Virus record (IMG/VR): IMGVR_UViG_3300014202_000529
Span: 1-64,000 of that record
Strand: one strand, 5' to 3'
DNA length: 64,000 nucleotides
DNA from: a virus
Lineage: Duplodnaviria > Caudoviricetes
In this document: positions 1 to 64,000 of the stretch, piece by piece
How the letters are laid out: every line of letters starts with the position of its first letter
How positions within the stretch are numbered: position 1 is the first letter of the stretch
Made by a program: the position numbers and the translations under genes
The notes under the pieces: model-generated
Told to the model about the DNA's origin: nothing
The model's input: only the letters and a program-made list of their open reading frames with translations
Database searches by the model: none

Positions 1-1800
1 AAAGGTTATAAATGGTGTGTATCTGACCAAATCGGCATTACAAATAATACTGAATCTTGCTAAACATGGAACTGGGGGGACTGTGTTTTTCAAATCCACC
101 AAACTTGTTGTAATAAAAATACTCTGATTGTTTGGGGACCATGCGCGCCAGTCTTCATGAAATGACATCATCATGGTTCGATTGACCTGGGTGTATTCTT
201 TCAGTCTACTACTTCCATTGGTGCAAGCATAACTTACTAGTGCTTTTTTAGTATACCCTGACGGGAGAACCACTGCAGTATTGTTCGTCATCATGTGGGT
301 TCTAAAAAACAAATCACTAGTTCCCGTTCCAAGGCCACTGACCATATTTGCAGAAACCGTCCAGGCACCAGTGACAACATTAAAGGATCTTGAGTCACCA
401 AACCCAATATGAATATCTGTTTGAGAGGTTGGTTTGGGAACACTGTAACCTATCGATGCCATCCAAAATTGCTGGTTGGGTGGGAATACCGTTGGTGCAA
501 GGTTGCCCACAAAGGTCATGGAGTTAGAATCTGAAGTCAAAGATGTATTGATGGACCAATCACCATTCATGACGATATGATATCTGTCCCCTTGAGTTAA
601 AACCGCCTGTGTATCGAAGACATAGTGACCAGGATAGATGGCAGTTGACATCTCACTAAGGTTAAATGACCGACTAGTTGCAAGAACAACCCCACTAGCG
701 TTACCAGAACCATCATCCGGTTCAATGGTCATCCATACGTTACCACTGAATGATGTTGCACCAACAGTTGATGCTTGAATCATATCTACCGCTCTAAGTG
801 GACCAGTGACCCCAGGAACAAAACTTTGTGAGATTTTGGTGTTGTATCTTTCTAGTGGTGTGGTGATGAATGTATCACTGCGGCGCAAATACTGAACACG
901 CGATGCAGTTGATTGATATAACCATTCTTCCCCTACCATAGTTGGCCATGCTTGGTCAATTTCACGATTTACAGACCTATGAAGGAGTAAGGATTTGCTG
1001 TCGGTGTCTGGGTTGTAGATAGCATATACCTCATACCAGGAGTTGGCTGCAAGGGAGCTGTTTGTGTCACGCCCCCCAGCACCAGTGCTCATGAGATTGG
1101 CAGTTAGGTTTTCCCACCCAGTAACAAACTCCCCAGTTTCCATTTCTATTGCGTCTGCCACCTTTAAATGAACGGTGGTTTGTTTTCGATAAGGATGTTC
1201 ATGACTACCAATGAGCATTCCAAATGTGCTCTGATTTAATCTTGGTGAGTCTTTCCAAACTACTTTTTGTGGGGTAGAGTAATCGATGCTCAATACCTGA
1301 CCATCCGACCCAACAGGTAGGCGGACTGCAGTATTTGTGCTTACGCCGACTAATAAGTCCCCCTTCTCTAAAAATAAATTTGCGGTGGTGTCAAATCCAC
1401 TACCACCCGCAATAGATGAAATAGCATTGTCAACATACTCTTTATTCACCACACTTGAGTTTGATATTGGGGTGTTTGGGGTTACCCCATATACAATGGT
1501 TAGGTTTCCAATGTTTGAAATATCCAAAATGATATTGTTCCCAGTAACCGTATTTGCGGTGAGCACGTTGATGGAGGCATTCGAAACTATAGCGGTGTTG
1601 ATCATGCCAGTTTTCACATTAAGGGAGTCGAATTCATAGACGATATCATATTGTTCATTAGATGTATTATATTTTAATGTTCCCCCCCAATCGACGGTGT
1701 TAGCAACCACATCTACCTTAAAGCTTGTGTCTGACGGCACAGCGGGTACTGGTAAATTTGGTTGGGGGAGTTGTGGTGTAGGTATCCAAACAAACGACAT
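1..1800 (-). CDS. tail fibre-like protein, paralogue 4 (runs off window)
   Basis: Not in the ORF track. ATG at 1800 gives MSFVWIPTPQLPQ...; shares NKEYVD, GDLLVG, GAGGRD and WYEVYAI motifs with the three neighbouring paralogues. Confidence 0.7.
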   Translation of the reverse strand, partial: MSFVWIPTPQLPQPNLPVPAVPSDTSFKVDVVANTVDWGGTLKYNTSNEQYDIVYEFDSLNVKTGMINTAIVSNASINVLTANTVTGNNIILDISNIGNLTIVYGVTPNTPISNSSVVNKEYVDNAISSIAGGSGFDTTANLFLEKGDLLVGVSTNTAVRLPVGSDGQVLSIDYSTPQKVVWKDSPRLNQSTFGMLIGSHEHPYRKQTTVHLKVADAIEMETGEFVTGWENLTANLMSTGAGGRDTNSSLAANSWYEVYAIYNPDTDSKSLLLHRSVNREIDQAWPTMVGEEWLYQSTASRVQYLRRSDTFITTPLERYNTKISQSFVPGVTGPLRAVDMIQASTVGATSFSGNVWMTIEPDDGSGNASGVVLATSRSFNLSEMSTAIYPGHYVFDTQAVLTQGDRYHIVMNGDWSINTSLTSDSNSMTFVGNLAPTVFPPNQQFWMASIGYSVPKPTSQTDIHIGFGDSRSFNVVTGAWTVSANMVSGLGTGTSDLFFRTHMMTNNTAVVLPSGYTKKALVSYACTNGSSRLKEYTQVNRTMMMSFHEDWRAWSPNNQSIFITTSLVDLKNTVPPVPCLARFSIICNADLVRYTPFITF

Positions 1801-1808
1801 AATGCTCC

Positions 1809-3620
1809 TTAAAACTCAAAACTCACGATATAAGCTTTGCAATTATTTGCCTGTGTACGAATCATCATTGATTGATTGTCAATAACAATAGGTGGAAAAT
1901 ATTCAACCCTCTCTCCAGGACTAACCCCTGCAGATCCACCATAAGTATTTGAAGACACATATCCAGAACCGGTTGCAACCTGAGCGGGTAGATTAATTGC
2001 TTGTAGAGTTCCGATTGATAATGGGAGCGGTGGCGTTCCGGGTCTACGGTATATGTTATATATACCAATTCCTCTTCTTGGTGGTATGGTGGTGGTCAAA
2101 TCGGCAACTTCTGTGAATGCAGTTTCGGTTACATGAGAAACCCATTCTGCAGTCATTCCAGTTAATATTGTTCGATCCCTCTGGATGAAGTGTTTCAGTT
2201 TTCCCACCTGATCTACATATGCATACCCACAGAGACAAAATTCATCGTAACCGGACGGAAGAATAACTGCTGTAGATGGGATATTCTGAATAAATGCCTT
2301 AAACCAGAAAGATTGAACTCCACCAAAGTCTAGAGATAGCACCCAGGATGAGAAGTTAATTCTATATTCTGATGCATAACCGAGTGTATAGGTGTTGCTA
2401 GAGTGACCCCAAACAGATATATAGTTAGAATCACTTTGAGAATAATCTGCCTCAATGGTTAGATGATAGGACGTATTTGCAGCAATCGTTATGGGGTCAT
2501 TAAATACAAATCTCACTTTCGTTTTATCTGTTGGTACCTCTGATGCCAGCAAGAAGTTTGAGTTACTAAGTGGTGTTCCGCTAGGAAATGAGGATGAGTT
2601 TGCTTGTACGGTCGCCCACATCAACCCACTTGGTGTGCCCGTTCGACTAACTTCCAACTCAATAGATGTCAACAAACCAGTGTTTGGACTTTCAAACGAT
2701 TGCGCATAGATGCCTCTAGGGTCTGATACGGTTCGAATGGGTCTGGATGCATTAGTGTTTGGTAAAAACTGTGCATCTTTCACAATGTTTGTTGACTGGT
2801 GAAATATGAGATTTTTGTTGCCAGTGATGCTATCATGAATCGCATAAATTTCATACCACTGTGAGTTGCGCTTCACACCAGTATCCAACCCACCAGCACC
2901 AGAGCTATCGATATTACAAGAAAGGTTAGACCACCCATATGTCCTGGACCCAGAGTCCATTATGATTTCTGTTGCTCGCTCAAGCTGAACTATGGTGTTT
3001 TGTAATTTTTTATTCGGATGATTTCTGAGTGTTAACCCAGAAAATGATTGTGTTGCGGTTGTGAGAACTATAGATCTCCATCGCAATCCTGTTGATGTAG
3101 TTGAGTCTGCAATCAAGATCTGACCAGTGGTTCCTATGGGGTGTCTGGTTGCGGTATTCGGTCCAACTCCAACTAATAGATCTCCTGCGGCATCGATTAT
3201 GTTTTGGAGTTCACTCCCCCCACTTGGAACATTTGCCACACTGATATCGACATATTGTTTTGTTGCAATCTCTAAATTTGTTAATGGGTCATTGGTACCA
3301 TAGGAAACTTCTGCATAGATGGTGTTTGCTATGACGTTTTGGAATGTTGCATTAGAAATAAACGCATTGTCTATGTTGGCAGACCCACTAACCACTAAGG
3401 TATTGATGTGTGCGGTGTTGATTGTTAATGTGTGGACGTTGAGTGAATCCACTTGATAGATGATGTCATACTGTGAAGATGGGGTGTTATAGAGAAGACT
3501 TCCTCCAGCATTCACTAGATTCGCCACAACATCTACCTTATATGATATGGTAGATGGTCCAGGTACTTCTATTATTTGCGTTTGTGGGAGTTGGGGTTCA
3601 TTGACCCATACAAAAGGCAT
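1809..3620 (-). CDS. tail fibre-like protein, paralogue 3
   Basis: 603 aa with ATKQYVD, GDLLVG, GAGGLD and WYEIYAI motifs; lies downstream of the baseplate genes. Confidence 0.7.
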   Translation of the reverse strand: MPFVWVNEPQLPQTQIIEVPGPSTISYKVDVVANLVNAGGSLLYNTPSSQYDIIYQVDSLNVHTLTINTAHINTLVVSGSANIDNAFISNATFQNVIANTIYAEVSYGTNDPLTNLEIATKQYVDISVANVPSGGSELQNIIDAAGDLLVGVGPNTATRHPIGTTGQILIADSTTSTGLRWRSIVLTTATQSFSGLTLRNHPNKKLQNTIVQLERATEIIMDSGSRTYGWSNLSCNIDSSGAGGLDTGVKRNSQWYEIYAIHDSITGNKNLIFHQSTNIVKDAQFLPNTNASRPIRTVSDPRGIYAQSFESPNTGLLTSIELEVSRTGTPSGLMWATVQANSSSFPSGTPLSNSNFLLASEVPTDKTKVRFVFNDPITIAANTSYHLTIEADYSQSDSNYISVWGHSSNTYTLGYASEYRINFSSWVLSLDFGGVQSFWFKAFIQNIPSTAVILPSGYDEFCLCGYAYVDQVGKLKHFIQRDRTILTGMTAEWVSHVTETAFTEVADLTTTIPPRRGIGIYNIYRRPGTPPLPLSIGTLQAINLPAQVATGSGYVSSNTYGGSAGVSPGERVEYFPPIVIDNQSMMIRTQANNCKAYIVSFEF

Positions 3621-5549
3621 TTAAAACTCCACTGTGGAAACGTAAAAGGACATTGAGGTTGAGTGTATGTAGATGTTTGCACACTGCTCTTCTACGAAAA
3701 TGGGTCCAATAGCTGTTAGGAAGGTCCCACCCCCACCACCATTTGCTCGAACTGTTCCGTCTGATTCCATAAAGGAAAAGTTACCACCCATGCTCGCTTC
3801 AAATGATGTTGGGGGTCCGATTATGAATGGGCTCGCCTGGGTTCCGCCAGTATTCTCCTGAGCATTGAACATCACTGTGCATGGAATTGGGGGTACCCCG
3901 TAGATTATATCTATTGCATGAGAAATTTGTGATGTATTAACGGGAATCATACCAAATGGGAAATATGATGCTGAACTTGTCACTAAATCAAAAAACCTCC
4001 ATTGGATGTGAAAGGGAGCAGTTATTTTTCGATCCCTCTGTGAGTATTCTTTCAGTGAACCGAATATATCGGTAGCTGCATAGCTCACCAAGCACTTTTG
4101 TGTATAACCAGTTGGCATTGTTACTGGGGTATTATTTCCTTCAATAAACACCCGAATATATAAACTATTCGCCCCTGATGGTGTGGTTTGGGTTCCCAGT
4201 GCCCAATCACCAGTGCTTGCACGATACACCACGCAATTACCACCCTGCGGAAACCCTGTGCTAAGGATGCTACCTGGCAACATCATATAATTATCATTTG
4301 CGAAGCTACCCTGCGCATAATCATTATTAATGACCAATACATATCTACCATTTGACACCAAGTTTACACCATCCCTAAAAATAAAACGAGTTCTTACTCC
4401 TGAAGTACTTACATTTGCAATTTCAATTGCATGCCGAATGTCACTAGTACACAGAGTGATTGTGTTGGGGAAACCATTCGCTTCCTGTTCATGGAGAGTC
4501 AACCAACAAAACCCATCGGGAACACCACGGCGACGTATTAATATGTCGGCACTTCTAATTTTACCATCTACAGGTGAAGTGAACTGCTGACCGATCAGTG
4601 GTGTTACGTTGCCACTTGGACCGAGATAATATTCGGTGTTGAGAAATTGATAAACTTGTCCAAATTGTCCGGGTACCGATGTATTTGAACTGACATGGGG
4701 TCTGCTATCCAAAGACTTATGGAACATTAGTGCCCTATCATCGGTTACTGGGTTTCTGATTGCATATAGCTCATACCACGTATTGGATTCTGGGGACCCA
4801 ACATCAAGCCCACCAGCACCGGTTGTATTGATGTCCGCACTCATGATAGACCAGTTGTTTGTGATCGATCCGTCATCCATGACAATTTCTGCTGCTCGGT
4901 AGAGTGTGACAACAGAATTACATAGTGGATAATTTCTACTTGTACCTAGATGGAGATTTCTAAATGATGATCCTTGAGGGAAAATAGAGGACTTCCATTG
5001 GACCATTGTGTTTACTGAAGGAGTTACGGTTAATAAGTCTGTTGTGTTGGACCCTATTGCAACCCTATTTGCGGTGTTATCCGCAACACCAGCAAGAAGG
5101 TCCCCAGCTTGAAGAATGAGAAGCTGTAAATTTCCACCAATCGGGGATGAATTTGCAATGAGTTGATCAACATATTCTTTTGTTGCAAGATGTAAGTTGG
5201 CAGTGGGATATGTGTTTGAGAGTAGATATTGAACGTTTAAATTTGCAATATGAGCAGTATCTATTGCTGATGTGTTGATTGACGCATTGTTGAGCGACGC
5301 ATTGTTCGCAAATACGTTGTTGCCATTTAATTGTGTGATATTAAATTGGTCAACATTCAGAGAGTTGTATTGGCAAACTATGACATATTTGGTGTTTGGG
5401 GTAACATATTTGATGGTGCATGGTGGGGGTGGATGAACCTGGACAGAATTCGCCACCAACCCAACCTGAGTTGACACAGTGTTAGGACCATAGAATAGCG
5501 GCTCCACCTGGGGAGGGGTTTGTGGTTCATTGACCCATACAAATGGCAT
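3621..5549 (-). CDS. tail fibre-like protein, paralogue 2
   Basis: 642 aa; same MPFVWVNEPQ start and motif order as 1809..3620. Confidence 0.7.
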   Translation of the reverse strand: MPFVWVNEPQTPPQVEPLFYGPNTVSTQVGLVANSVQVHPPPPCTIKYVTPNTKYVIVCQYNSLNVDQFNITQLNGNNVFANNASLNNASINTSAIDTAHIANLNVQYLLSNTYPTANLHLATKEYVDQLIANSSPIGGNLQLLILQAGDLLAGVADNTANRVAIGSNTTDLLTVTPSVNTMVQWKSSIFPQGSSFRNLHLGTSRNYPLCNSVVTLYRAAEIVMDDGSITNNWSIMSADINTTGAGGLDVGSPESNTWYELYAIRNPVTDDRALMFHKSLDSRPHVSSNTSVPGQFGQVYQFLNTEYYLGPSGNVTPLIGQQFTSPVDGKIRSADILIRRRGVPDGFCWLTLHEQEANGFPNTITLCTSDIRHAIEIANVSTSGVRTRFIFRDGVNLVSNGRYVLVINNDYAQGSFANDNYMMLPGSILSTGFPQGGNCVVYRASTGDWALGTQTTPSGANSLYIRVFIEGNNTPVTMPTGYTQKCLVSYAATDIFGSLKEYSQRDRKITAPFHIQWRFFDLVTSSASYFPFGMIPVNTSQISHAIDIIYGVPPIPCTVMFNAQENTGGTQASPFIIGPPTSFEASMGGNFSFMESDGTVRANGGGGGTFLTAIGPIFVEEQCANIYIHSTSMSFYVSTVEF

Positions 5550-5556
5550 AATAAAC

Positions 5557-5564
5557 TATTTAGA
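5557..5564 (-). promoter_or_regulatory. T4-type late promoter variant (TCTAAATA)
   Basis: Intergenic, just upstream of the ATG at 5549. Confidence 0.55.
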
Positions 5565-5569
5565 TTCAC

Positions 5570-7834
5570 CTAGAATGTAAAGTAGCGAACGTAGAACTTG
5601 TAGTTTGTGCTTGAACGAATTGTACAGGCTTGTGGGTGCTGAAAGACAAATGGTGTCACTGAGTATATACCGATACCAGGCACATATCCAAGACCTTCTA
5701 CTGCAGAATTTGGAACGTCTATAGCATTCAACGAACCCAATCCGAAAAACTGACCAGTTTGGCTCATGTAAATTCCAGCTTCAACGGGAACTGGGGGTAG
5801 AGCTGTTCTGAAATCACCAACTTCCACTGCTGTTCCTAGTGTGGTGAATCCCAACCATTGTGCACTATATGGGCAAGCAACGGTTCTGTCTTTTTGGAAG
5901 AACTCTCTAATTCCACTATTTTGATCGGTTGCAAAATACCCCAATAAACATTTCTGATCGTATCCAGTTGGCATGGTTACAGGAATGTTGTTGGCTTCAA
6001 TGTAAGCTTTATAAATGAAGGTTCCAACACCAGGGGTAAGGTTGACCCATGCAGAACCGTTGTACCCTTTTGGAACACCTGGGTTGACACCACCAGCACC
6101 ATTTGCCGCTTGTGTTGAGAAGCTTACGTTCATGAATGCGGTTGCACTAGCAGTATAATCTGAGTTAAAGACCCAGAAATACGAGGTTCCGGCGACCACT
6201 GCGGCGGCATTATCGAATGCGAAACGAATAGGATAATGGGTTGTCAATACTGCACGTGTGGTATCATATTTTCTGCTTGTTGCCAATGGAGTTCCGCTTG
6301 GGTCTCCTGCGGTGTTTGCCTCCAAGGTCAACCACATATTTCCCGATGGAGTGGAAGTCTTAAACGCTCTAATTTCTACACTGGTTAAGTTACCAGACAC
6401 ATTGGGGGTGAAACTCATAGCGACTCTTACGTTAGGATTGACTGTTGTATTTGCGCCAATACTACCGTAGGTACCAGTTGCCCACTGTACTCCATTTGCT
6501 GTGTTTTGATCTGGGTTGCGATCTACTGCTCTATGGATAATGAAATTTTTGGTTCCGGTTGATCGTTGTCTGATGCTATACACTTCATACCATGTGTTCG
6601 CATTTGCTGTTCCACCATCTAATCCGCCCGCACCTGTCGAATGGAGGTTGATTGTGGCAGGGAGAGTCCATCCAGTTACAACTTCACCATCATCCATGAC
6701 CACTTCGTTTAGGGTGTATACGATTATTTGTGATGCATTCACATTACGATCTACCTGAGAAGAGGACATGGTAAGACCGCTAAACTTACTTTTAATTCTC
6801 TCAGCATAACGAATGCTAGTTGCTTGATTGGTATCTACGATCAGAACTTGCCCGTTTGACCCAGAAGTCTGTGCGCTGAAGGTATTTGCTCCAGTTCCAA
6901 CGAGTATATCACCCTTAGCGGTAAAGGATGCCAAGCTAACTAAGTTTCCACCCGCACCATTGTCAACGTACTGCTTGGTTGCAATACCAAGATCAACGGT
7001 TGGGTCTGCTGCCATCGTACCTGTGGTGAGATTAGCAACGGAAGCATTAATCTGTGTGACAGTTAAATTAGTAATGGTTGCATTTGTAGCACTCAATGTT
7101 CCTATTGATGCAACAGTTGCGTTAGCTGACGATGTATTGACGGTTGGGAATGTTGCTGTAGTGATATTTGCAGAAGAAACGTTTAGAGTTCCAACGGTCA
7201 ATGATGTAACATTGCCGACCGAAATATTTGCGGTACCAACAGTTTGCCTGGTGATGTTTCCGCTGCTGAGGTTTAATAGACCAACGTTAGCATTAGTGGT
7301 TGTCGTTAGAGTTGCGATAACTGTAATAGCTTGAAATGTGCCAGTGACGAGAGCATCGGTGATATTTGCAAATGATGTGTTTAATGTCGAAACGGTTAAC
7401 TCAGTAACATCTAAGGTATCCAATGACAGAGAACCGATGTTGGCGGTTTCTGCATCAAATGCAACAGCGTTGATTCTTTCTGCTTGAAGAAGAGTGACAT
7501 TAGCATTGGTGGTGGTGACTAGGGTAGAGATGATGTTTCCGATGGTTGCTCCGCCCACGTTTGCCACAGTGACATTTGCTGTAGAGATATTTGCGGTTCC
7601 TACAGTTAACCCTGTGATATTTGCTGTGGAAGAGTTGAGAACTGAAACGTTCCCTGTGGACACTAGTGCTGTCCCGGTAACATTGACACCAACACCAGCA
7701 TTGGTGAACGTCCAAGTAGATCCAGTTTGAGACTGTGGACCATCTGTGAGGTTATTGGACACAGCAACAAGGGCTGAAACGGTAGTAATTAACTGACCAA
7801 ATGTATTGGATGAGGAAATTTGATTGATAGACAT
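5570..7834 (-). CDS. tail fibre-like protein, paralogue 1
   Basis: 754 aa; N-terminal (T/S)AN(I/V)T low-complexity repeats followed by the shared ATKQYVD/GAGGLD/WYEVY module. Confidence 0.7.
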   Translation of the reverse strand: MSINQISSSNTFGQLITTVSALVAVSNNLTDGPQSQTGSTWTFTNAGVGVNVTGTALVSTGNVSVLNSSTANITGLTVGTANISTANVTVANVGGATIGNIISTLVTTTNANVTLLQAERINAVAFDAETANIGSLSLDTLDVTELTVSTLNTSFANITDALVTGTFQAITVIATLTTTTNANVGLLNLSSGNITRQTVGTANISVGNVTSLTVGTLNVSSANITTATFPTVNTSSANATVASIGTLSATNATITNLTVTQINASVANLTTGTMAADPTVDLGIATKQYVDNGAGGNLVSLASFTAKGDILVGTGANTFSAQTSGSNGQVLIVDTNQATSIRYAERIKSKFSGLTMSSSQVDRNVNASQIIVYTLNEVVMDDGEVVTGWTLPATINLHSTGAGGLDGGTANANTWYEVYSIRQRSTGTKNFIIHRAVDRNPDQNTANGVQWATGTYGSIGANTTVNPNVRVAMSFTPNVSGNLTSVEIRAFKTSTPSGNMWLTLEANTAGDPSGTPLATSRKYDTTRAVLTTHYPIRFAFDNAAAVVAGTSYFWVFNSDYTASATAFMNVSFSTQAANGAGGVNPGVPKGYNGSAWVNLTPGVGTFIYKAYIEANNIPVTMPTGYDQKCLLGYFATDQNSGIREFFQKDRTVACPYSAQWLGFTTLGTAVEVGDFRTALPPVPVEAGIYMSQTGQFFGLGSLNAIDVPNSAVEGLGYVPGIGIYSVTPFVFQHPQACTIRSSTNYKFYVRYFTF

Positions 7835-8082
7835 TAATTACCCTTTATCGACGCTAAATCACTAATGATTTTGCGTAGTTGTACCATTTCTGTTTCTAGG
7901 TGTGATAGTCTGGCTCTGGTGTCCTCGACTTCCCTTTTCTGGCTGAGTAGTTTCTTTCTGGTTTCTTTATATTTCTTTAGACCATGTTGATCCACATTTA
8001 ACACTGCATTGGTCCTCATGTCCCTGACGAGTTCGGGGGAATTTTCAACCTTTACTGTATTTAGAATTTGTCCGATACCCAT
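7834..8082 (-). CDS. small coiled-coil protein
   Basis: 82 aa, tightly coupled to neighbours; resembles the small gene following the large structural gene in T4-like phages. Confidence 0.65.
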   Translation of the reverse strand: MGIGQILNTVKVENSPELVRDMRTNAVLNVDQHGLKKYKETRKKLLSQKREVEDTRARLSHLETEMVQLRKIISDLASIKGN

Positions 8083-8091
8083 AATGTCATC

Positions 8092-11000
8092 CTATGAAAG
8101 TGATGGTAGAGCAATAACACGGAAATCTCTGATTCTAGGAACGCGAGTAGTATCCGTTGTTGTCATGACAATCTTGATTGCAAAAGTCTTGAATGATGTA
8201 AACGATCCATACTGAACGCGATCATCAGCGATGTTATCAGATCCAGGAGCAAATACAAATTCCCCGAAATCGTTCTGGTTTAGAGATACGTTGTTTGACC
8301 CTTTGATTGCAGTCATAAGCTTGTAGCTCTTGCTGTCAAAGGTATCTGGGTCATCTGCAGAAAGAATCTTGTAATAGACGTAAATGTTTGCAACGGATGG
8401 TTTGTACGCTGCAAAATGAACTCTAAAGTCCCCCGCGTCCATTCCGTCTGCTAGGGTAACCTGTCTAGTTATATATCGAGCATTTGCAGGACCACCAGAA
8501 GGCTGATCTTCGCCAGAGATACTAATGGTTGCAGTGAGTGATGTATTTCCTGAAATGACTACATTAGGCGTTCCAGTGTATCCGCTACCAGCAAGGTCTA
8601 CAACAAGATTTGCTAGTACGCTGTTGTTTGAATCTATTTGGTTGTTTGAAATGTAAGCGTTTGCTCCTGATCCACCCCCGCCAGAGATAGAGACTGATAG
8701 GTTAGCTGCAGTGGTCCAGTTTTGACTGCTGCTCGTTACAACCAATGACGCATTGGATAGTGGTAGATTGTTGCATAGGTTTTCAATTGCCAATACTGAT
8801 AACCTATCGATATCAACGACTGGTGAAATATCAGAGTTAGTAGAGGTTAAGAATATTCTCAATTTGAATGATGCCACTGAACTGGTTGCGACACGTCTAC
8901 CCAAAGTATCATCAAAATAGACGTTTTCTTGTAGTTCAATGGTTTTGTTCTGCTCTTTTACTCCAGAAGCTAATGTTGTTGCTGCTGCGGCTGCAATTAC
9001 CGTATTAGGTAGCAAGAGGTTTCCTGCAGTAACATAGAATGTGTCAATGGGCACATTGCTACTGATCCCGTTTGAAGCGGACAATTGGAATTCAATATTA
9101 GAAAACACAGAGCTGTCAAAACTTGCCCTCATGAACCTGAAGGTCAAATCTTCTTCTTGGATTGGGTTCCAAGTTGTTGAGTTCTGTGATTTAAAGAAGA
9201 CTCCCAAATATGGCTGTGAAGAAATGAGTCTGTCTGTTCCTAGGATATTGTTACCCATATGGGAGATGTAGACTTCATACTTAACTGAGTTTGCCATGAG
9301 AACGATGCAGTATTCAGCACCCTGTTGGAGATACACAGGTCCAGTGAATCGAGCTTCTGTGTAGAGTGTTGCGTCATCCAATGGGTTCAATCCTGCGGCA
9401 TAGACTGCTGCAAGAGCGTCCTCGGAGACAACATTACAATCCTCTGCGTTAAGGATGATATCAGATCCAGGGATAACTTCTGATGAATGTGGGAATCCGT
9501 TTACCACTGGTCTCAATTGAACTTGTAGAGGAATGTTGGGGTCAACACTCTTGATCAACAAACGAACCGATGTTAGCATGATTCCTGATGGGAAAAGTCC
9601 CTGATCAACCAAGAAGGTTTGTGCTAGTGGGTCCCAATATCCAATTCTGCGGCGACCAATAACCGAATCTGTAACTGTAGTTGTGGTTACGGTTCTTGCG
9701 TCATTGATCTCAGTTCTCTGGATGGTTGGAACTCTGGTTGAGATTGTCGTATTCTCTTGTGTCTGCAGCATACCCTGAGCGACGTACTTAACTGTTCCGT
9801 TTGTACCAGACCCTTCAATTATTCCATTGATAGAATCGACAAGAGTGAATGGTCTTTCACCCGTTCTGAAGCTCAATGCGTTGCTTGAAGGAATAACGAA
9901 TATTCCAGAAATTTCACCGCGATAGTCGGTCCTCAATGCACCAATTGAGTATGAGGTTTGAGTGTTTGGTGTGACGGACAGAGCTGGGCTGAACGACACA
10001 TTCCTTGTGACGTAATCATATGCAGTGATTGTGGATTCTTGTCCCAATCCCTGGCCGGATGTGAAGTAAATCTTCTGACCAACCAAAGTGGTATTCGAGA
10101 TACCAACGTTGGAGTTCGCAATGTCATGCTGCAGAAGAATACTTGTTGTATTTGGGTTCTCGACAAATCCAGAATTATGGTAGTAACCTGATATTCTGGC
10201 ATTTGCTCCACTGGTCTCTCCAATCAAGAATGTAGAGTTGGTGCTATGGACGATGTATGAATTTGCAACGTTTCCATCATCACCACCTTCTAGACTGACG
10301 ATGCTAACATTGGTGTGACCGTCCTCATTTCGGCTGGTTACGACCAATGCAAATGCGCTATTCTCTCCGCGAGCAGGATCATATACGCGCACCACTTCGC
10401 TGTCCTGATAATCGTCTTTGTAGGTGATAGTTGGGTTATTGACCTTAACAACGTTTGGTCTGTTGCAGTATTGTGTAACTGGGGTCTCGTCAAAGAATGC
10501 ATACATTGTTGTGTTTGGTGCAAATACTTTACCAATAAACAAGACACCGCGAGACCTTATTGTTGGAACGATTGAGACATCAACGACCCTGTTGCCGATT
10601 GATTGTGTGATGGTCTGTGGTACGAATGATGTCTGCACACCAGTTCGAACCTGCTGTTGTGTCAACTCTGTAGTTGTTCGACCAACCACATTACCATAGA
10701 CGTTGACAAGGTGTCCGGTGTGACCTAGGTACCCTCTCCATTTTGGGTTAATAACCTGTGTGGATTGTGCGGTTACCCCTGCCCAGCTTGTCTGCCATGA
10801 ATTCCAGACAGTACCAAAGACACTGTTTGGGTCATTCTCTGCATTTTGTTCAACAGCGCGGGTAATAGCATCCCATGCGTCATTATCACCTTCCAGGTTA
10901 ACATGGACATCAGGTAGCTGGTTAGTGTCAATCCATGTGTCAGAAGATGGGTCAAGCTTGATGTTTCCGATGAATGCAACAGTGTTGAATGGGTTGACAT

Positions 11001-14000
11001 TCACAGACTGTGATGCAATATACTGGTCCAAGAAGACGGTTTCGGTGTATGGGAGAGTGAGGAACGCGCCAGTTCTTGCGTAGTCTGAAGAGTTGGTGCT
11101 ATTTACCTCAAGTGCTAGTGCTTGAAGGTTAAATGGTGGTCTGAGTTCTCTCTCTTGAGGATCGATTGAGCACTTATAATCTGAATTGACAACATCACCA
11201 ACACTATGTCCAGTGAATGCATCGACGATGATTCCGTTCTTGAAGCGGTTGGTGCCAGTTTCATCGGTGATTTCTAGATTTTTTGCAGCCTGTTCGAGCA
11301 AGCTTAGTGATGTGTAGTATTCGAGCTTTGAAATTCTTTGTTCAAGTGTTCCAATGTCCCTCATGGTGTAGCGTCTGTTGTCTGTATACCTCTGACGGAT
11401 GCTGGTCAAGAACGCTGTAAACTGAGGAAGAACAATTGTGTAGAGTGTCATTGCATTGTCTTTGTCTGCAGGAGCAACAGGAGACAATGAAGGAACGCCG
11501 CGAAGAACTTCAAATGTACGGTCTCTGGTCAAGACTAACTTGTCAATTCTAGGTAGGAAGTATGAGAAGTCAGTTTCAAACGATGCACCAGACACACCAA
11601 GAATGTTTTCGTCGTAGATTCCAAGAAAATCACCATCCTGGCGGCGAGGTCTGAAATCGATACAATCTCTTAAATTATACTCTCTTCCGGTTGTTGCGGA
11701 AGTGTACGATGGGATGTTAGCGTAGCTGATGTTAGCTGACTGGTAGGAGTCAACGGTTAGGTACCCCAACCCTGAGTGTGCCAAATAGTCAACATAGACA
11801 ACAACGTTTCCTGTTGGACCCGCTTGTCCTGGTTTTAGGCGAATAGAAGCATGATCATAGAGATTGTCCCTCTGACCATTATCCAGTAGATATTTTGTGG
11901 TCATGTCTGACGCGATAGCAACGTTACCATCGGTAATTGGGTTTAGTCCAACGTCATAGACCTTTCTCAAACGGAGAACATCGGATGTGAAAATCGACTG
12001 CGATCTTGCAGGGTCTTTAAGATTCAACCATGCCGCAGAGTTTGCGTAGAATGTGATTTGTGCACCATTTGCGCCGCTGTCCTGTGAAAACCACTGCACC
12101 AATCCGTTATTAGCATCAGGTATCTGAATTCCACCTGAGTTTAATCCCTGCTCAACGTTAGCAACTCTTTGAACTTTACCTCTGAGTAGGTTCCCCAATG
12201 AATGTGAGTAGGGGAGTTTCACCTTCACATAGACATCTGCTGATGCAGCACTGAACATGTTGGGAACGGTGATGGTCCATGTTGATGTGTTGCTTGTGGT
12301 AGTAACAATTACTGAATTTCCATCAGGGTTACCGGATGCAAAGTTGATAACCTGATTGTTAGACATTGGTGATCCGGTGTTGTTTCGAACAACAACAAGA
12401 ATGTTGTCGATTGCATCAGATCCAGAAAGGCTTCCGTTTACTGCGGAAGTGATACCTGCTGCACTGGTGATTGCCGCAACGTTTTGGGTGAACTGAACAC
12501 CAGTGTAGATCTTTCTTCCGGTGTACTCTGTATTTGTGAGGGGCAATCCACCAACAACATCCTGAGCTGCAATGAACGCATAAGGAAGTTCTAGGATAGC
12601 ACTGTTAAAGTTTGTATCAGAGAGGAATGCACCACGGTACTGATCCTCGAATACTGAATATTTGCTGGTATCAGACACATCCATCTTTGTTGAGAAGACA
12701 TGTTGGTTTGTGACAGTGTTTGCATAGACAATTGATTCGAGGTCTTTAAATTCAAAATCTAAGCGGAATTGTGTTTCTACTGATGGAGTTCCGAATGCGA
12801 ATGTTTCAACCCCATGTAGTGTTACGGTGTTGTTAGGTCCGTCATATGAACCGATAGTATGTGTTTCCTCTAGTGAAGTTCCCTCATGGTTGACCACGGT
12901 GAACTTAACACCAGCGTATGCATTTGATACAGGAGAGAAGTTTGCACCCAATTGCATGGTGGTAGATGTCCCGGTTCCACCACAGTTTACAACTTCCGAA
13001 GCGCCAACGTTAGCTTCTAGTGTGTAGGCTCTCCATACTGCGGTTGAGATTGAACTTGCATTTGCACCGCTCTGATAGTCTAGAGCGCGAATGCGAATAG
13101 TGCCCATCGATGTGGCAATCGCGGCTGCAGCATTGGTGGTATCGATTGATGCAGAAGGAACACAATGAAGAACCCCAGCTTGTAGGGTCTTAAATGGGAT
13201 AGGTCCAGCTAAATTAGTAACCTCCACCCAATTCTGGTAATCAATGGTGGTGTTATAGTTTGTGACATTGGCGACATCGCGGGCTCTCTCCGTCTTGATG
13301 TACTGAGGAGCAATGGTTTCAAATTCATACCCCTGGATGTATGCTTTTCCTGGTTCAACCACAATATTGAACGCATTGGCATAAGTCTCATGTGGTTCGA
13401 ATGCAATTTTGAATGGACGGACGGTGAAAGAACCAGATTGGTCATTTGTTCTGCGAGCAAGGGTGTCTTCTAGTTGCGAGTAAATTGGATAAACAATCTT
13501 CTTGGTCAAGTCACCATCGACAACACGAAGGAGTTCAATGAATTTTGTATCATCTTCTGAGTCAAGTGAACGCTTGGAAAGGACCAAGGATATCTTGTAG
13601 CGATCTGCGCCTGGTGCCTGGTAATTGGTAGCGTCCATTGCAGGATCGAGAAGGGATGAATCTGCAATAGCAGTGACGATTGATTCCTCTACCTGTAGAC
13701 CAATACGATAGGTGGGGGTGGTGCTGTATGCATCAAGGATGATGGTCTGAGGAAGGACCTTTACAAAATACCCACTGGTGAAGAACACTCCACTGTCAAT
13801 GCTGCAAATAGATGCATCACCAATGATGGTATTGCTGGTGACGCCTGTTAATCCTGATAAGCTGGTGATGATGCTAACATGAGACGCATTGTCTTCTGTT
13901 GCAATAGGTTCTGTTGCTGCGATATTGAATGTTTGACCAGAAGTGTACTTAATAACAAGGGTTACTGGTGTGGTAAGGGTTGCGTCCTGTGCTGCAATAA

Positions 14001-14328
14001 CGTATGCGCGGACCCCCTCTCCTGCTCCATCAACAATAAATTTCCCAATATAATCATTGATATCGACTGCGTTTCCGTTGATGTCGGTGGATTCAACACA
14101 CACATATTTTGTTTTAGAAGTTTCCAACATGGTCTGACCGCCGGTTACAAGCGAACCATCGCGGTAGATGCTGTCTCCAAACTTCTTAACTTGGTCCTGT
14201 AGAATAGACTGTTGGGTGGTCAATTCTCTAGCTTGAACGGGAAAGCTAGGGCGATAAAGAACTTTGTGGAAATTCTTATCTTCACTGAAATCATCAAAAT
14301 ATGGACCCTGAGAGATATCAATAGCCAT
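8092..14328 (-). CDS. large virion structural protein (DUF4815/VrlC-like)
   Basis: 2078 aa; PYFDDF..FHKVLYRP..VQARELT N-terminus, DPLAQTF motif, PRIRDFRVIAL C-terminus; follows gp8. Confidence 0.8.
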   Translation of the reverse strand: MAIDISQGPYFDDFSEDKNFHKVLYRPSFPVQARELTTQQSILQDQVKKFGDSIYRDGSLVTGGQTMLETSKTKYVCVESTDINGNAVDINDYIGKFIVDGAGEGVRAYVIAAQDATLTTPVTLVIKYTSGQTFNIAATEPIATEDNASHVSIITSLSGLTGVTSNTIIGDASICSIDSGVFFTSGYFVKVLPQTIILDAYSTTPTYRIGLQVEESIVTAIADSSLLDPAMDATNYQAPGADRYKISLVLSKRSLDSEDDTKFIELLRVVDGDLTKKIVYPIYSQLEDTLARRTNDQSGSFTVRPFKIAFEPHETYANAFNIVVEPGKAYIQGYEFETIAPQYIKTERARDVANVTNYNTTIDYQNWVEVTNLAGPIPFKTLQAGVLHCVPSASIDTTNAAAAIATSMGTIRIRALDYQSGANASSISTAVWRAYTLEANVGASEVVNCGGTGTSTTMQLGANFSPVSNAYAGVKFTVVNHEGTSLEETHTIGSYDGPNNTVTLHGVETFAFGTPSVETQFRLDFEFKDLESIVYANTVTNQHVFSTKMDVSDTSKYSVFEDQYRGAFLSDTNFNSAILELPYAFIAAQDVVGGLPLTNTEYTGRKIYTGVQFTQNVAAITSAAGITSAVNGSLSGSDAIDNILVVVRNNTGSPMSNNQVINFASGNPDGNSVIVTTTSNTSTWTITVPNMFSAASADVYVKVKLPYSHSLGNLLRGKVQRVANVEQGLNSGGIQIPDANNGLVQWFSQDSGANGAQITFYANSAAWLNLKDPARSQSIFTSDVLRLRKVYDVGLNPITDGNVAIASDMTTKYLLDNGQRDNLYDHASIRLKPGQAGPTGNVVVYVDYLAHSGLGYLTVDSYQSANISYANIPSYTSATTGREYNLRDCIDFRPRRQDGDFLGIYDENILGVSGASFETDFSYFLPRIDKLVLTRDRTFEVLRGVPSLSPVAPADKDNAMTLYTIVLPQFTAFLTSIRQRYTDNRRYTMRDIGTLEQRISKLEYYTSLSLLEQAAKNLEITDETGTNRFKNGIIVDAFTGHSVGDVVNSDYKCSIDPQERELRPPFNLQALALEVNSTNSSDYARTGAFLTLPYTETVFLDQYIASQSVNVNPFNTVAFIGNIKLDPSSDTWIDTNQLPDVHVNLEGDNDAWDAITRAVEQNAENDPNSVFGTVWNSWQTSWAGVTAQSTQVINPKWRGYLGHTGHLVNVYGNVVGRTTTELTQQQVRTGVQTSFVPQTITQSIGNRVVDVSIVPTIRSRGVLFIGKVFAPNTTMYAFFDETPVTQYCNRPNVVKVNNPTITYKDDYQDSEVVRVYDPARGENSAFALVVTSRNEDGHTNVSIVSLEGGDDGNVANSYIVHSTNSTFLIGETSGANARISGYYHNSGFVENPNTTSILLQHDIANSNVGISNTTLVGQKIYFTSGQGLGQESTITAYDYVTRNVSFSPALSVTPNTQTSYSIGALRTDYRGEISGIFVIPSSNALSFRTGERPFTLVDSINGIIEGSGTNGTVKYVAQGMLQTQENTTISTRVPTIQRTEINDARTVTTTTVTDSVIGRRRIGYWDPLAQTFLVDQGLFPSGIMLTSVRLLIKSVDPNIPLQVQLRPVVNGFPHSSEVIPGSDIILNAEDCNVVSEDALAAVYAAGLNPLDDATLYTEARFTGPVYLQQGAEYCIVLMANSVKYEVYISHMGNNILGTDRLISSQPYLGVFFKSQNSTTWNPIQEEDLTFRFMRASFDSSVFSNIEFQLSASNGISSNVPIDTFYVTAGNLLLPNTVIAAAAATTLASGVKEQNKTIELQENVYFDDTLGRRVATSSVASFKLRIFLTSTNSDISPVVDIDRLSVLAIENLCNNLPLSNASLVVTSSSQNWTTAANLSVSISGGGGSGANAYISNNQIDSNNSVLANLVVDLAGSGYTGTPNVVISGNTSLTATISISGEDQPSGGPANARYITRQVTLADGMDAGDFRVHFAAYKPSVANIYVYYKILSADDPDTFDSKSYKLMTAIKGSNNVSLNQNDFGEFVFAPGSDNIADDRVQYGSFTSFKTFAIKIVMTTTDTTRVPRIRDFRVIALPSLS

Positions 14329-14356
14329 GAAATATCCTTAAGTTGGGTTATGGAAT

Positions 14357-14364
14357 TATTTATA
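14357..14364 (-). promoter_or_regulatory. T4-type late promoter TATAAATA
   Basis: Exact consensus, intergenic, upstream of 14328. Confidence 0.75.
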
Positions 14365-14372
14365 CAAGTTTT

Positions 14373-15710
14373 TTAAAAGGTTAATACAATTTTGATCCAC
14401 TCAGCTTGTCCAGGGGTTCGAATTACTGCTGCCCTATTCTCTGTATAGACGATATCCCCTGTTTCAGGTTCCAAGTATGGGTCTGTATATCCGACAACGG
14501 TTCTTGAAGTTCCTGAGTTTGCACCAATGAGCAATCCACCTGGAATTGGTGTACCCTGTCTGTCCACACATTCTACAGCATTAGTCATAACGTCCAACAC
14601 AGTCCCAGAGAACGTAGAGTTTGATGCCGCATTACCTTGGTATACCAACTCATCCTGTAGGTATGAGGGTCCAGAAGTAAGAACTATTTGCGTAGTCATC
14701 GAAATTGCTATATTGGCATTCACATGCGCAACTGGTGTGGTTTCTCCATATTTATGAGGTCTTAGAAGAAGCCCAACCTGTCTGAAATCGTTATTTGCGC
14801 TGATGGTATCGCCTTCAGTGGAATCAGATTCCCCGATCTTGACAGATATCATGACCGCATTTGCGCCCAATTCTCTTGCAGGATTGAAACCATGACCCCC
14901 GTATGGGGAAAGCACCATCCTTACATTCGCATCACTACCAGATCCAAAAATAGTGGTTCGAGAATTCTGACGGAGATACCCACTTCCCCTATTTGTAAGG
15001 GTGACGGACTCGACATTTCCATTAGCATTCACATTAACGGTTGCATTACCCAACGATCCTGATCCAGTAATTTCTATGGTGGTGTTGGTATTGGAATACC
15101 CAAATCCACCAGACTCCAAGATCAAGCGCGAAATTGCACCAGCGACTAAGTTATTTGCAAATCCGAAATATGACTCAGACTGAAATGTGGGTGCTGGTAT
15201 CCATGAAGTGGTTAAAAATTTACTAGTCCCTGGTACTTTATACATATACTTCCACAAATACCCATCACCAGTATCCACAAATCCATTTGCAGTGGTGTAG
15301 TTGTTTGCTGGTTCTATTGTGGAGAGTGCACCATTCGCATTGTCGATACACTTGTAGACGTTACCTGACGATGTGTAGATGTACATCGAATTCTGGGAAG
15401 AAAAGAGGACATTGCTTCTATCATCATACTGTGTGTAGATGATATTTGACGCCCAATCCTGTCTAGGAATAACGGGGAAGATGTCGTTCCCGGTTATCTT
15501 TTTACCACCAATAAAGTTGTTGAATGTGTCGAATAGAGTTGACTCGGTATCATAGATTGCAACAGCATTATCGCCATTTGCCCAAGCTGCTGGGCGCCCG
15601 AGCATGATGTAACCAACAGTCGCATCATTGGCGCTGGTGACGAACCCCTCATAAAAGAGGTATGCTTTTTCGTATCCGAGACGGTAAGATATTGATGAAA
15701 AATTTGACAT
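14373..15710 (-). CDS. gp8: baseplate wedge subunit gp8
   Basis: VYKCIDN, DGYLWKYMY, DFRQVGLL and E-x-IKIVLTF motifs; gene order 6-7-8. Confidence 0.88.
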   Translation of the reverse strand: MSNFSSISYRLGYEKAYLFYEGFVTSANDATVGYIMLGRPAAWANGDNAVAIYDTESTLFDTFNNFIGGKKITGNDIFPVIPRQDWASNIIYTQYDDRSNVLFSSQNSMYIYTSSGNVYKCIDNANGALSTIEPANNYTTANGFVDTGDGYLWKYMYKVPGTSKFLTTSWIPAPTFQSESYFGFANNLVAGAISRLILESGGFGYSNTNTTIEITGSGSLGNATVNVNANGNVESVTLTNRGSGYLRQNSRTTIFGSGSDANVRMVLSPYGGHGFNPARELGANAVMISVKIGESDSTEGDTISANNDFRQVGLLLRPHKYGETTPVAHVNANIAISMTTQIVLTSGPSYLQDELVYQGNAASNSTFSGTVLDVMTNAVECVDRQGTPIPGGLLIGANSGTSRTVVGYTDPYLEPETGDIVYTENRAAVIRTPGQAEWIKIVLTF

Positions 15711-15734
15711 ATTTCTTCCTATTACTCAACTATC

Positions 15735-15742
15735 TATTTATG
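15735..15742 (-). promoter_or_regulatory. late promoter variant (CATAAATA)
   Basis: Overlaps the gp7 stop codon, upstream of gp8. Confidence 0.5.
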
Positions 15743-18086
15743 ATGCTTCCTGATATGTATTTGCGATGTTTACACTACTGACACCAGAAACCCGTATCTC
15801 TGTGTCGATGGTGTATTCTGCTCTAAGTGCTAAACCTGCAGGATGTACCAAATCCTTTAATATTTCCTTATACTTGACCAATTCAGTCTGGGATTGAATG
15901 ATGTATGAGAAATTACTGTAATACCCACCACTCTCAAGACGCTGATCTGAGCTTAGGAATCCCTCGGTTGTCTGGAATCGTCCTGGTGCCAAGAATAGAT
16001 TGCTCACCATCACTGCTACTGCAGTAGCTTTCCCATTACCCAAATCACTCAAGTCTATGGTTGGTGTTGACTGGTACCCATATCCTGGATTAGTAATCTT
16101 TACGGAACGAATTTTTCCAACTGGTTCTTGGGTCTGCGATGAAAGTTCAAATTCAGCACCACCAGACAAGACCAACTCTGCTCGTAAATTTGCTCCAGCC
16201 GCGAATGGGTTAGTTGAAGTCACCCCCATTGTGGGAAGAGAGTTCTGTCTGTAGTTCATACCACCAACAAAATACCTACCGTAGACCCCAAGTTTTCTGT
16301 TTGTTGATGTTCTGGTAAATGCGGTATTGACGATCAAATGTTCTGCGTTGGTAATAGTAGTTATATAACTTGATTCGCTGTTAATTTCAATGTGGTCTCC
16401 GACAAATAGCTCCGTATCAAATGATGTGCCAGTTCCAACCACTTCCGTATTAGCAACGGTTGGGTTAACATTAACAGTTCCACTGACGCGGGATGGTCTG
16501 AAGCTGACAGTCTTGATGCCGGAATTAGCAGAATGCAATTCAGTTACTTCTGCTGCTGCCCCCACACCAAACCCCACACCAGGAATATTTTCGAATGTAA
16601 CTTCATCCCCAATACTATAATTGACACCACCATTGGCGACATTCATTTTTCCTAAAATACCAAACCAGGATAGAGAGACGTTCGCTGTTGCAACATTTCC
16701 ATTTGCAGTGTTTCCGGTTAGGTATATAATTGGTGCATCAACAGTAAGTGTTGGTGGTGTGGTGAACACCGATGTGCTGCTGAGAATGGTAAGTTCCCTT
16801 ATAGGACCAACCCTCTCGATTGGGTGTCTACCAAGAATGAAATCGGTGAATGCTGTACTCATAACTGTATTGACGTTTTCCGACAATCCTGGTGTGAAGT
16901 AGTAATCAGGATCAGACATAACAGTGTTTGCCCACAGTGAAAGTACATCCTGATTGATTGGGTAGGAATTGGGATGTGTATTTCCCGATGTATCAACTGC
17001 AATTACTGCAGCATTTAACCCAGTATTTGGGGTTGATGTAATTCTTGTTAGCTGCCCAGCTTGGTACCCAACACCACCACTGACAATTCGTATGTTGGAA
17101 ATGAGTGCATCAAACACAGAATCAATTATTGCGGTTGCGGGTGTCAGAGGAAATCCCCCAGTAATTGTGACAACATCGCCGACGTTATAGGACTGTCCAC
17201 CATCGGTGACGCTGATGTATGAGAGGTATGAAATTAATTGACCATAAATGTCAATGTACAACCCCTCATCAACATCATATGTCCATCTACCTTTTATAAT
17301 TTCTGATTGGGAAAACGAACCAAGAGGAGTGCTAATGACCAAATCAAGTTGTGTAATACCATCCGAAACGACTTCTTGAAGAGTTTCTGATATGGCGGAT
17401 GCACCAGAGGACTGACCGATGAACCTAACTACAATGGTGCCAGTTTGAAATAAATCTATTAGATCTGCTCCATCATACTCAACCTTAACCACTGCGTTTG
17501 CCGTTGGTGCAGTGTCGAATATGATATATGGATCGTTTGGTGAATGTCTGTATCCAGAAGACTGCAGCGCCCCATCTACATAAACGGTTGCATCAACTCC
17601 CCTGGAATGATCAAGTGCTTTAAATCTAACTGCGGACCCATCTGCGGTTTCCAGAGTCCACATGGTGGTGTCCATTCTCAAAGAAGCAGAGTTGGACCAT
17701 CCGCTTGTAGAAGCTCGCAACACACTTGTTTGTGGGTAATAGACGGTAATATCTTGACCATATAATAGACGGAAGAGAAGCTTAACTGAGGCATCAGTTC
17801 CTTTTGTTCGGTACAGCTCCTTTGCATGCTGTATCATGAACTCAGGTCTGGTCAATTGTTCTTTGGGGAACAGGGGAAGAAATTGCTTAGTGAAATATTC
17901 GATGAAGGATGTGAGACTTGCATCGAGGTCAATTGCACTTGGTAGACTTTTGCTGAGGTTCATGACCTGTCCGGTTGAATCCATCCAGGCATAGTACGCA
18001 GAGACGAAATCGACAAACGTATCGTAGTTATTCCTAACGAATTCAGGAAGTTGTTGGCGGACAAGAAGTGAAACTGTGTTTGCCAT
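15738..18086 (-). CDS. gp7: baseplate wedge initiator gp7-like
   Basis: QLPEFVR, LYRTKGT..S.KLLFRLLYG, YYSNFSYII and LVHPAG motifs; between gp6 and gp8. Confidence 0.8.
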   Translation of the reverse strand: MANTVSLLVRQQLPEFVRNNYDTFVDFVSAYYAWMDSTGQVMNLSKSLPSAIDLDASLTSFIEYFTKQFLPLFPKEQLTRPEFMIQHAKELYRTKGTDASVKLLFRLLYGQDITVYYPQTSVLRASTSGWSNSASLRMDTTMWTLETADGSAVRFKALDHSRGVDATVYVDGALQSSGYRHSPNDPYIIFDTAPTANAVVKVEYDGADLIDLFQTGTIVVRFIGQSSGASAISETLQEVVSDGITQLDLVISTPLGSFSQSEIIKGRWTYDVDEGLYIDIYGQLISYLSYISVTDGGQSYNVGDVVTITGGFPLTPATAIIDSVFDALISNIRIVSGGVGYQAGQLTRITSTPNTGLNAAVIAVDTSGNTHPNSYPINQDVLSLWANTVMSDPDYYFTPGLSENVNTVMSTAFTDFILGRHPIERVGPIRELTILSSTSVFTTPPTLTVDAPIIYLTGNTANGNVATANVSLSWFGILGKMNVANGGVNYSIGDEVTFENIPGVGFGVGAAAEVTELHSANSGIKTVSFRPSRVSGTVNVNPTVANTEVVGTGTSFDTELFVGDHIEINSESSYITTITNAEHLIVNTAFTRTSTNRKLGVYGRYFVGGMNYRQNSLPTMGVTSTNPFAAGANLRAELVLSGGAEFELSSQTQEPVGKIRSVKITNPGYGYQSTPTIDLSDLGNGKATAVAVMVSNLFLAPGRFQTTEGFLSSDQRLESGGYYSNFSYIIQSQTELVKYKEILKDLVHPAGLALRAEYTIDTEIRVSGVSSVNIANTYQEAS

Positions 18087-20122
18087 TATTTGACCAATAC
18101 GTCAATAGATATTGAACTAGAATCATCTTCATCTAGAATCAATAGCTGGTTTCGTTGTGTTTCGATGATTCCCGAATCTGGTTGTACATCAATCCTAATA
18201 TCTGCGCTATCGAGTACGGTTTCAACAACGGTGAGGTTGTTTATGACCAATTCACCTGTCTGGTAATTAATGGTGCCAATTTCTGGATTAATATCTACTT
18301 TTTCTGAGTTATTGTTGTAGTAGAAGAGTCTCAAGGTTCCAAATTTAGACTGAACGACTGCTGACGCTGAACCTTCTGATCCATCCCCATCAATTGTAAC
18401 AACTGCGGAAGTGTATCCCGTACCCCTTTTAACAACACTAATAGTTTCAATTCTTCCATTGACAATTGTTGCATTAGCGGTTGCACCTGAACCATCACCT
18501 GTAATTGTAACGTTTGGTGCAACAGTATAATTGAATCCTGGGTTAGTAATTGTTATGGAATCTACACCTGTTGATGAATTAAAAACTTCTTCTATATATG
18601 CAGTCCTGAGAACATTTGAGTTGTCACGCGCCATGAATGCGCTGGACTTTAACGCATGTTGAATAGGAGCATGACGCAGAGCTGTACCGAAGTTTACATT
18701 GTATGTAGTGGATCTTCCAAGAGTAGGGGTAAACCGTTTCTCCAAACGAACCACGGTTTCAGATCCGATGATTGCTGGAAGGGTGTCATCTACCTCTCGA
18801 CCAAATTTAGAAATTACAAAGTCTGCTCCGAATTGGTTAAACGTAGTATCTGCATAGGAAATGATGGAATCTCTCACTGCTGATGCAACCTGTGTTGAGC
18901 TTAAGAGGGTTTCCTTCCCATCAACATCTACACGTATTTCAAATTTCAAATATACGTAATCAGGATCTACGAGAACTGGTGTCACGGTGAGAATTGCGAT
19001 AGGTGAAAGAATCTGGGAAACGATTCTTGACTTTTCGGCATTGTTTAGAACCACTCCATCCTTTGGTGCAATGGACACAAAAACTTTTCCGTACACTGGT
19101 GGGATATTATCTTCACCACCCCACACAAAAACACTTTGAATATTTGGGTATCTGGTCTTAAGGAGAACTTCATAATCCTTTTGGGTAACTGCTCGACCCT
19201 GCGCGGTATATGATATAGGTGCATTGGTTCTGATAGATTCGTCATTTTCTCTCTCTGCACCACCAGAAGCGGCTGAAACAGAAGATACGATAACATTGGA
19301 GAACCCACCAATAGAACCGGTAGCGAATGAATTTGCTCTATTTGCATCACCACCAGAAGTGCTGAGGTAAGTTGCAATGACAATGTTTCCGTTTGAGAGT
19401 GCCTTAGAGATACGTCCATCACCAAACGTTATTCTATACTTGTTATCCGCTGCTGGGCTCAAATAGTAGACTGCGCTGTTTGATGTTAATTCTGTAATGT
19501 CGGTTGATAGGGTGTGCACTTCTGTTGCTGTGTTGAGCGCGGATGTTTGGACCGACACTGAAAGGGTGCTGGTATCCACATCATCATTAGGTAGATCAAA
19601 TTGTGAAGATGGATTTGTGACAGCATCATGTGTAAAGGTTGCGATCTGTGGGGTACCTGCTTTAATCTCAAGTTCACTAAACTCAAACACTCCGTTTTCT
19701 TTGAAGACCGTTTGTGCTCCAGTATTGACAAATGTGTAGTTCACCCCGTCAATAGCCTCTGACTGGAATTGGGTAAATCTCTCCAATGTCAGTACAGATT
19801 GTGTATTTCCCCCTGGTGGAGTGACGGTGATGTTTACGGTTGCGGTTGCAGCTCTACGGGAAACAGGTAGATAATTTAATGCTTTCGCATGAGAGAGCAG
19901 AGAATTTCGGATCTGTGCACTGTCAATGAACAATTCATTTGCCATCATATTGTAATAGAATGAATTGTAGTAGGTGTTATATGCTAACAGATTGATCAAT
20001 ATGGATAATGCAGACCCCTCAAAATTATAGTCCAAGAACGTCTGTTGTGATTGGAGGTATGCTTTGAGGTTTGTCTTGATTGTCTCAAAATCTAATTCTG
20101 AGATGATTAGTTTCTCTGCCAT
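18086..20122 (-). CDS. gp6: baseplate wedge subunit gp6
   Basis: LDFETIKTNLKAYL..DYNFEGS, RAVTQKDY and WGGEDN.PPVYGKVF motifs. Confidence 0.93.
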   Translation of the reverse strand: MAEKLIISELDFETIKTNLKAYLQSQQTFLDYNFEGSALSILINLLAYNTYYNSFYYNMMANELFIDSAQIRNSLLSHAKALNYLPVSRRAATATVNITVTPPGGNTQSVLTLERFTQFQSEAIDGVNYTFVNTGAQTVFKENGVFEFSELEIKAGTPQIATFTHDAVTNPSSQFDLPNDDVDTSTLSVSVQTSALNTATEVHTLSTDITELTSNSAVYYLSPAADNKYRITFGDGRISKALSNGNIVIATYLSTSGGDANRANSFATGSIGGFSNVIVSSVSAASGGAERENDESIRTNAPISYTAQGRAVTQKDYEVLLKTRYPNIQSVFVWGGEDNIPPVYGKVFVSIAPKDGVVLNNAEKSRIVSQILSPIAILTVTPVLVDPDYVYLKFEIRVDVDGKETLLSSTQVASAVRDSIISYADTTFNQFGADFVISKFGREVDDTLPAIIGSETVVRLEKRFTPTLGRSTTYNVNFGTALRHAPIQHALKSSAFMARDNSNVLRTAYIEEVFNSSTGVDSITITNPGFNYTVAPNVTITGDGSGATANATIVNGRIETISVVKRGTGYTSAVVTIDGDGSEGSASAVVQSKFGTLRLFYYNNNSEKVDINPEIGTINYQTGELVINNLTVVETVLDSADIRIDVQPDSGIIETQRNQLLILDEDDSSSISIDVLVK

Positions 20123-20123
20123 A

Positions 20124-20513
20124 TTACCTTACCTTCTCTAATACAAAGTTAACGGTGAATGGGTTTGGAAATGTATTAATAAACACCCTGAGAGTGACAT
20201 CGTATCGATTTTCATCTTCGTTTGGGGTGACGATGAGGGATTGGACCCTTGCTCTTGGTTCAAAGTTATCAATAGTTTCCTTTATGAAACGGGAAATATC
20301 ACTTGCTGTGAAGTCAGAGACGTTTTCGAATAACAATTTTCTTATGTTTGATCCAATTTCGGGATGAAATGGAACCTCATAGTGGTTCGTCTGCAGCAAA
20401 TTCATTATCGAGCGAACTACAGAATCCTCATTTCTCTTTAGAACAAGGTCCTTCCTGATCGGATGAATTGCGAAATCGAGCGTAAAATCTTGATAGATAG
20501 TGGTATTTGCCAT
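20124..20513 (-). CDS. gp25: baseplate wedge subunit gp25
   Basis: SIMNLLQT..E.PFHPEIGS and FEPRA motifs; directly upstream of gp6. Confidence 0.9.
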   Translation of the reverse strand: MANTTIYQDFTLDFAIHPIRKDLVLKRNEDSVVRSIMNLLQTNHYEVPFHPEIGSNIRKLLFENVSDFTASDISRFIKETIDNFEPRARVQSLIVTPNEDENRYDVTLRVFINTFPNPFTVNFVLEKVR

Positions 20514-20520
20514 AGTGATA

Positions 20521-20528
20521 TATTTAGG
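20521..20528 (-). promoter_or_regulatory. late promoter variant (CCTAAATA)
   Basis: Intergenic, upstream of gp25. Confidence 0.55.
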
Positions 20529-20530
20529 TG

Positions 20531-21310
20531 TTATGTTCGTCTATTGGCTAAAACGTTCAAAAACCCACCTGGGTTGGTGTTGCTGATGGTTTCGAAAACG
20601 AAGTGTGCACATGGGTTACCATTCAGTGCTTCCAGAGCTAACCCCAATGCTGCGGATTGTAGTTGATTCACTGCGTTATGAAGGAATTGTGAATCTTTGT
20701 CCATGATACCCCTGATAGCGTTAGATATTTGGGACATCAGATCGAGTATATCGGCAAGAGTCGCAACCCCACGCTCCAACCTACCGAGCATATTAGCTAC
20801 GGTGTTGGTGTATCCCTTAAATGTGTCCTGTGAGAACAATCCAGTAGCACCCCCAATAACCGCAAGACACTCCGATGCACCACCAACGATAGAAAGCATG
20901 TTTTGCATCTGCAGACCAATAGACAGTATTTGTGATAGTCCCGGCGCCTCGATTCCCTGACTCTTCAAGATTCCAGAAAGTCTGCCAGTATGCATGAGGA
21001 AATTCCCCATAGATGTTCTCACATCTTCAAATGGATCTCCCGCTAAAAAGTCTGTTGCCTCAGACTGTGAAAAGTTCGGATTGGTTATTGAACCATTGGA
21101 TACATTCGTTACATAAGTTTCAATCCGACCGACTGCATCCCCTAGGAAATTTGTATCACTCACCATTGGGTTGGTGAACAATCCACCTGGATTGCTGGTC
21201 ATCTTATCAACCAACGAAACGGTAGTGTCCGACATACCTTCTGTCACTGGTGGCAACTTTGGTATTTCAAGAGAAGAGGGAATATGTGAGAAATCTAAAT
21301 CAAATGCCAT
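20531..21310 (-). CDS. hypothetical helical protein in baseplate operon
   Basis: 259-aa ORF between PAAR and gp25. Confidence 0.7.
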   Translation of the reverse strand: MAFDLDFSHIPSSLEIPKLPPVTEGMSDTTVSLVDKMTSNPGGLFTNPMVSDTNFLGDAVGRIETYVTNVSNGSITNPNFSQSEATDFLAGDPFEDVRTSMGNFLMHTGRLSGILKSQGIEAPGLSQILSIGLQMQNMLSIVGGASECLAVIGGATGLFSQDTFKGYTNTVANMLGRLERGVATLADILDLMSQISNAIRGIMDKDSQFLHNAVNQLQSAALGLALEALNGNPCAHFVFETISNTNPGGFLNVLANRRT

Positions 21311-21317
21311 GTTTCAC

Positions 21318-21629
21318 CTATGCTGCAAAAACTGTTACCGACCCAGTTAAAACTATTGAACCACAATCTATTGCATCAGTTACTCGAACAAGAGGTAGAC
21401 CATCACAGAATACGGTAAATGACCCACCAACACTAACACCAGAATGCACATTTAAAATGTTTGTGTGTGGCGCCCACTGGTCAGTAACTCTGACTGCAGG
21501 AATCCCATCAACAAAAACTGTTGGTGATGCTGTGATTGCTGGACGAGGGGGAAAGTATGTGGGTCCAGCCGGGTGACCACTGCACATGTCTATTCCCAAT
21601 CTTGCAACACCTAAAGGAATTCCTGCCAT
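21318..21629 (-). CDS. PAAR spike-tip protein (gp5.4-like)
   Basis: CSGH, PAVR.TD..PH and PLVRVTDAIDCG repeats; directly after gp5. Confidence 0.9.
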   Translation of the reverse strand: MAGIPLGVARLGIDMCSGHPAGPTYFPPRPAITASPTVFVDGIPAVRVTDQWAPHTNILNVHSGVSVGGSFTVFCDGLPLVRVTDAIDCGSIVLTGSVTVFAA

Positions 21630-22664
21630 TTACTCCTCCGTAAATGATCCTGCGGTAACGACAACTACAGGCTGAGCTGGTGGAATAACCGTTGTGGGTG
21701 GACCATTGAGGTTCATGGGAATGCCGTTAAGGTTCATAGGTCCTGTTGCAAAATGTGATTGCATAGCACCCTGACTCTTTACTGCAGTGGTTGCATTGAG
21801 TATAATTTCATCCCCAGCTTCAATGTTTACACTACCACCAGCTTTAAGATTCAGATCTCCACCAGTAGTAATGTTCAAGTCCCCCTTGATATACACATTC
21901 TTGTCAGATAAAATGATTTCATATGCACTACCATGTATTCTTGTTACCTTCGTTCCGTCTGGGTGAACTTCTTCAAACGTTCCTGATCTGTGGTAGATGT
22001 GAACTCGTTCCGCTCCTGGGGTATCATCAAATTCCAATATATGCCCCGATTCGGTTTCCATGACCCTGTTGTATGGGTAGGTTGCGTTATATGGTGTTGA
22101 TGGTTCACTCCATGTGCCCCCACCAGACTTTGGAACACCACTTGTTACACTGGTTTTCTTAAGCTGTATTGGGGTATTGGTGATTTTCTCGTTGCGAGCC
22201 AATCGAGACAATGTTGACTCGTTTAGTCTCTTGGGGTTTCGTTTCCCGCTGCCACTCTGTATGCTTGCACCACCGCTACTTACAGTTACGGATTCTGGAC
22301 TTTTTGGTGCCTGAGATAGCTGGGCACCACTGCGAGGATCGGAAAATCCTTCCGACGAACCAATACGCTCTTTAGGGATACCTGGTATAGTCCCCATGAT
22401 AACAGGGACTTGACCGTCTTGACCATCAAAGTAAAACCCAACAACATAATCCCCTTCTTTGAGCTGTGGGGATGCAGTATCGTTGAGCGCCAACATTGGT
22501 TGTGCCCAGGGTAATTCGTTTGTTGGTAAATCGGATTTGTTTGGTGTATGAGCGCCAACAATACGTACCCTGCAGCGTCCTGCTTTTTTGGGGTCCTGTC
22601 GATCTTCAACAACCCCAACCCACCACACAAACTGTGCTCCGATATTTGGAAATGATTGATTCAT
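21630..22664 (-). CDS. gp5: baseplate hub/spike gp5 (no lysozyme domain evident)
   Basis: WWVGVVEDRQDP..GRCRVRI OB-fold; YPYNRV.ETESGH..EFDDTPGAER; beta-helix tail. Confidence 0.9.
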   Translation of the reverse strand: MNQSFPNIGAQFVWWVGVVEDRQDPKKAGRCRVRIVGAHTPNKSDLPTNELPWAQPMLALNDTASPQLKEGDYVVGFYFDGQDGQVPVIMGTIPGIPKERIGSSEGFSDPRSGAQLSQAPKSPESVTVSSGGASIQSGSGKRNPKRLNESTLSRLARNEKITNTPIQLKKTSVTSGVPKSGGGTWSEPSTPYNATYPYNRVMETESGHILEFDDTPGAERVHIYHRSGTFEEVHPDGTKVTRIHGSAYEIILSDKNVYIKGDLNITTGGDLNLKAGGSVNIEAGDEIILNATTAVKSQGAMQSHFATGPMNLNGIPMNLNGPPTTVIPPAQPVVVVTAGSFTEE

Positions 22665-23971
22665 TACAACTCTCTCACTCTATTGATTACTTGGTTTGTA
22701 CCTAGTGCATTGGGCATAGGAATTTTAACCGAATCCTTACTCAACTCAAGGGTACAGGTATACTTAGTTCTGTCAATTTTATGGTTGATAGCAGTGATGA
22801 TGTAATTACCACTGAATATATCATCCATAGGCTTCTCTTGATCGGTGGCGACTGCTCCAGAGGGAAGATTGAGTGTTACTACCTGTCCTGCTCGCAAGTA
22901 GATATTTCCAGGAACTTCAACCTTAATTTGAAAATTATGTAACCCAGACAAATACGCATTTCGCTGTAGCATCCAGGTATCAGGTTTTAGGTAACTAGAC
23001 GATACGCGGAAAAAAGAATCAAACTTTTCAGTAACCGGTTTCTTCGTTCTGTCTGGGCTAAGTTGAATGTAGTTGTATGGGTTAACATGTTTCGTCTGTG
23101 CGAACAATGCTGCAGAGTTTACAGAACTCACAGAGATTTTTTGTGAGAGCAGGTCAACCATCGTTAGCTTACCAGAGTATGCACCAGAACCGAGGGACCG
23201 AATCATATCTGGGCTACGAAGTAATTCATAATTATAACCACTCTCATATCTGAGCTGTGTGTCAGACTTATCATTTTTCTCCCCATAAAAATTCATGGGA
23301 CCAAAATTGATAGACTGTAGAGGCTCCTGCTGCGAAAGCAATTCAATAGAAGAAAAGTGGTAGCTTTCGGAGTCCTCGAAAAACACAAATGAACAACCAG
23401 GAGCCTGAGCAGTTCTCGCCATTCTACACAACCAATTGATTGCATAGAACGGAGTCCAATATGGAATAACTACATCAAAATTCCCCTGCGTGTCTGTAAT
23501 TGCAGTAGAAGGAAACTTTTTAGGGTCAACCTTTAAAAATGAGGTACAAATGTCCTTAACGATGGCAGAAACGGTTTGTCCTTTGTAAGATTTTGAAATT
23601 TTTTGGGATTCACTGAGAATTGCTTCTTCGGAGCAAAAATGCAAGATGTAATCTTCAGATCCACTAGAGGAACGTCTTCTGTTGGTAATATCATAGACGC
23701 GAAACGTTTTATCGAGTTTCCAAGGGCTAGTTGGTTTTGTGATAGTGACGGACAAGAACTCCATTCCTATGATAGGAAGAAGGTTGATTAGATTTTGGGT
23801 GTCATTGACCAATATGGACCCACTCATAGTGTTTCCGAACAGATCCTCGAAAAGATTTAGCTCGTAAACAATTTCTCGAATATCGACTGGTAACCCAGAG
23901 GTTCCAACCAATACTAACCGGTCAAGGTTAAAATCTGTTGCTCTATTGATTCCGTCCACTGGTGTTGGCAT
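22664..23971 (-). CDS. baseplate hub protein (gp27-like)
   Basis: 435 aa between gp53 and gp5; C-terminal VPGN..LRAG..SGNYIITAINH hub signature. Confidence 0.6.
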   Translation of the reverse strand: MPTPVDGINRATDFNLDRLVLVGTSGLPVDIREIVYELNLFEDLFGNTMSGSILVNDTQNLINLLPIIGMEFLSVTITKPTSPWKLDKTFRVYDITNRRRSSSGSEDYILHFCSEEAILSESQKISKSYKGQTVSAIVKDICTSFLKVDPKKFPSTAITDTQGNFDVVIPYWTPFYAINWLCRMARTAQAPGCSFVFFEDSESYHFSSIELLSQQEPLQSINFGPMNFYGEKNDKSDTQLRYESGYNYELLRSPDMIRSLGSGAYSGKLTMVDLLSQKISVSSVNSAALFAQTKHVNPYNYIQLSPDRTKKPVTEKFDSFFRVSSSYLKPDTWMLQRNAYLSGLHNFQIKVEVPGNIYLRAGQVVTLNLPSGAVATDQEKPMDDIFSGNYIITAINHKIDRTKYTCTLELSKDSVKIPMPNALGTNQVINRVREL

Positions 23972-23973
23972 AG

Positions 23974-24597
23974 TTAAATTGCTAAGATTCTCTCAAGCTC
24001 ACCGACAACTTGAGGAACATAGTCCGCCTTTAGTAATTGAATGTTTCTCTTGCTTTCGTTGTGATCTATCTCATATGTATATGAGTCAACGGATGAGCGG
24101 GTTGTGGTGACGGTTACGGTCCTTCCACCAGAAAACGTATACACTTCAGGTACCAAATCGGTGAGAGAGTCATACTTTTCCTCATCAATGATGGTGGTCT
24201 CTGAACTAGTATAGCCAAGTGAATCAACCTTTGTAATGGTCATGGTATAGTGATGGATTTCCGCTTGTGCTGCAGCCAAAGAACCATACCTCTCATTGAT
24301 AAATGCAACTAAATCGCTGTACTTCTTTGGCCAATCAAGTAGAGGATCTAGAATGTTGTTCACCAGGGTTACGATCCAATGGTAATTTGGTGACCCATAG
24401 TACGCATCTGCTACAATTTCTGGGGTGTCACCATCCAAGATATTGTACTCATGGAATAGTTCTTTATTCTTGATTATATTTTTTACCACTGCAGCCCGAT
24501 GGAAAATGTCGGTTGCATACTCAACTTCACCAGGGGAAACCCTTGGATTCAATGAATAACCAAACAGTGGAAAATTGGTAAAATATTCTGCTGGCAT
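23974..24597 (-). CDS. gp53: baseplate wedge subunit gp53
   Basis: YFTNFP, GDTPEIVA..YYG...HWIV, WP and YE...NESKRNI motifs. Confidence 0.88.
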   Translation of the reverse strand: MPAEYFTNFPLFGYSLNPRVSPGEVEYATDIFHRAAVVKNIIKNKELFHEYNILDGDTPEIVADAYYGSPNYHWIVTLVNNILDPLLDWPKKYSDLVAFINERYGSLAAAQAEIHHYTMTITKVDSLGYTSSETTIIDEEKYDSLTDLVPEVYTFSGGRTVTVTTTRSSVDSYTYEIDHNESKRNIQLLKADYVPQVVGELERILAI

Positions 24598-25664
24598 TAG
24601 TAACCCTCTTCTTGTATGAGGTCTTTTGTGATGAACTCAAGTTCCTTAAACTGCAGAGTCAAGCGAGTCTGAACTGGTGTACCATCTGGATAAAATGCAG
24701 TTCCCACTGGTCCGTAGTCAACTGTTACGTTCTCTAGGACACAGGTGGATATCTTTCCCATTGAGTTTACTGAGAATTGAATATCAAAATCTGATGGGGG
24801 AACAAAGTAGCGACCGAATGTCCCACCGCTACTCAAGATTTCAGGTGCGGAGTGAAATTTAAATGCCTTGATAATCTCTTGAACCGTTCGTCCTTCTGCT
24901 GCTGTCCTAGGAGCAAAGACAAATTCAAAGTTAAATCGTCTCAATTCTGGGGTTTCGTAGATAACATCGATCTGTGGGTTGATAGCTAGACCTACTGCGG
25001 ACAATCCAAGTCCAACATCCCCCAAGACGGTACCTAGAGCAAATTCACCAGCTAAACCCCTCTTTTCATTTGTGACGAGGTTAGCTAATGCACCTTCTAC
25101 CCCACCCTTCATAACAGAGTCGATCAGTGATGCACCGCCACCCAATAACCCTGCTGCCTTACCCAATGGGTGACCGGATAAGCTTGCATCGCGGAAATGG
25201 TTTTGGTACGACCATGATAGGGTGTCCGGCATATAGAGTCTGATTGCAGTTTTGGTCCTGGATGTTTTTCTACCGAATCCAATGTTGCTACCCTTAAAAT
25301 TCTTTTGTAGTCCGGGTCTACCCTGCTGATGAATTGCGACTGTAGATGAAATGGGTTGGTTGCGACCATTGACCGCTATGATGGTTTTTCCTTGACTATC
25401 TCTCCTAAACTTAGATAAGTCCTGGATATTAATAAAGAAAGTGATGTAATACGGATGTCTGGTACCTTCACCTAGAACCGATGGGTACGTTAGATAGTTG
25501 TATTTGTAGTCTTTTTGTGATTTTCTCTTGAGTGCACCTTGTTCCGGTGTGTCAGGAGTAATAGTTTCCTGAATAGATCCAATGAGTTTATTTGTTTGTC
25601 TTGCGGTTGAATCTACTGCACCACCAACAATTCCACCAATAGAACCAGTTTCTTCGTCAGCCAT
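24597..25664 (-). CDS. gp48: baseplate tail tube cap gp48
   Basis: IRLYMP, NP....YETPELRRFNFEF.F.PR and LTLQFKELE motifs. Confidence 0.82.
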   Translation of the reverse strand: MADEETGSIGGIVGGAVDSTARQTNKLIGSIQETITPDTPEQGALKRKSQKDYKYNYLTYPSVLGEGTRHPYYITFFINIQDLSKFRRDSQGKTIIAVNGRNQPISSTVAIHQQGRPGLQKNFKGSNIGFGRKTSRTKTAIRLYMPDTLSWSYQNHFRDASLSGHPLGKAAGLLGGGASLIDSVMKGGVEGALANLVTNEKRGLAGEFALGTVLGDVGLGLSAVGLAINPQIDVIYETPELRRFNFEFVFAPRTAAEGRTVQEIIKAFKFHSAPEILSSGGTFGRYFVPPSDFDIQFSVNSMGKISTCVLENVTVDYGPVGTAFYPDGTPVQTRLTLQFKELEFITKDLIQEEGY

Positions 25665-25690
25665 AAATACCTCCGATAGCTATATTTATG
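25662..25690. promoter_or_regulatory. pair of opposed late promoters (CATAAATA + at 25662, - at 25690)
   Basis: Both sit in the short gap where transcription diverges between gp48 and gp4. Confidence 0.6.
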
Positions 25691-25707
25691 ATACATTTTG
25701 GAGAGTT

Positions 25708-26151
25708 ATGGCAAGAGAATACCATCAGGGAAAGTTCACTCCCAGACATCCAGAGAAGTATGCAGGGGATGTCAAGAATATCGTATACAGGTCCGGGTGG
25801 GAATTGCAGCTCATGACTCGTTTGGACATCACTCCATCTGTTGTTCTGTGGAATAGTGAAGGTCTATCAATCCCCTATATCTCACCTGTTGATGGAAAAC
25901 GACACCGCTACTTCCCAGACTTACTGATAAAGGTTAAAGATAAAGATGGGTCCCATAAGATATACCTGATAGAAATAAAACCGTATGCACAGACCCAATT
26001 GAGGACACCCAAAAAACAAACTAGAAAGTTTTTGAATGAGGTAGTGACATTTGCGACGAATAAAGCAAAATGGCATGCTGCAGAGGAATTTTGTAAGGAC
26101 CAGGGTTGGACATTTCGGGTTGTTACTGAGAAAGATCATTCATTTATCTAA
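25708..26151 (+). CDS. gp4: head completion nuclease gp4
   Basis: GKFTP.HPEKY.GD..I.YRSGWE, HRYFPD, EIKP and N.AKW.AA motifs; ATG at 25708. Confidence 0.9.
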   Translation: MAREYHQGKFTPRHPEKYAGDVKNIVYRSGWELQLMTRLDITPSVVLWNSEGLSIPYISPVDGKRHRYFPDLLIKVKDKDGSHKIYLIEIKPYAQTQLRTPKKQTRKFLNEVVTFATNKAKWHAAEEFCKDQGWTFRVVTEKDHSFI

Positions 26152-26162
26152 TAAATAGAACT

Positions 26163-26759
26163 ATGGCAACAATTATCGATAAGGTTCAAAAACAACTTGA
26201 TGAGAAGAACTTCGCTGCTGGTGGGCGAAACGCAAAGAATTGGCTATTGACCAAGATCAAGACCCTGAATGCAAGGGGTAATGACCGACTCAAAATCATC
26301 AGCGAAGGTAAGCAGAAAAATAAAGCAATCGTTGGTAGGTTCTACTTCTTTTTCTATGATGCCAAGCTGAAAGATGAATTGCCCTACTGGGATAAGTTTC
26401 CATTGGTCATCCCGATACAGCAATATAGCGATGGGTTTTTGGGTCTCAATTTACATTACATCACTCCAAGAGACCGTTTGATTTTGTTGACCCAGCTTAA
26501 GAGGTTTCAGACTGGTGCGCTAGGGGACGAAAAGACAAGACTAAAACTCTCGTACCCCATACTCAAAGCAACACACAATGCGTATCGCGCAACCCCATGC
26601 ATCAAGCGTTATCTTGTTGGGCACATACGCTCAAGGGTTGTGGAAATAGCACCCGAAGAGTGGCAAATAGCTGCAGCACTTCCGCTGCAACAGTTTAAGA
26701 GCAACACCCAAAGCGTTTCTTCACAGAAGGTCTGGAAAGAATCAGAGGAAAAATTCTAA
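26163..26759 (+). CDS. gp2: DNA end protector gp2
   Basis: YDAK.K..LPYWDKFPL, GFLGLNLHY and CIKRYL..H motifs. Confidence 0.9.
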   Translation: MATIIDKVQKQLDEKNFAAGGRNAKNWLLTKIKTLNARGNDRLKIISEGKQKNKAIVGRFYFFFYDAKLKDELPYWDKFPLVIPIQQYSDGFLGLNLHYITPRDRLILLTQLKRFQTGALGDEKTRLKLSYPILKATHNAYRATPCIKRYLVGHIRSRVVEIAPEEWQIAAALPLQQFKSNTQSVSSQKVWKESEEKF

Positions 26760-26760
26760 C

Positions 26761-27429
26761 ATGGCTGGGTTATATCACGAATTCCTTGCACACATCAGAA
26801 GTACCGGGGTTTCTAAGACATCACATTTTCAAGCGATGATCCCTGTCATCCTCACGGCTCCCGGTTCTGCTGCCCAGACAGGTCAAACTTTGTCGCTTAG
26901 GTGCGAATCAACAGAATTACCAGGAAGACAACTTGTCACGCAAGACAATAGAATCTATGGTCCGATCTATAAGACACCATATCAATCGTCATACCAGGAG
27001 ATAACATTAAATTTCCTCGAAACCCAAGACATGTTTATTCGTAAGTATTTTGAATTGTGGTTGGATCTGATCTACACATCAGCATCCAATCGTCTTGCGT
27101 ATCCAAATTCATATCGTGCGGATATTTTGATTACACAGTTTGACATATCACCACAGCAAGCTCCGATAACAGAAGATCAACCACTAAGCAACCAAGCACC
27201 AACAAGACCATTACTGAGCACACTTGCACCGTTGTTAACGTGGAATTTGATTTCATGTTTCCCAACGGCAGTGAATCAAATGCCGGTAAGCTGGACAGAA
27301 GATGGGTTTCATCGCGTACCGGTGACTATGGCATACGAATACTACATTCTCACAGAACCAACTCAACCAAAGAAACAAATAAAATCAGAGGGGTCCACAA
27401 CAAAGAGAAAAACAGGTTCCGCAAAATAA
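26761..27429 (+). CDS. gp54: baseplate tail tube initiator (gp54/gp19 fold)
   Basis: LRCES.ELPGR and FPTAV motifs; synteny. Confidence 0.7.
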   Translation: MAGLYHEFLAHIRSTGVSKTSHFQAMIPVILTAPGSAAQTGQTLSLRCESTELPGRQLVTQDNRIYGPIYKTPYQSSYQEITLNFLETQDMFIRKYFELWLDLIYTSASNRLAYPNSYRADILITQFDISPQQAPITEDQPLSNQAPTRPLLSTLAPLLTWNLISCFPTAVNQMPVSWTEDGFHRVPVTMAYEYYILTEPTQPKKQIKSEGSTTKRKTGSAK

Positions 27430-27447
27430 CAATGAAAGGTGAATATT

Positions 27448-28191
27448 ATGGCTTTACCCAAATTAACTATACCTCTGTATGAGGTTGTGTGTCCATCAGG
27501 ACAAAAAGTGTCGTTTCGTCCGTTTTTGGTGAAAGAAGAAAAACTCTTGTTGATTGCGCTAGAGTCAAAGGACACCAATACGATTTTCAAGACTGTGTTG
27601 CAGATTCTAGAAAACTGTGTGGGGGAAGTGTCTGGTATCAAGGTTGAGAAGTTGCCGTTATTCGATATTGAATTTTTATTTTTGAATCTACGAGCAAGGA
27701 GCATCGGGGAAATTCAGAAGCTCCGTTATGAGTGCAAAGCAATGGTTGCCAATGTGGAAACTGGCATCGAAACCTCTTGTGGTGCGATATCAGATTACCA
27801 CATCGATCTTCTACAGATAAAACCAGAGTTCGGTGCTGGGCATAATAAATACATTGAATTGACTGATACGGTTGGAATCACATTGAAGTACCCAACCTTT
27901 AAGTCTTTCCAAAAGGTTGCCAGAAAGAACCTTCCACCTGATGAAGCGTTCGCGTTTTTGTTGGAATGCATTGAATCAATCAATGATGCCGACACCGTAA
28001 CACTTGCATCGGATGTGCCAGCAAAGGAACTAGAAAGCTTTATCGACATGCTCACACATGAGCAGATCATTCGGATGGATAAGTTTTTTGATACGATGCC
28101 AAAGATCAAAACAACTGTCAAGTTCGACTGCCCAAAATGTGGTACAAAGGAAGACATAGAAATATCTGGACTTGACAATTTTTTCGTCTAA
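27448..28191 (+). CDS. gp26: baseplate hub assembly protein gp26
   Basis: MALPKL, FRPFLVKEEK.LL, FDIEFLFL.LRARSIGE, FF.TMPK, CPKC and GL.NFF motifs. Confidence 0.88.
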   Translation: MALPKLTIPLYEVVCPSGQKVSFRPFLVKEEKLLLIALESKDTNTIFKTVLQILENCVGEVSGIKVEKLPLFDIEFLFLNLRARSIGEIQKLRYECKAMVANVETGIETSCGAISDYHIDLLQIKPEFGAGHNKYIELTDTVGITLKYPTFKSFQKVARKNLPPDEAFAFLLECIESINDADTVTLASDVPAKELESFIDMLTHEQIIRMDKFFDTMPKIKTTVKFDCPKCGTKEDIEISGLDNFFV

Positions 28192-28382
28192 GCCTACAGC
28201 ATGATACACTCCAGAACTATTATGTGACAACCTTTGCCCTAGTTCAGGATCATAAGTTTACCGTAACCGAATTGGAATCCCTAATGCCTTGGGAACGACT
28301 CGTATACATAGCCCTTGTCCAGCAAAAAGTTGAGAAGGAAAACGCAAGGATACAACAGATCAATGCGCTGAGGAAGAAGTAA
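28179..28382 (+). CDS. gp51: baseplate hub assembly catalyst gp51, no canonical start (probable -1 frameshift extension of gp26)
   Basis: Frame open 28176-28382: FFRLSLQHDTLQNYYVTTFALVQDHKFTVTELESLMPWERLVYIALVQQKVEKENARIQQINALRKK*. PWER..Y motif. Confidence 0.75.
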   Translation, partial: FFRLSLQHDTLQNYYVTTFALVQDHKFTVTELESLMPWERLVYIALVQQKVEKENARIQQINALRKK

Positions 28383-30209
28383 ATGGAAATCCAACCAAAA
28401 ATAGAGTTAGGCAAGAAAACGAAAAAAGATATTTTAGATGCTCTAAGCAAGATCAAATCTGAAATATCTGAAGCAAAGAAAAGACAGAAAACTGCAGCGG
28501 ATGTTGCAGCCGATATTCTTGCGTCTGGTGGTGGTCCATTTGCTGCAGCAAAGGAAGCTCTCTCGTTTAAATTAGACAAAACAAAGAGAAAACTTACAGA
28601 CCGACTTGATCCACTCAATATTATCAATAGAGCAACAGGGTCAAAACTTGCTACAGCGATTGCCGGCAGAGCAATGGGTAGATCTGAAATGTCCATCCGC
28701 AAAGCGGCAGGATTGCAGCAACGGGAAACACAGGTTCCTGAAGTGGAAGAATCGGTGAAGGAAAAGAAGGAAGAAAGCAAGCTTCCTGCTATAGCGGAGA
28801 GGGTTGAGGAAGACAGGAAGGAAGAAAGCAAGGTAACGCGCATTGAAAATGGAAAAATGATTACCTCGCTAGAATTCATCTCAAGGACTCTTGCTGTTGT
28901 CGCCAGAAAGGTTTCTGATATCTCAGATAAGCTTGGTGCGACCAAGAAATTCAAGGTTGAAGAGGGAACGAGAATTAGGGAAATGGTATCGGGAAGGTTT
29001 GCCACAAAAGAAATGGTGGAAACTGAAAAGATGCAGACCGACTTCCTCAAAAACATCTGGAATGAATTGCAAAAAGAAAACATCCTAACTAGTAAATTTA
29101 GGGATGAGCAGAGAGATCGAGCACATACTGAAAAGTATAAAGCAGGATTTGAGAAGAGAAAAGCTGCCATTGTAAAGGATACAAAACCAGAAGAAGAGAG
29201 TGGATTTGGAAAATTGCTTTCCAATCTATCTTCATTTCTCATACCTGCATTCTTGCCCATGGCGGCAGCGATTGCTGCAGTGGTGGCTGCATTTGGACTC
29301 CTCACAGTATCGGCAAAAATGGTATACGACAAGTGGGATGATTTTAAACTTTCATTCTCACTCCTGAAAGATTCTCTTGTTGATTTTGGAGATACTATTG
29401 TCGCAACAGTCACCAAAATCAAGGAATGGTTGGGTGAAGTGTTTACGGCGGGTGGTGATTTGATCATCGATGCCGGTAGGTCTGTGGTCAAGGGGGTCAA
29501 GGGTCTTTTGGGGTTCAAACAAACACCAGAAGAAGAGAAAGCAGAACTCGAAAAGGAAGCTGCTGCTGGTAGTGGGTATGCACAACGTAAGCTTGCTAAG
29601 AACGTTGCAGCTCCAGAAAAAGTAGAAATCGTTGCAAATAGAGTTACAGAAAAAACTGCAACAGATCTTAGTACAGTTCCCCAGACTGCAGTAACAACAG
29701 AAACGATTGATGATGGTTCATTGAGACAAAAGGCATTGGATTCCCTTATGGGGGTTCAAGCTCCAACGGGTACCCCAGAGGATAGGGCAGCGGTTGGGAA
29801 GGTTACCAGAGCAGTAACAGAGACATATGGACAGCTCTACAAAGATGATAAGGGAAATCCCCTCAGACCATCCCAAGATCCAGAACGGGAAAGTCGCTTA
29901 CCTGGGGTTGTAGACTCGACATTGAAGTCTCTTTCTAAGAGCTTAACACAAACGCAAATGGTACCAGAACTACCCAAGGTGTCAGAAGTTGCTCCACCAG
30001 CACCACGAACGGGGGAAATGTTAACCAATGCGGCAGATATGAAAGCTGATGCAGCTATGCAACCAGTTTCCCAGCAAATAACCCCTGTTATCAACAACAT
30101 ACGAAATAGTAGTGTCAATAACAACACACTTCACCAAGCACTACCCAATGCGCGAAGTTCCGAGTCAACATTCATGAGGGTCAGTACACGAGACTTCGCT
30201 ACCTCATAA
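28383..30209 (+). CDS. probable tape measure protein (gp29-like)
   Basis: 608 aa, helical, with a central hydrophobic segment and a PVINN..NNNT C-terminus; follows gp26/gp51. Confidence 0.6.
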   Translation: MEIQPKIELGKKTKKDILDALSKIKSEISEAKKRQKTAADVAADILASGGGPFAAAKEALSFKLDKTKRKLTDRLDPLNIINRATGSKLATAIAGRAMGRSEMSIRKAAGLQQRETQVPEVEESVKEKKEESKLPAIAERVEEDRKEESKVTRIENGKMITSLEFISRTLAVVARKVSDISDKLGATKKFKVEEGTRIREMVSGRFATKEMVETEKMQTDFLKNIWNELQKENILTSKFRDEQRDRAHTEKYKAGFEKRKAAIVKDTKPEEESGFGKLLSNLSSFLIPAFLPMAAAIAAVVAAFGLLTVSAKMVYDKWDDFKLSFSLLKDSLVDFGDTIVATVTKIKEWLGEVFTAGGDLIIDAGRSVVKGVKGLLGFKQTPEEEKAELEKEAAAGSGYAQRKLAKNVAAPEKVEIVANRVTEKTATDLSTVPQTAVTTETIDDGSLRQKALDSLMGVQAPTGTPEDRAAVGKVTRAVTETYGQLYKDDKGNPLRPSQDPERESRLPGVVDSTLKSLSKSLTQTQMVPELPKVSEVAPPAPRTGEMLTNAADMKADAAMQPVSQQITPVINNIRNSSVNNNTLHQALPNARSSESTFMRVSTRDFATS

Positions 30210-30276
30210 CACCCCCACAGTCTTCCACATTCGTCTTATACGGGGACTTTAGATGATTCCCACCCCAAGATACACA

Positions 30277-30310
30277 AATGCCCGGTCATCCCCTAGAGGA
30301 GCCGGGCATT
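30277..30310. terminator. hairpin between convergent transcription units
   Basis: AATGCCCGG...CCGGGCATT inverted repeat; no strong U-tract. Confidence 0.55.
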
Positions 30311-30326
30311 CGCATAAACCCTACAA

Positions 30327-31214
30327 TTAGCTATTAGCTAATGTCTTGAAGAGGTTCAAATCAGGATCATCGTCATCTGAGACTGTAGCAGGATGTGACA
30401 CCGATTCCTTTGGTGCATCATCTGGGTATTCTGGCAACGAGTCTGCTACCGCTTCCGCTGTTGCTGCTTGAGGGGAAGTTCCTAGAACCTTTGCGCGGCG
30501 GGCTGCGAGTTGGTCATAGGTCTTGAATGATTTCTTATCCAAGAACTCTTGCAATGACACTTCCTGCTTCCACAACGCTTCCATCTTTTCATCAGAATCC
30601 GCAACCGGACCCTGTGCAGTGAATTCACTCTTGTCATAGTTACGGTAATCATCGACCTTACGAATCTTCAACTTGAAGTTCGCACCTTCCCACAAATCAA
30701 ATGGGCTAAATGCTTGTTCATCTGGAAACTCTGGATGCATCTTCTCATACACCTTATCGAAAATCTTTTTCCCGAATTTAAACAACTTCACCTTACCATC
30801 GTTTTCTGGTTTTGCTGGATCTGACACCACAAGAATGTTTGCGATATAGTGAAGCTTTCTCTTCCTGATACGAACAATCGCTTGGTTCGCTTCGATGCCA
30901 GAATTCCAGAGAACGTTGTTTCCTTCGCACACTGGACACTTCTCTTCAATTGTGGTTGGGCAGTTATTGATAAACCATCCCCCAGGACCTTGAAAACCAT
31001 GTGAGAACATGCGAACCCAAGGTAACCCATTTTCACCATCCTGTGGGGGAGCGGGAAGAAAGCGGATGATAGCATGACCATTACCAGCCTTATCGACTGT
31101 TGGTTCCCAGAACCTATCGTCCTGCTGATTGCTATGGGAAAGTTTTTGGATTTGTTCGGTGAGCCTTTCTACTGAACCGCGAGAACGCTTGAGGGAACTA
31201 AAATTATACGACAT
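30327..31214 (-). CDS. gp32: single-stranded DNA-binding protein gp32
   Basis: DDRFW..DKAGNG.AIIRFLP, HGFQGPGGW, CPVC, GANFKLKIR..Y.NYDKSEF motifs; acidic tail. Confidence 0.96.
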   Translation of the reverse strand: MSYNFSSLKRSRGSVERLTEQIQKLSHSNQQDDRFWEPTVDKAGNGHAIIRFLPAPPQDGENGLPWVRMFSHGFQGPGGWFINNCPTTIEEKCPVCEGNNVLWNSGIEANQAIVRIRKRKLHYIANILVVSDPAKPENDGKVKLFKFGKKIFDKVYEKMHPEFPDEQAFSPFDLWEGANFKLKIRKVDDYRNYDKSEFTAQGPVADSDEKMEALWKQEVSLQEFLDKKSFKTYDQLAARRAKVLGTSPQAATAEAVADSLPEYPDDAPKESVSHPATVSDDDDPDLNLFKTLANS

Positions 31215-31267
31215 ATGACCTCCAATATTATTAGTATGAATTTATCCACGAACACATGATATGAACG

Positions 31268-31275
31268 TATTTATA
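31268..31275 (-). promoter_or_regulatory. T4-type late promoter TATAAATA
   Basis: Exact consensus upstream of gp32. Confidence 0.7.
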
Positions 31276-31875
31276 TCAGCACAGATACTCTTTAACACGG
31301 TGGGATAGGGATTTTTTATCCACACTCATGAATGGCAGGTATCGCTGCATTCGCATTTTCCATTTGGGGAAAATGATGGTGTCATGGATTTGTTTTGACC
31401 ACAATTCCAGACATCCAGTCAACGCATCTATCGCTATCAAAGTTTCAACATTAATCTCATACCGCATCACATGTCGAAAGAGCGGTGGATACCCATCCTC
31501 TTCTTCAATCTGTAAAGATCGTTTGAGATCGTCTAGGGTCTTGATACCAACCTTCTCTAGATCTTCAATAGTGACATATTCTAGAGCTTCCTTTTTCTTT
31601 CTTCGCTGCAAATACGCTTCATGCATGGCATCACCATTCAACTCCCCAACCCATGTTTTAGGGTGACTTAAGAATACCGCTGCGATGAAGAATTCTAACT
31701 CGTCCGCTGTTGAAAACTTCCGAGAAAGCTTCTGAAAAGAATACTTGTCTCTTCTTTTTTCGAACGTCTCTAACTTACACTTATACGTCTTTTTGTATCT
31801 AAAGTAATCATACGCCTCATTGGTAAAATGAAGTTTGATACCCTGATACATTAAGAATGCATCATATCCTGTCAT
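31276..31875 (-). CDS. gp59: helicase loader gp59
   Basis: Y.GIKLHFT..YDYFRY and F..RRDKY.F.KL motifs; adjacent to gp32. Confidence 0.9.
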   Translation of the reverse strand: MTGYDAFLMYQGIKLHFTNEAYDYFRYKKTYKCKLETFEKRRDKYSFQKLSRKFSTADELEFFIAAVFLSHPKTWVGELNGDAMHEAYLQRRKKKEALEYVTIEDLEKVGIKTLDDLKRSLQIEEEDGYPPLFRHVMRYEINVETLIAIDALTGCLELWSKQIHDTIIFPKWKMRMQRYLPFMSVDKKSLSHRVKEYLC

Positions 31876-31876
31876 A

Positions 31877-32110
31877 TTAAACCGGTAACCTTGCCGCCCT
31901 CTTTCCGTTTCCTTTTAGAAGGTTGAGTTCCTGTACTTCAATCTTAATCTCTTCCCTGAGAGGTTTAGACAAGAGAGAGGCCGCAACCGTATGTTCCATT
32001 CCGGTTTCATCGCAGTAATCTACGAGGGTTTCCCAAAGAGATACCTCATTGGATTTGGAACGGGCTTGGATCATGTCACTGAACTGCGCAATCTCACCCC
32101 GCGTCGGCAC
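31877..32110 (-). CDS. gp33: late transcription coactivator gp33
   Basis: VDYCDE..E..ASLLSKPLRE.I..E...LNLLK; synteny dsbA-33-59-32. Confidence 0.85.
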   Translation of the reverse strand: MPTRGEIAQFSDMIQARSKSNEVSLWETLVDYCDETGMEHTVAASLLSKPLREEIKIEVQELNLLKGNGKRAARLPV

Positions 32111-32397
32111 TATTGCACCTTAGCCGTAACCTTGAGGTACAACTTCTCAAACTGTTCCTGTTCCATCTTTTCCTGATCGAAGCTCTGCTTGTAGTGCACC
32201 TTGACCAACTTGGAGATAACCTTTGACGAAAGACCCAACTCCTTAGCTAGGGTTTTCTTTGCATCCCTGACATACTCCCTCTCACCTTCTGCGCGAGACA
32301 ATGAGTTTGAAGTCTCCTTCAGGGTGTGCATCAACTTCCCTCGCTGTTCTGCTGTCAAACTATCAACGTCCACTGGTTGCTTTGCTGATTTTGCCAT
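32110..32397 (-). CDS. dsbA: double-stranded DNA-binding protein DsbA
   Basis: ELGL.SK.ISKLVKVHYKQ.F..E.....FEKLY; T4 synteny; ATG at 32397. Confidence 0.8.
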   Translation of the reverse strand: MAKSAKQPVDVDSLTAEQRGKLMHTLKETSNSLSRAEGEREYVRDAKKTLAKELGLSSKVISKLVKVHYKQSFDQEKMEQEQFEKLYLKVTAKVQ

Positions 32398-32405
32398 AAT
32401 ACCCC

Positions 32406-33002
32406 CTATGTTAGTTTTGGTTGATCCGCATAAAACAAATGCTTCCCGATCTGCCCGACGAACACTTTCTGGTGCATCCATTCTGGTGTCACGTAGTCTG
32501 CATGATAGTATAACGCTTTATGTAGTGACATATCAAGCAGTTCTTTTTGCCAATAGTTAATTAGTGCTCTTTCAGCTATTTCCTTCGACTCCTTCCAAAC
32601 CTTCCACACAGGTCTGTGTAGTTCTTCCGCACATTTATACGAAAACTGGCAAATTCGTTTGTCCTTTACAATATGAGACTGTTTTATCACTCCGCATACT
32701 GTACTGGGATAGCGTTTATTGTATACTCGGTTCACAATGACCATCGCAACTGCTTCTTTACCCAGTTCTGTTTGGTTCGCTGCTTCGTAGTAAATAGCTT
32801 CTGCTAAGCACTCCACATCTTTTTTAGTGGTGGCTACTTTGAGTGGTGCTACAAAATGCCGAGTTACATATTTCTGTGTAGAGTATGATTCAAGGGTTTC
32901 ATTTGATTCCACAAGAGGAATCGGACCAATTAGAGCCAAGGATACGGAACATACAAGAACTCCACTGAGTTTCATAATCCATTTTAAAACCATTACCACC
33001 AC
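32406..33002 (-). CDS. SleB-like cell wall hydrolase
   Basis: CLAEAIYYEA, V.NRV...YP..VCGV, CQFS, ALYYHADYV.P.W and IGKHLFY motifs; hydrophobic N-terminus. Confidence 0.9.
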   Translation of the reverse strand: MVVMVLKWIMKLSGVLVCSVSLALIGPIPLVESNETLESYSTQKYVTRHFVAPLKVATTKKDVECLAEAIYYEAANQTELGKEAVAMVIVNRVYNKRYPSTVCGVIKQSHIVKDKRICQFSYKCAEELHRPVWKVWKESKEIAERALINYWQKELLDMSLHKALYYHADYVTPEWMHQKVFVGQIGKHLFYADQPKLT

Positions 33003-33003
33003 C

Positions 33004-33696
33004 TTATGGGTTTTCTTGATAGTAAGTATCGATGCACTTCTGCAGTGTCGGCAGATACGACTCCTTGTCTTTTACGTATACCACTGGTTTTGGTTCATCT
33101 TCCACTGCCATCAGGATAACCAATTTGTTGATTGGCATCCCAGTTCTCTCTTCGAACATCTCTGCATATGCTGCTGCTTGTACGAAGTAATTTAAGATCC
33201 ATGCTTCTGGTTTTGCTTTAGCTGCTGTCTTAAAATCGAGTATCGCAATGATATCATCCCAGGTTGCTATGGCATCTGCTCTACCTGCAATCCTCAATCG
33301 GTCAGAATACAACCCCTGCTCTACAGCATACACAAATTTAACATGTTTGTCAAGTTCGCGCTGGATCTGTAGGAATAGCTCTTTGGTAGTAGGCATCATT
33401 CCTGCTCTCTCCAGCATAGAAAGACCAGAAACCATGTACTTTTCGCAGATTAAGTGGACCCCTGTACCTCGAACTGCGCCGCGTTTTGTCTTTTTATCTG
33501 CAGCTTCGTTACCAACCCTCTTTCGCCATGCAGCAATTGCGTCTCTTGTGAGGATTTTTGATATGGTAGAAGCCGAGGGGTATTTTTTACCTTCTGGGGT
33601 GGTGTAGACTCTCCCCTCTTCGCTTGTGTCAGAGGGGAGATCATAGGTTAAACTTGGTAGGCTAATCTTCTCAAATTTGGATTTCGTTTCCAGCAT
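33004..33696 (-). CDS. PD-(D/E)XK exonuclease (RecB/Cas4-like)
   Basis: Y.TPEG..YPS.STI, RGT.VH, AGRAD, DFKT and YFVQ..AY motifs. Confidence 0.85.
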   Translation of the reverse strand: MLETKSKFEKISLPSLTYDLPSDTSEEGRVYTTPEGKKYPSASTISKILTRDAIAAWRKRVGNEAADKKTKRGAVRGTGVHLICEKYMVSGLSMLERAGMMPTTKELFLQIQRELDKHVKFVYAVEQGLYSDRLRIAGRADAIATWDDIIAILDFKTAAKAKPEAWILNYFVQAAAYAEMFEERTGMPINKLVILMAVEDEPKPVVYVKDKESYLPTLQKCIDTYYQENP

Positions 33697-34378
33697 CTTT
33701 ATATTTACCTTCACTAATAATAAAGTCTTTCACAAGTGCATTTCTCACAATATCACCATTACCAAATTCTATCTTCGCAAAACACTCCATGTCATCTAGG
33801 ACATTAAGGAAATGATGTAACCCCTGTCGGTCCCTGGATCGTTCTAGGTCGCTTTGTCGATAATCACCACTGAAGATCAATCTTGAATTATCACCAGTGC
33901 GAGTAATGACGGTTCTCAATTCGTCATATGTGAGGTTTTGCATTTCATCGACAACGATAATCGAGTTCTTGAATGTCAGACCCCTCAGATACGAGGTTGT
34001 TGCAAACACAATCTTTTTTCTAGATTTCAATTCTTCGTATGCTGTACCTTTTTCAAAAAGATCCGCACATATTTCTCGATAAGGATCTTCGTAGACTGAA
34101 ATCTTTTCTTTAAGGGTTCCGGGTAAGAAACCAATTTCCCTAGTTGGAACAACGGAACGAATGATAATCACTTGCTCATGTTTGGAGTCTTGTGCAAGAA
34201 CCGCACAAAGCGCCATATGGATGGAAATGTATGTTTTCCCTGTTCCTGCCACCCCATGAAGAATTAAATTGTACCCCTTGTGAAATTCCTTATACGCTCG
34301 GTTTTGGTTAATGGTTATTGGTTTCACGTTTTTGCATGATAAAGGAGCAATCACAGCTACAACTGCTTTGCGTCCCAT
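33671..34378 (-). CDS. phoH: PhoH family ATPase
   Basis: G.AGTGKT, IGFLPG..EK, RGLTF, DEMQN and GD.RQSD motifs. Confidence 0.94.
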   Translation of the reverse strand: MGRKAVVAVIAPLSCKNVKPITINQNRAYKEFHKGYNLILHGVAGTGKTYISIHMALCAVLAQDSKHEQVIIIRSVVPTREIGFLPGTLKEKISVYEDPYREICADLFEKGTAYEELKSRKKIVFATTSYLRGLTFKNSIIVVDEMQNLTYDELRTVITRTGDNSRLIFSGDYRQSDLERSRDRQGLHHFLNVLDDMECFAKIEFGNGDIVRNALVKDFIISEGKYKDAGNEIQI

Positions 34379-34397
34379 GCTTGGCCTTTGGTTAAGG

Positions 34398-34655
34398 TTA
34401 GACTTCTCTGCTCGTTCTGAATCTAGACTCCCTTGATTTTCCGAAATAGTGTTTTTCTATTGGCTTGATGATGTGGTTGATAAAATCACTTGGTGGTTGC
34501 TTAACCCCAAGGGCAACCGGATCACCCACATTCATTTGACGGAATGTCACTTCATAGTCTGGGTTATCCTTTAGAAAGACCTCAAGCGCGGCAATAGTCA
34601 TAAACCGCTCACTCACTTCTCCGGTGGGTCGATGTAGAATATCATACGTTGGCAT
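34398..34655 (-). CDS. small hypothetical protein
   Basis: 85 aa, MPTY....TGEV.E..M......FL..NP pattern. Confidence 0.7.
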   Translation of the reverse strand: MPTYDILHRPTGEVSERFMTIAALEVFLKDNPDYEVTFRQMNVGDPVALGVKQPPSDFINHIIKPIEKHYFGKSRESRFRTSREV

Positions 34656-34656
34656 A

Positions 34657-34803
34657 TTATTTCACCTTCACTGCACCTGGTGCATCGATAACCTGCTCAT
34701 ACTCTGGGTTATCTGCTAAAAATTTCTGTAAATCGCTATATGGCATAAGCGGAAGGGCTTGAGGAACACCTTCAGATTTCTTTCGCACTGTAAAGAATGG
34801 CAT
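34657..34803 (-). CDS. 48-aa protein similar to the N-terminus of 34398..34655
   Basis: AGGAG RBS; MPFFTVRKKSEGVPQALPLMPYSDLQKFLADNPEYEQVIDAPGAVKVK; FLADNPEYE matches FLKDNPDYE. Confidence 0.6.
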   Translation of the reverse strand: MPFFTVRKKSEGVPQALPLMPYSDLQKFLADNPEYEQVIDAPGAVKVK

Positions 34804-34844
34804 AATTACTCCTTTTATTTAGTGATTGTCTACAATAAGATCCA

Positions 34845-35501
34845 TCATATGTGAATGTATGGAATTGAATTTGTTGCTTTGTAATCTTCTGTACAGGTTG
34901 ATACGTTGTAGAAGGTGGTATCTCCATGAGAGACAATTCCATACCCCTCATGAATGTGACCAAAGATATGGGCACTTGGTGCATGCTTTTCAATTGCTCG
35001 TAGCAAATCCTTATCACCCACATGAGGATCTTCATTCACATGTGGGCAAGACACCATATCGAGGATTCCATATGGTGGTCCATGTGTAATCAGAACGTCC
35101 ATTCTAGGACCATCGTGCACCATATCCCAAAGTCTTTTACCCCTCTCCCCGCCTCTTGGGTAGTCAAAAGACCAATCCGATGGATCGTAAATCGCCGAGG
35201 TATATGGTGAGCCGAAAAATGTTACCCCATCGATTTCATGGTACTCATGGTCCAAATAGATTGCAGGAAAGAAGGTATCTTTGACCCATTGCCTAGATAA
35301 TGATTCACATGCTCTATCATGATTTCCTGCGATCACAATTTTATGTTTATGTGGAAGAGATTTGAACCAATCCGCAAACTCGATAACATGTTTGGTTTTT
35401 GCTCGCATGGAGAAGTCTCCGGCATGGATCAACACATCCCCATCCGGTATGGTGAGATTCCTATGGAAGCCATGTGTATCTGACAACGCAATGAGTTTCA
35501 T
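34845..35501 (-). CDS. metallophosphoesterase
   Basis: SDTHG, HAGD, AGNHD, THGPP and GHIHE motifs; GAGG RBS before ATG 35501. Confidence 0.9.
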   Translation of the reverse strand: MKLIALSDTHGFHRNLTIPDGDVLIHAGDFSMRAKTKHVIEFADWFKSLPHKHKIVIAGNHDRACESLSRQWVKDTFFPAIYLDHEYHEIDGVTFFGSPYTSAIYDPSDWSFDYPRGGERGKRLWDMVHDGPRMDVLITHGPPYGILDMVSCPHVNEDPHVGDKDLLRAIEKHAPSAHIFGHIHEGYGIVSHGDTTFYNVSTCTEDYKATNSIPYIHI

Positions 35502-35518
35502 AATATCCTCTACTAAAG

Positions 35519-35646
35519 AGCAGACGGTCTTGCCAGCAACAGGGGTGTTGGAGTTACTAACTAACTTATGTAACACCATCCCAACAGAGCCTACCCCAGC
35601 AAGACTCCGCTACCAGCCACCCTCGATTAAAGGTCTCGGTTGGCTG
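35519..35646 (-). ncRNA. structured intergenic RNA (long imperfect hairpin plus short hairpin)
   Basis: Nested inverted repeats GTCTTGC/GCAAGAC, TGTTGG/CCAACA, GTTAC/GTAAC; separate CAGCCA/TGGCTG hairpin. Confidence 0.5.
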
Positions 35647-35649
35647 AAT

Positions 35650-35970
35650 TTAGCTTGATGCAATCATCAAATCTTCTGGTTTCAATTCAACCGGTGGGGG
35701 TTGAAGAAGACCCCTGCTGATAGCGTAAGCTACCATTTCGTCATGGTTCGCTAACGCAAGACTCACAATGTTTCGACCGTTCTTGTTCTTGGTGACCACT
35801 GCACCCATCTTCTTCAAATCCCAGAAATAGGAAGGAAGTTTATATAACGGCATCTGTGGACCTAGCACATCCCCTATTTCCTTGATGGTTACGTTACCAC
35901 CATTTGCAGCGATCAATACGATTAGAATCTTCTCTGCTTGTCTAGGATTCTTCCCTCGTCCTCTTCCCAT
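35650..35970 (-). CDS. hypothetical protein, possible winged helix
   Basis: 106 aa with its own sigma70 promoter and RBS. Confidence 0.65.
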   Translation of the reverse strand: MGRGRGKNPRQAEKILIVLIAANGGNVTIKEIGDVLGPQMPLYKLPSYFWDLKKMGAVVTKNKNGRNIVSLALANHDEMVAYAISRGLLQPPPVELKPEDLMIASS

Positions 35971-36002
35971 AACAAATTCCTTCCTGGTTAAAAAGTATGC
36001 GC

Positions 36003-36031
36003 ATTATACAATACTGGTGTGGGGAAGTCAA
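36003..36031 (-). promoter_or_regulatory. sigma70-type early promoter
   Basis: TTGACT-17-TATAAT. Confidence 0.75.
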
Positions 36032-36033
36032 CT

Positions 36034-36255
36034 CTACTTTTTAGACTTCTTCGCTCCCCGTTTAGCCATCTTCTTTTTAAATACTCGAATTTTTTGCGGC
36101 TCTTCTTCTGGTTCAAGAATGCCTACCCGAAAATTGAGTGCAACCCCCTCATCATACTTCTTCACTACACCACCCTTATTCACAAATTCATCAACAAGAG
36201 ACTTGAGTTCAGCGGAAGACATTCCAGGTGGTTCCAACAATTCTTTGTCACTCAT
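36034..36255 (-). CDS. hypothetical protein
   Basis: Coupled to the upstream ORF; basic C-terminus. Confidence 0.6.
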   Translation of the reverse strand: MSDKELLEPPGMSSAELKSLVDEFVNKGGVVKKYDEGVALNFRVGILEPEEEPQKIRVFKKKMAKRGAKKSKK

Positions 36256-36430
36256 TATCAATTTCCTCCCTTTCGTCCGCAGATTGTTGTTCTTTCATTT
36301 GTTGATATTTTCTATTCCCCTCGCACCACGGGCAGCTACCATGATTTCGACAACTGCTATCAAAGGACTTCGCCTTTCGATAGGGTTTTCTTTTTTCTTT
36401 CCCCGATTTAATCGCTTTGTCCAGGCTCAT
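36248..36430 (-). CDS. small basic Cys-containing phage protein
   Basis: MSLDKAIKSGKEKRKPY..D.SCRNHGSCPWC.GNR. Confidence 0.7.
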   Translation of the reverse strand: MSLDKAIKSGKEKRKPYRKAKSFDSSCRNHGSCPWCEGNRKYQQMKEQQSADEREEIDNE

Positions 36431-36587
36431 ATCTTAAGTTCCAATAATAACCAGCCCCATTCTCATTGGACTCTAGGGTACAATGACATTCAGTGCACCC
36501 CACCTGACATGATTGTCTTCCTGTACCAACTCGCACAACCTCTGCTTCCCCACCACAGAAAGGACAGGGTTTAAGCTGCAGCGTCAT
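36408..36587 (-). CDS. Lar-like (restriction alleviation) zinc-ribbon protein
   Basis: Not in the ORF track; MTLQLKPCPFCGGEAEV...VGCTECHC...WNLR fits the LKPCPFCG...C..C...WN.R pattern. Confidence 0.7.
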   Translation of the reverse strand: MTLQLKPCPFCGGEAEVVRVGTGRQSCQVGCTECHCTLESNENGAGYYWNLRYEPGQSD

Positions 36588-36732
36588 CTTTCTTACCCCG
36601 ATCCCTGTACTCCTTTTGAATCGCTGTTTTCTTTTCGGGAGTCAGTTTGGTGTACTCCGTATGGGTCATATTCTTCTTGAATTCGAGCCAGCTACGGAAC
36701 TGTGCCTTGGTTCCTGTCTTCGTATTCTCCAT
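36571..36732 (-). CDS. 53-aa hypothetical protein
   Basis: GAGG RBS; MENTKTGTKAQFRSWLEFKK... Confidence 0.55.
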   Translation of the reverse strand: MENTKTGTKAQFRSWLEFKKNMTHTEYTKLTPEKKTAIQKEYRDRGKKDDAAA

Positions 36733-36767
36733 GATCCCTCAGTGCTCCGGTATTGGTTAATTATGTA

Positions 36768-36929
36768 TTAATACTCGTCTACCATTCCAATTTCACCCGA
36801 CACGATCCCATCAAGATCACTGTCCAAATCCTCATCGAGAAGTTCATCAAGTTCGTCTAGAGCGTCTTCATCGATCAAGATTTCTTCTTCATCACTACCA
36901 AAAATTTGTTCTCGTTCTCGCTGTGTCAT
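36768..36929 (-). CDS. 53-aa highly acidic protein
   Basis: GGAGG RBS; 22 of 53 residues are D/E. Confidence 0.65.
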   Translation of the reverse strand: MTQREREQIFGSDEEEILIDEDALDELDELLDEDLDSDLDGIVSGEIGMVDEY

Positions 36930-36952
36930 GATTCCTCCGGTTAATATGGTTA

Positions 36953-37507
36953 CTATTTCATAGAAATTTTTGCGTCGGTAATCATTTCATATGCTCTAGT
37001 CCATAATTGTTTATCCCCCTTTGTTAAAACTTCAAGCAACTCCTGCTTCTCTGGAATGTAAGTTTTTGCAAACTTTGGGTCATACTTCACAATCGTACTA
37101 GTATTTGAAATCAAATCTGCAAGCTTGATCGTTTGCGCTTCCGCTGGTGCTTGTGCTAGATGATCCCGATCTTTCCGCTTGCGAGTCTTACGGTTCCCAT
37201 CGCTTGGTTTACTCACATTGGTCAACCACATCACAAGATCCGTCACACCATCACCAAATTCTTCTCTAAGAACGTCTTCGGTAACCTTGGTGTCTTCGAC
37301 AACATCATGTAACCAAGCTGCTGATATCATATTCACATTCCAATATTGGGTTGTGGCTACGATATCCGCTACTTGTGCCGGGTGGATGATATATGGTTCG
37401 AAGGTGTACTTTCTCACCTGTCCAACTGCAGCATGAGCAGCCGTTGCAAACACCCTCGCTCTCTCTACCAGGTCATCCATCTCAGTTCCTCCATCTGTCA
37501 TCTTCAT
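36953..37507 (-). CDS. HD-domain hydrolase (small alarmone hydrolase/Mesh1-like)
   Basis: AH..Q.RK...PYIIHP, AAWLHDVVEDT and IKLADLISN motifs. Confidence 0.85.
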   Translation of the reverse strand: MKMTDGGTEMDDLVERARVFATAAHAAVGQVRKYTFEPYIIHPAQVADIVATTQYWNVNMISAAWLHDVVEDTKVTEDVLREEFGDGVTDLVMWLTNVSKPSDGNRKTRKRKDRDHLAQAPAEAQTIKLADLISNTSTIVKYDPKFAKTYIPEKQELLEVLTKGDKQLWTRAYEMITDAKISMK

Positions 37508-37513
37508 GATCTA

Positions 37514-37542
37514 ACCATACCACCTTACTACCAGATTGTCAA
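37514..37542 (-). promoter_or_regulatory. sigma70-type early promoter
   Basis: TTGACA-17-TATGGT followed by TAGATCATGA. Confidence 0.65.
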
Positions 37543-37805
37543 GATATCCCTTCCGGCCACACAGAACTAGGAAGTGGGGGGAAGTCTTTCATATACTTGA
37601 GCTGATTTAGCTCTGCAAATTTATGCGCTTTAAAGACATCCAACTGAACCCTAAGTCCAGTATGACAGAAATCCTCATTAATTAGACTGTAATTGTAGAA
37701 TTGTTGTTCTAGAAAGTCTCTTGGGATTTGACCATAGTTCGGAACAGAGTGGGTCATTTCCATTTGGAGGATAGCGATAATTTTTCTACCGTAACAATCT
37801 ACCAT
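37539..37805 (-). CDS. hypothetical protein
   Basis: 88 aa with promoter and RBS. Confidence 0.6.
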   Translation of the reverse strand: MVDCYGRKIIAILQMEMTHSVPNYGQIPRDFLEQQFYNYSLINEDFCHTGLRVQLDVFKAHKFAELNQLKYMKDFPPLPSSVWPEGIS

Positions 37806-37822
37806 GATTCCCTCATGATCTA

Positions 37823-37851
37823 ATCATAACATTCAGATGGAGACATGTCAA
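37823..37851 (-). promoter_or_regulatory. sigma70-type early promoter
   Basis: TTGACA-17-TATGAT followed by the same TAGATCATGA. Confidence 0.75.
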
Positions 37852-37869
37852 GTGATGTAAGTTATTGAT

Positions 37870-38109
37870 TTATTTGATAACCTTAACATGATATATCTGA
37901 ACCTTACCGGTTTCATCATCTTTCTCGGTTTTGGTTATTAGTGATATGTCAGCAAGGTAACAGAAACGCTGGAATTCGGTTGAAAACGTGGGGTCATCCG
38001 CGAGTATCACAAGCTCATCATCTTTGTGTAGTGCATTGAGCGCAAGCCGAGTCTTGACGATCGGCATTGGGCACTTCAATCCTCTGCAGTCTACAAGTGT
38101 ATTTTTCAT
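37870..38109 (-). CDS. tusA: TusA/SirA family sulfur carrier
   Basis: VDCRGLKCPMPIVKT..AL....L..LADDP signature; ATG at 38109. Confidence 0.88.
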   Translation of the reverse strand: MKNTLVDCRGLKCPMPIVKTRLALNALHKDDELVILADDPTFSTEFQRFCYLADISLITKTEKDDETGKVQIYHVKVIK

Positions 38110-38167
38110 AGGTTGGGCTGGAGCCGATTTCTCGGCTCCGTAACTCACACCACACATGGTGGTTGAG

Positions 38168-38335
38168 CTATCCTTGCAAAAGGGTCTTTCCGTCCTGACG
38201 GTGCTTAATCTGCTCCTGTGTCGCTTGAGCTTTTGCCCTCTCAAGAGCAATCAGATCGATACTCAACTGAGAAATCTGTCTTTCAATATCCCTGATTCTT
38301 GCTTCGATAGAATTAACATCCATCATTTGGCTCAT
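38168..38335 (-). CDS. small coiled-coil protein
   Basis: Heptad-like pattern; start uncertain. Confidence 0.5.
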   Translation of the reverse strand: MSQMMDVNSIEARIRDIERQISQLSIDLIALERAKAQATQEQIKHRQDGKTLLQG

Positions 38336-38489
38336 CCTCCCACATGTCGAACCCACTTGATTCAACTTTGTGAGTGCTTCTTGTATGTTTGTTCTTTTTG
38401 CTTCCTCCGCCACCCTTACGAACTTCTTCCTCTCGACCGGTGCGGAACTTTGTCTTGCGAGTCACTTCTAACTCACGACTACCATACAT
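38313..38489 (-). CDS. 58-aa hypothetical protein
   Basis: AGGAG RBS; MYGSRELEVTRKTKFRTGREEEVRKGGGGSKKNKH... Confidence 0.5.
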   Translation of the reverse strand: MYGSRELEVTRKTKFRTGREEEVRKGGGGSKKNKHTRSTHKVESSGFDMWEDEPNDGC

Positions 38490-38499
38490 GGTGGTCTCC

Positions 38500-39165
38500 T
38501 TAAAATTTAGTGAATATTTTGTCTGCCAACTTAACCTTCACACCCTCTTCCGCTGTCAGCCAGGCATCGGATGGACGTAAAAGTTTTTTCTCCACTACAC
38601 GCTTACTAATATGGCAGTAGTTAGTAAGCAAACTGTTGATACGATTCCTACAGAACTCCAACTCCTTCATTCCCGCTTGAAGTTCATGCTCCTTCCCTTC
38701 CATGTCAGAATAGAACTGGTGCATCATGATACCAGCATGTCTTGCAAGATATCGATGCCCCCTCTGACCACAAGCGAGGATCAATGCTGCCGCAGACATA
38801 ACGTTACCAATTCCAACCGTCGCAACCGGATACTTTGATGCATGCATTACGTCGATCAACGCGAATGCATTGTACAGATCACCACCACTGGAGTTGATGT
38901 ACAATGTGAGCTGCTTTTTGACTTTCTTTCCTTTAATTTCTTCTTCTGGTTTCACATTTTCTGCAATGATCCACTGAACAGCTTTACCGACTGTATCATA
39001 ATTAATCTCACCTTGCAACAAGTGAGAGTGGTTATTAATTAGTGCTGCTTGGATTGGATCATGGTCTTCTGTTCCGTCGCTGATTACAAAAATTGGTTGG
39101 TTGCCGTGTTGAATGTCAGTATCTTCGGTTGTTGGTTCTGCTGATTTGTTTTGTGCCCTTGCCAT
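38500..39165 (-). CDS. clpP: ClpP-like serine protease
   Basis: LYINSSGG, G.VMSAA (catalytic Ser), IMMHQ (His) and D.WLTAEE (Asp). Confidence 0.88.
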   Translation of the reverse strand: MARAQNKSAEPTTEDTDIQHGNQPIFVISDGTEDHDPIQAALINNHSHLLQGEINYDTVGKAVQWIIAENVKPEEEIKGKKVKKQLTLYINSSGGDLYNAFALIDVMHASKYPVATVGIGNVMSAAALILACGQRGHRYLARHAGIMMHQFYSDMEGKEHELQAGMKELEFCRNRINSLLTNYCHISKRVVEKKLLRPSDAWLTAEEGVKVKLADKIFTKF

Positions 39166-39854
39166 GGATACTCTCCTTGGTAACGTTGCTGAGTTATTTT
39201 GTTCCCTTCCAGAAACATCTGTTTTGTCGCTGCGCTAGTTTCGCCGCCTAATCTATAATTAAGTGTGAACTTTTCGGTACAACTGAAATTAGGGGATGCA
39301 CTCTTCACAGCGGCAAAGAATTGTCGGTCTGCTCCCCATTGCCCATACCAATTATGACCCACTTTCACAGCAAGGTCCCTAGGAATTACGAAACAACCAG
39401 TATCGATGTGATACCGACCACTATTTACAAACGCTTCCCATTTACCAAGACTTTCACAGTTATCTTGGCAGACAAAAGTTCCATCGGGGTCATACACATT
39501 ACGAAGGGTATAGCCCCACTGACTCTTATTTAGAATCTTGCGGAACTCATCGATATAGTTGGGTTCTGCCCAATTATCCTCATCCATGTAACACAAATAA
39601 TCTTCATTGACGAGGAATGACGCTGCAGCATAGACCCTATGACCATACCATCCCTTACCAACATTATTCTCCAAAGAGATTATTTTTATTTTTTGAGTAA
39701 CCCCAACATTGAGGAGAATTTTATTAATGTTAGCAAAGTTATCCCGCCCATCCATCACTATATAGTGTGTGCAATCTTGATCTTGTAAAGACCGCACACA
39801 GGTTGCAAGATAGTCTGTACCAATGGTTGGGGTTATCACAGCAAAGGAACTCAT
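39084..39854 (-). CDS. glycosyltransferase family 2-like
   Basis: VITPT, HYIVMDG, DEDNW (DxD), IDT and GADR.F motifs. Confidence 0.8.
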   Translation of the reverse strand: MSSFAVITPTIGTDYLATCVRSLQDQDCTHYIVMDGRDNFANINKILLNVGVTQKIKIISLENNVGKGWYGHRVYAAASFLVNEDYLCYMDEDNWAEPNYIDEFRKILNKSQWGYTLRNVYDPDGTFVCQDNCESLGKWEAFVNSGRYHIDTGCFVIPRDLAVKVGHNWYGQWGADRQFFAAVKSASPNFSCTEKFTLNYRLGGETSAATKQMFLEGNKITQQRYQGEYPWQGHKTNQQNQQPKILTFNTATNQFL

Positions 39855-40378
39855 TATTTTGTCTCCTCTTCCCCCTCTACCTTCTGAATATTCGTCTTTG
39901 TTGCATTTGGTGTGACTTCCTTTTTCTCCACCACTTCAAACGGCATACCCGGAAATGCTTCCTTGACCAGTTTAGCAGTGAGATATTTTACACCAAGATT
40001 CTTTTGAAGTAAACCTACAAGCAACTTCGCTTCATCTGCATGAAGTGAAATCAGCAATGCATAAAGAATTCTTGCTTCTTTTTTAGGATCTAACTTTCCT
40101 GTTCTCTTGGGGTGTCCTTGAATAAAGATGTACAACCGTCTCATCTCATTGTTCAATGAGGTAATAGATAACCCTGCAGGATCAACTGACGGTTTGTAGG
40201 TTGGAATTGCATGAAGGTCAAACTTAATTCGGGGATTAAACGCATAGTTCAGGAATTCCTTGAACCATACATTGTTATTCCCATACTTTCGAAGTACCTC
40301 AATTCGATGCTCTCGATTGGTCTTCTTGTCGAATTCCTCAAAGATCTCACTAAACAGCACATCCGTATACTTTGCCAT
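39854..40378 (-). CDS. hypothetical protein
   Basis: 174 aa; LH.DEA.LL...K and LVKEAFPG motifs; next to rnh. Confidence 0.7.
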   Translation of the reverse strand: MAKYTDVLFSEIFEEFDKKTNREHRIEVLRKYGNNNVWFKEFLNYAFNPRIKFDLHAIPTYKPSVDPAGLSITSLNNEMRRLYIFIQGHPKRTGKLDPKKEARILYALLISLHADEAKLLVGLLQKNLGVKYLTAKLVKEAFPGMPFEVVEKKEVTPNATKTNIQKVEGEEETK

Positions 40379-40388
40379 GATTCCTCCG

Positions 40389-41243
40389 TTAAAAATCTGC
40401 CGCTGAGGCAGTCAATTCTTTTAGACCTGAAACAACCAAATAATTAAAAAACTCTGATCGAGTTGCTGGGCGAGTGCTCTCATAATGATTTATAATACTT
40501 GTAGTGATGTGTTCTGGAATCTGACGTAGATCAATGAGGAGTTCATTTCTTTTGTAGTTCTTAAGCATTTCTGCTGTGGTGCAGAATTCCTCTGGTTTCT
40601 GTTGCAGCCATTTAATGACACTGGTTTCTCGTATGGGTTTCTGTCTTCCCCCGCTTACAAATACATCATCTGCAGATAGGATATTTGGTATACCATCCCC
40701 AGAATCACCGCGAATGATATGTTGCTTTAGGGTGAGGTTTGGGGTAAGGTCAACAATTGGGTTCTTGATGAATGGGGACCGTTGCTCCACTGCAGCATGT
40801 GACATCTGTAGTTGCACAAAATCTTTGTCACCAGAAAGGATGAGAACGGGAGACCCCATTGTTTGACGAAGTGTCAGAGACCCGATGATATCATCTGCTT
40901 CTGCGCCAGGGACATCGATAACCTTATAAGGTAGATATGTGCGGAATTCATCTTTCAACGTATCAATGCATGTGAAAATAGACTTCCAATCAAACTGGGA
41001 GGCATCCCTGGACTTCTTTCGATTTGCTTTATAATGTGGGAATTGGTCTTTCCTCCAATACCTATCAGAGTCGAATGCAACAACTACTTCACCAAATGTA
41101 TGTTTATTTTTCTTAACGTTGGAGCGAATTGTGTTCAGAATCATATGTCTGACAAGACTCAATTCTGCCTTGGGCGTCTTTGACATCACAAGGAACTCGA
41201 TTGTGCAGGCATATGCAATTTGACTAAAATCTATAAGAATCAT
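40389..41243 (-). CDS. rnh: T4-type RNase H (5'-3' exonuclease)
   Basis: WRK..FP.YKANRKK.R, EADDIIG, SGDKDF.QL and GD.GDGIPN motifs. Confidence 0.93.
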   Translation of the reverse strand: MILIDFSQIAYACTIEFLVMSKTPKAELSLVRHMILNTIRSNVKKNKHTFGEVVVAFDSDRYWRKDQFPHYKANRKKSRDASQFDWKSIFTCIDTLKDEFRTYLPYKVIDVPGAEADDIIGSLTLRQTMGSPVLILSGDKDFVQLQMSHAAVEQRSPFIKNPIVDLTPNLTLKQHIIRGDSGDGIPNILSADDVFVSGGRQKPIRETSVIKWLQQKPEEFCTTAEMLKNYKRNELLIDLRQIPEHITTSIINHYESTRPATRSEFFNYLVVSGLKELTASAADF

Positions 41244-42022
41244 ATTGTTGCTTTCATGATAAGAGTTTGTGAGTTAATGCGACCAGTAACTTTAGCTTCC
41301 TTTGTACTTAGCTCGCCCAGAAGACCATTGAGCGCACCTTTGCTGAGTTGTATAACCTTGGGAAGAACTACTTCAGGTTTTCTCAGCTTTTTTGCTTTAG
41401 ACTTATCCTTGGAATAGTTTTCTATTGAGCATCGGTTCATCATCAAACCACTATCCGTCTTTGCCACATACTGGGTCAACATTCTCGTTGGGACATGATA
41501 CGTCCATAACACCGAGGCGCCAATAATATCAACTGGATCTATTGATTTCATACCAGAGTCATTGTCACGAATAAGGTATTTGACATGTTTAACTTGTGCG
41601 TCTGGGGAAAGAATCTTCTTTTTTCTTGGTTTCTTAATAACAGGGACGCTCTCTACCCCCTCCACCACAACAGAAGGTTTTGCAACTGGTTTGGGTCTTG
41701 GTGCAACGGGTGCTGGTTTAAATACTTTCATCTCTTGTATTTTGGTATGGAACCACTGCATTGAGCGTTCATCCATCCCAGCGCCGCGAGCCAACATCCT
41801 CGAAACAAACCCAAAGGTTGCAACCTGTGCAGATATCTGTGCATCGGTTACATCTATTTCATGTTCCCTACAGTATTGACGAAGATACTTATGCGAGTGT
41901 TCTTTCTCCCTATTCTGGGAGTACCAATTCAAGGCAAGAACAATCTCAATTTTTTCCAATGGTACTGAGGGTTGAAACCTGGGCTCATCTTTTTCAACTA
42001 ATCTGTCACTTACCCGTTCCAT
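41240..42022 (-). CDS. hypothetical protein
   Basis: 260 aa; ALNWY, IIGA..LW.Y, K.LRKPE and GRIN motifs. Confidence 0.7.
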   Translation of the reverse strand: MERVSDRLVEKDEPRFQPSVPLEKIEIVLALNWYSQNREKEHSHKYLRQYCREHEIDVTDAQISAQVATFGFVSRMLARGAGMDERSMQWFHTKIQEMKVFKPAPVAPRPKPVAKPSVVVEGVESVPVIKKPRKKKILSPDAQVKHVKYLIRDNDSGMKSIDPVDIIGASVLWTYHVPTRMLTQYVAKTDSGLMMNRCSIENYSKDKSKAKKLRKPEVVLPKVIQLSKGALNGLLGELSTKEAKVTGRINSQTLIMKATI

Positions 42023-42302
42023 GCGAAAACCTCATATCATAAATGACATTTTCAATCTTTGCTCTCAAGACTTCTACATCACTCTGTCCGTAATAAGCTA
42101 GATTATTTACAGCATTATTCAATTCTATTAGGGCGATCTCTTCTGTGTCAAAATGGTTTGTTGCATAGGAGAATATATGATTTCCAAGGACCGGATCACC
42201 ATCAATACATGAAAAGGTCCACCCCCTACCATGTTTCTGAACCATCTGTTCTGCTAGGTGTCTGGGACCCTTCATCGTCACATGACATTCATAATCCGAC
42301 AT
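42006..42302 (-). CDS. hypothetical protein
   Basis: YECHVT...DGDPVLG...R.KIE pattern; coupled to neighbours. Confidence 0.6.
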   Translation of the reverse strand: MSDYECHVTMKGPRHLAEQMVQKHGRGWTFSCIDGDPVLGNHIFSYATNHFDTEEIALIELNNAVNNLAYYGQSDVEVLRAKIENVIYDMRFSHGTGK

Positions 42303-42792
42303 GTTTTTGCCATCCGGTTTTAGATAGTGAATCAACATTCACAGTTCGAATTGTTGTGCTGGTGTCGCTATCGAATGTAACCCGATTGGGGACCATATCA
42401 TCTATGAGAAGACTAACCCTTGCAACTTGGTTTGTGTGACACCAATCATGAAACGCTCCCTCTTTCCCCCTCATCAGTATAAAATCAGATAGGTCATCGA
42501 AATGACACAATTGAACTTTTTGGGAAGCTCCAAACATTCTCCTAACGGGAATAACCTCAGCAATAGAGACCCCCAGTCTATTTTCAAGATCTTCCTGCAA
42601 GAAGGTTTTAAATTCCGCTTCTTCTTCTGGTGTATGTACAGCAAAACTAAATATCCTGACAAGTTCTAACTTACCAAGATCCTTCATGATCTTCAGCAAA
42701 AGCTGAATTGCCCCACATTTTCTAAGGAAAATTGGATTTTTACCCCATGCATCAATGACTGTTTCTTCTAGGTCAATGAAAACATCCATCAT
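42289..42792 (-). CDS. HAD-like hypothetical protein
   Basis: VFIDLEETVI and LLIDD motifs. Confidence 0.55.
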   Translation of the reverse strand: MMDVFIDLEETVIDAWGKNPIFLRKCGAIQLLLKIMKDLGKLELVRIFSFAVHTPEEEAEFKTFLQEDLENRLGVSIAEVIPVRRMFGASQKVQLCHFDDLSDFILMRGKEGAFHDWCHTNQVARVSLLIDDMVPNRVTFDSDTSTTIRTVNVDSLSKTGWQKHVGL

Positions 42793-42796
42793 ACAC

Positions 42797-43159
42797 CTAC
42801 ATGTAAAAATCCATATATGAGTAATTTTTGTCTTCTTTTTCGGACCAAATTGCCGCCATTAAATCCCCCCATGCCCTATATGAGAGGATCATTTGCTTCC
42901 CATCCGAGAACACAGGAACACCTGAACTGTTTTGGTGCTCTTCTCCTGTGGTATGTAAGTTTTTCTCTAAAACCTCTCTCCTCACTGCTTCTAGGTATGG
43001 GTGTGTGGTTTCTAAGAAATGTTTAAGATAATCATTCCACCGATGATTCTCATGTCCTTTAGCATTAAACCAACCACCCATCCAACCAAAACTATCATCT
43101 TTCTCGTCAGCAACATCATCCTCATCAATCCAATCGACAACCCTAATGTCGCTACTCAT
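42797..43159 (-). CDS. hypothetical protein
   Basis: 120 aa; S.RAWGDLMA....YMDFY. Confidence 0.7.
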   Translation of the reverse strand: MSSDIRVVDWIDEDDVADEKDDSFGWMGGWFNAKGHENHRWNDYLKHFLETTHPYLEAVRREVLEKNLHTTGEEHQNSSGVPVFSDGKQMILSYRAWGDLMAAIWSEKEDKNYSYMDFYM

Positions 43160-43427
43160 AATAATCCTCTGCTTTAACTACATTAAAAGTTTCATACTCG
43201 AACCGTTTTAAGTCTCTGTAGAGCATAAACGATTTGGGGTTTCCTGAGAGTGCCCTCTTATACAACCCTAGCTGAGTCTTATTCATTGTCTTCTTATCGT
43301 ACCAACCATTCTGCTGTCTTTCCCTGAAGAGTTTTCGCAGTACATTGACATAATCTAACTCTAACCTAATATCACTGATGGTAAAACAACGAAGTCTGTC
43401 CTTTTCTTTGGCAACCAAGATGTGCAT
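43152..43427 (-). CDS. hypothetical protein
   Basis: 91 aa, translationally coupled. Confidence 0.6.
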   Translation of the reverse strand: MHILVAKEKDRLRCFTISDIRLELDYVNVLRKLFRERQQNGWYDKKTMNKTQLGLYKRALSGNPKSFMLYRDLKRFEYETFNVVKAEDYYE

Positions 43428-43430
43428 AGT

Positions 43431-44633
43431 CTACCCCTTCATGCAAAGAACCTGTCGGAGTTCTGCAACCACCTTTACAAGATCCGTCTGATCTGACATA
43501 ACCTGATCAATTGACTTATACGCTGCTGGAATCTCATCAATGACCCCCGCATCTTTACGGCAGACAATCCCCTCAGTCTGTTTCGCAACATCCTCAACCG
43601 TATACTTTTCCTTCGCTGCTCCCCTTGACAGGACCCTACCTGCACCATGTGAGCATGAACAGAATGAGTCTTTGTTGCCCAATCCCTCTACGATGTAGGA
43701 GCGAGTTCCCATAGATCCTGGGATAATTCCAAAATCACCCACGCGAGCACGAACTGCCCCTTTGCGAGTGACAATCACATTCTCACCAAAATGGTTCTCT
43801 CGCTCTGCATAGTTGTGGTGACAATTCACTGTCAAAAGTGGTGTAATATCGGGCGCATGGTCCTTATCAGAACCATACAACGCTTCGGACAATGAAGACA
43901 TTGCCAAAGACATCATAAGCTCACGATTCCTCATAGCATAGGACTGAGCCCACTGCAAATCTTGCCAATACTCGTTGAACAATTTATGACCTTCTGGAAG
44001 GTATGCAAGGTCTGGATTTTCTAGCTTGATCATGAATGCTTTCATTAAGTCTTTTGCTCGATCAATGTAATAATTTCCAATGACGTTACCAATTCCACGC
44101 GAACCTGAGTGGAGCATGATCCACACTTGATCCTGGGTATCGAGGCACACTTCAACGAAATGATTCCCCCCACCCAACGTTCCGAGTTGAGCCAACATTT
44201 TGCTCTCACGATCCTTTTGTATTTCCTCTGGTAAACTCTTGAACCCAATCATTCCATGCCAATAGAGGGTGGATAATATGGGGGTTTTGTGTTGGTCCTG
44301 TCCAACCGGAATTTTCTTAGAGAGGATCGAAAATAAATTATCTAAGTTATCATCTAAATCATTGGAATTCAACGGCAACTTTGCTGCCATCATCCCGCAA
44401 CCAATATCAACCCCAACTGCTGCAGGGGAAAGTGCTCCCTTTGTTGCCACAACAGATCCTACCGTAGCACCCTTACCAAAGTGAACATCGGGCATGGCAG
44501 CAACATGCTTGAAAACAAATGGAAGTCCCGCAGTCTGACGTAGTTGTGTCTCAGACTTGGTGTCTACGTTATGAGTCCAGATCTTGACCGGAACTGTTTG
44601 CTTTTCACCTGTTAACACTTTTGCGATTGGCAT
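43431..44633 (-). CDS. rtcB: RNA ligase RtcB
   Basis: MPDVH.G.G, VGVDIGCG, LGTLGGGNHF, HSGSRG, HHNY, IPGSMG, SHGAGR and DE.P.AYK motifs. Confidence 0.96.
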   Translation of the reverse strand: MPIAKVLTGEKQTVPVKIWTHNVDTKSETQLRQTAGLPFVFKHVAAMPDVHFGKGATVGSVVATKGALSPAAVGVDIGCGMMAAKLPLNSNDLDDNLDNLFSILSKKIPVGQDQHKTPILSTLYWHGMIGFKSLPEEIQKDRESKMLAQLGTLGGGNHFVEVCLDTQDQVWIMLHSGSRGIGNVIGNYYIDRAKDLMKAFMIKLENPDLAYLPEGHKLFNEYWQDLQWAQSYAMRNRELMMSLAMSSLSEALYGSDKDHAPDITPLLTVNCHHNYAERENHFGENVIVTRKGAVRARVGDFGIIPGSMGTRSYIVEGLGNKDSFCSCSHGAGRVLSRGAAKEKYTVEDVAKQTEGIVCRKDAGVIDEIPAAYKSIDQVMSDQTDLVKVVAELRQVLCMKG

Positions 44634-44634
44634 C

Positions 44635-45027
44635 TTAATCCCCTTGGTTATTGATTCCCCTCAGTGTAGCAAACTCCATTTCCCTTGTCAAGTGTTGGTC
44701 ATTTAGCCACGCGAGGTATTTTTTAAGGTCCTTGTTCCGTTGAGTCCAATATTCATCATAGCAAAATTCGTTAAATAGCATCGGTTCAGACAAGATCACT
44801 TGTCCATCCCCATCACACATCATGCAAGGCATATCCGGTAGACCAACATAATCAGGGTCAACACCAGACCCCATACACACTTCACATGTGCCACATGTGG
44901 GTTCGGTGGCACTATATCGACCAGATTGTTCGAACAATTCTTTCAGATCTGTTCGATGGAGTCTAACCCAATCCTTTTCTTGGAGAAGGTCAACTTTAAA
45001 AGACGTAGACATTTCGTACCTTTTCAT
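44635..45027 (-). CDS. DnaJ-type zinc-finger protein
   Basis: CEVCMGSG ... CMMCDGDG. Confidence 0.65.
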   Translation of the reverse strand: MKRYEMSTSFKVDLLQEKDWVRLHRTDLKELFEQSGRYSATEPTCGTCEVCMGSGVDPDYVGLPDMPCMMCDGDGQVILSEPMLFNEFCYDEYWTQRNKDLKKYLAWLNDQHLTREMEFATLRGINNQGD

Positions 45028-45193
45028 AGTGTTCCATGATCCACTTGACCTGGCGTTCCGATAGGGATTTGTGGGCGAACCCAGTTACCGTGTTGAGTAG
45101 TACCACATCATTATGGGTTACCTTTAGATCCTGTTTGTGGTTACTCCATGTTAGTACTAAATCCTTGTCCGAATGCACATCATCAGTTTGCAT
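44996..45193 (-). CDS. hypothetical protein
   Basis: GGAGG RBS; coupled. Confidence 0.5.
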   Translation of the reverse strand: MQTDDVHSDKDLVLTWSNHKQDLKVTHNDVVLLNTVTGFAHKSLSERQVKWIMEHYEKVRNVYVF

Positions 45194-45209
45194 AATCCCC
45201 CTCCAAAGG

Positions 45210-45626
45210 TTATCGACCACCAACCAAGCTCTCTAGCTCTCTCTGCGCCCATTTCATGTACTCTGCACCTTCATGCGTATGAAAGAAATAATCAACATTT
45301 CCCTGTCTCAGTGTCTCAATCATATAAAGGGACTTTTTGTAGTTTTCTCTCTTCTTTTGTATATCTGCCTGTTCCTTTTGGAATAAGGATATAGCTTTTA
45401 GTTTTTCTGTCTCTTCTTCACAAACCTCATCCTCAAGTGAACTGATCATATTTTGAAGTGATTGTATCTCAGACTTCAGCCCATCATTCTCAGATTTTAC
45501 TGAAACCAAACTCTCTTCTGCTTGTCTCCGAAGCTCTTGAGAAGACCGTAGATCAAGTTTCAGATTATGAATATGATCCCTCAGATCTTCAATCTGTTCG
45601 AGCAGGTTATCTGTTGCTTTACTCAT
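45210..45626 (-). CDS. coiled-coil protein
   Basis: 138 aa, heptad-rich. Confidence 0.65.
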   Translation of the reverse strand: MSKATDNLLEQIEDLRDHIHNLKLDLRSSQELRRQAEESLVSVKSENDGLKSEIQSLQNMISSLEDEVCEEETEKLKAISLFQKEQADIQKKRENYKKSLYMIETLRQGNVDYFFHTHEGAEYMKWAQRELESLVGGR

Positions 45627-46821
45627 AATCCCTAACCGCTATCCCAACTGGGAAAATCGGAATACCTTCATCCGAAAGGGTTTGGTAACGAACGGTCAAT
45701 TGCTTCCCCATATATGATTTTCTGTTGTTCCACTGCTCTTCTCTCTCTACCATCGTAGCTTTACAGCGGACATCAAATGTTCCATCACCATATACCCCAC
45801 CGGTTTTTGATGAGGTTTGGCAACGAAAGATTGCTTTATGTTCGTCTTTACCCCTTCCATCCTTACATCCAACGATTTCAAATTCTTCATCGACAAAATC
45901 TTTATATTTCTGCAACTGGTTGTCTCGATACTGAAACCGATAAGCGTCATTCGAATCTGAGCGCACAATGGACCCCTCATACCCCTGCTCAACAAATATA
46001 CCATGCATCGCTTTCATTTCTGTCTCGTTCAGAACCACTACAGTTTTAACAAACGAGAGATAGGGGACGTTAAGACTGTTTGGGAGTTTCCCATGCCACA
46101 GGATATACCGCTTCTTAAACCCACCCTCTGAAGACGCTCGATCATAACAATGAAAGTGGACATGTTTCTTTAGTGTGTCAATGTCTGGGGTCTTTTCGTC
46201 CTTAATTGCAGAGATAAGCTGCTGGAAAGTCAAATCCCCATGATTATACATTTCACCATCAAGTATCTCACCATCCTTCATGAAAGAAAGAAACTGAGGG
46301 TTCATGTACAAGCTGAAGTTCTTATAGATTTTTCCTTTCCTGGACCAATAGAAAATATTATCTCCCTTACGCTCAACCAAGCAACGAACACCATTCAACT
46401 TTGGTTGGACGAATGCGGGCCACTGTATATACTTTTTCCGCTCGTTGAATTTTTGTGCCAACATCGGTAGAAGTTTGGAACCACCAACAGAACTTCCATC
46501 ATTGTCCTGTTCGTCTGTACCTTCACCAGACTTAGGAACAACCTCTGAATAATTCTTGTCATACTGCTTCTTTAATTTTGACTCCGCTTCCAAGCATGCT
46601 TGCACGAAATGATCCGTCTCGTTGGAGCGACCGATGTTTTTCCCCTCGGTGACCGTCTGGTGTGAAATCTGCATCTTCCCATTCATTTGACCGTGCTTGG
46701 TGAAAATGACAGAAGAATCCACTTTCCTCTCAACCCAAATCGTCCATACCTTCACCACACCTTTTGAGGAAAGACCATAGAGGATTGGATAGGTGGAAAT
46801 ATCGGGCATATTATTCTCCAT
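45619..46821 (-). CDS. ATP-dependent DNA ligase
   Basis: PMLA, QPKLNGVR, LDGEMY, GYEGSIVR, K.K.F.D.EF motifs; C-terminal OB fold. Confidence 0.92.
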   Translation of the reverse strand: MENNMPDISTYPILYGLSSKGVVKVWTIWVERKVDSSVIFTKHGQMNGKMQISHQTVTEGKNIGRSNETDHFVQACLEAESKLKKQYDKNYSEVVPKSGEGTDEQDNDGSSVGGSKLLPMLAQKFNERKKYIQWPAFVQPKLNGVRCLVERKGDNIFYWSRKGKIYKNFSLYMNPQFLSFMKDGEILDGEMYNHGDLTFQQLISAIKDEKTPDIDTLKKHVHFHCYDRASSEGGFKKRYILWHGKLPNSLNVPYLSFVKTVVVLNETEMKAMHGIFVEQGYEGSIVRSDSNDAYRFQYRDNQLQKYKDFVDEEFEIVGCKDGRGKDEHKAIFRCQTSSKTGGVYGDGTFDVRCKATMVEREEQWNNRKSYMGKQLTVRYQTLSDEGIPIFPVGIAVRDYE

Positions 46822-47752
46822 TTTTCTGATGTGTCAGCTCAATGATCTCAAATAGAAGATTATCGCATCTATCTTCATTTACTGTCTCTGGTAGTATGGA
46901 CCGTTCTGATAGTTTTTCCAACGAATCCATTAGTTCTTCAAGCATCGGGGATACATCTTTAAAATGCAGCTCACCGGCTTTTATTTTTTTGAGAAAATCA
47001 ACTTGCTTCAGTGGATAGGTGAAATCACCATCAGTCAAGATGTCCTTGATTTGGTACCCTGCTCGAAATGCATGTGAGATTGCCTTCCAGTCAATTCCCT
47101 GATTGGTTTCTGCTTGTCTTGCTCGCTCTCCAAACATATCAACAAAGTGTTCCACCATATCAACATAATTGGTGGTGGTTGCATTCAGTGTCATCTTCTT
47201 TCCGCAGACCTGGTAAAACTTTCCATCTTCTGATGGTCCACAGTGCTCTCCAACCGGAAGAAGGTTGATGATGTTACCAATCTTCTCTTTGGGGTGCAAA
47301 TGCAATGCTTCGAGAACAAGCTTCGCGTCTGCTAAACGAGACCCCTTGATGCCATATTTTGCTGCCTGACTCTTTGCATACCCAACAAATGAAGAGAGTT
47401 TTCTAGTATAGAAAATGTGTCGTTGTTGGTGTATTAGATCCCATGCGAGGGTTGGTTGTATCCAATATTGCCGGGGTGCATGGAGCATGTCGAGGGCAAC
47501 CGTCTCACCTTTTTTGGCAAGTTCAAAGAAGTATTGGATGGAATAGAATTCCCTATCTGTGTCAGAAGATGTGTTTTTTGCGTGGCTGTGAGACTTGGTG
47601 TTGCAAGAAATGCTCTTTGGTGTTTGACCCAGATACATTTCTCGTTTTGTCGGAAGGAAGACCCCCTTATAATCCTTATCGGATGAGGGGGTATCGGTAC
47701 CATAAAGATGGGACCCAAAAACCATTTCCACTATGATATGCTTGTCATTCAT
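46811..47752 (-). CDS. Pol-beta superfamily nucleotidyltransferase (T4 NrdC.11-like)
   Basis: FGSHLYGT.TP.SD.DYKG and DWKAISHA.R motifs. Confidence 0.85.
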   Translation of the reverse strand: MNDKHIIVEMVFGSHLYGTDTPSSDKDYKGVFLPTKREMYLGQTPKSISCNTKSHSHAKNTSSDTDREFYSIQYFFELAKKGETVALDMLHAPRQYWIQPTLAWDLIHQQRHIFYTRKLSSFVGYAKSQAAKYGIKGSRLADAKLVLEALHLHPKEKIGNIINLLPVGEHCGPSEDGKFYQVCGKKMTLNATTTNYVDMVEHFVDMFGERARQAETNQGIDWKAISHAFRAGYQIKDILTDGDFTYPLKQVDFLKKIKAGELHFKDVSPMLEELMDSLEKLSERSILPETVNEDRCDNLLFEIIELTHQKNGE

Positions 47753-47761
47753 GATGTACAG

Positions 47762-47790
47762 AGTATAGCAAGTTCACAGGGTATTGTCAA
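47762..47790 (-). promoter_or_regulatory. sigma70-type early promoter
   Basis: TTGACA-17-TATACT at the head of the NTase-ligase-RtcB run. Confidence 0.75.
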
Positions 47791-47811
47791 TAGGACATAA
47801 CGTATTGATAT

Positions 47812-48729
47812 TTAACGAGAGTCACCAGTTATCATTTTGTCTAAGTTTTTGGTCGTTGAAACTTGATTGTATGCAATTTGGTTTGCGTTATACCAACCAA
47901 TTCCAGATATGCGCTTCGATCTCATCACCAACCGAGCATTCCTCTCAATTTGAACTGGGGTGTATTTTACAGAAACATTGTTTTCGACATAATAATTTGC
48001 AACAAGTATGAACAGATCATTGTTGGGCATGTTCACCAAATGTTCAAGTGGAAAGGTTTCAGCGTAATTAAACAGACAGATACCATCAATAAAACCATTT
48101 CCATACCATCCTTGCGGGTCTATACCTTGACTATTTCCAAGATTATGTACACTGTTGGTAATAGTGTATATGGGTACACTGTTACTCACTGACTCTCTAA
48201 TCCGTTGGACCACACTTGACACAATGTCCTTTGAAACTGTTTGCCCTGGTAGTTGTGCGACAACTGAGCGAATGTAATCCACTCCCAGCGCATCTGCACC
48301 ACACAGATCCATACATTCCTTGATGTATGAAATTCTCCAATCAACAAACTTTGTATTCCAAATGTCGTAGTGCGGTGTTGCAACTCTAGATAATATAAAT
48401 TCGGGTCTTATTGGATTTGCTTGGTTGACAATACCAACAAAATTTAAAACAGGAACAACAGAAAATCCACTATCCCGTAAAGTTTCAATAGCACTTCTCA
48501 ATGGGTTGCCACCCAGTGGGGCAAGACGCGAATCAATCGGTGCACAGGTTGACGGCCAGGTTGCTCCTCTTCCATCATCGGCAACCAAAAACACAGTGTC
48601 GATGCCCATACTTTTCCAAACACCAGAGCGAGTGGCTAGTGTTTCTGTATTTGCCCAAGCGGGTATATGGGTTTCGAATACGAATTTTCTTACGCCTCTC
48701 CAATTACTCATACGCCTCCATCTGCTCAT
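47812..48729 (-). CDS. putative glycoside hydrolase-like TIM barrel
   Basis: GIDTVF, G.DYIRS and W...G.IDG motifs resemble GHL10; late-promoter variant CCTAAATA at 48759-48766. Confidence 0.5.
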   Translation of the reverse strand: MSRWRRMSNWRGVRKFVFETHIPAWANTETLATRSGVWKSMGIDTVFLVADDGRGATWPSTCAPIDSRLAPLGGNPLRSAIETLRDSGFSVVPVLNFVGIVNQANPIRPEFILSRVATPHYDIWNTKFVDWRISYIKECMDLCGADALGVDYIRSVVAQLPGQTVSKDIVSSVVQRIRESVSNSVPIYTITNSVHNLGNSQGIDPQGWYGNGFIDGICLFNYAETFPLEHLVNMPNNDLFILVANYYVENNVSVKYTPVQIERNARLVMRSKRISGIGWYNANQIAYNQVSTTKNLDKMITGDSR

Positions 48730-48771
48730 GTGGTCCCATTCGGTTAGTGTGTAACCTATATTTAGGACGAT

Positions 48772-49002
48772 TTACCAAGAAGCATAGTCACTAAGATCGA
48801 GGGTGTCATGTGTCTTGACGTTCTCAAGGACAACAGAGACACCTATACCGTTAGATCTACTGATGTGATATATAAATTCCCCACCACCAGGGGTTTGTTT
48901 ATTTTGTGACCTAATAAACTTTGAATGTTTCCACTCAAATGATGGTGGAATAAGATGTGAAAGATATTCTGGAATTGTCGGAAGAGCTTTTAATTTCTTC
49001 AT
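48772..49002 (-). CDS. hypothetical protein
   Basis: 76 aa ending LDLSDY.SW. Confidence 0.6.
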   Translation of the reverse strand: MKKLKALPTIPEYLSHLIPPSFEWKHSKFIRSQNKQTPGGGEFIYHISRSNGIGVSVVLENVKTHDTLDLSDYASW

Positions 49003-49006
49003 GATG

Positions 49007-49081
49007 TGGTGGACCCTGTAGGTGCTGCCCCTACTGCCTCCGCAGTGTCAATGCGGCACTCTGCTGGTGAGCTAAGGGTCC
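49007..49081 (-). tRNA. tRNA-Val(GAC)
   Basis: CCGCA-TTGACAC-TGCGG anticodon arm; CCA; T-loop GGCAGCA. Confidence 0.88.
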
Positions 49082-49171
49082 GTCTATATTGTGCGTCTAC
49101 TGGTTCAACATCCTCGTTCGCAACGATCTCTTTACTGTCTGCAAATCTTGGCATAATAACCTCACATTATA

Positions 49172-49247
49172 TGGACTCCCTGACAGGACTCGAACCTGCA
49201 TGTCTCTGGTTCGAAGCCAGAGTAGCTTCCATTGCTATCACAGGGAG
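49172..49247 (-). tRNA. tRNA-Arg(TCG)
   Basis: TCTGG-CTTCGAA-CCAGA; CCA. Confidence 0.9.
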
Positions 49248-49603
49248 TGTAACACTTTTAACCATTCGTTGTCAAATACACAATTGTCTGGTGCATGACG
49301 AAACATTGGAGCAATTTGCTCATTCTTATATCCAGCAAGACCGCAACCAATACGAGTTACCAAAAACTCCAGTTCATTATTCTGGGATGCAAAAACAATA
49401 AATTCTTTCACATACGTCTCTATGATATCTAAGGGAAGTACCTCTAAGTGGTGTCCCTTTGTGGGAATTGCATAGGAATTCCCTTGCAACCCCTTTCCCT
49501 GCCCATACTTTGCACCGTAATAGGTTCGAGCATGTAGGGCAGCTCCAGCACCATGACGCCCAGCAAGGTTTGACCCAAATACAAATATTTTATGCGTACT
49601 CAT
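49238..49603 (-). CDS. conserved phage protein (IFVFGSN family)
   Basis: IFVFGSNLAGRHGAGAA, G.SYAIPT and VTRIGCGLAG motifs; stop codon lies inside tRNA-Arg(TCG). Confidence 0.8.
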   Translation of the reverse strand: MSTHKIFVFGSNLAGRHGAGAALHARTYYGAKYGQGKGLQGNSYAIPTKGHHLEVLPLDIIETYVKEFIVFASQNNELEFLVTRIGCGLAGYKNEQIAPMFRHAPDNCVFDNEWLKVLHSL

Positions 49604-49757
49604 AACCATTATCACCATACTCATATGGGACTTTATATTTCCCGTACAAATACCCACATGAACATCTAAATGGGGTATTGAGTGGTCCCTGTGGTGGATT
49701 CGGAAATTCTCTTTTGCATTTGAGACAAATAATAACTGGTGATTCCATGATATTTCA

Positions 49758-49952
49758 TTAACGAGGCTTAAAGAACATCAAAGAATCGGTAGCTTCCTCA
49801 AACATTTCTATACTTATTACACCCTGCAACTGCAATACATGAAAAGAATTCATAAGAAAAATCCACTTCTGCCATTCCAAATCTTCTCTAATTTCCTTGT
49901 CTGTGAAATCTTCCTTATGTCGGAAGTCTCTCTTAATCTCTGTTATCCTCAT
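49758..49952 (-). CDS. hypothetical protein
   Basis: 64 aa with RBS. Confidence 0.55.
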   Translation of the reverse strand: MRITEIKRDFRHKEDFTDKEIREDLEWQKWIFLMNSFHVLQLQGVISIEMFEEATDSLMFFKPR

Positions 49953-49971
49953 AGGAACTTCCTCACATGTA

Positions 49972-50046
49972 TGGTGCCGCTAGCAGGACTCGAACCTGCA
50001 TGGTCCCCTTTAGGAGAGGGGTGCATATCCTTTTTGCTATAGCGGC
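49972..50046 (-). tRNA. tRNA-Arg(CCT)
   Basis: CCCCT-CTCCTAA-AGGGG; CCA. Confidence 0.92.
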
Positions 50047-50053
50047 ATGAATT

Positions 50054-50131
50054 TGGTGCCCCCGGCAGGATTTGAACCTGCGTGGGTTCCGCTTAGAAGG
50101 CGGATGCCTTTCCAGACTAGACTACGGGGGC
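50054..50131 (-). tRNA. tRNA-Arg(TCT)
   Basis: TCCGC-CTTCTAA-GCGGA; CCA. Confidence 0.92.
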
Positions 50132-50140
50132 ATATGTTTC

Positions 50141-50231
50141 TGGCGGAAGACAGAGGACTCGAACCTCACCCCCGCATTGAGAGCCCTTCGTTTTCGAGAC
50201 GAGGCGACGCGGCCCGCGCCGTTTATCTTCC
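50141..50231 (-). tRNA. tRNA-Ser(CGA)
   Basis: Loop CTCGAAA; long variable arm; G73; CCA. Confidence 0.88.
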
Positions 50232-50236
50232 ATAAT

Positions 50237-50570
50237 TGGTGGAGGTGCGGGGCATTGCATCCCCGGTCCAAAAGTACTCTTGAAGTAGGATCTCCATGCT
50301 AATCAATCATTCTACGATCAACTGTGGATTGATACACGGTTGAAAGTTTTGAGGATAAATCTCGTATTCAGTACACCCCCAACTCCTGAATACCAGTCTG
50401 AATTTACGCCTCCCCACTTACAGACTTACATGAGTTGGCGCGAAGTGCGATTAAGCAGCGACGAGTTCTAGTTCTGCAGCAATTAATTGCTTCCATGTTG
50501 TTAACGGAGCCACGGAACTCCGGCATGCCCTCTCATTCTCCAGTTACCCCTGTCGATACTGTTCACCCCC
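50237..50570 (-). ncRNA. ssrA: tmRNA
   Basis: 5' GGGGGTG...TCGAC and 3' CACCTCCACCA with G3-U70; tag frame GCT GCA GAA CTA GAA CTC GTC GCT GCT TAA (AAELELVAA*). Confidence 0.95.
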
Positions 50571-50575
50571 ATGTT

Positions 50576-50791
50576 CTACTTAGGTTGTGGAATTTCTCTA
50601 CCTGCTTCTAATTCAGCTTCCACCCAGGATTTTGCAACCTCGTTTAGATTATCGAATGCTTCTTGTGCAGTTTCACCTTGAGCAAAACATCCCTCGAATT
50701 CAGAAATGAATGAGAAATACCCACCTTCCTCTTCTGGCACTATCACTCGTCCATACGGTCTTTTTAGAATCTCGTCCACTATCTGATTCAT
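50576..50791 (-). CDS. hicB: HicB-like antitoxin (N-terminal domain only)
   Basis: EEEGGY.....EFEGCFAQGET.QEA..NL.E...W......GREIP.P; no hicA nearby. Confidence 0.85.
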   Translation of the reverse strand: MNQIVDEILKRPYGRVIVPEEEGGYFSFISEFEGCFAQGETAQEAFDNLNEVAKSWVEAELEAGREIPQPK

Positions 50792-50807
50792 AACGTTACC
50801 CCAAATA

Positions 50808-50898
50808 TGGCGGAAGAGGGAAGACTTGAACTCCAATGCTAATGATAGCATCCCATCGCTTTCCAAGCGAGTCCGGCAGCCTCTCCGGTTCCTCTTCC
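50808..50898 (-). tRNA. tRNA-Ser(GGA)
   Basis: Loop TTGGAAA; long variable arm; CCA. Confidence 0.88.
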
Positions 50899-50915
50899 AT
50901 TAAACTTGTTCGGCA

Positions 50916-51039
50916 TTCATATAAGTCTTGTCCATCAAAATATATGTGACACATGTATATGAAAGCTGGGGGCAATTAATCTCAGGATCACTAAAATTAA
51001 TCACCCCCGTATGCCCGCTTCCTCACATGGAGGCCGGGT
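50916..51039 (-). ncRNA. three-hairpin spacer RNA, unknown function
   Basis: CCCG/CGGG; GGGGGTGATTAATTTTAG/CTGAGATTAATTGCCCCC; TTCATATA/TATATGAA. Confidence 0.45.
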
Positions 51040-51045
51040 CTGAAA

Positions 51046-51135
51046 TGGCGGAAGACAGAGGACTTGAACCCCATACCCTTTCGAGTACAATCCGCTTTCA
51101 AGGCGGTTGTGTTGACCCGCAACACTTTATCTTCC
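51046..51135 (-). tRNA. tRNA-Ser(TGA)
   Basis: Loop CTTGAAA; long variable arm; CCA. Confidence 0.9.
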
Positions 51136-51141
51136 ATATTA

Positions 51142-51216
51142 TGGTGCTCCTACTGGGTATCGATCCCAGTCTTCTAGATTGAGAATCTAGCGACCTAGCC
51201 AGTAGTCTATAGGAGC
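51142..51216 (-). tRNA. tRNA-Glu(CTC)
   Basis: CTAGA-TTCTCAA-TCTAG; CCA. Confidence 0.92.
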
Positions 51217-51220
51217 TATG

Positions 51221-51295
51221 TGGTGGACCGCCGCGGTATTGCGCCGCGTTCCTCCGGTTAAGAGCCGGGAGCTTCACTATTAAAGCTTGCAGTCC
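51221..51295 (-). tRNA. tRNA-Lys(CTT)
   Basis: Loop CTCTTAA; T-loop CGCAATA; CCA. Confidence 0.88.
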
Positions 51296-51325
51296 GTATT
51301 TATTTTAATAATTTAATAGTCAACC

Positions 51326-53161
51326 TTAATGAAAACAAATATATTCTCGTTGAGCATTTGCTGACATTTGCCACCACATTCCTAGTCCACATTGGGTTGC
51401 GCTAGCTGCATCATTAATGAACTCAAATTTCGATGCTTCTATTTCGAAATTATTTGTGCAAATATCATCCGAACAACTTGTCTCAAAATCTACAACAGAT
51501 TTAAACCCAAAGGATCGATACATTATAGGCAAGTGACCATTTGATACTATAAACCTATTCTTTCGTATAGTTTGTGCCCCAACGTTCAACTTATTTGGAA
51601 GATAGAGTGCCGCGTATTCTGCACCAGGGGTATCAAGTCCTCCACAATTTATAAATATATTTTCCTCAATTATATGATTGGAATTTGTAAAGTTACTAGC
51701 ATTAAATGATATGCATGGACTGGTTGTATTGTTTAGAAAAATATTCCGCTTAACAATATTGCCCTGTGAAGGTCCAGCATATCCCTGAAACTCAAGAACT
51801 TGTGAAATATTCTTCTTGGTAAGAAAAATCCCACCAATTCTTTGATTGGTGAATAAATTACCCTCAAGAAGATTTCCATTTCCATTAAACTGTGCGCGTA
51901 CAGTCATATTGACTATTTTATTATTCCGAAACACATTACCTGTTGCTGCATTTAATCTAGAACCATCAATACCAAATGGACGACAATATTCAACAAACCA
52001 CCGACATGTAAATACTGTGTTTGATACAACATTATTTCTAATCGTTGTTGTTCCGCGAAGTGCCTCCACACTAAATCCAGTGTGTTGCCAATCAATAATA
52101 ATTAGATCATGAAACGAGTTATCATGCGACCCTTCAGAGAGAAGAATTCCATCACCAGTTACTCCATTGAATTCGTGTGCGTAGCCGGCGATTGATTCGG
52201 GTAGTCTTGGATCGATATTACAATTAAAAATTTCAATATTCCTTGATTCTGTACCTGTCCCTCTGCCGGTTGAATCTGTGATATACACCCCACGATGGGA
52301 CCATCGCCCAATTTCACAGTCATTTGTTGTTTTTAATCCAAAAATCCGTATATCTGTCGCGCCTAAAATATAAACAGAACCAAGTCCACCACCACCAACA
52401 TTTGGATTTATAATATCAAAAAACTTATTATTTGCCCTCATAAAACAAAGGGCAGAAAACGAACAGGGTACATTGGTAGATGAGAGAGTTTTAACCACCA
52501 TCAATTTTATTGATGGATTTGATGTCGATGGTAAATATAATCGTTTATTGGGGGCATCAAACCACCATCCGCGAACCGGACCATTTGGTGTTGAGGATTG
52601 ACCCAAGAGAGACTTTACCTCAGACTGCATATGTTCAATGTCATTTAACCACACTCTTTTTGGTGGGTTAATATACGATGGTAGAGAAAGGTACCAAACA
52701 CCTTCACTTTCTTTTACCCAGTTGGCAGCCTGCAGCGCCTCGGTTAAAATTGTTTGATTAAGAATTCTACCTGGATTTCTGGGACAATCGAAACGAATTG
52801 TAATATGTCTGTCCGGCGTACCGGATGCAGAGGGTCCGACTAGAAATCCAGTAGTATGTAACCCACACACATAGACTGTATCCCCGGCATCAATTCCTGT
52901 TACTGGAGTCCAATTCAACCCACTGTCGGTTGAATTGAATGCACCACTCCCCCCCAATGATTCTGCGCATTCATATGAGAGTCCATTACCGTTAATGGAA
53001 CACTCTACTTTTGGTCTCACATACCACGTATTGTTGGCTTCAGACCCAACCAATGCTGGTGCTGGCGGATTAAGTGGGGTCCAAGATGCCCCCATAACTG
53101 TATATTGAACAAGAAACAATGATGAGGTTATTATTAAAAATAATATTGACAATAATTTCAT
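51326..53161 (-). CDS. exported parallel beta-helix (pectate lyase-like) protein
   Basis: Hydrophobic N-terminus (MKLLSILFLII...); WYVRP...GNG.SY, AGDTVYVCG and repeated N-x-(I/F)-x-x-N turns. Confidence 0.75.
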   Translation of the reverse strand: MKLLSILFLIITSSLFLVQYTVMGASWTPLNPPAPALVGSEANNTWYVRPKVECSINGNGLSYECAESLGGSGAFNSTDSGLNWTPVTGIDAGDTVYVCGLHTTGFLVGPSASGTPDRHITIRFDCPRNPGRILNQTILTEALQAANWVKESEGVWYLSLPSYINPPKRVWLNDIEHMQSEVKSLLGQSSTPNGPVRGWWFDAPNKRLYLPSTSNPSIKLMVVKTLSSTNVPCSFSALCFMRANNKFFDIINPNVGGGGLGSVYILGATDIRIFGLKTTNDCEIGRWSHRGVYITDSTGRGTGTESRNIEIFNCNIDPRLPESIAGYAHEFNGVTGDGILLSEGSHDNSFHDLIIIDWQHTGFSVEALRGTTTIRNNVVSNTVFTCRWFVEYCRPFGIDGSRLNAATGNVFRNNKIVNMTVRAQFNGNGNLLEGNLFTNQRIGGIFLTKKNISQVLEFQGYAGPSQGNIVKRNIFLNNTTSPCISFNASNFTNSNHIIEENIFINCGGLDTPGAEYAALYLPNKLNVGAQTIRKNRFIVSNGHLPIMYRSFGFKSVVDFETSCSDDICTNNFEIEASKFEFINDAASATQCGLGMWWQMSANAQREYICFH

Positions 53162-53172
53162 AATTGATACCG

Positions 53173-53250
53173 TGGTGTCCCCGGTTGGATTTAAACCAAC
53201 GATCTCCACCTTCGCAGGGTGGCGTGATATTCGGGCTTCACTACAGGGAC
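53173..53250 (-). tRNA. tRNA-Arg(GCG)
   Basis: CCACC-CTGCGAA-GGTGG; CCA. Confidence 0.88.
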
Positions 53251-53256
53251 GTTAAT

Positions 53257-53353
53257 TGGTGCACCCCCAGTCCTTTAGGGACCATTATATCATCCAACAG
53301 ATTTAGCTCTATCTGTCTATGATGTTTCTTCACCCGCGTCCAGGTGAGGGTGC
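53257..53353 (-). ncRNA. non-canonical tRNA-like RNA with CCA end
   Basis: GCACCCT/GGGGTGC+ACCA acceptor stem and three internal hairpins; no TTC loop and no 7-nt anticodon loop. Confidence 0.65.
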
Positions 53354-53359
53354 TCTATT

Positions 53360-53434
53360 TGGTGCACGGTATAGGTACTGCCCCTATCTTGTCTCGCTTG
53401 TAAGGCGAGTGCATTCCTTCCCTGCCCACCGTGC
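53360..53434 (-). tRNA. tRNA-Val(TAC)
   Basis: CTCGC-CTTACAA-GCGAG; T-loop GGCAGTA; CCA. Confidence 0.88.
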
Positions 53435-53435
53435 G

Positions 53436-53645
53436 TTAGTCGATAATTCTATGGTCTTCGTATATGTCAATTGCTTGCTTTAACTGCTTTCTAATCTCTC
53501 TTGTATTACCTTTTTCAGCAAGCAACTCAATCTCAAGCTTATGTATGCGCTTCATCAACTTCATGCATCCAGGAATAGCTTCTTGTTCACAAGCAATAAG
53601 TTCCTGTCTATGCCGTTTTCCTAGCTTCATCCAATCACTAGACAT
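53436..53645 (-). CDS. hypothetical protein
   Basis: GGAG RBS; MSSDWMKLGK...; fills the gap between two tRNAs. Confidence 0.6.
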   Translation of the reverse strand: MSSDWMKLGKRHRQELIACEQEAIPGCMKLMKRIHKLEIELLAEKGNTREIRKQLKQAIDIYEDHRIID

Positions 53646-53657
53646 AATACTCCACAA

Positions 53658-53734
53658 TGGAGCCGCTTGTTGGACTTGCACCAACCATCTCCACTTTACC
53701 AAAGTGGCGTGTCAACTACCTCTACTTAAGCGGC
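53658..53734 (-). tRNA. tRNA-Thr(GGT)
   Basis: CCACT-TTGGTAA-AGTGG; CCA. Confidence 0.88.
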
Positions 53735-53741
53735 GTAAACT

Positions 53742-53749
53742 TATTTATA
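53742..53749 (-). promoter_or_regulatory. T4-type late promoter inside the tRNA array
   Basis: Exact TATAAATA just upstream of tRNA-Thr(GGT). Confidence 0.6.
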
Positions 53750-53751
53750 AA

Positions 53752-54063
53752 ATAGGACAACATGTAAGCGGCGTTCTGTTTACAATCATCATTTCTCTAG
53801 GAGTATCATTACTGATACCCTCAAGCTGCCTACCCGCGAGTTTTGTACGAGCAGTACACTCGCCTATTTGGCATTGCACCAGGTAGAGATTGCCCGTTTC
53901 ACTTCCTCATCATCGAGGAGCGATGAACCCCCTCATTGATGATGATTACTCGTCTCTGTAGCTCTAATCATCAGGTTACCCTGTGTGGTCGTTAACCACT
54001 ACCATGCTCTAGGTGCGCCGACTTTCCTCTAGCTGTGTGCTAGCGATGATTCTGTTGTCCTAT
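53752..54063 (-). ncRNA. rnpB: RNase P RNA
   Basis: P1 ATAGGACAACA/TGTTGTCCTAT; GAGGAAAGTC, ACAGAGAC, GTGAAACGG and AACAGAACGCCGCTTA conserved regions in the expected order. Confidence 0.93.
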
Positions 54064-54077
54064 AATCTCCTTTCATG

Positions 54078-54154
54078 TGGTACCTGGGGTGGGACTCGAA
54101 CCCACAGGAATCTGTTTTTGAGACAGACATGTTTGCCAATTACATCACCCAGGC
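54078..54154 (-). tRNA. tRNA-Leu(CAA), no long variable arm
   Basis: TCTGT-CTCAAAA-ACAGA; CCA. Confidence 0.9.
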
Positions 54155-54336
54155 AATTTTTCTAATACCTTATTCCCCATAATTAAGTTTGCATCAAGAA
54201 CCCTAAGCTCACTTGCGACATTAAATGCGACCACCCAATCTTCCTGAGTCACCGCTTCCTGCAATTCAGATTTTAACCGTTCTCGATTTTCTTCTAGGAT
54301 GTTCACTGCAACTTCAAATGCTCTCCGTTCTGTCAT
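54145..54336 (-). CDS. hypothetical protein
   Basis: MTERRAFEV...; stop codon lies inside tRNA-Leu(CAA). Confidence 0.6.
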   Translation of the reverse strand: MTERRAFEVAVNILEENRERLKSELQEAVTQEDWVVAFNVASELRVLDANLIMGNKVLEKLPG

Positions 54337-54337
54337 A

Positions 54338-54733
54338 TTATACCCCCACAGAAGACTGAATAGCAATGCCAAACATTTTGTGGTGCTGATCAATATAATA
54401 GTTGTTATACTTAGGGACCCCAGATTTACCCGAAGGTCCATCAGCATATTCCATCTCTACTGTTAGAAATGCCCCTTCGGATAACCTCTTAAATTGCATT
54501 TCGGCATTATACTTATAAGTTTGTCTCAATTCGTAGGGGATTCCTAGAGTGTCAAAGAGTATCCTATTTCTCATCCCGCGCTTTGGACAAACGATATGTA
54601 ATTCACCAGGTAACCAATAATCACCCGCTGTGCAACTGTAAGGTCTCACATACCAATGAGTCTGGACCGCTATACAATTCTTGAACATGTGTGTAGAACC
54701 ACAACCACATTGAAATCTTTTGTTCTTGTACAT
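54338..54733 (-). CDS. Cys-containing hypothetical protein
   Basis: GAGG RBS; WYVRPYSCTAGDYW motif. Confidence 0.7.
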   Translation of the reverse strand: MYKNKRFQCGCGSTHMFKNCIAVQTHWYVRPYSCTAGDYWLPGELHIVCPKRGMRNRILFDTLGIPYELRQTYKYNAEMQFKRLSEGAFLTVEMEYADGPSGKSGVPKYNNYYIDQHHKMFGIAIQSSVGV

Positions 54734-54749
54734 ATGTCCTCATAATATA

Positions 54750-54828
54750 TGGTGCCGTGGGTGGGAGTCGAACCCACAAGCGAATCGTTTTAAGCGACCC
54801 AGGTATGCCAAATTCCCTTCACCACGGC
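54750..54828 (-). tRNA. tRNA-Leu(TAA), no long variable arm
   Basis: GGTCG-CTTAAAA-CGATT; CCA. Confidence 0.9.
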
Positions 54829-54829
54829 A

Positions 54830-54904
54830 TGGAGCCCAAGTCCAGATTTGCGCTGGATCTTACAGTTTACGAAACTATCGTGCCACTATCAACACTTCAT
54901 GGGC
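54830..54904 (-). tRNA. tRNA-Thr(CGT)
   Basis: ATAGT-TTCGTAA-ACTGT; CCA. Confidence 0.85.
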
Positions 54905-54909
54905 ATATA

Positions 54910-54984
54910 TGGTGGGTTGGCTAGGTACTGCCCCTAGTTCCTCCGGTTAAAAGCCGGGAGCTTCACTTACAAAGCTTACAACCC
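54910..54984 (-). tRNA. tRNA-Lys(TTT)
   Basis: Loop CTTTTAA; T-loop GGCAGTA; CCA. Confidence 0.88.
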
Positions 54985-54991
54985 AAAATCG

Positions 54992-55122
54992 CTTGCATTG
55001 CTACCGTTACAACAAAAAGACTGTTACCCACTGTCTCTGATGCATGCAGGGATTCTTCCTCTCTAGAATCAGAAGAATCTATCGTGGATACCGTCTTCTA
55101 CGGAGTTGAACCGTTCCGCAAG
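54992..55122 (-). ncRNA. circularly permuted tRNA-like RNA A
   Basis: CTTGC-GGA-ACGG TTCAACT CCGT-AGAAGAC...GTCTTTT-TG-TTGT AACGGTA GCAA-T-GCAAG. Confidence 0.7.
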
Positions 55123-55141
55123 TCAAAAATATTTCTTACGA

Positions 55142-55217
55142 TGGAGCGGGCTATGGGAATTGCACCCATACGTCCAGGTTGGAAGCCTAGCATGCTGCTG
55201 TTGAACATCAAGCCCGC
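55142..55217 (-). tRNA. tRNA-Gly(TCC)
   Basis: CTAGG-CTTCCAA-CCTGG; CCA. Confidence 0.9.
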
Positions 55218-55228
55218 ATATGATCGGA

Positions 55229-55257
55229 ATTTTAACACATCACCCTACGTCTGTCAA
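55229..55257 (-). promoter_or_regulatory. sigma70-type promoter
   Basis: TTGACA-17-TAAAAT with TGTG extended -10. Confidence 0.75.
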
Positions 55258-55275
55258 TACTATATCGCCAGTTTT

Positions 55276-55350
55276 TGGAGCGGATGGTGGGAGTCGAACC
55301 CACGTGATCTTCCTTGGCAAGGAAGCACATAACCGTTCTGTCACATCCGC
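55276..55350 (-). tRNA. tRNA-Gly(GCC)
   Basis: CTTCC-TTGCCAA-GGAAG; CCA. Confidence 0.92.
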
Positions 55351-55352
55351 AA

Positions 55353-56375
55353 TTAAACTTGATTAATGTGTCTCATGAACTTCTTCGTCTCAACCCACCA
55401 AGGCATATTCTCATCCCAGTCTACCACATCCCAACTACCAGTCCAAATTATCACACCATCTGCAATCTCATGAAGGACTTGAAGCTGCAATGCCCAAAAT
55501 TCCGGTTCAACTAACCTTAACCCATTAGGGGGTGGAAGAGAATTGTGATACCTTGGCCATATAAAAGGATATATGGGTTTATCACCTGCATATCTCCTGG
55601 CTTCTTTAATATTTTCTACCGCGTATCGAACCCAACTATCCCAAGGGTCATTTCTTAGTACATACAAGGATGGTGCAAGAAAACTGACTTTATCCACTAC
55701 AGACTGAACGAGTGCGTTTTCTGACTGCCACCTATTGTATCCACTCACTCTTCGTATTGCTCGATCATAATCCCGACGAGGCAAAAACCCATACATCCCC
55801 AAGTTCATGGTGGGTTTTATTTCCCGCATCCAATCAAAAACTTGGATATGATTCGCTCTCTGTTGCGCCCCAAACTCATCATCCGTATAAAACTGGTAAC
55901 TCTCAATGTCGGTGATAATTGGGGTGTCATCATCATACTGAAGTGCATTGTTTGCAATATTCTTAACTGTTCCCTCATGGGGAAGAGCTAAATGATCCGG
56001 TTGACCATTGAAAAATGTATTCTCGAAATAGATTCGCGCTCGTTTGATGCCATATAACCCCAAAAGATCCGGTTTATTCAGATAGGGGGTTGTGTCGAAA
56101 ATTCTAAACGGGTGCGTTTTAAGTTTTTTTCGGGTCTGTCGGACATCTTGCTCTAAGCTTCTGTCCCACCCCGTACCGTTCCACCGATATATTTTACCAT
56201 CCCGTTGATCGATCCGATGAACCCCTGTGTGTCCTGGGGTTAGGTTTTCTATTTCTCTGTCGCCATATTGATATGCTGCAGTCCAATTTGTCAGTACCGT
56301 TGGATCATTATTCGCTTTCAACCAAAGAACTTTATCATTAGAGTGATAAAATAACTCCCCGTTCCACCTAGACAT
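55353..56375 (-). CDS. putative glycoside hydrolase (hyaluronidase/GH56-like barrel)
   Basis: I.DIE, G.YG..P, FLAPSLY, KPIYPFIWP.YH and ADGVIIW motifs. Confidence 0.6.
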   Translation of the reverse strand: MSRWNGELFYHSNDKVLWLKANNDPTVLTNWTAAYQYGDREIENLTPGHTGVHRIDQRDGKIYRWNGTGWDRSLEQDVRQTRKKLKTHPFRIFDTTPYLNKPDLLGLYGIKRARIYFENTFFNGQPDHLALPHEGTVKNIANNALQYDDDTPIITDIESYQFYTDDEFGAQQRANHIQVFDWMREIKPTMNLGMYGFLPRRDYDRAIRRVSGYNRWQSENALVQSVVDKVSFLAPSLYVLRNDPWDSWVRYAVENIKEARRYAGDKPIYPFIWPRYHNSLPPPNGLRLVEPEFWALQLQVLHEIADGVIIWTGSWDVVDWDENMPWWVETKKFMRHINQV

Positions 56376-56525
56376 GTTACTTCTTACACTCTGAGCAAGG
56401 GTACCAGTATCCTATTGTACCATTGACGCAAAGATGAGCATTCATATGATCGAACTCCGCCTCCTTGCGCGATGGCGATTTCTTTTTAGTATTCCTGCTC
56501 ACATGAACCTCCATAATATAATAAA

Positions 56526-56600
56526 TGGTGCGAGGTCGGAGAATCGAACTCCGGTGTCAGGCTCTTCAGGCCCGCGCTTTGCCAACTAAGCTAACCCCGC
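56526..56600 (-). tRNA. tRNA-Phe(GAA)
   Basis: CGGGC-CTGAAGA-GCCTG; CCA. Confidence 0.92.
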
Positions 56601-56604
56601 ATAA

Positions 56605-56682
56605 TGGCTCCGGTCCCAGGGATCGAACCTGGCTCATTCCGCATTAACAGTGCGGCGCACTCACCCTGAGTGCTAGACCGGA
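56605..56682 (-). tRNA. tRNA-Asn(GTT)
   Basis: CCGCA-CTGTTAA-TGCGG; CCA. Confidence 0.92.
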
Positions 56683-56700
56683 ATAATCTCTATTCAATTT

Positions 56701-56776
56701 TGGTAGGGACACCTGGGCTTGAACCAAGTCTTAAGGTTTCAGAGACCTTCGTGCTCCCAATTACACCATATCCCCA
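56701..56776 (-). tRNA. tRNA-Gln(CTG)
   Basis: AAGGT-CTCTGAA-ACCTT; CCA. Confidence 0.9.
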
Positions 56777-56779
56777 CTA

Positions 56780-57091
56780 CTATCGTGCATGTTTAGGTAA
56801 TATTTCAGGGAAATACCTAGGGCACAAATAAACCATCAGTATCACAACAATAATACTAGAACCCCCCAAACCAAAGACCACGGACCAATCCCAATCCAAC
56901 CCCCACCCTCTAATAGTGGTGAAAGTTATAGATTTTCCTATGATAACCCCCAGACCCAACCAAATAGCAAACCAAAGTAACCAATCAGAAACCATAGCAA
57001 CAAACATTCCACAAACAATAAACAATGCTCCCATAGTTTTCCCAACAACCCCAAATTCATCAAGCAACTCATTAAGTTGATTGTCATTCAT
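56780..57091 (-). CDS. membrane protein
   Basis: About three hydrophobic segments. Confidence 0.65.
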   Translation of the reverse strand: MNDNQLNELLDEFGVVGKTMGALFIVCGMFVAMVSDWLLWFAIWLGLGVIIGKSITFTTIRGWGLDWDWSVVFGLGGSSIIVVILMVYLCPRYFPEILPKHAR

Positions 57092-57608
57092 TACAAAGCT
57101 CCCCATTAAACCATTTAAAACGTAACTTAACTTCTTCTAGAGCAATGGGTTTATATTCGGTCTGCTCAACACAAACACACACATACCACGGATCATCTAG
57201 AACATTTGCATGTGTGTGACCATGAACATTTGCAACAAATCTTCCCTTACTCTCAGGATGCACTGGAATATGGGATAACAGCATCCTATCGAGAATGTGA
57301 TATCCTCGAATATCACGAAAATGCTTCAGGTAATCGGTGATCTTGAAGATATCATGATTACCCTTAATTAAAACCTTGTCACCATTCAATCGTTGCAAAA
57401 CCGCTAATGCTTTTCTAGCAATAACCACATCCCCCAGGTGATACACTTTATCATTCGGACGGACAACCTTGTTCCATTCCTGGATCATGTATTCATCCAT
57501 TTCCTCTGGTGAATCCCACGGTCTCAGTTTGGTACCGTCATTTCTGAGGAACTTACAGACCCCAGCATGACTAAAATGTGTATCGGCTGTAAGAAATATG
57601 TTACTCAT
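57084..57608 (-). CDS. calcineurin-like phosphoesterase
   Basis: ADTHFSH, YHLGD, KGNHD, LSHIP and HGHTH motifs. Confidence 0.9.
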   Translation of the reverse strand: MSNIFLTADTHFSHAGVCKFLRNDGTKLRPWDSPEEMDEYMIQEWNKVVRPNDKVYHLGDVVIARKALAVLQRLNGDKVLIKGNHDIFKITDYLKHFRDIRGYHILDRMLLSHIPVHPESKGRFVANVHGHTHANVLDDPWYVCVCVEQTEYKPIALEEVKLRFKWFNGELCNE

Positions 57609-57612
57609 AATA

Positions 57613-57686
57613 TGGCCGGGACACTCGGTAACGCTCCGAGTCCAACTGGTTCAAAGCCAGCTATGCTTCTTTTACACCATGTCCCA
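57613..57686 (-). tRNA. tRNA-Gln(TTG)
   Basis: GCTGG-CTTTGAA-CCAGT; T-loop AGCGTTA; CCA. Confidence 0.85.
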
Positions 57687-57972
57687 AAAACTGATCCAAT
57701 CCTTCTTTATTTGCGAGTCTCTTTAACGTTTCTGCATGACACCGTTTTGGTGCACAATGACACTTGAGATTCTTACCAACCAACGGATCTAACCAATTGG
57801 GGTCTTCTTTTAATCTCTTCGTTGCATACTCTTCAAACTCATCACATACTCTGTTGCGTTCCTCAAGAGTATCTATGGTCATTATGAAGGGGTTACCCCA
57901 AGGAGTTGATCGATCCACCAAGACCGCTCGACTCATGACTCCTTCAACATCTCTGATATGGTAAATCTTCAT
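57661..57972 (-). CDS. DUF4326 family protein
   Basis: R.TPWGNPF and L.GKNL.CHCAPKRCHA motifs; stop codon lies inside tRNA-Gln(TTG). Confidence 0.85.
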   Translation of the reverse strand: MKIYHIRDVEGVMSRAVLVDRSTPWGNPFIMTIDTLEERNRVCDEFEEYATKRLKEDPNWLDPLVGKNLKCHCAPKRCHAETLKRLANKEGLDQFLGHGVKEA

Positions 57973-57976
57973 AATA

Positions 57977-58066
57977 TGGCGGAAGATACAGGATTTGAAC
58001 CTGTGTGGGAGTTACCCCGCATTGTTTAGCAAACAAGCCCGTTTAGCCAGACTCCGGCAATCTTCC
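57977..58066 (-). tRNA. tRNA-Ser(GCT)
   Basis: Loop TTGCTAA; long variable arm; CCA. Confidence 0.9.
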
Positions 58067-58073
58067 TCGTCTA

Positions 58074-58148
58074 TGGAGTCGCCGATAGGACTCGAACCTA
58101 CATACAACTGCTTTGCAGGCAGCGACCTAGCCTTTCAGTCACGGCGAC
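58074..58148 (-). tRNA. tRNA-Cys(GCA)
   Basis: GCTGC-CTGCAAA-GCAGT; U73; CCA. Confidence 0.92.
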
Positions 58149-58153
58149 ATATA

Positions 58154-58229
58154 TGGCGCGCCCGATGGGTAACGATCCCACTTCATTCCTGATTGACAAT
58201 CAGGCGTCCATCCTACAGACTCCGAGCGC
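58154..58229 (-). tRNA. tRNA-Asp(GTC)
   Basis: CCTGA-TTGTCAA-TCAGG; G73; CCA. Confidence 0.88.
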
Positions 58230-58243
58230 ATTCTATTATTTTC

Positions 58244-58327
58244 TGGTGGACCATCAAGGAATCGAACCTTGTGGGAATTAACGACTGGTTTACAGCCAGC
58301 CCCGCCTCCATAACGGTCTAATGGTCC
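58244..58327 (-). tRNA. tRNA-Tyr(GTA)
   Basis: GCTGG-CTGTAAA-CCAGT; CCA. Confidence 0.88.
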
Positions 58328-58335
58328 ATAAATCT

Positions 58336-58425
58336 TGGGTGCCTAGGTCCCCGGTTATTTCCAGACTGGGGGGACTCCACGAATGTCTGGCCAGATGTTC
58401 CCATGTCAACACCCTGGGGAACCCG
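58336..58425 (-). ncRNA. pseudoknot-rich RNA, unknown function
   Basis: GTTCCC/GGGAAC and CCAGAC/GTCTGG stems with loop pairings GTCCCC/GGGGAC and GGGTG/CACCC; directly downstream of a promoter. Confidence 0.55.
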
Positions 58426-58439
58426 CGACTCTATTTCAG

Positions 58440-58468
58440 ATTCTAACACACCATCGGGAACATGTCAA
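58440..58468 (-). promoter_or_regulatory. sigma70-type promoter
   Basis: TTGACA-17-TAGAAT with TGTG extended -10. Confidence 0.78.
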
Positions 58469-58477
58469 CTACTAATT

Positions 58478-58566
58478 TGGTCCACCCGTTAGGAATCGAA
58501 CCTAAACGAGGCTCCAATCTAGAGCGAGGGGTTTATAAGACCCCCTTGCCTCCAAGGCGCGGGTGG
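58478..58566 (-). tRNA. tRNA-Ile(TAT) with long variable arm and minimal D arm
   Basis: GGGGT-CTTATAA-ACCCC; V arm GCTCTA/TGGAGC; canonical T arm; CCA. Confidence 0.8.
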
Positions 58567-58576
58567 ATATTTTATT

Positions 58577-58652
58577 TGGTGCCTGTGGTAGGATTTGAAC
58601 CTACACTTGACGGCTTCTAAGACCGTTGACTCTGCCGTTGGTCTACACAGGC
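58577..58652 (-). tRNA. tRNA-Leu(TAG), no long variable arm
   Basis: ACGGT-CTTAGAA-GCCGT; CCA. Confidence 0.9.
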
Positions 58653-58657
58653 GATAT

Positions 58658-59116
58658 TTAAAATTTCTTACTGACTTCATTTGAAAGGGGACTCAAGTTT
58701 CCCTTTGCATCCTTCGCTTTCAGTGCAAAGTAATATGTAGCACCTTTCAAGATCCCTGTCAACTTCAATTCTGTTACTAACCCAATTTCAATTGGTGTCT
58801 GATACTTTCCCGGCTCCAGACCCCAATACACCAGATACCCACTTGTTACCCCATCAACCGGTGGAGCCCATGTTAATGTTGCTTCCCCCATAATCACTAC
58901 AGGTGGGGTTGCTGCTGCGATTTCAGCAAGCATTGCATCTTTACCACCAGGATTCGACCATGATTTACCTACAAACTTACCAGAGTGGCATTCATATACA
59001 TTCGACTTATTGTTGTTATGACACCCATATGAATCCAATGCACCAGCATGTGGAAACGCTGAGGAGGCACTAAGGAATAAGAACAATGTGGCAACCACAC
59101 TCACTATAATATTCAT
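58658..59116 (-). CDS. exported YHYH-like plus fibronectin type III protein
   Basis: Signal peptide; H.G.LD.YGCH...Y.CH; TLTW.P, GY.VYWG, TYYFA..A.D..GN.S..S motifs. Confidence 0.8.
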   Translation of the reverse strand: MNIIVSVVATLFLFLSASSAFPHAGALDSYGCHNNNKSNVYECHSGKFVGKSWSNPGGKDAMLAEIAAATPPVVIMGEATLTWAPPVDGVTSGYLVYWGLEPGKYQTPIEIGLVTELKLTGILKGATYYFALKAKDAKGNLSPLSNEVSKKF

Positions 59117-59130
59117 ACATCCTCCGGTTA

Positions 59131-59204
59131 TGGTGGCGGTAGAAGGAGTTGCACCTTCTCAGTACGACTTATGAAATCGTCTGGCTGCGCTTGTGCTTAC
59201 CGCC
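59131..59204 (-). tRNA. tRNA-Met(CAT), elongator-type (Ile2 not excluded)
   Basis: ACGAT-TTCATAA-GTCGT; G1-C72; irregular D arm; CCA. Confidence 0.75.
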
Positions 59205-59210
59205 TTTATA

Positions 59211-59286
59211 TGGTAGCGGGTTAACGAGTTGCACGTTAAACTCAAGGTTATGAGCCTTGACGGGTCGCTGTCCCCTTCCACCCGCA
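59211..59286 (-). tRNA. tRNA-Met(CAT), initiator-like
   Basis: 1:72 mismatch; CAAGG-CTCATAA-CCTTG; CCA. Confidence 0.8.
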
Positions 59287-59300
59287 AATTTTAAAACTGA

Positions 59301-59416
59301 GAGGCCGTGCTTCCGTTACACCACATTCCTACGTTACCGATCTTACTGGTGGCCATCCAGGAGTCTTAATTCATGATCGGTGTTCAGAACAATCGGATTT
59401 GAACCGTTCCTGCCCC
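59301..59416 (-). ncRNA. circularly permuted tRNA-like RNA B
   Basis: GGGGC-AGGA-ACGG TTCAAAT CCGA-TTGTTCT...GGAATG-TG-GTGT AACGGAA GCAC-G-GCCTC. Confidence 0.68.
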
Positions 59417-59420
59417 GTTA

Positions 59421-59497
59421 TGGTGCCTCTGGTAGGACTCGAACCTACACTAAACAGGCTCTCGACCTGCCGACTCTGCCAATTGGTCTACAGAGGC
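59421..59497 (-). tRNA. tRNA-Leu(GAG), no long variable arm, C33
   Basis: GCAGG-TCGAGAG-CCTGT; CCA. Confidence 0.85.
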
Positions 59498-59501
59498 GAA
59501 A

Positions 59502-59579
59502 TGGTCTGGGCGGCAGGATTTGAACCTGCGATTTCTCGCCTCCAAAGCGAGAGGAGTGGCCGGACTCTCCTACACCCAG
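59502..59579 (-). tRNA. tRNA-Pro(TGG)
   Basis: CTCGC-TTTGGAG-GCGAG; A37; CCA. Confidence 0.9.
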
Positions 59580-59587
59580 ATATATTT

Positions 59588-59662
59588 TGGCGCTCCTTGT
59601 GGGTATCGATCCCACTTCATATGCTTGAAAGGCATATATCCTAGCCAGTAGACGAAAGGAGC
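59588..59662 (-). tRNA. tRNA-Glu(TTC)
   Basis: TATGC-CTTTCAA-GCATA; CCA. Confidence 0.92.
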
Positions 59663-59670
59663 AAAAATTT

Positions 59671-59744
59671 TGGTGGACCTTGACGGTAACCCTCCGTCCC
59701 CGCCCGGGTGCAAACCGGGAATGCTCGTTCAACACCTAAGGCCC
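59671..59744 (-). tRNA. tRNA-Ala(TGC), divergent copy
   Basis: G3-U70; CCCGG-TTTGCAC-CCGGG; T-loop AGGGTTA; CCA. Confidence 0.8.
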
Positions 59745-59747
59745 AAT

Positions 59748-60005
59748 ACCCACCATTTAACCTCCACGAAGCAGGAGGCACCATCTTTCTGGGGTCCATA
59801 AGGAGAGTCCCAGAAATTAAGCTGGTGGACTTACTTACCGTCTAAGGGTATCTAGTGAACCAATCTAGCCCTTTATCGGCTACGGAGCGATCCACAACCC
59901 CTAGACTACCTCTATCTATGTAACCCCCGCACCACGTCTTTGAAGCCGATCCAATCCAATTTAACGGCGCGAGCGACTTCCTCTAACAATGATACTGAGG
60001 GGTCC
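59748..60005 (-). ncRNA. about 260-nt structured RNA, unknown function
   Basis: ATCGGCT/AGCCGAT, TTTCTGGG/CCCAGAAA, GCCTCC/GGAGGT and CACCA/TGGTG stems. Confidence 0.5.
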
Positions 60006-60079
60006 TGGGGTGATCGGTGGGTAATGCTCCCACTTTTCCTGGGCCACAACCAGGCGCATTTCTTTTATGCTACGACCAC
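60006..60079 (-). tRNA. tRNA-His(GTG)
   Basis: CCTGG-TTGTGGC-CCAGG; C73; -1 position is T; CCA. Confidence 0.85.
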
Positions 60080-60084
60080 AACTG

Positions 60085-60275
60085 ATCCACTATTTTTCAA
60101 GTGGAAATTGTTACCCCTTTACCCCACCGTGCGTAATGAGAACCACCGCAACAAAGGCAGTGGAAGAGATAACTCCATCGATCCGGGTCTCATGGAGCCG
60201 GAAATTGCGGGCATTTGATGGGTAGCGCCCTACTACCTTAGTGCAGTCTTCCTCTTGCGGAGTAGTTTCTGCCAC
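60085..60275 (-). ncRNA. about 190-nt tandem-pseudoknot RNA, unknown function
   Basis: GCAG/CTGC with CTAC/GTAG; GGTAG/CTACC with GGGC/GCCC; TCCGG/CCGGA with CTCCAT/ATGGAG; CCACTGC/GCGGTGG; TCCACT/AGTGGA. Confidence 0.5.
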
Positions 60276-60276
60276 A

Positions 60277-60352
60277 TGGAGCCGCCAACTGGACTTGCAC
60301 CAGCCTATTCCTGCTTACAAGACAGGCGATCAACTATCTGACCCATAGCGGC
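60277..60352 (-). tRNA. tRNA-Thr(TGT)
   Basis: CCTGT-CTTGTAA-GCAGG; CCA. Confidence 0.88.
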
Positions 60353-60405
60353 ATATCTCTTTTAACACATAAACCAACAGTATCGTCATTGACGCATAGA
60401 CCAGT

Positions 60406-60505
60406 GTATTGGGTGCAGGATTTCTGGGATGGTGTGCCCAAAGCCTACCTGCGCTTCTCACGGTGCACCTACTGAGTGTGCTTGGTGTTTACACTAACCC
60501 AATAC
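60406..60505 (-). ncRNA. multibranch RNA immediately 3' of the HNH gene
   Basis: 9-bp closing stem GTATTGGGT/ACCCAATAC enclosing CTCA/TGAG and GCAGG/CCTGC arms. Confidence 0.5.
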
Positions 60506-60513
60506 CCCGTTTC

Positions 60514-61038
60514 CTATTTCAATTCGACATTCCAGTACAAGTAATCTGCCCATGTTTCTGGCATCTTGCGCAATCCCAACGTCACTGTTACCACTTGGGA
60601 CCATACTGGTTGCTTAGGTTTCTTGAGCAACTTCATTCCTGCTTGCTCTGGTGTCCTACCCTCTTTCTTAGAGTTACATGGGACACATGCCGTTACAATG
60701 TTCTCCCAAGTCTTCGTTCCACCCTGAGCAACCGGTTTCACGTGGTCAAATGTCAACTCTTCTGATTCAAACTTTTGAGCACAGTACTGGCAATGAAAAC
60801 CGTCCCTAGTGAAAATGTTCAAACGAGTAAATTTCACTGGTGCTTTTCTGCGAAAACGAACCGGAACCAACATCCTCAACACCGAAGGAATCTTCATGCT
60901 AAACGAAATAGAATGGATTTCCTCTTCGTGCTCTTCAATAACTTCTACTTTACCAGTCCAGAGCAAAGTGATTGCTCGCTGCCAATTGACAACTTGTAGA
61001 GGTTCATATGAGCTGTTCAAGAGCAATGTCATATGCAT
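60514..61038 (-). CDS. HNH endonuclease
   Basis: LLLN.SYEPL, R.NIF.RD...CQYC, LT.DHV.P...GG..TWEN.VTAC..CN..K..RTP motifs. Confidence 0.92.
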   Translation of the reverse strand: MHMTLLLNSSYEPLQVVNWQRAITLLWTGKVEVIEEHEEEIHSISFSMKIPSVLRMLVPVRFRRKAPVKFTRLNIFTRDGFHCQYCAQKFESEELTFDHVKPVAQGGTKTWENIVTACVPCNSKKEGRTPEQAGMKLLKKPKQPVWSQVVTVTLGLRKMPETWADYLYWNVELK

Positions 61039-61062
61039 GATAACCACCCTCCAGTTTCCACT

Positions 61063-61091
61063 ACTCTAACACACCACAATTCACTTGTCAA
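61063..61091 (-). promoter_or_regulatory. sigma70-type promoter
   Basis: TTGACA-17-TAGAGT with TGTG extended -10. Confidence 0.7.
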
Positions 61092-61099
61092 CTAGTATT

Positions 61100-61173
61100 T
61101 GGCATGGGATGCAGGAGTCGAACCTGCGCCGGCTGTTTTGGAGACAGCAATGCTACCGTAACACTTATCCCAT
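61100..61173 (-). tRNA. tRNA-Trp(CCA)
   Basis: GCTGT-CTCCAAA-ACAGC; G73; CCA. Confidence 0.93.
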
Positions 61174-61178
61174 ATATT

Positions 61179-61252
61179 TGGTACGCCTCCACAGAATTGC
61201 ACTGTGATCTCCCGCTAATCAGGCGAGGGTACTGCTGTTGTACGAGAGGCGT
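61179..61252 (-). tRNA. tRNA-Ile(GAT)
   Basis: CTCGC-CTGATTA-GCGGG; T37; CCA. Confidence 0.85.
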
Positions 61253-61261
61253 ATTAAATTT

Positions 61262-61336
61262 TGGTGGAGGCTGGCGGTTCTGCCCCGCCGACTTCTCGGT
61301 GCAAGCGAGATGGTTTCCTAATTAGCCTAAGCCCCC
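61262..61336 (-). tRNA. tRNA-Ala(TGC)
   Basis: G3-U70; TCTCG-CTTGCAC-CGAGA; T-loop GGCAGAA; CCA. Confidence 0.88.
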
Positions 61337-61374
61337 AAAAAACAAAAAGCCGAAGGGTGTCTCTCCCCTCGGCT
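61337..61374 (-). terminator. intrinsic terminator abutting the first tRNA (attenuator)
   Basis: AGCCGAGGGG-AGAGACA-CCCTTCGGCT followed by TTTTGTTTTTT. Confidence 0.85.
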
Positions 61375-61387
61375 CCATCTTTCCGTT

Positions 61388-61417
61388 TCCCCAGTAGCAC
61401 TGGGGAGTTGTGCTACC
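61388..61417 (-). promoter_or_regulatory. two mutually exclusive hairpins (putative attenuator switch)
   Basis: GGTAGCAC/GTGCTACT versus TCCCCAGT/ACTGGGGA; CTCCCC is complementary to GGGGAG in the terminator. Confidence 0.6.
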
Positions 61418-61421
61418 GATC

Positions 61422-61529
61422 TTATTTTTTACCTGTTGCTTCATTAATACGGGCGAGTGGTTGCCATCCCATATAAAAGGGTGAATTATGAGTATTGATA
61501 TCTTTTAAACCACCTATAGAACTCTGCAT
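61422..61529 (-). CDS. 35-aa putative leader peptide
   Basis: AAGGAAG before ATG; MQSSIGGLKDINTHNSPFYMGWQPLARINEATGKK*. Confidence 0.6.
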   Translation of the reverse strand: MQSSIGGLKDINTHNSPFYMGWQPLARINEATGKK

Positions 61530-61540
61530 GACTTCCTTAC

Positions 61541-61569
61541 ATGATACTCGAAAATGATTATGATGTCAA
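61541..61569 (-). promoter_or_regulatory. sigma70-type promoter of the leader
   Basis: TTGACA-17-TATCAT. Confidence 0.78.
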
Positions 61570-61592
61570 CAACTATTTAGCAAACTTAAACT

Positions 61593-61600
61593 TATTTATA
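61593..61600 (-). promoter_or_regulatory. T4-type late promoter upstream of the leader
   Basis: Exact TATAAATA; a CTAAATA variant also at 61574-61580. Confidence 0.65.
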
Positions 61601-61606
61601 ATACTT

Positions 61607-61768
61607 TTACTTTTGTGGTACTAACCCATCGAATTGAAAGCCAAAAATCCTCACATACCTGTATATATATGAAGAATTGTACGATGTTTCCCCATACGCA
61701 AAACACCATTTCCTGAAACTATTGCACTGACCCACGCGCACATACCCATCATAATGTAATTTGGTCAT
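61607..61768 (-). CDS. 53-aa hypothetical protein
   Basis: GGGGTG RBS; MTKLHYDGYVRVGQC... Confidence 0.45.
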   Translation of the reverse strand: MTKLHYDGYVRVGQCNSFRKWCFAYGETSYNSSYIYRYVRIFGFQFDGLVPQK

Positions 61769-61799
61769 TTGTCACCCCAATTGTCTTAGTGTGGGATAC

Positions 61800-61829
61800 A
61801 TGATAACACAGAATAGATGAGTATGTCAA
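61800..61829 (-). promoter_or_regulatory. sigma70-type promoter
   Basis: TTGACA-18-TATCAT with TGTG extended -10. Confidence 0.65.
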
Positions 61830-61851
61830 CACCCATTCCAAATACTGATTA

Positions 61852-63093
61852 TTATGCTCGATACTGGACCACTACGCGATGCTGTTCCAAGGTTATTATA
61901 TCAGTTGGTTCAACCACCTTACTGCAGGAGAAATAAACTACCCAATCACTATCAGTGTTGATTGCATGGTTGGTATTGACGTTTGCAGAAGTGCTGCCCC
62001 CATAAAAATTTTGCACTGCGAGGGAACTTATTTGTTGTTGTGTATTTCCACGGTTATAGATGATTCCAGATTGATGGAAGGATATATGATTTGTTGCTGT
62101 GATACTATTGATAATCTGACTAGCAGGGCCCAATGCTCGAATACTTATTATCTTGTTGTTGACTGTTCCCCCCATCGTCCAGGTTGCAAAACACTGGACC
62201 CAACCATTTGGACCCATAGATCCACCCGGCACAGTAACCGTTGCCATCGTTTGGAAACCTGTGGTATTTGACGCCACCACCGGAATGGCACTACTAAACA
62301 CTGCAACAGGTTGGTTGTTTGATAATATTAGTGCCGCATTAGAATGGGCTCTTGCATATTGGTCTGTTGTGTTTGCCACTGCAACTGTGACTACATCTGT
62401 GCTTTGATTTGTGGTGATGCTGATACCATCCCCAGCTACCAATGTCAAAGTGTCTGCATTTGCGTCAGAAACAATATTATTTTGACCTGATACTGAAATA
62501 GTAGAAAAGCTATTGATAGAAGATGAAATGGTTATGGTGTTGTCCGACCCGGACACATCGATACCAGAACCAGGAGAAAGCACAACAACATCTGCATTGC
62601 TCTCTGCGAGCAAGCTTCCCTTATCCTGGATGCCAATAGACGAAAAAGCATTCTGTGCTCTAAGGTTTGCCAAATCAAAAGAAGAATTGGAATGGGCGCG
62701 GGCAAACCCATCCAGTGCTGTTGATGTAACAGTAATGGTGTTGTTCCCCGGATCTGTGGTGATGGAAGTTCCAGTTCCGGGCGTGATTACTAAAGTATCA
62801 GAATTGGATGCAGCAACAATGTTGTTTTGCCCAGACACTTCGATTGTCACAAATGCATCCTGCACTGTGGAATTTGCCTTCTCGAATGCGGCATTTGCTA
62901 CAGTTCTTGCTTCATCATCTGAGTTTCCGTTTGAAATGGTAGTGTTCGCCCCACCAGGTGTTGCTCCATCGCTTAAACGAATAGATCCAGCACCCGGATC
63001 ATAAAACAAATCACCAGGTTGACCAATGAAATTAGTGACTTGCGTTCCACCTAGTTTTTGTACAAGTACTTTATACGTAACGTTGTTCGCCAT
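61852..63093 (-). CDS. fibre-like virion protein with internal repeats
   Basis: GDLFYDP...IRLSDGATPGG N-terminus; repeated F.TI.VSGQNN.V.D...DTLTL..G.G.SITT and D.(F/Y)ARAH.N units. Confidence 0.7.
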   Translation of the reverse strand: MANNVTYKVLVQKLGGTQVTNFIGQPGDLFYDPGAGSIRLSDGATPGGANTTISNGNSDDEARTVANAAFEKANSTVQDAFVTIEVSGQNNIVAASNSDTLVITPGTGTSITTDPGNNTITVTSTALDGFARAHSNSSFDLANLRAQNAFSSIGIQDKGSLLAESNADVVVLSPGSGIDVSGSDNTITISSSINSFSTISVSGQNNIVSDANADTLTLVAGDGISITTNQSTDVVTVAVANTTDQYARAHSNAALILSNNQPVAVFSSAIPVVASNTTGFQTMATVTVPGGSMGPNGWVQCFATWTMGGTVNNKIISIRALGPASQIINSITATNHISFHQSGIIYNRGNTQQQISSLAVQNFYGGSTSANVNTNHAINTDSDWVVYFSCSKVVEPTDIITLEQHRVVVQYRA

Positions 63094-63121
63094 AATACCC
63101 CCAGACACCTTTCACTATAAA

Positions 63122-64000
63122 TTATGCTCCGTATTGTGCTATTACCGAATACTGTTCTAATGTCACTCGTTCAGTTGCAACCGTTTTAGTCACTGCGAAA
63201 TGGATTTCCCAATCATTGTCAGTATTAATTGTATGGCTAAAACCACCTTCTGAAGAAACCGCACCATAGTAAAACTGAGAAACGGGACCACTAATTTGTG
63301 AATTGACATTGCCCCTATTATGTATATCACCAACCATATACAGCGAAATCTGGTTTGTTGCTGAGAGGTTTGTAAGTCTTGTTCCAGTGGAACTAAGTGT
63401 GCGAATGCTAAGGTCCTTAGCCGAGGCACTTGCATCCATTGTCCACAATGAAACACATTGTACCCATCCATTGGGACCCAATAGACCACCAGGTACCGTA
63501 ACAGTAACAAGCGATTGAGCCGTATTTACATTTGCAGCCAGGGTTGACACCGCAGAGTGTGCGACGATCATAGGACCGGTATTTAGTGCCGCAAATGCAC
63601 CATTCGCATGATCTCTTGCAAATTGGTCAATTGTATTTGCTGCCGAAATAGTCAGAGTAGCGTTCGCTGGATCTGTGGTGATGGATATTCCGTTTCCTGT
63701 TGCCAAGGTCAAGGTATCGGCATTTGCATCTGCAACCACATTATTTTGGCCAGAGACCGCAATGGTCGAAAAGCTATTGATCGAAGATCTGATAATGATG
63801 GTATTGTCAGACCCGGACATATCAATACCAGCACCAGGTGAAAGGATCACACTATCTGCATTCGTGGCTGCAGTTACGTTTCCCTTATCTTCCACTGCAA
63901 TGATGCTGAAAACATTTTGCCCCCTGGTATTTGCAAGATTGAATGCAGAATTGACATGAGTTCTTGCGTATGTGTCGTTTGCTGTTGTTGTGATTGTAAG
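63122..64000 (-). CDS. paralogue of 61852..63093 (start outside window)
   Basis: Frame open to the window edge; same repeats and TVTVPGG..GPNGWVQC C-terminal domain. Confidence 0.7.
   Translation of the reverse strand, partial: LTITTTANDTYARTHVNSAFNLANTRGQNVFSIIAVEDKGNVTAATNADSVILSPGAGIDMSGSDNTIIIRSSINSFSTIAVSGQNNVVADANADTLTLATGNGISITTDPANATLTISAANTIDQFARDHANGAFAALNTGPMIVAHSAVSTLAANVNTAQSLVTVTVPGGLLGPNGWVQCVSLWTMDASASAKDLSIRTLSSTGTRLTNLSATNQISLYMVGDIHNRGNVNSQISGPVSQFYYGAVSSEGGFSHTINTDNDWEIHFAVTKTVATERVTLEQYSVIAQYGA

Follow-up and report, generated by a model that had tools for sequence, protein, structure and literature searches.

Why should a phage carry the gene for the RNA of RNase P within a long array of tRNA genes, and how far could such an array serve it independently of its host? 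The question is raised by a window of 64,000 nucleotides, whose minus strand carries, from 49007 to 61336, 39 tRNA genes together with single genes for a tmRNA and an RNase P RNA; a few phage ORFs are interspersed over this span of about 12 kb. The span forms the stable-RNA island of a T4-like phage with a complete genome of 168.8 kb, which has a 91-bp terminal repeat, a CheckV completeness estimate of 100% and a full set of T4-type genes, with gp23, gp20, gp17, gp18, gp43 and gp32 among them. ARAGORN called no tRNAs outside the island across the whole 168,789-bp genome. No description of a virus-borne RNase P ribozyme gene was found in print.

The tRNA genes and their signals

An earlier note on this DNA had described 39 co-oriented tRNAs between these two ends, all with an encoded CCA and together covering the 20 amino acids. 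ARAGORN, Rfam and our own cloverleaf scan bear this out, with the ends exact: the CCA terminus is encoded in all 39, acceptor stems are paired at 5-7 of 7 positions and T stems at 4-5 of 5, and all 20 amino acids are represented, taking into account that identity is deduced from the anticodon only. Standard thresholds give 33 of the tRNAs (28 called by ARAGORN at default settings and five added by Rfam at scores that reach the 29-bit family cut-off), relaxed settings five, and our own scan one. With this support from ARAGORN and Rfam, the RNAs can be regarded as real genes. All of those described below lie on the minus strand.

Default ARAGORN and Rfam both recognise tRNA-Arg with anticodons TCG (49172..49247; 36.8 bits), CCT (49972..50046), TCT (50054..50131) and GCG (53173..53250), the class II tRNA-Ser (TGA) (51046..51135) and tRNA-Ser (GCT) (57977..58066), the class I tRNA-Leu (CAA) of 77 nt (54078..54154), tRNA-Leu (TAG) (58577..58652) and tRNA-Leu (GAG) (59421..59497), and also tRNA-Gly (GCC) (55276..55350), tRNA-Phe (GAA) (56526..56600), tRNA-Asn (GTT) (56605..56682), tRNA-Gln (CTG) (56701..56775), tRNA-Cys (GCA) (58074..58148), tRNA-Pro (TGG) (59502..59579), tRNA-Glu (TTC) (59588..59662) and tRNA-Trp (CCA) (61100..61173). 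A cloverleaf parse was further obtained for tRNA-Glu (CTC) (51142..51216; T-loop ATCGATA), tRNA-Gln (TTG) (57613..57686; G55-type T-loop AGCGTTA), tRNA-Asp (GTC) (58154..58229; T-loop ATCGTTA), tRNA-His (GTG) (60006..60079), which has C73, no encoded G-1 and a G55-type T-loop, and tRNA-Thr (TGT) (60277..60352; G55-type T-loop TGCAAGT).

Default ARAGORN also gives the class II tRNA-Ser (CGA) (50141..50231) and tRNA-Tyr (GTA) (58244..58327), the class I tRNA-Leu (TAA) (54750..54825) and, with a parse in both cases, tRNA-Ile (GAT) (61179..61252; G55-type T-loop TGCAATT) and a CAT tRNA with an initiator-like U1-U72 mismatch and a G55-type T-loop (59211..59286). The last of its calls, an 89-nt class II tRNA with anticodon TAT and A73 (58478..58566), is assigned to isoleucine by anticodon only, and aligns with a 93-nt counterpart in contig L257 in which the stem changes are compensating.

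The five additions from Rfam all have G55-type T-loops. They are tRNA-Val (GAC) (49007..49081, matched at 49010-49081; GGCAGCA, CCA, 45 bits, parse with 7/7 acceptor and 5/5 T-stem pairs), tRNA-Thr (GGT) (53658..53734, matched at 53661-53734; TGCAAGT, 43.4 bits, also ARAGORN -ps80), tRNA-Gly (TCC) (55142..55217, matched at 55148-55215; TGCAATT, 30.2 bits, also -ps80), a CAT tRNA of Met or Ile2 type (59131..59204, matched at 59134-59204; TGCAACT, 29.3 bits, parse 7/7 and 5/5) and the first gene of the island, tRNA-Ala (TGC) with G3-U70 (61262..61336, matched at 61265-61336; GGCAGAA, 41.9 bits, parsed).

Among the relaxed calls, tRNA-Lys (TTT) (54910..54984; G55-type T-loop GGCAGTA) parses and scores 28.6 bits in Rfam, slightly below the cut-off; a TTT-anticodon tRNA with an identical T-loop occurs in L113. 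The other four are found by ARAGORN at -ps80 only: the class II tRNA-Ser (GGA) (50808..50898; 7/7 acceptor), called by default in the relative L111; tRNA-Lys (CTT) (51221..51295; G55-type CGCAATA, parsed), called by default in L113 and L114; tRNA-Thr (CGT) (54830..54904; G55-type CGCAAAT, parsed), similar in its T-loop to a CGT-anticodon tRNA of L113 and L116 (CGCACAT); and a tRNA-Ala (TGC) with G3-U70 (59671..59744; T-loop AGGGTTA, parse 7/7 and 5/5). The 39th, tRNA-Val (TAC) (53360..53434), was seen by our own scan alone, with 7/7 acceptor, 5/5 T-stem and 5/5 anticodon-stem pairs, a CCA and the G55-type T-loop GGCAGTA; the same scan found TAC-anticodon tRNAs with an identical T-loop in the related contigs L113 and L115.

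The unusual G55 T-loop is thus present in 15 of the 39 tRNAs, the other 24 having the canonical TTC (20) or ATC or TTT variants (four). T stands at position -1 in 27 of the 39.

A consensus scan places a putative sigma-70-like promoter, matching 11 of 12, at 55229..55257 (minus strand), upstream of the unit that includes the RNase P RNA, and similar sites on this strand at 58440-58468, 53443-53470 (just upstream of tRNA-Val (TAC)) and 49246-49275. The scan returned 48 sites, against 32.8 +/- 5.9 in shuffles, a modest enrichment in what are consensus matches only. The same kind of scan suggests a terminator-like hairpin of 12 pairs followed by a T run at 61346..61376 (minus strand), which would close the upstream unit immediately ahead of the first tRNA.

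RNase P RNA and tmRNA

The ssrA and rnpB genes named in the earlier note are both present, at 100.8 and 208.1 bits in Rfam. The RNase P RNA (53749..54062, minus strand; 314 nt) is of bacterial class A and aligns end to end with the RF00010 model (positions 1-367; cut-off 100). Helices P1-P5, P7-P12 and P15-P18 are present, P13/P14 are absent, and the consensus is matched in P4, J3/4, J18/2, J2/4 and the GGGUAGGC stretch. P4 carries two pair flips, compensated on both strands. Among nine RNase P RNAs from phages or metagenomes, pairing holds in 93.5% of cells, and both partners vary in 38 of the 62 pairs; none of 500 shuffles attained this level, and slid controls were 34-42% paired. Thus, the molecule looks functional; its gene is conserved within the array and under selection for its fold. 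It is closely framed by tRNAs, as tRNA-Leu (CAA) ends 15 nt before it and tRNA-Thr (GGT) begins 14 nt after it.

The tmRNA (50237..50570, minus strand) covers positions 1-374 of RF00023 (cut-off 47), and has a G3-U70 acceptor, an encoded CCA and an 8-nt T-loop, ATGCAATG. It is not called by ARAGORN at default settings; at -ps80, the only setting that calls it, the predicted tag is AAELELVAA. It lies 5 nt past the stop of a HicB/UPF0150-like ORF (50576..50866, minus strand; PF21748 and PF15919 on residues 42-95) and 5 nt ahead of tRNA-Ser (CGA). As the TTG start runs into tRNA-Ser (GGA), the real start of this ORF is probably below 50808. The array also contains an HNH endonuclease gene (60514..61047, minus strand; PF14279, PF01844).

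The P4 double flip was found in six metagenome contigs and in no species genomes. The order of neighbouring tRNAs is common to five of these six contigs, L112 being the exception, and G55-type T-loops also occur in the related contigs with this P4 variant; in our own scan of 12 other phage loci, only one of about 82 tRNAs has one. Narrow pattern scans located an RNase P RNA away from the contig ends in 17 further viral contigs (14 confirmed by Rfam, three by our own profile). In seven of the 17 a tmRNA lies within 1.3 kb of it; thus, the combination of tRNAs with a tmRNA and an RNase P RNA is a recurrent one in phages. At eight other loci (L111, L114, L099, L100, L245, L248, L250 and L255) a tRNA follows the RNase P RNA at a distance of 0-6 nt. 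However, in four related contigs (L112, L113, L115 and L116) some 490-620 nt separate the RNase P RNA from the next tRNA, so that punctuation by tRNAs is not universal.

The gene is accessory. No RNase P RNA was found in 15 IMG/VR records whose gp23 is 58-94% identical; three of these relatives, one at 96% completeness and two at about 75%, have 6, 26 and 27 tRNAs, so that phages process large tRNA sets in its absence as well.

Dependence on the host

A cluster on the same strand adjoins the island downstream, formed by the RNA ligase RtcB (43431..44633; PF01139, E 1.4e-125; phrog_1075), an ATP-dependent ligase with DNA-ligase-type adenylation and OB domains (45619..46821; PF01068, PF14743; phrog_114) and RlaP, a Pol-beta-type nucleotidyltransferase of RNA-repair loci (46811..47752; PF10127, E 1.4e-15; phrog_388). 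Pfam also identifies TusA (37870-38250), a ClpP-like protein (38500-39165) and an HD protein (36953-37507), so that all the proteins listed in the earlier note (RtcB, a nucleotidyltransferase, TusA, ClpP, HicB and HD) are there. Elsewhere in the genome, a GGQ release-factor-like protein adjoins a second RNA ligase.

The description of the island as near self-sufficient was wrong. The genome encodes neither RnpA nor SmpB, and Pfam scans of its ORFs gave no aminoacyl-tRNA synthetase or CCA-adding enzyme domains; thus, every RNA of the island needs host proteins. None of six viral records bearing an RNase P RNA encodes RnpA; completeness is 90% or more in four of the six.

A role for the RNase P RNA

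We consider it probable that the phage RNase P RNA serves the maturation of the island's own tRNAs beside the host RnpA. Several host-type promoters within the island would probably drive its expression early in infection, producing multi-gene precursors from which the RNase P RNA and tmRNA may be freed, in the manner of tRNA punctuation, by cutting at the 5' end of the tRNA that follows and trimming after the tRNA that precedes. With host RnpA, the phage RNA would form extra RNase P, accelerating the 5' maturation of a burst of CCA-bearing pre-tRNAs and of pre-tmRNA. The tRNAs, which by themselves should suffice to read every sense codon, would be charged by host synthetases, and the tmRNA would act with host SmpB.

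A tentative alternative, to which we give a minor share of credence, is that the island and the RtcB, ligase and RlaP genes mainly allow survival of host tRNA cutting or depletion, or of ribosome stalling. The tRNA set would replace cut host tRNAs, RtcB would reseal them, ribosomes that stall would be freed by tmRNA, and a tRNA supply independent of the host would be maintained by the RNase P RNA. That phage tRNAs evade anticodon nucleases is proposed in PMC10264068, and the replacement of host tRNAs lost to defence nucleases, which corresponds to the offsetting of host tRNA destruction invoked by the earlier note, is a published idea (PMC10264068). The 39 anticodons capable of reading all sense codons, the repair genes directly downstream on the same strand and the GGQ protein next to an RNA ligase fit such a role, and the altered T-loop of 15 tRNAs and the tmRNA could remove a recognition element. 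The earlier note had extended this to a coordinated kit whose components should co-occur in relatives: the RNA trio does recur in viral contigs, but the proteins do not accompany it, as RtcB is missing from all five capsid relatives searched, and the TusA, ClpP-like and HD genes lie 10-12 kb off the island amid ordinary T4-like genes, with nothing in these data that ties them to the RNAs. In other respects this explanation overlaps the one that we prefer, the selective reason being the sole difference.

It is improbable that the RNase P RNA is a specialised ribozyme, co-evolved with odd tRNAs (G55 T-loops, D-loops without GG) on which the host enzyme would be poor, so that the phage must supply its own. 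That RNase P recognises the tRNA elbow is known (PMC4810234), and the concentration of G55-type T-loops in this island and in the P4-variant contigs, as against the other phage loci, would agree with it. However, RNase P RNAs also occur in phages with ordinary TTC T-loops, so that the presence of the gene is not tied to odd tRNAs; moreover, the features specific to this lineage's ribozyme lie in P4 rather than in the elbow-binding domain, and 24 of the 39 tRNAs lack the G55 T-loop.

Improbable, too, is a non-catalytic or passenger RNA, whether a decoy for host RnpA or another factor, a useless captured host gene or an assembly chimera. The lack of an encoded RnpA partner, the capsid relatives devoid of the gene and the missing P13/P14 could be read in this way, but the fold covaries in relatives, the catalytic-core stretches are retained, and the P4-variant RNA sits amid tRNA genes in six independent metagenome contigs. 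A pure decoy would presumably not require an intact P4 and J18/2, and a passenger or chimera is at odds with a gene that lies within a complete, terminally repeated phage genome. Pfam scans of this genome gave no integrase domain, and therefore the gene is not an attachment-site remnant.

That the phage RNase P RNA looks functional agrees also with its size, which falls within the range of cellular genes: RNase P RNAs of 293-319 nt from Sutterellaceae and Rickettsiales score 204-227 bits.

RNase P RNA in a T4-like phage

The island of tRNA genes, tmRNA and RNase P RNA lies in an IMG/VR virus genome of 168,789 bp, the first 64,000 of which form the window; CheckV rates this genome as 100% complete, and its direct terminal repeat measures 91 bp. 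Pfam recognises T4-type genes for gp23, gp20, gp17, gp18, gp19, a gp21-type protease, gp43, gp41, gp44, UvsX/W/Y and RegA, together with those for the baseplate proteins gp5, gp6, gp8, gp25 and gp53, gp32, gp59, the late-transcription co-activator and RNase H. Judged by gp32, cyanophages and Pelagibacter phage HTVC008M are its closest cultured relatives, sharing about 50% amino acid identity; taking this gene set and these relatives together, the island is part of a genuine T4-like myovirus that is uncultured. Neither Megablast of the island nor blastn of the RNase P RNA, a method insensitive for such RNAs, matched any of 50,697 GenBank phage records.

Outside the window, at about 83.7-87.1 kb and 78.8 kb of the phage record G000 (1765-5100 of stretch L003 and 15779-16462 of stretch L002), there are genes for a PilZ-domain cellulose-synthase-like glycosyltransferase, a LuxI-type autoinducer synthase-like protein and a BcsS-like protein. 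As judged from gene content, the LuxI-like, BcsS and PilZ/cellulose-synthase genes give a hint of what may be a proteobacterial host; when the ribozyme core is compared by blastn, Burkholderiales MAGs come out weakly best.

The rnpB gene that the earlier note had named within the island is a class A RNase P RNA at 53749-54062 on the minus strand, scoring 208.1 bits against RF00010 (cut-off 100; E 1.4e-66), with model positions 1-367 matched in 314 nt. Helices P1-P5, P7-P12 and P15-P18 are present, P3 being short and P12 long, and the conserved strands of P4, J18/2 and J2/4 are kept. Also kept is the GGGUAGGC stretch, which aligns to the consensus CGGGUaggc of loop 15 and which we take to hold the GGU by which this loop base-pairs with the 3' CCA of tRNAs. 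The P13/P14 arm of the specificity domain is missing (43 model positions deleted); since small cellular class A RNAs of similar length exist, this arm was treated as dispensable and not as defining. Both strands of P4, with its bulged U and flanking strands (GAGGAAAGUC... and ACAGAAC...GCUUA), are present, and the helix reads GUCGGCGC / GAACGCCGCUUA against a consensus of GUCCGGGC / GAACCCGGCUUA, with two base pairs flipped. As both divergent pairs are changed on both sides, the helix is kept.

Covariation was evaluated on an alignment of this RNA with those of the six metagenome contigs that share its P4 variant (L111-L116) and two huge-phage copies. RNAalifold recovers P1, P3, P4, P5, P7-P9, P15, P16 and P18, and both-sided changes are found in 38 of 62 pairs. 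Paired cells reach 93.5%, compared with 76.8% in shuffles and 34-42% with slid partners, and on none of five measures was any of 500 shuffles as high as the real alignment; the tested structure is RNAalifold's prediction from the same alignment, which makes the comparison somewhat favourable, and the margin is large. We conclude that selection acts on this fold in phages.

RnpA (PF00825) was absent at E<=1 from the genome of this phage and at E<=0.01 from five other viral records bearing an RNase P RNA, four of these six RnpA-less records being at least 90% complete. Thus, any holoenzyme would need a host protein. An ORF of 131 aa at 54338-54733 was considered as a phage RNase P protein and discarded: it has no family match, and one of the P4-variant contigs (L113) has no room for it, with two Leu tRNAs 8 nt apart.

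The tRNA set, its unusual elbows and the tmRNA

Regarding the tRNA genes, the claimed count of 39 was borne out by ARAGORN, Rfam and our own cloverleaf scan, and the claimed limits of the island, 49007 and 61336, are exact. CCA is encoded in 39/39 and the anticodons cover all 20 amino acids, as had also been proposed. Default ARAGORN yields 28 minus-strand tRNAs, which lie from 49172 to 61252, and the rest of the 168.8-kb genome yields none; Rfam provides five more at or above its 29-bit cut-off and another at 28.6 bits, and four appear only with ARAGORN -ps80. The scan for CCA-ended cloverleaves recovered 36 of these 38 and revealed a new Val-TAC tRNA (53360-53434) with perfectly paired acceptor, T and anticodon stems, three other new matches being set aside as lying inside protein genes and pairing poorly. 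Lys-CTT and Ser-GGA, among the six weakest calls, are both called by default ARAGORN in related contigs, where our scan also finds tRNAs with anticodons TAC, TTT and CGT whose odd T-loops are identical or similar; for Ala-TGC at 59671 no counterpart came to light. Of the checks that the earlier note had called for, ARAGORN or Rfam recovers 38 of the 39 tRNAs, and Rfam recovers the tmRNA and the RNase P RNA.

With 39 co-oriented tRNAs in 12.3 kb of a bona fide phage genome, the island is a large phage array, and, if wobble is ordinary and U34 reads the Ala and Pro boxes, the set would cover all sense codons. The base at -1 is T, the nucleotide preferred by bacterial RNase P, in 27 of the 39 tRNAs.

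Several individual tRNAs depart from the common forms. All four Leu-anticodon tRNAs (54078-54154, 54750-54825, 58577-58652 and 59421-59497) are 76-77 nt long and lack a long variable arm, being therefore class I; bacterial tRNA-Leu is class II. Short Leu tRNAs also occur in the arrays of two P4-variant contigs (L113, L114) and three IMG/VR viral contigs (L245, L250, L255). The tRNA at 58478-58566, of class II and 89 nt long, has the anticodon TAT, a short D-arm and A73; its 93-nt counterpart is located at 3091-3183 of L257, an unrelated viral contig bearing tmRNA and RNase P RNA. Differences between the two in the acceptor, anticodon and variable stems are compensating, and the variable loop AGATT is common to both; AUA is used at 12.2 per 1000 codons in the phage. 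The CAT tRNA at 59211-59286 has an initiator-like U1-U72 mismatch, and tRNA-His (60006-60079) has C73 and no encoded G-1, the preceding base being T.

The most extended departure concerns the elbow. The T-loops of the 39 tRNAs comprise 20 of the usual TTC type, four ATC or TTT, and 15 with G at position 55 (G55), 14 of the latter being N-G-C and one A-G-G. A GG within nucleotides 13-24 is found in 20/20 TTC tRNAs vs 5/15 G55 tRNAs, and in parser-delimited D-loops in 14/14 vs 0/10, most D-loops of the G55 group having a single A-G. These patterns suggest that in G55 tRNAs the G18-U55 tertiary pair is replaced and G19-C56 retained. In our own scan, the P4-variant contigs contain the same mix of T-loop types, and 12 other phage loci contain one G55-type among about 82 tRNAs. 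Due to these odd elbows, 6 to 11 of the 39 tRNA genes escaped standard finders, a point of relevance for annotation.

The claimed ssrA gene is a tmRNA at 50237-50570 (RF00023, 100.8 bits; cut-off 47), separated by 5 nt from the next tRNA. Its tRNA-like domain is evident in the acceptor GGGGGUG / CACCUCC, with G3-U70, and the 3' end ACCA, and its T-loop, ATGCAATG, is of the same kind as those of the G55 tRNAs. The gene is absent from default ARAGORN calls, perhaps due to its 8-nt T-loop, and the tag AAELELVAA-stop is given only by the relaxed -ps80 search. No SmpB (PF01668) was matched at E<=1 in the phage genome, and host SmpB would thus be required.

A G55/no-GG elbow in 15 tRNAs and a tmRNA bears on tRNA folding, on modification (pseudouridine 55, Gm18) and possibly on recognition by defence nucleases. 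A limited look at the literature found no description of phage tRNAs with such elbows. The part of a study on escape from tRNA-targeting defence considered here (PMC10264068) describes, as in this phage, a large phage tRNA complement departing from host-like tRNAs; however, those departures are in the anticodon loop and the present ones in the T-loop and D-loop elbow.

Recurrence and origin of the ribozyme

A pattern tying CAAATAGG to the variant 3' strand of P4 matched six metagenome contigs (L111-L116), and had no match in the species-genome collection, a scan that detects RNase P RNAs where present (it was positive with another pattern), or in IMG/VR apart from the phage's own record. The six contigs carry class A RNase P RNAs of 265-312 nt and 175-201 bits, and in five of them Leu-CAA stands before and Arg-GCG after the ribozyme, as in the window, L112 being different. 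In IMG/VR, a first scan with GAGGAAAGTC...ACAGAACNNNNGCTTA and a gap of 225-255 yielded no match, own record left out. Among 15 IMG/VR records with gp23 58-94% identical, none has an RNase P RNA or a tmRNA above cut-off. These relatives include one 96% complete with 6 tRNAs and two about 75% complete with 26 and 27; the closest (94%) is a 38% fragment without tRNAs, which therefore probably does not cover the island region. Since the RNase P RNA is missing in these relatives, the gene is accessory within the capsid lineage.

Three narrow exact patterns over IMG/VR gave 34 distinct viral contigs. In 17 of them, of 13 to 463 kb, the RNase P RNA lies away from contig ends; ten hold it in tRNA arrays, and tRNAs within 2 kb number just one or two in the other seven (L249, L251-L254, L256, L257), five of which also have a tmRNA in that range. 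Rfam confirms 14 of the 17 at 100.8-209 bits (L099, L100, L245, L247-L257), and the other three (L262, L274, L279) were recognised by our own profile and their flanking tRNAs. A tmRNA is located within 1.3 kb of the RNase P RNA in 7/17 (L245, L247, L251-L254, L257). The remaining 17 of the 34, with 0-1 tRNA nearby and most matches at contig ends, are taken to be host flanks; three of those scanned with Rfam carry full-size RNAs (316-334 bits).

Two of these groups show particular arrangements. In the huge-phage group of L262, L274 and L279 (456, 100 and 49 kb), the RNase P RNA lies between Cys and Gly tRNAs and P4 has compensated changes of its own (GUCGGGGC with CCCG; GUCGGAGC with UCCG). The RNase P RNA of L245 and L247 (45 and 77 kb) is 274 nt long, scores 100.8 bits, which is at the family cut-off, is abutted by tRNAs on both sides, with 0 nt between, and has a tmRNA beside it; our scan finds encoded CCA in none of the 14 tRNAs of this array. 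Of the co-occurrence across related phages that the earlier note had set as a check, the part concerning RNA genes holds, with tRNAs, tmRNA and RNase P RNA travelling together in several phage groups, but its more distant proteins are not tied to this set.

The possibility that phage copies could be told from cellular ones by a sequence mark or by size was also considered. The mark TTAGAGCNACAGAGACGA was rejected as a sign of a phage-specific clade, being carried by more than 120 bacterial genomes, Burkholderiales, Omnitrophota, Rickettsiales and Patescibacteria included. Small size was likewise rejected: class A RNAs of Sutterellaceae, other Burkholderiales and Rickettsiales measure 293-358 nt, at 204-244 bits. 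Six bacterial genomes from Sutterellaceae and Rickettsiales (L126, L147, L189, L198, L128, L187) have copies of 293-319 nt and 204-227 bits, so that reduced cellular ribozymes are common in those groups. In a tree of 125 RNase P RNA cores, the window clade is supported at 99/89 and falls, together with proteobacterial and other phage RNAs, in a group that is unresolved, and L245 joins Patescibacteria on a long branch. The tree shows phage RNase P RNAs forming, on these core sequences, apparently no one obvious clade; its rows were picked by our own patterns, those below 225 profile positions (L255 among them) being dropped, and a tree so chosen cannot count phage acquisitions.

Neighbouring genes, proposed role and known systems

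The proteins listed near the island in the earlier note (RtcB, a nucleotidyltransferase, TusA, ClpP, HicB and an HD hydrolase) are all present by Pfam, but only RtcB, the RlaP nucleotidyltransferase and the HicB-like protein, together with a ligase, adjoin or lie inside it. The repair module consists of RtcB (PF01139, E 1.4e-125), RlaP (PF10127, E 1.4e-15) and a PF01068 ligase, and RtcB was found in none of the five gp23 relatives searched. The HicB-like ORF (50576-50866), read from a TTG start, overlaps tRNA-Ser (GGA) at 50808-50898; its domain match begins at residue 42, and the true start is thus probably downstream of this tRNA. The HD protein at 36953-37507 corresponds to the hydrolase part of RelA/SpoT (NCBIfam TIGR00691, E 3e-21), by which it may be a small (p)ppGpp hydrolase. 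Outside the window, 70130-71169 of the phage record (7130-8169 of L002) holds a pair of genes: that of a 140-aa protein with a GGQ release-factor domain, weakly matching the PrfH and ArfB models, overlaps the start of an RNA-ligase-domain gene. This pair resembles the PrfH-RtcB rescue-and-repair pair (PMC9304027).

The reading of the island as a translation kit thus holds by half: tRNAs, tmRNA and RNase P RNA do occur together in several phage groups, in this phage next to an RNA-repair cluster, but the distant proteins are not tied to the set, and near self-sufficiency does not stand. The use against translation-targeting immunity that the earlier note proposed is conjectural. With no RnpA or SmpB in the genome, the set depends on the host for both, as well as for synthetases and factors.

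The gene identity of the RNase P RNA, the conservation of its fold, its placement and its recurrence are established. The end of tRNA-Leu (CAA) is followed after 15 nt by the ribozyme, and this after 14 nt by the start of tRNA-Thr (GGT). In eight other loci (L111, L114, L099, L100, L245, L248, L250, L255) the RNase P RNA is separated from the following tRNA by 0-6 nt; in L112, L113, L115 and L116 the gap to the next tRNA is about 490-620 nt. Consensus pattern matches point to strong sites of sigma-70 type within the island on its coding strand, for example at 55257-55229 upstream of the ribozyme unit, and to a 12-pair terminator directly before the first tRNA.

From this arrangement we infer how the RNase P RNA may be transcribed and processed, which protein it joins and what it brings to the phage. 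Multi-gene precursors would be cut apart at the tRNAs, freeing the ribozyme and the tmRNA; the phage RNase P RNA so released would assemble with host RnpA, and the extra RNase P capacity would serve a burst of 39 pre-tRNAs and the pre-tmRNA. Such added capacity is the most likely mechanism, and we lean towards it with some confidence. The wider proposal is that unrelated phage lineages, from a 169-kb T4-like phage to 460-kb huge phages, carry a working, array-embedded RNase P ribozyme, freed by tRNA cuts and hybrid with host RnpA, which in the window lineage has a P4 unseen among cellular genomes and serves tRNAs with rebuilt elbows; its chances appear evenly balanced. If true, RNase P would count as a virus-encoded ribozyme, and the conserved, covarying array copy would add 5' tRNA maturation to the translation steps supplied or taken over by phages. 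The question is raised whether a viral catalytic RNA and a host protein form a hybrid enzyme, and these natural minimal variants (265-325 nt, altered P4) would be of use for structure-function work.

To our knowledge, RNase P RNA, among the few universal ribozymes, has counted as a gene of cells and organelles. In the literature consulted, supplements and subscription journals aside, we found no RNase P RNA described as encoded by a phage or other virus, and the P finder paper makes no mention of phage, virus or plasmid. Compared with cellular class A RNase P RNA (RF00010; E. coli M1 RNA, rnpB), the window RNA has the same full-length model match and conserved single-stranded core, and its size and score match the small Sutterellaceae and Rickettsiales versions. 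However, it lacks P13/P14, has two P4 pairs flipped, comes from a genome without rnpA, and is virus-encoded and wedged between tRNAs, whereas 14 of 16 complete bacterial loci scanned have no tRNA within about 2 kb.

Huge phages carry many tRNAs and tmRNA, SmpB and other translation factors, according to the main text of Al-Shayeb et al. 2020 (PMC7162821), in which, supplements aside, RNase P or rnpB is not mentioned. As far as that text goes, the window phage is alike in its many tRNAs and tmRNA, but is no huge phage, being T4-like with 169 kb, and lacks SmpB. Jakobid mitochondria likewise have a small genome that specifies tRNAs along with an RNase P RNA of bacterial kind and a tmRNA in reduced form (PMC3590771). 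That trio belongs to an organelle lineage and descends vertically from a bacterium, whereas here the same trio is found in a lytic-type virus, the ribozyme being patchy among relatives. The protein partners of jakobid RNase P RNA and tmRNA are nucleus-encoded.

Finally, T4 has a co-oriented cluster of 8 tRNAs, processed by RNase P with the host RNase P RNA, which also holds small stable RNAs and has homing endonuclease genes nearby; separate RNA repair enzymes act against anticodon nucleases. Against the 8 tRNAs of T4, the phage described here has 39 together with a tmRNA and an RNase P RNA, and it has RtcB in place of the Pnkp/Rnl1 pair.

Follow-up and report, generated by a model that had tools for sequence, protein, structure and literature searches.

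A candidate small RNA resembling a circularly permuted tRNA with a capped acceptor end, encoded in the tRNA array of a T4-like virus without a Ro60-like gene

Described permuted tRNA-like RNAs and the anatomy of copy B

Y RNAs are two-module tethers, in which a stem that binds Ro60 is joined to an effector module, and in the YrlA RNAs it is the effector module that mimics a tRNA; to our knowledge, no effector that reads this tRNA-like module is known. Permuted tRNA genes are also found in the red alga Cyanidioschyzon merolae, where, as Soma et al. are said to have described in 2007, a splicing endonuclease and a ligase reportedly make a circular intermediate, from which decoding tRNAs are then generated. 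The structure of YrlA RNA was presented by Wang et al. 2018 (10.1101/312249), and in the parts of that paper used here the YrlA RNAs are likened to circularly permuted tRNAs whose acceptor stems are closed. YrlA (Y RNA-like A) is bound by Ro60 and modified by TruB and DusA. Passages of Chen et al. 2014 (PMC4201824) and of 10.1101/312249 place some Y RNAs next to tRNA genes.

The window analyzed here (the whole stretch of 64,000 nucleotides) is part of a complete 168,789-base T4-like virus record with direct terminal repeats, which encodes the T4-type proteins gp32, gp59, gp8 and gp53, baseplate proteins, PhoH and RNase H. Its tRNA array (~49.0-61.4 kb) lies entirely on the minus strand and contains 28 tRNAs predicted by ARAGORN, extra tRNA matches contributed by Rfam, a tmRNA (50237-50570, Rfam, 100.8 bits) and a class A RNase P RNA (53749-54062, Rfam, 208.1 bits). 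An RNA-repair-type gene cluster was found upstream of the array, with RtcB (43431-44633, PF01139, E 1.4e-125), 15 kb from copy B, an ATP-dependent ligase (45619-46821) and a RlaP nucleotidyltransferase (46811-47752). The original prediction had described two permuted tRNA mimics, copies A and B, with the same architecture and different paired strands. All the motifs and helices that it named for copy B were present at 59301-59416 on the minus strand, and the closing stems, the D stems and the shared motifs of the two copies were also all seen.

Copy B (59301..59416, minus strand) is a 116-nt element that would fold as a permuted and acceptor-capped tRNA-like RNA, and its parts, all on the minus strand, are given here from 5′ to 3′. 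It begins with the 5′ strand of the closing helix, GGGGC (59412..59416), which is the equivalent of the 3′ strand of an anticodon stem, is followed by AGG, and is paired at 5/5 positions with 59301-59305. The T arm AACGG-TTCAAAT-CCGAT (59392..59408), with a canonical T loop and one A-A mismatch in the stem, precedes the 3′ strand of the acceptor-like helix, TGTTCTG (59385..59391), which pairs with 59324-59330 and is followed by AAC. The extension stem then starts with ACCGATC (59375..59381), which forms 7 bp with 59336-59342 and is seen in both the MFE and the centroid folds. This stem encloses the conserved single-stranded acceptor-arm motif GAATTAAGACTCC (59360..59372), of which GAATTAAGAYTCC is common to copy B and to the L089, L353 and L358 elements described below, and a distal hairpin, CTGG-ATGGCCA-CCAG (59346..59360), whose loop contains the 6-nt palindrome TGGCCA. 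The 3′ strand of the extension stem, GATCGGT (59336..59342), is followed by AACGT and overlaps the GGTAAC sequence common to copies A and B. After the 5′ strand of the acceptor-like helix, AGGAATG (59324..59330), there is a TG at the U8-N9 place (59322-59323), 3′ of that strand, then the D arm GTGT-AACGGAA-GCAC (59307..59321), with a 4-bp stem and with A14 and GG present, then a G at the N26 place (59306), and just after it the 3′ strand of the closing helix, GCCTC (59301..59305). Hence, the variable region, T arm, acceptor strands, U8-N9, D stem, A14, GG and N26 are all in tRNA register, and copy B has both the YrlA-type permuted order and the nucleotides of a T-loop/D-loop elbow (TTCAAAT; AACGGAA with GG). 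The acceptor-like helix had been described as weaker in copy B, and indeed only 6/7 positions pair, 3 of these being G-U.

Copy A (54992-55122, minus strand, 131 nt) has the same order of parts built from different paired letters. Its closing stem is CTTGC/GCAAG, its D arm TTGT-AACGGTA-GCAA, and it has a clean 7-bp acceptor-like helix (AGAAGAC/GTCTTTT), a second 7-bp helix (TATCCAC/GTGGGTA) and a distal hairpin, CTG-CATGCAT-CAG, with the palindrome ATGCAT. The two copies share the 17-mer GGAACGGTTCAANTCCG. Its only two occurrences in the window, and also in the whole 168,789-base genome, are at 59394-59410 and 55101-55117 on the minus strand; the number expected by chance was 0.02, and two or more matches were observed in 0/100 shuffles.

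When compared with YrlA (RF02553), as described in the portions of the literature drawn on here, copy B was found to have the same succession of a stem formed by the ends, (V), T arm, closed acceptor-like stem-loop and D arm, as well as canonical elbow nucleotides, no free CCA, no anticodon loop and an acceptor arm of variable length. The original prediction had not recognized that this architecture is that of the described YrlA-type tRNA-like domain. The two RNAs differ at the ends and in their surroundings. YrlA has a long Ro60-binding stem with GNCGAAN0-1G on its 5′ strand and is encoded beside a Ro60/Rsr (TROVE) gene, whereas copy B has a 5-bp closing helix without that motif, and copies A and B are encoded in a complete genome without a Ro60-like gene. 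Furthermore, unlike YrlA, copies A and B lie inside a tRNA array and have a long acceptor arm, in which a conserved motif is combined with a palindromic loop. The type of tRNA-like domain is therefore already known from YrlA, and what is new is a Ro-less, stem-less and array-embedded variant with a long conserved acceptor arm. Literature searches did not uncover any report of permuted tRNA mimics without Ro in the tRNA arrays of phages, and the supplementary phage-YrlA tables of PMC4201824 may bear on this point.

Standard annotation did not report these elements. ARAGORN, which as run is blind to permuted genes, predicted no gene at copy A or B, and none of the 4227 Rfam families matched at A or B, either at the gathering score or at E ≤ 5 in a search over the array; at E ≤ 10 on copy B alone, only noise was observed (PyrR209, 11.9 bits, E 6.9). 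The YrlA model RF02553 had no match at A or B, and its best score in the genome was 17.2 bits (54037-54139), against a gathering score of 69. A distant blastn search with copy B and its flanks matched 35 records in the tRNA-Leu part only, and no cultured phage was matched when the 14-kb array was used as a megablast query. For annotation, this implies that phage tRNA arrays hold RNA genes that are missed by tRNA finders and Rfam alike. T4 has two RNAs, rnaC and rnaD (species 1 and 2), that are likewise small stable RNAs of unassigned function in a T4-type tRNA cluster. In rnaC, however, the T arm and the acceptor 3′ strand are at the 3′ end, i.e., in the normal and not the permuted order, and rnaC and rnaD were rejected as homologues, given that none of the A/B motifs is present in their sequences.

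A complete tRNA register, including U8, A14, GG and N26, could also be that of a true circularly permuted tRNA gene. In this case the ends of the transcript would be joined (e.g., by the phage RtcB) to generate the anticodon loop, while RNase P and 3′ processing would open the acceptor arm, to which CCA would be added, so that a working tRNA is formed (cf. the red alga Cyanidioschyzon). The C. merolae genes are indeed like copy B in that the 3′ half comes first, the two ends are complementary and the precursor has a closed acceptor end, but they yield decoding tRNAs, whereas copy B lacks both an anticodon loop and a CCA, and an endonuclease of that kind is not known for it. The clean 7-bp acceptor-like helix of copy A, and the fact that the phage encodes both RtcB and its own RNase P RNA, would fit such a gene. 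The possibility is raised in the part of 10.1101/312249 considered here, and the M. smegmatis YrlA, with its stem of 7 bp, is an RNase P substrate and gains CCA, according to the corresponding part of PMC4201824. Nevertheless, no 7-nt anticodon loop could be found for copy B, either directly or by joining the ends, where the flanks are unconserved and of the wrong length: the joined ends would read TAAC plus TCAGTTTTAAAATT(T), that is ~19 nt, and the flanks differ among the orthologues. Although CCA is encoded in the neighboring tRNAs, the acceptor 3′ strand is not followed by a discriminator and CCA (the next letters are AACACC in B and GGTATCC in A), and in the B lineage the acceptor helix is weak and shows no conservation. 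In addition, the insert in the acceptor arm has a conserved sequence, which an excised spacer would not need, all amino acids (20/20) are already served by the tRNAs of the array, and no endonuclease that would give cyclic-phosphate ends at the right places is known in this phage. We consider a permuted tRNA gene to be very unlikely. Since copy B has neither an anticodon loop nor a CCA end it cannot be charged or decode, and therefore it is most likely a mimic of the tRNA elbow.

Y-type RNAs and a Ro60-fold protein in related phages

Many related T4-like phages were found to have the same core, in which the T arm is followed by an acceptor hairpin (up to 7 bp), U8-N9 and a D arm, the latter being either GTGTAAYGGNAGCAC or a canonical D arm. 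In these relatives the core is set in a covarying 7-bp outer stem (AGGTTAA/TTAACCT, AGGTTTG/CAAACCT, AGGATAC/GTATCCT, GAATGCT/AGCATTC and GGATGC/GCATCC), and a conserved NCAGCAA sequence is located right after the stem; examples are found in L110 (10865-10915), L109 (16900-16962) and L108 (3297-3363). The tRNA register was common across a table of 22 members, with a T at the U8 place in 22/22, and 101 of the 110 T-stem cells were paired, compared with 68.8 when the partners were shuffled (0/2000). The closing helix was counted in members that had not been selected on it, plus A and B, and 56/80 cells were paired, against 43.4 ± 3.1 under the same best-of-six-offsets rule (0/5000).

A covariance model, R1, was built from 7 such elements in other phages, none of them from the window or from L089. 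Its top match in the window was exactly 59301-59416, over the full length (19.6 bits, rough E 0.0016), and it also recovered the L089 element at 1930-2040 (21.8 bits), whereas in copy A it matched the D arm alone (10.3 bits). With R1, 252 matches at E ≤ 0.05 were obtained in 82 loci. Among the best 28 non-training matches of these 252, 19 overlapped two ARAGORN tRNAs, 4 overlapped one, and 5 were Y-type RNAs; ordinary tRNA dimers scored up to 44 bits, above the 19.6 bits of copy B. Hence, the R1 score alone does not discriminate, and the case rests on the complementarity of the closing and acceptor strands and on the orthologues.

Immediately downstream of the element, six of the relatives (L109, L110, L120, L124, L115 and L102) have an open reading frame whose first residues are the same in each, and the one of L110, with 472 aa, contains the Pfam domains DUF2828 and DUF7788. 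DUF7788 was encoded in 13/15 records with a Y-type element, and the two misses were fragments of 5.9 and 8.8 kb. The AlphaFold model of this protein, computed with 90 diverse homologues, had a pLDDT of 91.4 and a pTM of 0.91. When the model was used in a Foldseek search, all the matches at E ≤ 0.001 (13/13) were Ro60, Rsr or TROVE chains; the best was 1yvr (E 1.9e-8, TM 0.60), and the Ro60 of Thermus phage phiLo was also among the 13. In a language-model look-up, 25/30 of the nearest clusters were TROVE/vWA_Ro60, and mycobacteriophage homologues with 32% identity over the full length are annotated as 'Ro-like RNA binding protein'. These results indicated that the DUF2828/DUF7788 phage protein is predicted to have a Ro60 fold. 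The family is large, with at least 7,917 matches at E ≤ 1e-5 among 8,000 candidates that were scored, and a homologue of the Ro60-fold protein was present in 710 cultured-phage records. A Listeria phage, as reported in the part of PMC12282133 used here, has a protein with an HHpred match to Rsr at ≤2 kb downstream of abundant non-coding RNAs, and the matches with Listeria-phage homologues suggest that this Rsr-like protein belongs to the same DUF2828/DUF7788 family. The elements of the relatives are therefore phage Y RNAs, of a kind that went undetected by Rfam. In T4-like phages such as these, the Ro60-fold protein travels with unannotated Y-type RNAs that every Rfam model misses.

The Y-type RNAs with a Ro60-fold partner share the tRNA-like core and the D arm GTGTAAYGGNAGCAC with copy B, and the R1 model built from them matches it, but they have the 7-bp outer stem, the NCAGCAA sequence, a short acceptor hairpin and, in 13/15 records, the Ro60-fold gene, whereas copies A and B lack every one of these. 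No outer stem, NCAGCAA or GNCGAA motif was found at copies A or B. When the genome of this phage was searched for an outer stem together with CAGCAA, the matches were no more than expected by chance, and in the array the only ones on the right strand (51701-51959) fell within a 627-aa open reading frame. In the complete 168,789-base genome there was no match to TROVE (PF05731), for which the control was positive in 2/14 genomes, and neither DUF7788 nor a homologue of the Ro60-fold protein of the relatives was detected.

It was also considered that copy B might be a Ro-dependent Y RNA that uses the Ro60/Rsr of the host. Its domain has a design homologous to that of the Ro-associated RNAs in related phages, and the host could encode Rsr. 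However, the module that co-occurs with the Ro60-like gene in the relatives (the 7-bp outer stem plus NCAGCAA) is absent here, tRNAs flank copy B within 4 and ~15 nt, and the other orphan-type records examined (3/3, including L089, 30% complete, and L188, 82% complete) are also without DUF7788 or TROVE. A dependence on host Ro60 is consequently judged highly improbable. The preferred reading is that copy B is a free-standing mimic of the tRNA elbow, released by tRNA processing, and that it probably acts without Ro60, given that the phage keeps the tRNA-like domain alone, without a Ro60-like gene. That a phage has kept the tRNA-like module alone suggests an independent function for it, and a phage without Ro60 would offer a simpler system in which to fish for its missing partner.

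Orthologues of copy B and compensatory changes

Homologues had been named in advance as the point on which the claim of a selected RNA family would stand or fall, and the searches gave three syntenic orthologues, a distant relative (L188) and the many T4-like relatives described above. The loci of 80 related phages were located by means of the phosphoesterase gene (57084-57608) and scanned for a T loop with a stem of at least 4/5 pairs, a 4-bp D stem and a 5/5 closing stem. The scan detected the L089 orthologue at 1930-2040, and shuffled versions of the 1.25 Mb gave 0 matches per replicate. A metagenome scan for the T loop plus GAATTAAGAYTCC returned 10 stretches, 3 of which were real, namely L354 (identical to L089), L353 and L358. 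The distant relative L188 is found in a GC-rich phage, between two tRNA-Pro genes, and its hairpin is CCTGG-TGGCCA-CCAGG.

Other pattern searches mostly returned tRNAs. An exact scan of IMG/VR with the 17-mer gave 86 stretches, nearly all of them ordinary tRNAs or coding DNA, and the D-arm motif was located downstream in L023 only. The pattern T loop + 60-90 nt + KTGTAACGG had at least 116 matches; among the matches listed, 9 passed the stem tests, and 7 of these overlapped ARAGORN tRNAs, the others being L188 (new) and L192 (in the L089 contig). The patterns TGGCCACCAG...TGTAACGG and GAATTAAGAYTCC...GTAAGA were present in 23 and 20 stretches, respectively, with one real element in each case (in the contigs of L188 and L089). 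No orthologue of copy A was found: local blastn against the loci of the 80 relatives gave only 14-nt chance matches, and the syntenic gaps of L089 and L090 hold other sequence.

In the array, copy B lies between tRNA-Leu(gag) with an encoded CCA (59421..59497, minus strand), its upstream neighbor, from which it is separated by the 4-nt spacer TAAC, and tRNA-Met(cat) (59211..59286, minus strand), its downstream neighbor. An A/U-rich 3′ tail of 14-15 nt, TCAGTTTTAAAATT(T) (59287..59300, minus strand), extends from copy B up to tRNA-Met; in the array as a whole, the spacers between permuted elements and tRNAs measure 4-22 nt. The order tRNA-Leu(gag), element, tRNA-Met is identical in L089, L353 and L358, and a similar tail, GTTTTAAAA(A)TTT, also follows the L089 orthologue. 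In L090, a complete 168-kb genome, and in L091, tRNA-Leu(gag) and tRNA-Met stand next to each other, with exactly the element missing between them, and there the A/U-rich tail is missing too, the spacer of L090 being AGTTT. Since it is absent between the same tRNAs in these two phages, the copy-B element comes and goes as a cassette, as tRNA genes do.

A tRNA-shaped element with tRNA-like spacing could, in principle, be a cis-acting processing signal, i.e., punctuation for RNase P and RNase Z, from which the released RNA has no role of its own. Tightly spaced as it is in the array, copy B would suit this purpose, and the section of 10.1101/312249 cited here notes that tRNA-like structures are used in this manner at some long non-coding RNA ends. 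The two real tRNAs that flank it, however, bring their own processing sites, L090 and L091 manage the same junction without the element, and the conserved single-stranded motif and the distal hairpin would be superfluous for this function. A punctuation role alone has, in our opinion, very little probability.

The covariation predicted for copy B was then analyzed in a MAFFT alignment of the 4 B-lineage sequences (B, L089, L353 and L358), with the helices named here. As many as 97/100 cells were paired, in comparison with 27.9-45.9% when the partners were slid by 1-3 columns. Both sides had changed in 8/25 pairs, against 0-1 in the slid alignments and 2.9 ± 1.3 in shuffles, of which 1/500 reached 8, and the 8 double changes were distributed over the closing helix (2), the extension (3), the distal hairpin (1) and the loop palindrome (2). 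In the orthologues the closing helix is GGCAC/GTGCC, GGGGC/GTCCC or GGGAC/GTCCC, so that 2/5 pairs have changed on both sides, and the extension stem is ATCAGT(T)/(G)ACTGAT, with 3/7 pairs changed on both sides; the distal hairpin of L353 and L358 is CTAG-TCTGCAG-CTAG, and the D stem is 100% paired across the 4 sequences. Closing stem, extension stem and distal hairpin thus all showed the expected covariation, and none of the data spoke against the fold; with 4 known sequences in the B lineage, the covariation rests on few events. The acceptor-like helix is weak in all 4 and variable among the orthologues.

These data bear on whether the element is functionless tRNA debris, left when recombination joined the T-arm half of one decayed gene to the D-arm half of the next. 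The tRNA arrays of these phages do gain and lose genes. Moreover, tRNA dimers imitate the order T arm to D arm and score well with R1, a type of false positive against which Chen et al. also warn in the part of PMC4201824 considered here. The folding energy is unexceptional as well: copy B has -27.9 kcal/mol (z +0.50), no better than shuffles, and the MFE z-score of copy A against shuffles was -1.52. Nevertheless, the halves of a dimer are not complementary, whereas here the outer ends are paired at 5/5 positions in A, B and all the orthologues, and the strands that flank the insert also pair. Furthermore, the closing, extension and distal helices are kept by compensatory changes, and the same design is found again in an unrelated GC-rich phage (L188). 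Debris is therefore a very improbable origin for the element. The orthologues and the compensatory changes bear out the idea of a selected permuted tRNA-mimic family, and on this sequence evidence copy B is to be regarded as a selected RNA rather than tRNA debris and, by all appearances, as a real small-RNA gene, a circularly permuted tRNA look-alike with a capped acceptor end.

Proposed release, elbow mimicry and the long acceptor arm

Neither a sigma-70-like promoter nor a terminator-like site was detected on the minus strand between 59101 and 60143. In the proposed model, copy B would be co-transcribed with the flanking tRNAs, its 3′ end would be set by RNase P cleavage at the 5′ end of tRNA-Met, and its 5′ side would be freed by the 3′ trimming of tRNA-Leu. 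The released RNA would then fold into the L-shape of a tRNA with the T-loop/D-loop elbow intact, and this elbow mimic could bind, and in this way titrate, recruit or scaffold, a tRNA-recognizing protein or RNA; the putative partner would be one that recognizes tRNA elbows or T and D stems. The binding of a tRNA-recognizing factor is the role proposed for the YrlA tRNA-like domain in the part of 10.1101/312249 used here, and by analogy with it we infer that copy B may serve as a decoy or a scaffold.

The feature that most separates the orphan elements from the Y-type RNAs is the stretch between the T and the D arms, which measures 64-86 nt in A, B, L089 and L188 (70 nt in B and 86 nt in A) and 5-24 nt in the Y-type elements. 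When R1 was run with the filters off on 20 small loci, the long-armed elements were split into pieces. The lengthened acceptor arm, with its conserved motif and palindromic loop, may be a second binding or dimerization module. Every one of the six long-armed elements has a short hairpin at the tip of its arm, with a 6-8-nt loop that contains a 6-nt palindrome, namely TGGCCA in B and L188, CTGCAG in L089, L353 and L358, and ATGCAT in A. Between B and its orthologues the palindrome has been kept by paired substitutions, which suggests loop-loop pairing between two molecules. In the MFE folds the palindrome was wholly unpaired in 1/6 elements (RNAfold pairs part of it internally, and the L188 slice was misplaced), and a comparison of hairpin-loop palindromes in these folds with those of shuffles gave no support for kissing loops; the idea rests on the paired changes in the alignment.

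If two molecules kiss through their palindromic loops, a two-headed decoy or scaffold with two tRNA elbows could be formed. Such a dimer could sequester or bridge a tRNA-recognizing factor during the infection, and its targets might be, for example, a host tRNA-targeting defense enzyme or the RNA-repair or RNase P machinery of the phage itself. Taken to its full extent, this would make A, B, the orthologues and L188 a Ro60-independent class of mimics, in which the Y-RNA stem has been given up, the acceptor arm has become the second module and the RNAs act as kissing dimers, a proposal that we put forward tentatively and to which we would assign a modest chance. Long arms are not an absolute rule for the orphan elements: L353 has a second permuted element just upstream of the B-type one, which, with no outer stem visible by eye, has an acceptor hairpin of 7 bp.

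Non-canonical tRNAs and structured RNAs of the array

The T loop is non-canonical in at least seven of the array's tRNAs (61265-61336, 59211-59286, 59134-59204, 55148-55215, 54913-54984, 53661-53734 and 49010-49081, all on the minus strand of the window), where TTCRAnY is replaced by TGCAAnT or GGCAGnA and U54-U55 is consequently absent. Six of these tRNAs were not called by ARAGORN at default settings. Unlike these tRNAs, both permuted tRNA mimics (copies A and B) retain a canonical T loop. Further tRNA-like sequences with CCA ends were observed in the 340 nt that separate tRNA-Glu from tRNA-His (59664-60005, minus strand), none of which was called by ARAGORN or Rfam; one of them (about 59665-59745, minus strand) shows acceptor-like pairing and the loop TTTGCAC.

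Two larger structured RNAs, both on the minus strand, also lie within the array, i.e., a tmRNA (50237-50570, 100.8 bits) and a class A RNase P RNA that matches the full model (53749-54062, 208.1 bits). A phage-encoded RNase P RNA beside tRNA mimics is unusual, and the two may be functionally linked. In addition, a near-consensus sigma-70-type promoter (58440-58468, minus strand; TTGACA, 17 nt, TAGAAT with TG; 11/12) was found within the array, directly upstream of the genes on the tRNA-Ile(tat) side. Directly upstream of the array itself is an RNA-repair-type gene cluster (43431-47752, minus strand), made up of the genes for RtcB, an ATP-dependent ligase and the RlaP nucleotidyltransferase, plus two small ORFs.

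Permuted tRNA-like elements in other phage records

In L023, a stretch of a 91-kb IMG/VR contig, repeated units of about 100 nt (..AAATGCC.AG.GGGATTACATC..) precede several pieces that resemble tRNA halves (1-817, minus strand), and a single tRNA was called there by ARAGORN. One of the pieces is an apparent permuted tRNA, in which the T arm and the acceptor 3′ strand are followed by a linker and then by the acceptor 5′ strand, the D arm and the anticodon arm. Another, a minimal T-arm/D-arm element, carries the 17-mer common to copies A and B. L023 may carry permuted tRNAs flanked by a ribozyme or an intron.

A second, short permuted tRNA-like element was observed in the phage locus L353 (206-289, plus strand), in tandem with the copy B orthologue (B-type element) and placed between it and tRNA-Leu(gag); it consists of a T arm, an acceptor hairpin of 7 bp whose loop is 10 nt long, TA and a D arm. 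In the phage locus L089, the stretch that separates tRNA-Gly(tcc) from tRNA-Pro(cgg) (5112-5216, plus strand) contains CCAGGATGGCTAGCCACC, which is similar to the distal hairpin of copy B, but the remainder of this stretch differs in sequence.

Y-type RNAs beside a predicted Ro60-fold protein

Unannotated Y-type RNAs, with a tRNA-like core, an outer stem and NCAGCAA, adjoin a phage DUF2828+DUF7788 protein, which belongs to a family very abundant among phage proteins and is predicted by modelling to adopt the Ro60 fold. At the L110 locus (10790-12376), the Y-type RNA, the single one checked, matched no Rfam model. The same arrangement was found in L109, L120, L124, L115, L102, L108, L116, L159, L104, L155, L092 and L107, and two or more Y-type RNAs per locus were present in L107, L116 and L120.

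Follow-up and report, generated by a model that had tools for sequence, protein, structure and literature searches.

At the head of the tRNA array of an uncultured T4-like virus lies a short leader unit, in which promoters, a small open reading frame (ORF), two overlapping hairpins and an intrinsic terminator precede the first tRNA gene. We studied it in a window of 64,000 nucleotides, the first 64 kb of a complete virus record (168,789 bp, with terminal repeats). Because the record carries baseplate, tail and gp32-like genes, we assigned it to the T4-like myoviruses; by its baseplate gp6 the closest cultured phage is only 41% identical, and neither the 1.1-kb leader region, at the DNA level, nor the leader peptide, by tblastn, had a match in 50,697 cultured phage records. 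All 28 tRNAs called genome-wide by ARAGORN are located on the minus strand at 49172-61252, downstream of the leader unit. With Rfam, more tRNAs were located within the array, together with genes for a tmRNA and a full-length RNase P RNA that are interleaved with the tRNA genes, and genes for RNA repair, namely RtcB, an RlaP-family protein and a ligase, are found 3' of it. In the window between 48000 and 64000, only tRNA, tmRNA and RNase P models of Rfam matched (E up to 1).

Read along the minus strand, on which all features of the unit lie, the leader region begins with a predicted T4-type late promoter motif, TATAAATA (61600-61593), which was read in the sequence and recurs, identical or one letter shorter, at the same place in the related lineages G002, G009, G011, L050, G003 and L274. 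A sigma-70-like promoter with the arrangement TTGACA-17-TATCAT (61569-61541) matched at 11 of 12 positions in our scan and has, by eye, a counterpart in all six other lineages, and the promoter scan gave a further promoter upstream (61829-61800). A purine-rich tract resembling a Shine-Dalgarno sequence (61538-61532), likewise read in the sequence, lies 3-9 nt past the -10 hexamer, which in the window ends 11 nt before the ATG. Because the tract is so close to the -10 hexamer, transcripts of the adjacent promoter may largely lack it; it would be present in transcripts that start from the late motif or from the promoter at 61829-61800. The leader ORF in the ORF list comprises 35 codons from its ATG (61529-61425) and ends with the stop codon TAA (61424-61422).

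Downstream of the stop codon, hairpin A (61419-61391) has a 10-bp stem, a 9-nt loop and a predicted stability of -12.9 to -13.5 kcal/mol. Its loop contains a C tract of 6 nt (61407-61402) that is the perfect complement of a G tract (61368-61363) in the 5' arm of the terminator. The same C tract together with a neighbouring G run forms hairpin B (61406-61388; 8 bp, predicted -13.1 kcal/mol), which overlaps hairpin A, is mutually exclusive with it and is of near-equal stability. The intrinsic terminator (61376-61337), with a stem of 12 pairs (61376-61346; about -19.4 kcal/mol) and a U tract that ends at 61337, was the top-ranked terminator-like site in a 16-kb scan. These parts had been proposed in an earlier sequence-only reading of this DNA. 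The sequence, the scan and the ORF list placed the late promoter, the TTGACA-17-TATCAT promoter and the 35-codon ORF exactly where that reading had put them, and folds, scan and Rfam agreed with it on two overlapping, exclusive hairpins and on a strong terminator whose U tract touches the first tRNA. The fold z-score in the window alone was -2.48.

The first gene behind the terminator is a tRNA-Ala(UGC) (61265-61336, minus strand), which starts one base past the U tract. It was recognised by the Rfam tRNA model with 41.9 bits and was not called by ARAGORN, relaxed settings included; it has a G3:U70 pair and an unusual T loop, and is 97-99% identical in G001 and G002. Next come tRNA-Ile(GAU) and tRNA-Trp(CCA) (61100-61252, minus strand), called by both ARAGORN and Rfam, which are the last genes before a promoter-like site found in the promoter scan (61091-61063, minus strand). 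As the same scan revealed no promoter-like site at 61540-61100 on the minus strand, tRNA-Ala, tRNA-Ile and tRNA-Trp can be made by read-through only. The U tract and the first tRNA are separated by 0-4 nt in the window, G002, G011 and L050, and in the lineage comparison the interval from the terminator to the first tRNAs was too short to hold a promoter. It had also been argued that internal promoters would let downstream tRNAs bypass the switch. Sites at 61063, 58440 and 55229 were indeed recovered as ends of promoter-like sites, whereas the one at 53742 was absent from the scan, and in the window just three tRNAs, those for Ala, Ile and Trp, are gated by the terminator, as the next promoter-like site follows them. 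Inspection by eye of G011 showed no promoter-like site after the first tRNAs of the kind seen in the window.

Relatives of the unit were reached via RtcB and gp6, DNA patterns and a peptide profile. Within an uncultured clade of T4-like phages, the leader unit was recovered from seven lineages that have diverged from one another, once per genome and at the head of the tRNA array. DNA is available for the window, G002, G003, G009, G011, L050 (the same as G045) and L274; in G001 the unit is cut by the contig end. The order of promoter, short ORF, intrinsic terminator and regulated genes is shared by the window and the six further lineages. A first covariance model, built from the window and G002 only, ranked the unit first in every related locus, and a rebuilt model gave one true match each in G000 (the window's own record), G002, G003, G009, G011 and G045 when 54 records were searched. 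The sole false match, a weak one in G005, was an ordinary terminator after a long gene. With the covariance model the unit was not found in G004 (80% complete) or in more distant complete records, and fragmentary records carry no weight on its absence. In the six related loci only tRNA models of Rfam matched (E up to 0.1), with no leader, riboswitch or T-box match.

Pattern scans recovered kin at 4 of 15 loci when based on tRNA-Ile and at 3 of 11 loci when based on the terminator, where the other eight were ordinary gene-end terminators, and a metagenome pattern scan yielded four kin among at least 120 loci, of which three are close variants of G003 and the fourth is one of G011. When viral contigs were scanned by peptide alignment, a first round gave nothing new, and a second added L274 and also one false locus, L277; a fibre-like upstream protein, tried as a route to relatives, led to one distant locus and was of no use. 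Further unseen relatives surely exist. At least five different upstream gene contexts were counted among the seven lineages (two pairs share the upstream gene), and because the upstream genes vary in this way, the unit belongs to the tRNA array and not to the preceding gene.

The sequence-only reading had suggested a search for covariation upstream of the tRNA arrays of related phages. In the relatives, the small ORF is present at the same place in 7/7 lineages with DNA, and hairpin A and the terminator both covary strongly. In a nine-sequence alignment, which was fitted to the model's own structure and therefore favours that structure, 96.6% of cells were paired compared to 74.2 ± 2.2 in shuffles, and 15 of 21 pairs had changed on both sides, with none of 500 shuffles reaching either value; slid controls were 35-54% paired. 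Changes on both sides affected 8 of 10 pairs in hairpin A and 7 of 11 in the terminator in these nine sequences. Stepwise folds predicted hairpin A to form first in 7/7 lineages. Across the lineages its stem begins 0-4 nt past the stop codon, so that a terminating ribosome must melt its 5' arm, in keeping with the earlier proposal that a ribosome at the stop codon affects the first hairpin.

Every lineage shows complementarity between the C tract in the hairpin A loop and the upper end of the terminator 5' arm. Including the closing pair, the perfect complement measures 6, 6, 8, 6, 7 and 6 nt in six lineages, and 5-7 nt within the loop alone; compared to shuffled loops, this corresponds to P values of 0.003-0.06 per lineage. 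The number of Cs in the loop equals the number of Gs in the terminator arm in six of six lineages examined, and the C tract invariably runs up to the last nucleotide of the loop on its 3' side, a placement favourable to a stacked pseudoknot. The claimed pairing of the loop tract with the terminator tract thus holds as complementarity in all lineages, but no clean double compensatory change was seen: the cross-lineage matrix reflects mostly a shared motif, and covariation of this helix is uncountable, since the alignment does not bring the lineages into register here. The pseudoknot helix lies outside what ViennaRNA scores. Set against a terminator stability of -16 to -22 kcal/mol across lineages, a helix of 5-7 bp would have to exert its effect kinetically. 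Hairpin B, the second hairpin of the sequence-only reading, reaches at least 6 bp in five of the seven lineages (window, G002, G009, G011 and L274), but shrinks to 4 bp in L050 and is absent in the G003 clade. A further fold, in which the hairpin A 5' arm pairs with the lower terminator arm (transcript lengths 56-68), was seen in the window only and in none of the other lineages.

The leader peptide of the window contains 18 kinds of amino acids (no Cys, no Val), encoded by 28 distinct codons that include all three Ile codons, exactly as first noted. Taken alone, this diversity is modest (P about 0.07-0.13), and the original caution that it is only modestly above chance therefore holds for the window itself; across homologues it does not, since there the diversity lies far above every null tested. 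A profile search of 1.84 billion representative proteins revealed nine further leader homologues, which brings the set to 16 peptides of 32-39 residues (seven DNA lineages and nine library proteins), each with 16-20 kinds of amino acids. The nine library homologues have 20, 20, 19, 20, 20, 16, 19, 20 and 20 kinds, two of them having been trimmed to the Met that aligns with the others before counting, and the L274 leader has all 20. Altogether, 8 of the 16 peptides contain all 20 kinds, so that the sampling of almost all amino acids is much stronger than had been held on the basis of the window. None of 392 spurious ORFs of similar length in the genome of the window has 20 kinds.

Six DNA lineages have 18, 19, 20, 19, 18 and 19 kinds, where 15-16.5 are expected under three nulls, and their sum of 113 compares with 93-96 ± 3.3-4. 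When residues shared between lineages were held fixed, the sum of 113 stood against 102.2 ± 2.4 (P = 5e-5), and for four deep groups it was 74 against 62.9 ± 2.7 (P = 3e-5). With only singleton residues randomised, the 16 peptides, which are homologues and whose diversity tests are thus not fully independent, gave a sum of 307 compared to 297.1 ± 2.4. The places of His, Tyr and Arg vary from one homologue to another, as would be expected if selection acted on the presence of a residue and not on where it stands. Codon usage is ordinary, without an excess of rare codons, no run of codons for one amino acid was found in the leaders, and the peptide matched no Pfam or PHROG family. The leader peptide is weakly conserved overall, yet an amino-acid "pangram", and its frame is open over 32-39 codons in all lineages and always closes with TAA beside hairpin A. 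By itself the window makes a modest case above chance, and it is the comparative data that lift this case far beyond chance.

An alternative reading is a gene for a functional micropeptide. Such a free-standing gene would have its own promoter and terminator, the first tRNAs would be made by constitutive leakage, and hairpin A would serve mRNA stability or processing. The peptides do share motifs, among them Lys-Leu-Asn-Thr, an invariant Trp and an Ile-Gln-x-Gly stretch, which could instead point to a sequence-specific role, and at 8 of the 11 loci of the terminator scan a strong terminator of the same loop type follows an ordinary gene in an unrelated phage. However, none of these eight ordinary terminators has a hairpin or an ORF of this kind, and the unit travels with the tRNA array rather than with upstream genes. 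Over the whole peptide, 21 pairwise comparisons gave pN/pS values of 0.56-1.32 (pS 0.3-0.77), which show no purifying selection and are high for a functional protein. Moreover, the kinds of amino acids shift in position while the full set stays, the stop codon is kept within 0-4 nt of a covarying hairpin, and the loop of this hairpin remains complementary to the terminator arm. We therefore regard a stand-alone micropeptide gene as rather unlikely.

These observations are instead compatible with a conserved attenuator of transcription, coupled to translation, that heads the phage tRNA array on its 5' side, a reading to which we give about equal credence and doubt. Transcripts of the late and sigma-70 type would carry the leader ORF first, with its 32-39 codons and a stop codon abutting hairpin A, and we infer that this ORF is translated. 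If the ribosome were delayed anywhere in the ORF, or absent, hairpin A would fold as soon as it is made and present the C tract in its loop. The loop C tract and the G tract atop the terminator 5' arm would then form a pseudoknot-like helix, a putative antiterminator. By hindering the terminator, this helix would allow RNA polymerase to continue into tRNA-Ala, tRNA-Ile and tRNA-Trp and beyond. A ribosome that promptly reaches the stop codon would melt the 5' arm of hairpin A; the C tract would then be taken by the G run, as hairpin B where this is present, so that the terminator could form and transcription would stop. With every amino acid represented in the leader, running short of almost any usable tRNA would increase the output of phage tRNA, and the data fit a leader attenuator that would report overall decoding capacity. 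Anticodon nucleases may be named as a purely conjectural trigger; the physiological trigger and the polarity of the switch are both presumed here.

Ribosome position was mimicked in predicted folds of six lineages by masking the 13-16 nt after the stop codon, which changed the predicted fold in six of six. By geometry, therefore, the position of the ribosome could alter which structure forms. The sequence-only reading had held that a ribosome at the stop codon leads to the second hairpin and to termination. In the masked folds this outcome was predicted for the window and G002, where hairpin B formed and the terminator was left free, but not for G009, G011, G003 and L050, in which the C tract paired with the terminator arm to give an antiterminator. 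As the masked folds differ by lineage, the sequence alone does not fix the direction of the switch. We favour the direction in which slow translation would give read-through, because hairpin A exposes the C tract in its loop instead of hiding it in the stem, because the only sensible role for hairpin B is to capture the C tract once hairpin A has been opened, and because this direction gives functional sense to the composition of the peptide. Overall, the attenuator interpretation first drawn from the window is partly supported: the place of the ORF, the geometry, the complementarity and the composition argue for it, whereas hairpin B and the polarity predicted by the folds are not uniform among the lineages. 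In the window, the closeness of the Shine-Dalgarno-like tract to the -10 hexamer and the promoter-like site after three tRNAs also count against it, as do the shared motifs and the ordinary codon usage of the peptides.

The opposite, classical polarity was weighed with the same folds. Here, a ribosome at the stop codon would cover the hairpin A 5' arm, leaving the C tract together with the 3' arm to pair linearly with the terminator 5' arm and form an antiterminator, while without a timely ribosome hairpin A and the terminator would form; tRNA output would thus follow active translation. Masked transcripts that end before the terminator 3' arm did give such an antiterminator in G009 (-18.6 kcal/mol), G011 (-13.7), L050 (-12.6) and G003 (-9.4), and in all of these but G003 the complementary stretch continues into the hairpin A 3' arm. 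On the other hand, hairpin A does not sequester the C tract, which lies in its loop instead of its stem; hairpin B, as found in 5/7 lineages, would counteract the scheme, and the masked window and G002 gave hairpin B plus the terminator. With an all-amino-acid leader, this polarity would moreover cut the tRNA supply when decoding fails, which makes little functional sense, and we consider it unlikely.

Nascent-peptide arrest would be another way to place a ribosome next to the hairpins. TnaC and SpeFL are leaders of this type, as is SecM. In the manner of TnaC or SpeFL, conserved residues would respond to a small molecule or factor by stalling the ribosome on the stop codon or close to it, and the stall would set the hairpin choice. 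An invariant Trp 10-14 residues before the C terminus, further conserved motifs and a stop codon that abuts the switch hairpin are in line with this idea, but the C-terminal residues vary, the peptides of the window and G002 keep few of the motifs, and selection for all 20 amino acids is left unexplained, which makes an arrest module very unlikely. An RNA-only element with an incidental ORF could be a small RNA, a signal for processing or a 5' leader that stabilises the tRNA precursor. It would account for the covariation of both helices, and its terminated product, about 190 nt long with a hairpin at its end, would be a stable RNA. However, it is highly improbable, as an incidental frame would not stay open for 32-39 codons in seven lineages at near-saturated divergence, nor keep its stop codon next to hairpin A, nor hold 18-20 kinds of amino acids, and as neither in the window nor in the six related loci does the unit match an Rfam family.

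Returning to the translation-coupled attenuator, a more specific version would make the leader a universal meter of decoding capacity, in which one pass of a ribosome tests every tRNA class in fewer than 40 codons and any delay opens tRNA transcription. We put this forward tentatively and with more doubt than belief. Delays could arise when a host nuclease cuts a single tRNA species or when the host tRNA pool decays after shut-off, and any of them would flip the switch formed by the hairpin loop and the pseudoknot. If true, completeness instead of a codon run would be a new sensing rule for ribosome-mediated attenuation, a direct link would exist between tRNA-targeting host defences and phage counter-measures, and the unit would represent a small natural module from which global decoding capacity can be read. 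As a simple signature, the all-amino-acid composition may also help to find similar leaders in other genomes.

To our knowledge, next to nothing has been described on how phages control their own tRNA arrays. In the literature we searched, largely that open without subscription, no attenuator or leader peptide was reported before a phage tRNA array, and no leader peptide was reported as selected for all amino acids. Phage tRNA arrays counter tRNA-targeting host defences (PMC10264068, PMC11555353), which explains why tRNA supply matters to a phage. As far as the accessible portions of these two articles go, regulation of the arrays is not treated; the accessible text of PMC10264068 contains no word beginning with attenuat, leader, terminator or promoter.

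Among known regulatory RNAs, T-box riboswitches bind tRNA directly, function without an ORF and are far larger. Like them, the leader unit would convert tRNA status into antitermination, but it has an ORF, is far smaller and gave no Rfam T-box match. Fluoride, ZTP and preQ1 riboswitches use pseudoknot-type antiterminators that are stabilised by a ligand. The phage unit resembles these in that a short helix between a loop and the 5' strand of the terminator would compete with the terminator, whereas the role of trigger would fall to hairpin A itself, as set by the ribosome, instead of to a ligand. In the phage unit the terminator ends about 88 nt from the stop codon, similar to the distance of roughly 70 nt in the trp attenuator.

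The closest parallels are ribosome-mediated. In Bacillus subtilis, the bmrB-bmrCD attenuator (PMC4191407) lies upstream of antibiotic-resistance genes and responds to general inhibition of translation, according to the part of that article available to us. As described there, slowed translation of the leader ORF, whatever its cause, is read out as read-through of a terminator, which is also what we propose for the phage leader; attenuators of the bmrB-bmrCD type gate bacterial resistance genes and respond to drugs, whereas the phage unit would gate tRNAs. Among translation-inhibition attenuators, none with an all-amino-acid composition was reported in the literature searched. Leader-peptide attenuators of the enteric amino-acid operons trp, his, leu, thr, pheA and ilv (PMC1183508, PMC3082878) share with the phage unit, as far as the accessible text of these sources describes them, a promoter, a short ORF, alternative pairings and an intrinsic terminator before the regulated genes, and in both the position of the ribosome is expected to choose the fold. 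Unlike in the operons so described, the leader ORF here has no codon run for a single amino acid and its diversity is maximal, regulation would act on tRNA genes of a virus, a loop instead of a stem holds the candidate antiterminator strand, and the stop codon directly abuts the first hairpin, with no match to an Rfam leader family. The unit would therefore work like a leader-peptide attenuator but departs from the classical rule of a run of cognate codons.

A scan of positions 48000-64000 of the window with Rfam covariance models showed that the phage tRNA array encloses the genes for both RNase P RNA and tmRNA. The former is a full-length class A bacterial RNase P RNA (53749-54062, minus strand), which scored 208 bits against a gathering score of 100, and the tmRNA (50237-50570, minus strand) reached 100.8 bits against a gathering score of 47. 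A single literature search turned up no publication describing an RNase P RNA carried by a phage. The array also contains a HicB-like ORF (50576-50866, minus strand) and is followed immediately at its 3' side by an RNA-repair set (43431-47752, minus strand) comprising RtcB, an ATP-dependent ligase, and an RlaP-family nucleotidyltransferase.

The first tRNA of the array, identified with Rfam, is a tRNA-Ala with a G3:U70 pair (61265-61336, minus strand). Its T loop lacks the usual T-Psi-C letters, and the gene was not called by the tRNA finder ARAGORN, relaxed settings included. Inspection by eye revealed a comparably odd T loop in the tRNA-Ala genes of relatives, at the related loci L050 (1090-1162), L129 (1501-1573), and L132 (1671-1741). 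In the lineages of the related virus record G003 and of locus L274, 190-290 nt separate the terminator from the first tRNA. This stretch, located at ~1800-1640 of locus L037 (minus strand) and ~896-1188 of L274 (plus strand) and also present in locus L196, opens with a G run and had no match in Rfam.

Directly upstream of the leader unit, which comprises the leader ORF, two hairpins, and the terminator, lies a 53-codon ORF (61607-61768, minus strand) without a Pfam or PHROG family. It is preceded by its own predicted promoter (61800-61829, minus strand; 11 of 12 positions matching). Two paralogous fibre-like proteins encoded at 61852-63108 and 63122-64000, both on the minus strand, have a C-terminal domain in common, and the N terminus of the first shares 58% identity over 45 residues with a hypothetical protein from Synechococcus phage S-CAM7.

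Directly after tRNA-Trp, the window carries an HNH endonuclease gene (60514-61047, minus strand), which the related records G001 and G011 keep at the equivalent position. In G011, a unit of ~110 nt is repeated three times in tandem 3' of the HNH gene, after a strong promoter (~2620-2920 of L132, plus strand). The HNH gene of the window is reminiscent of the homing endonuclease that T4 carries in its tRNA region (PMC2330249).
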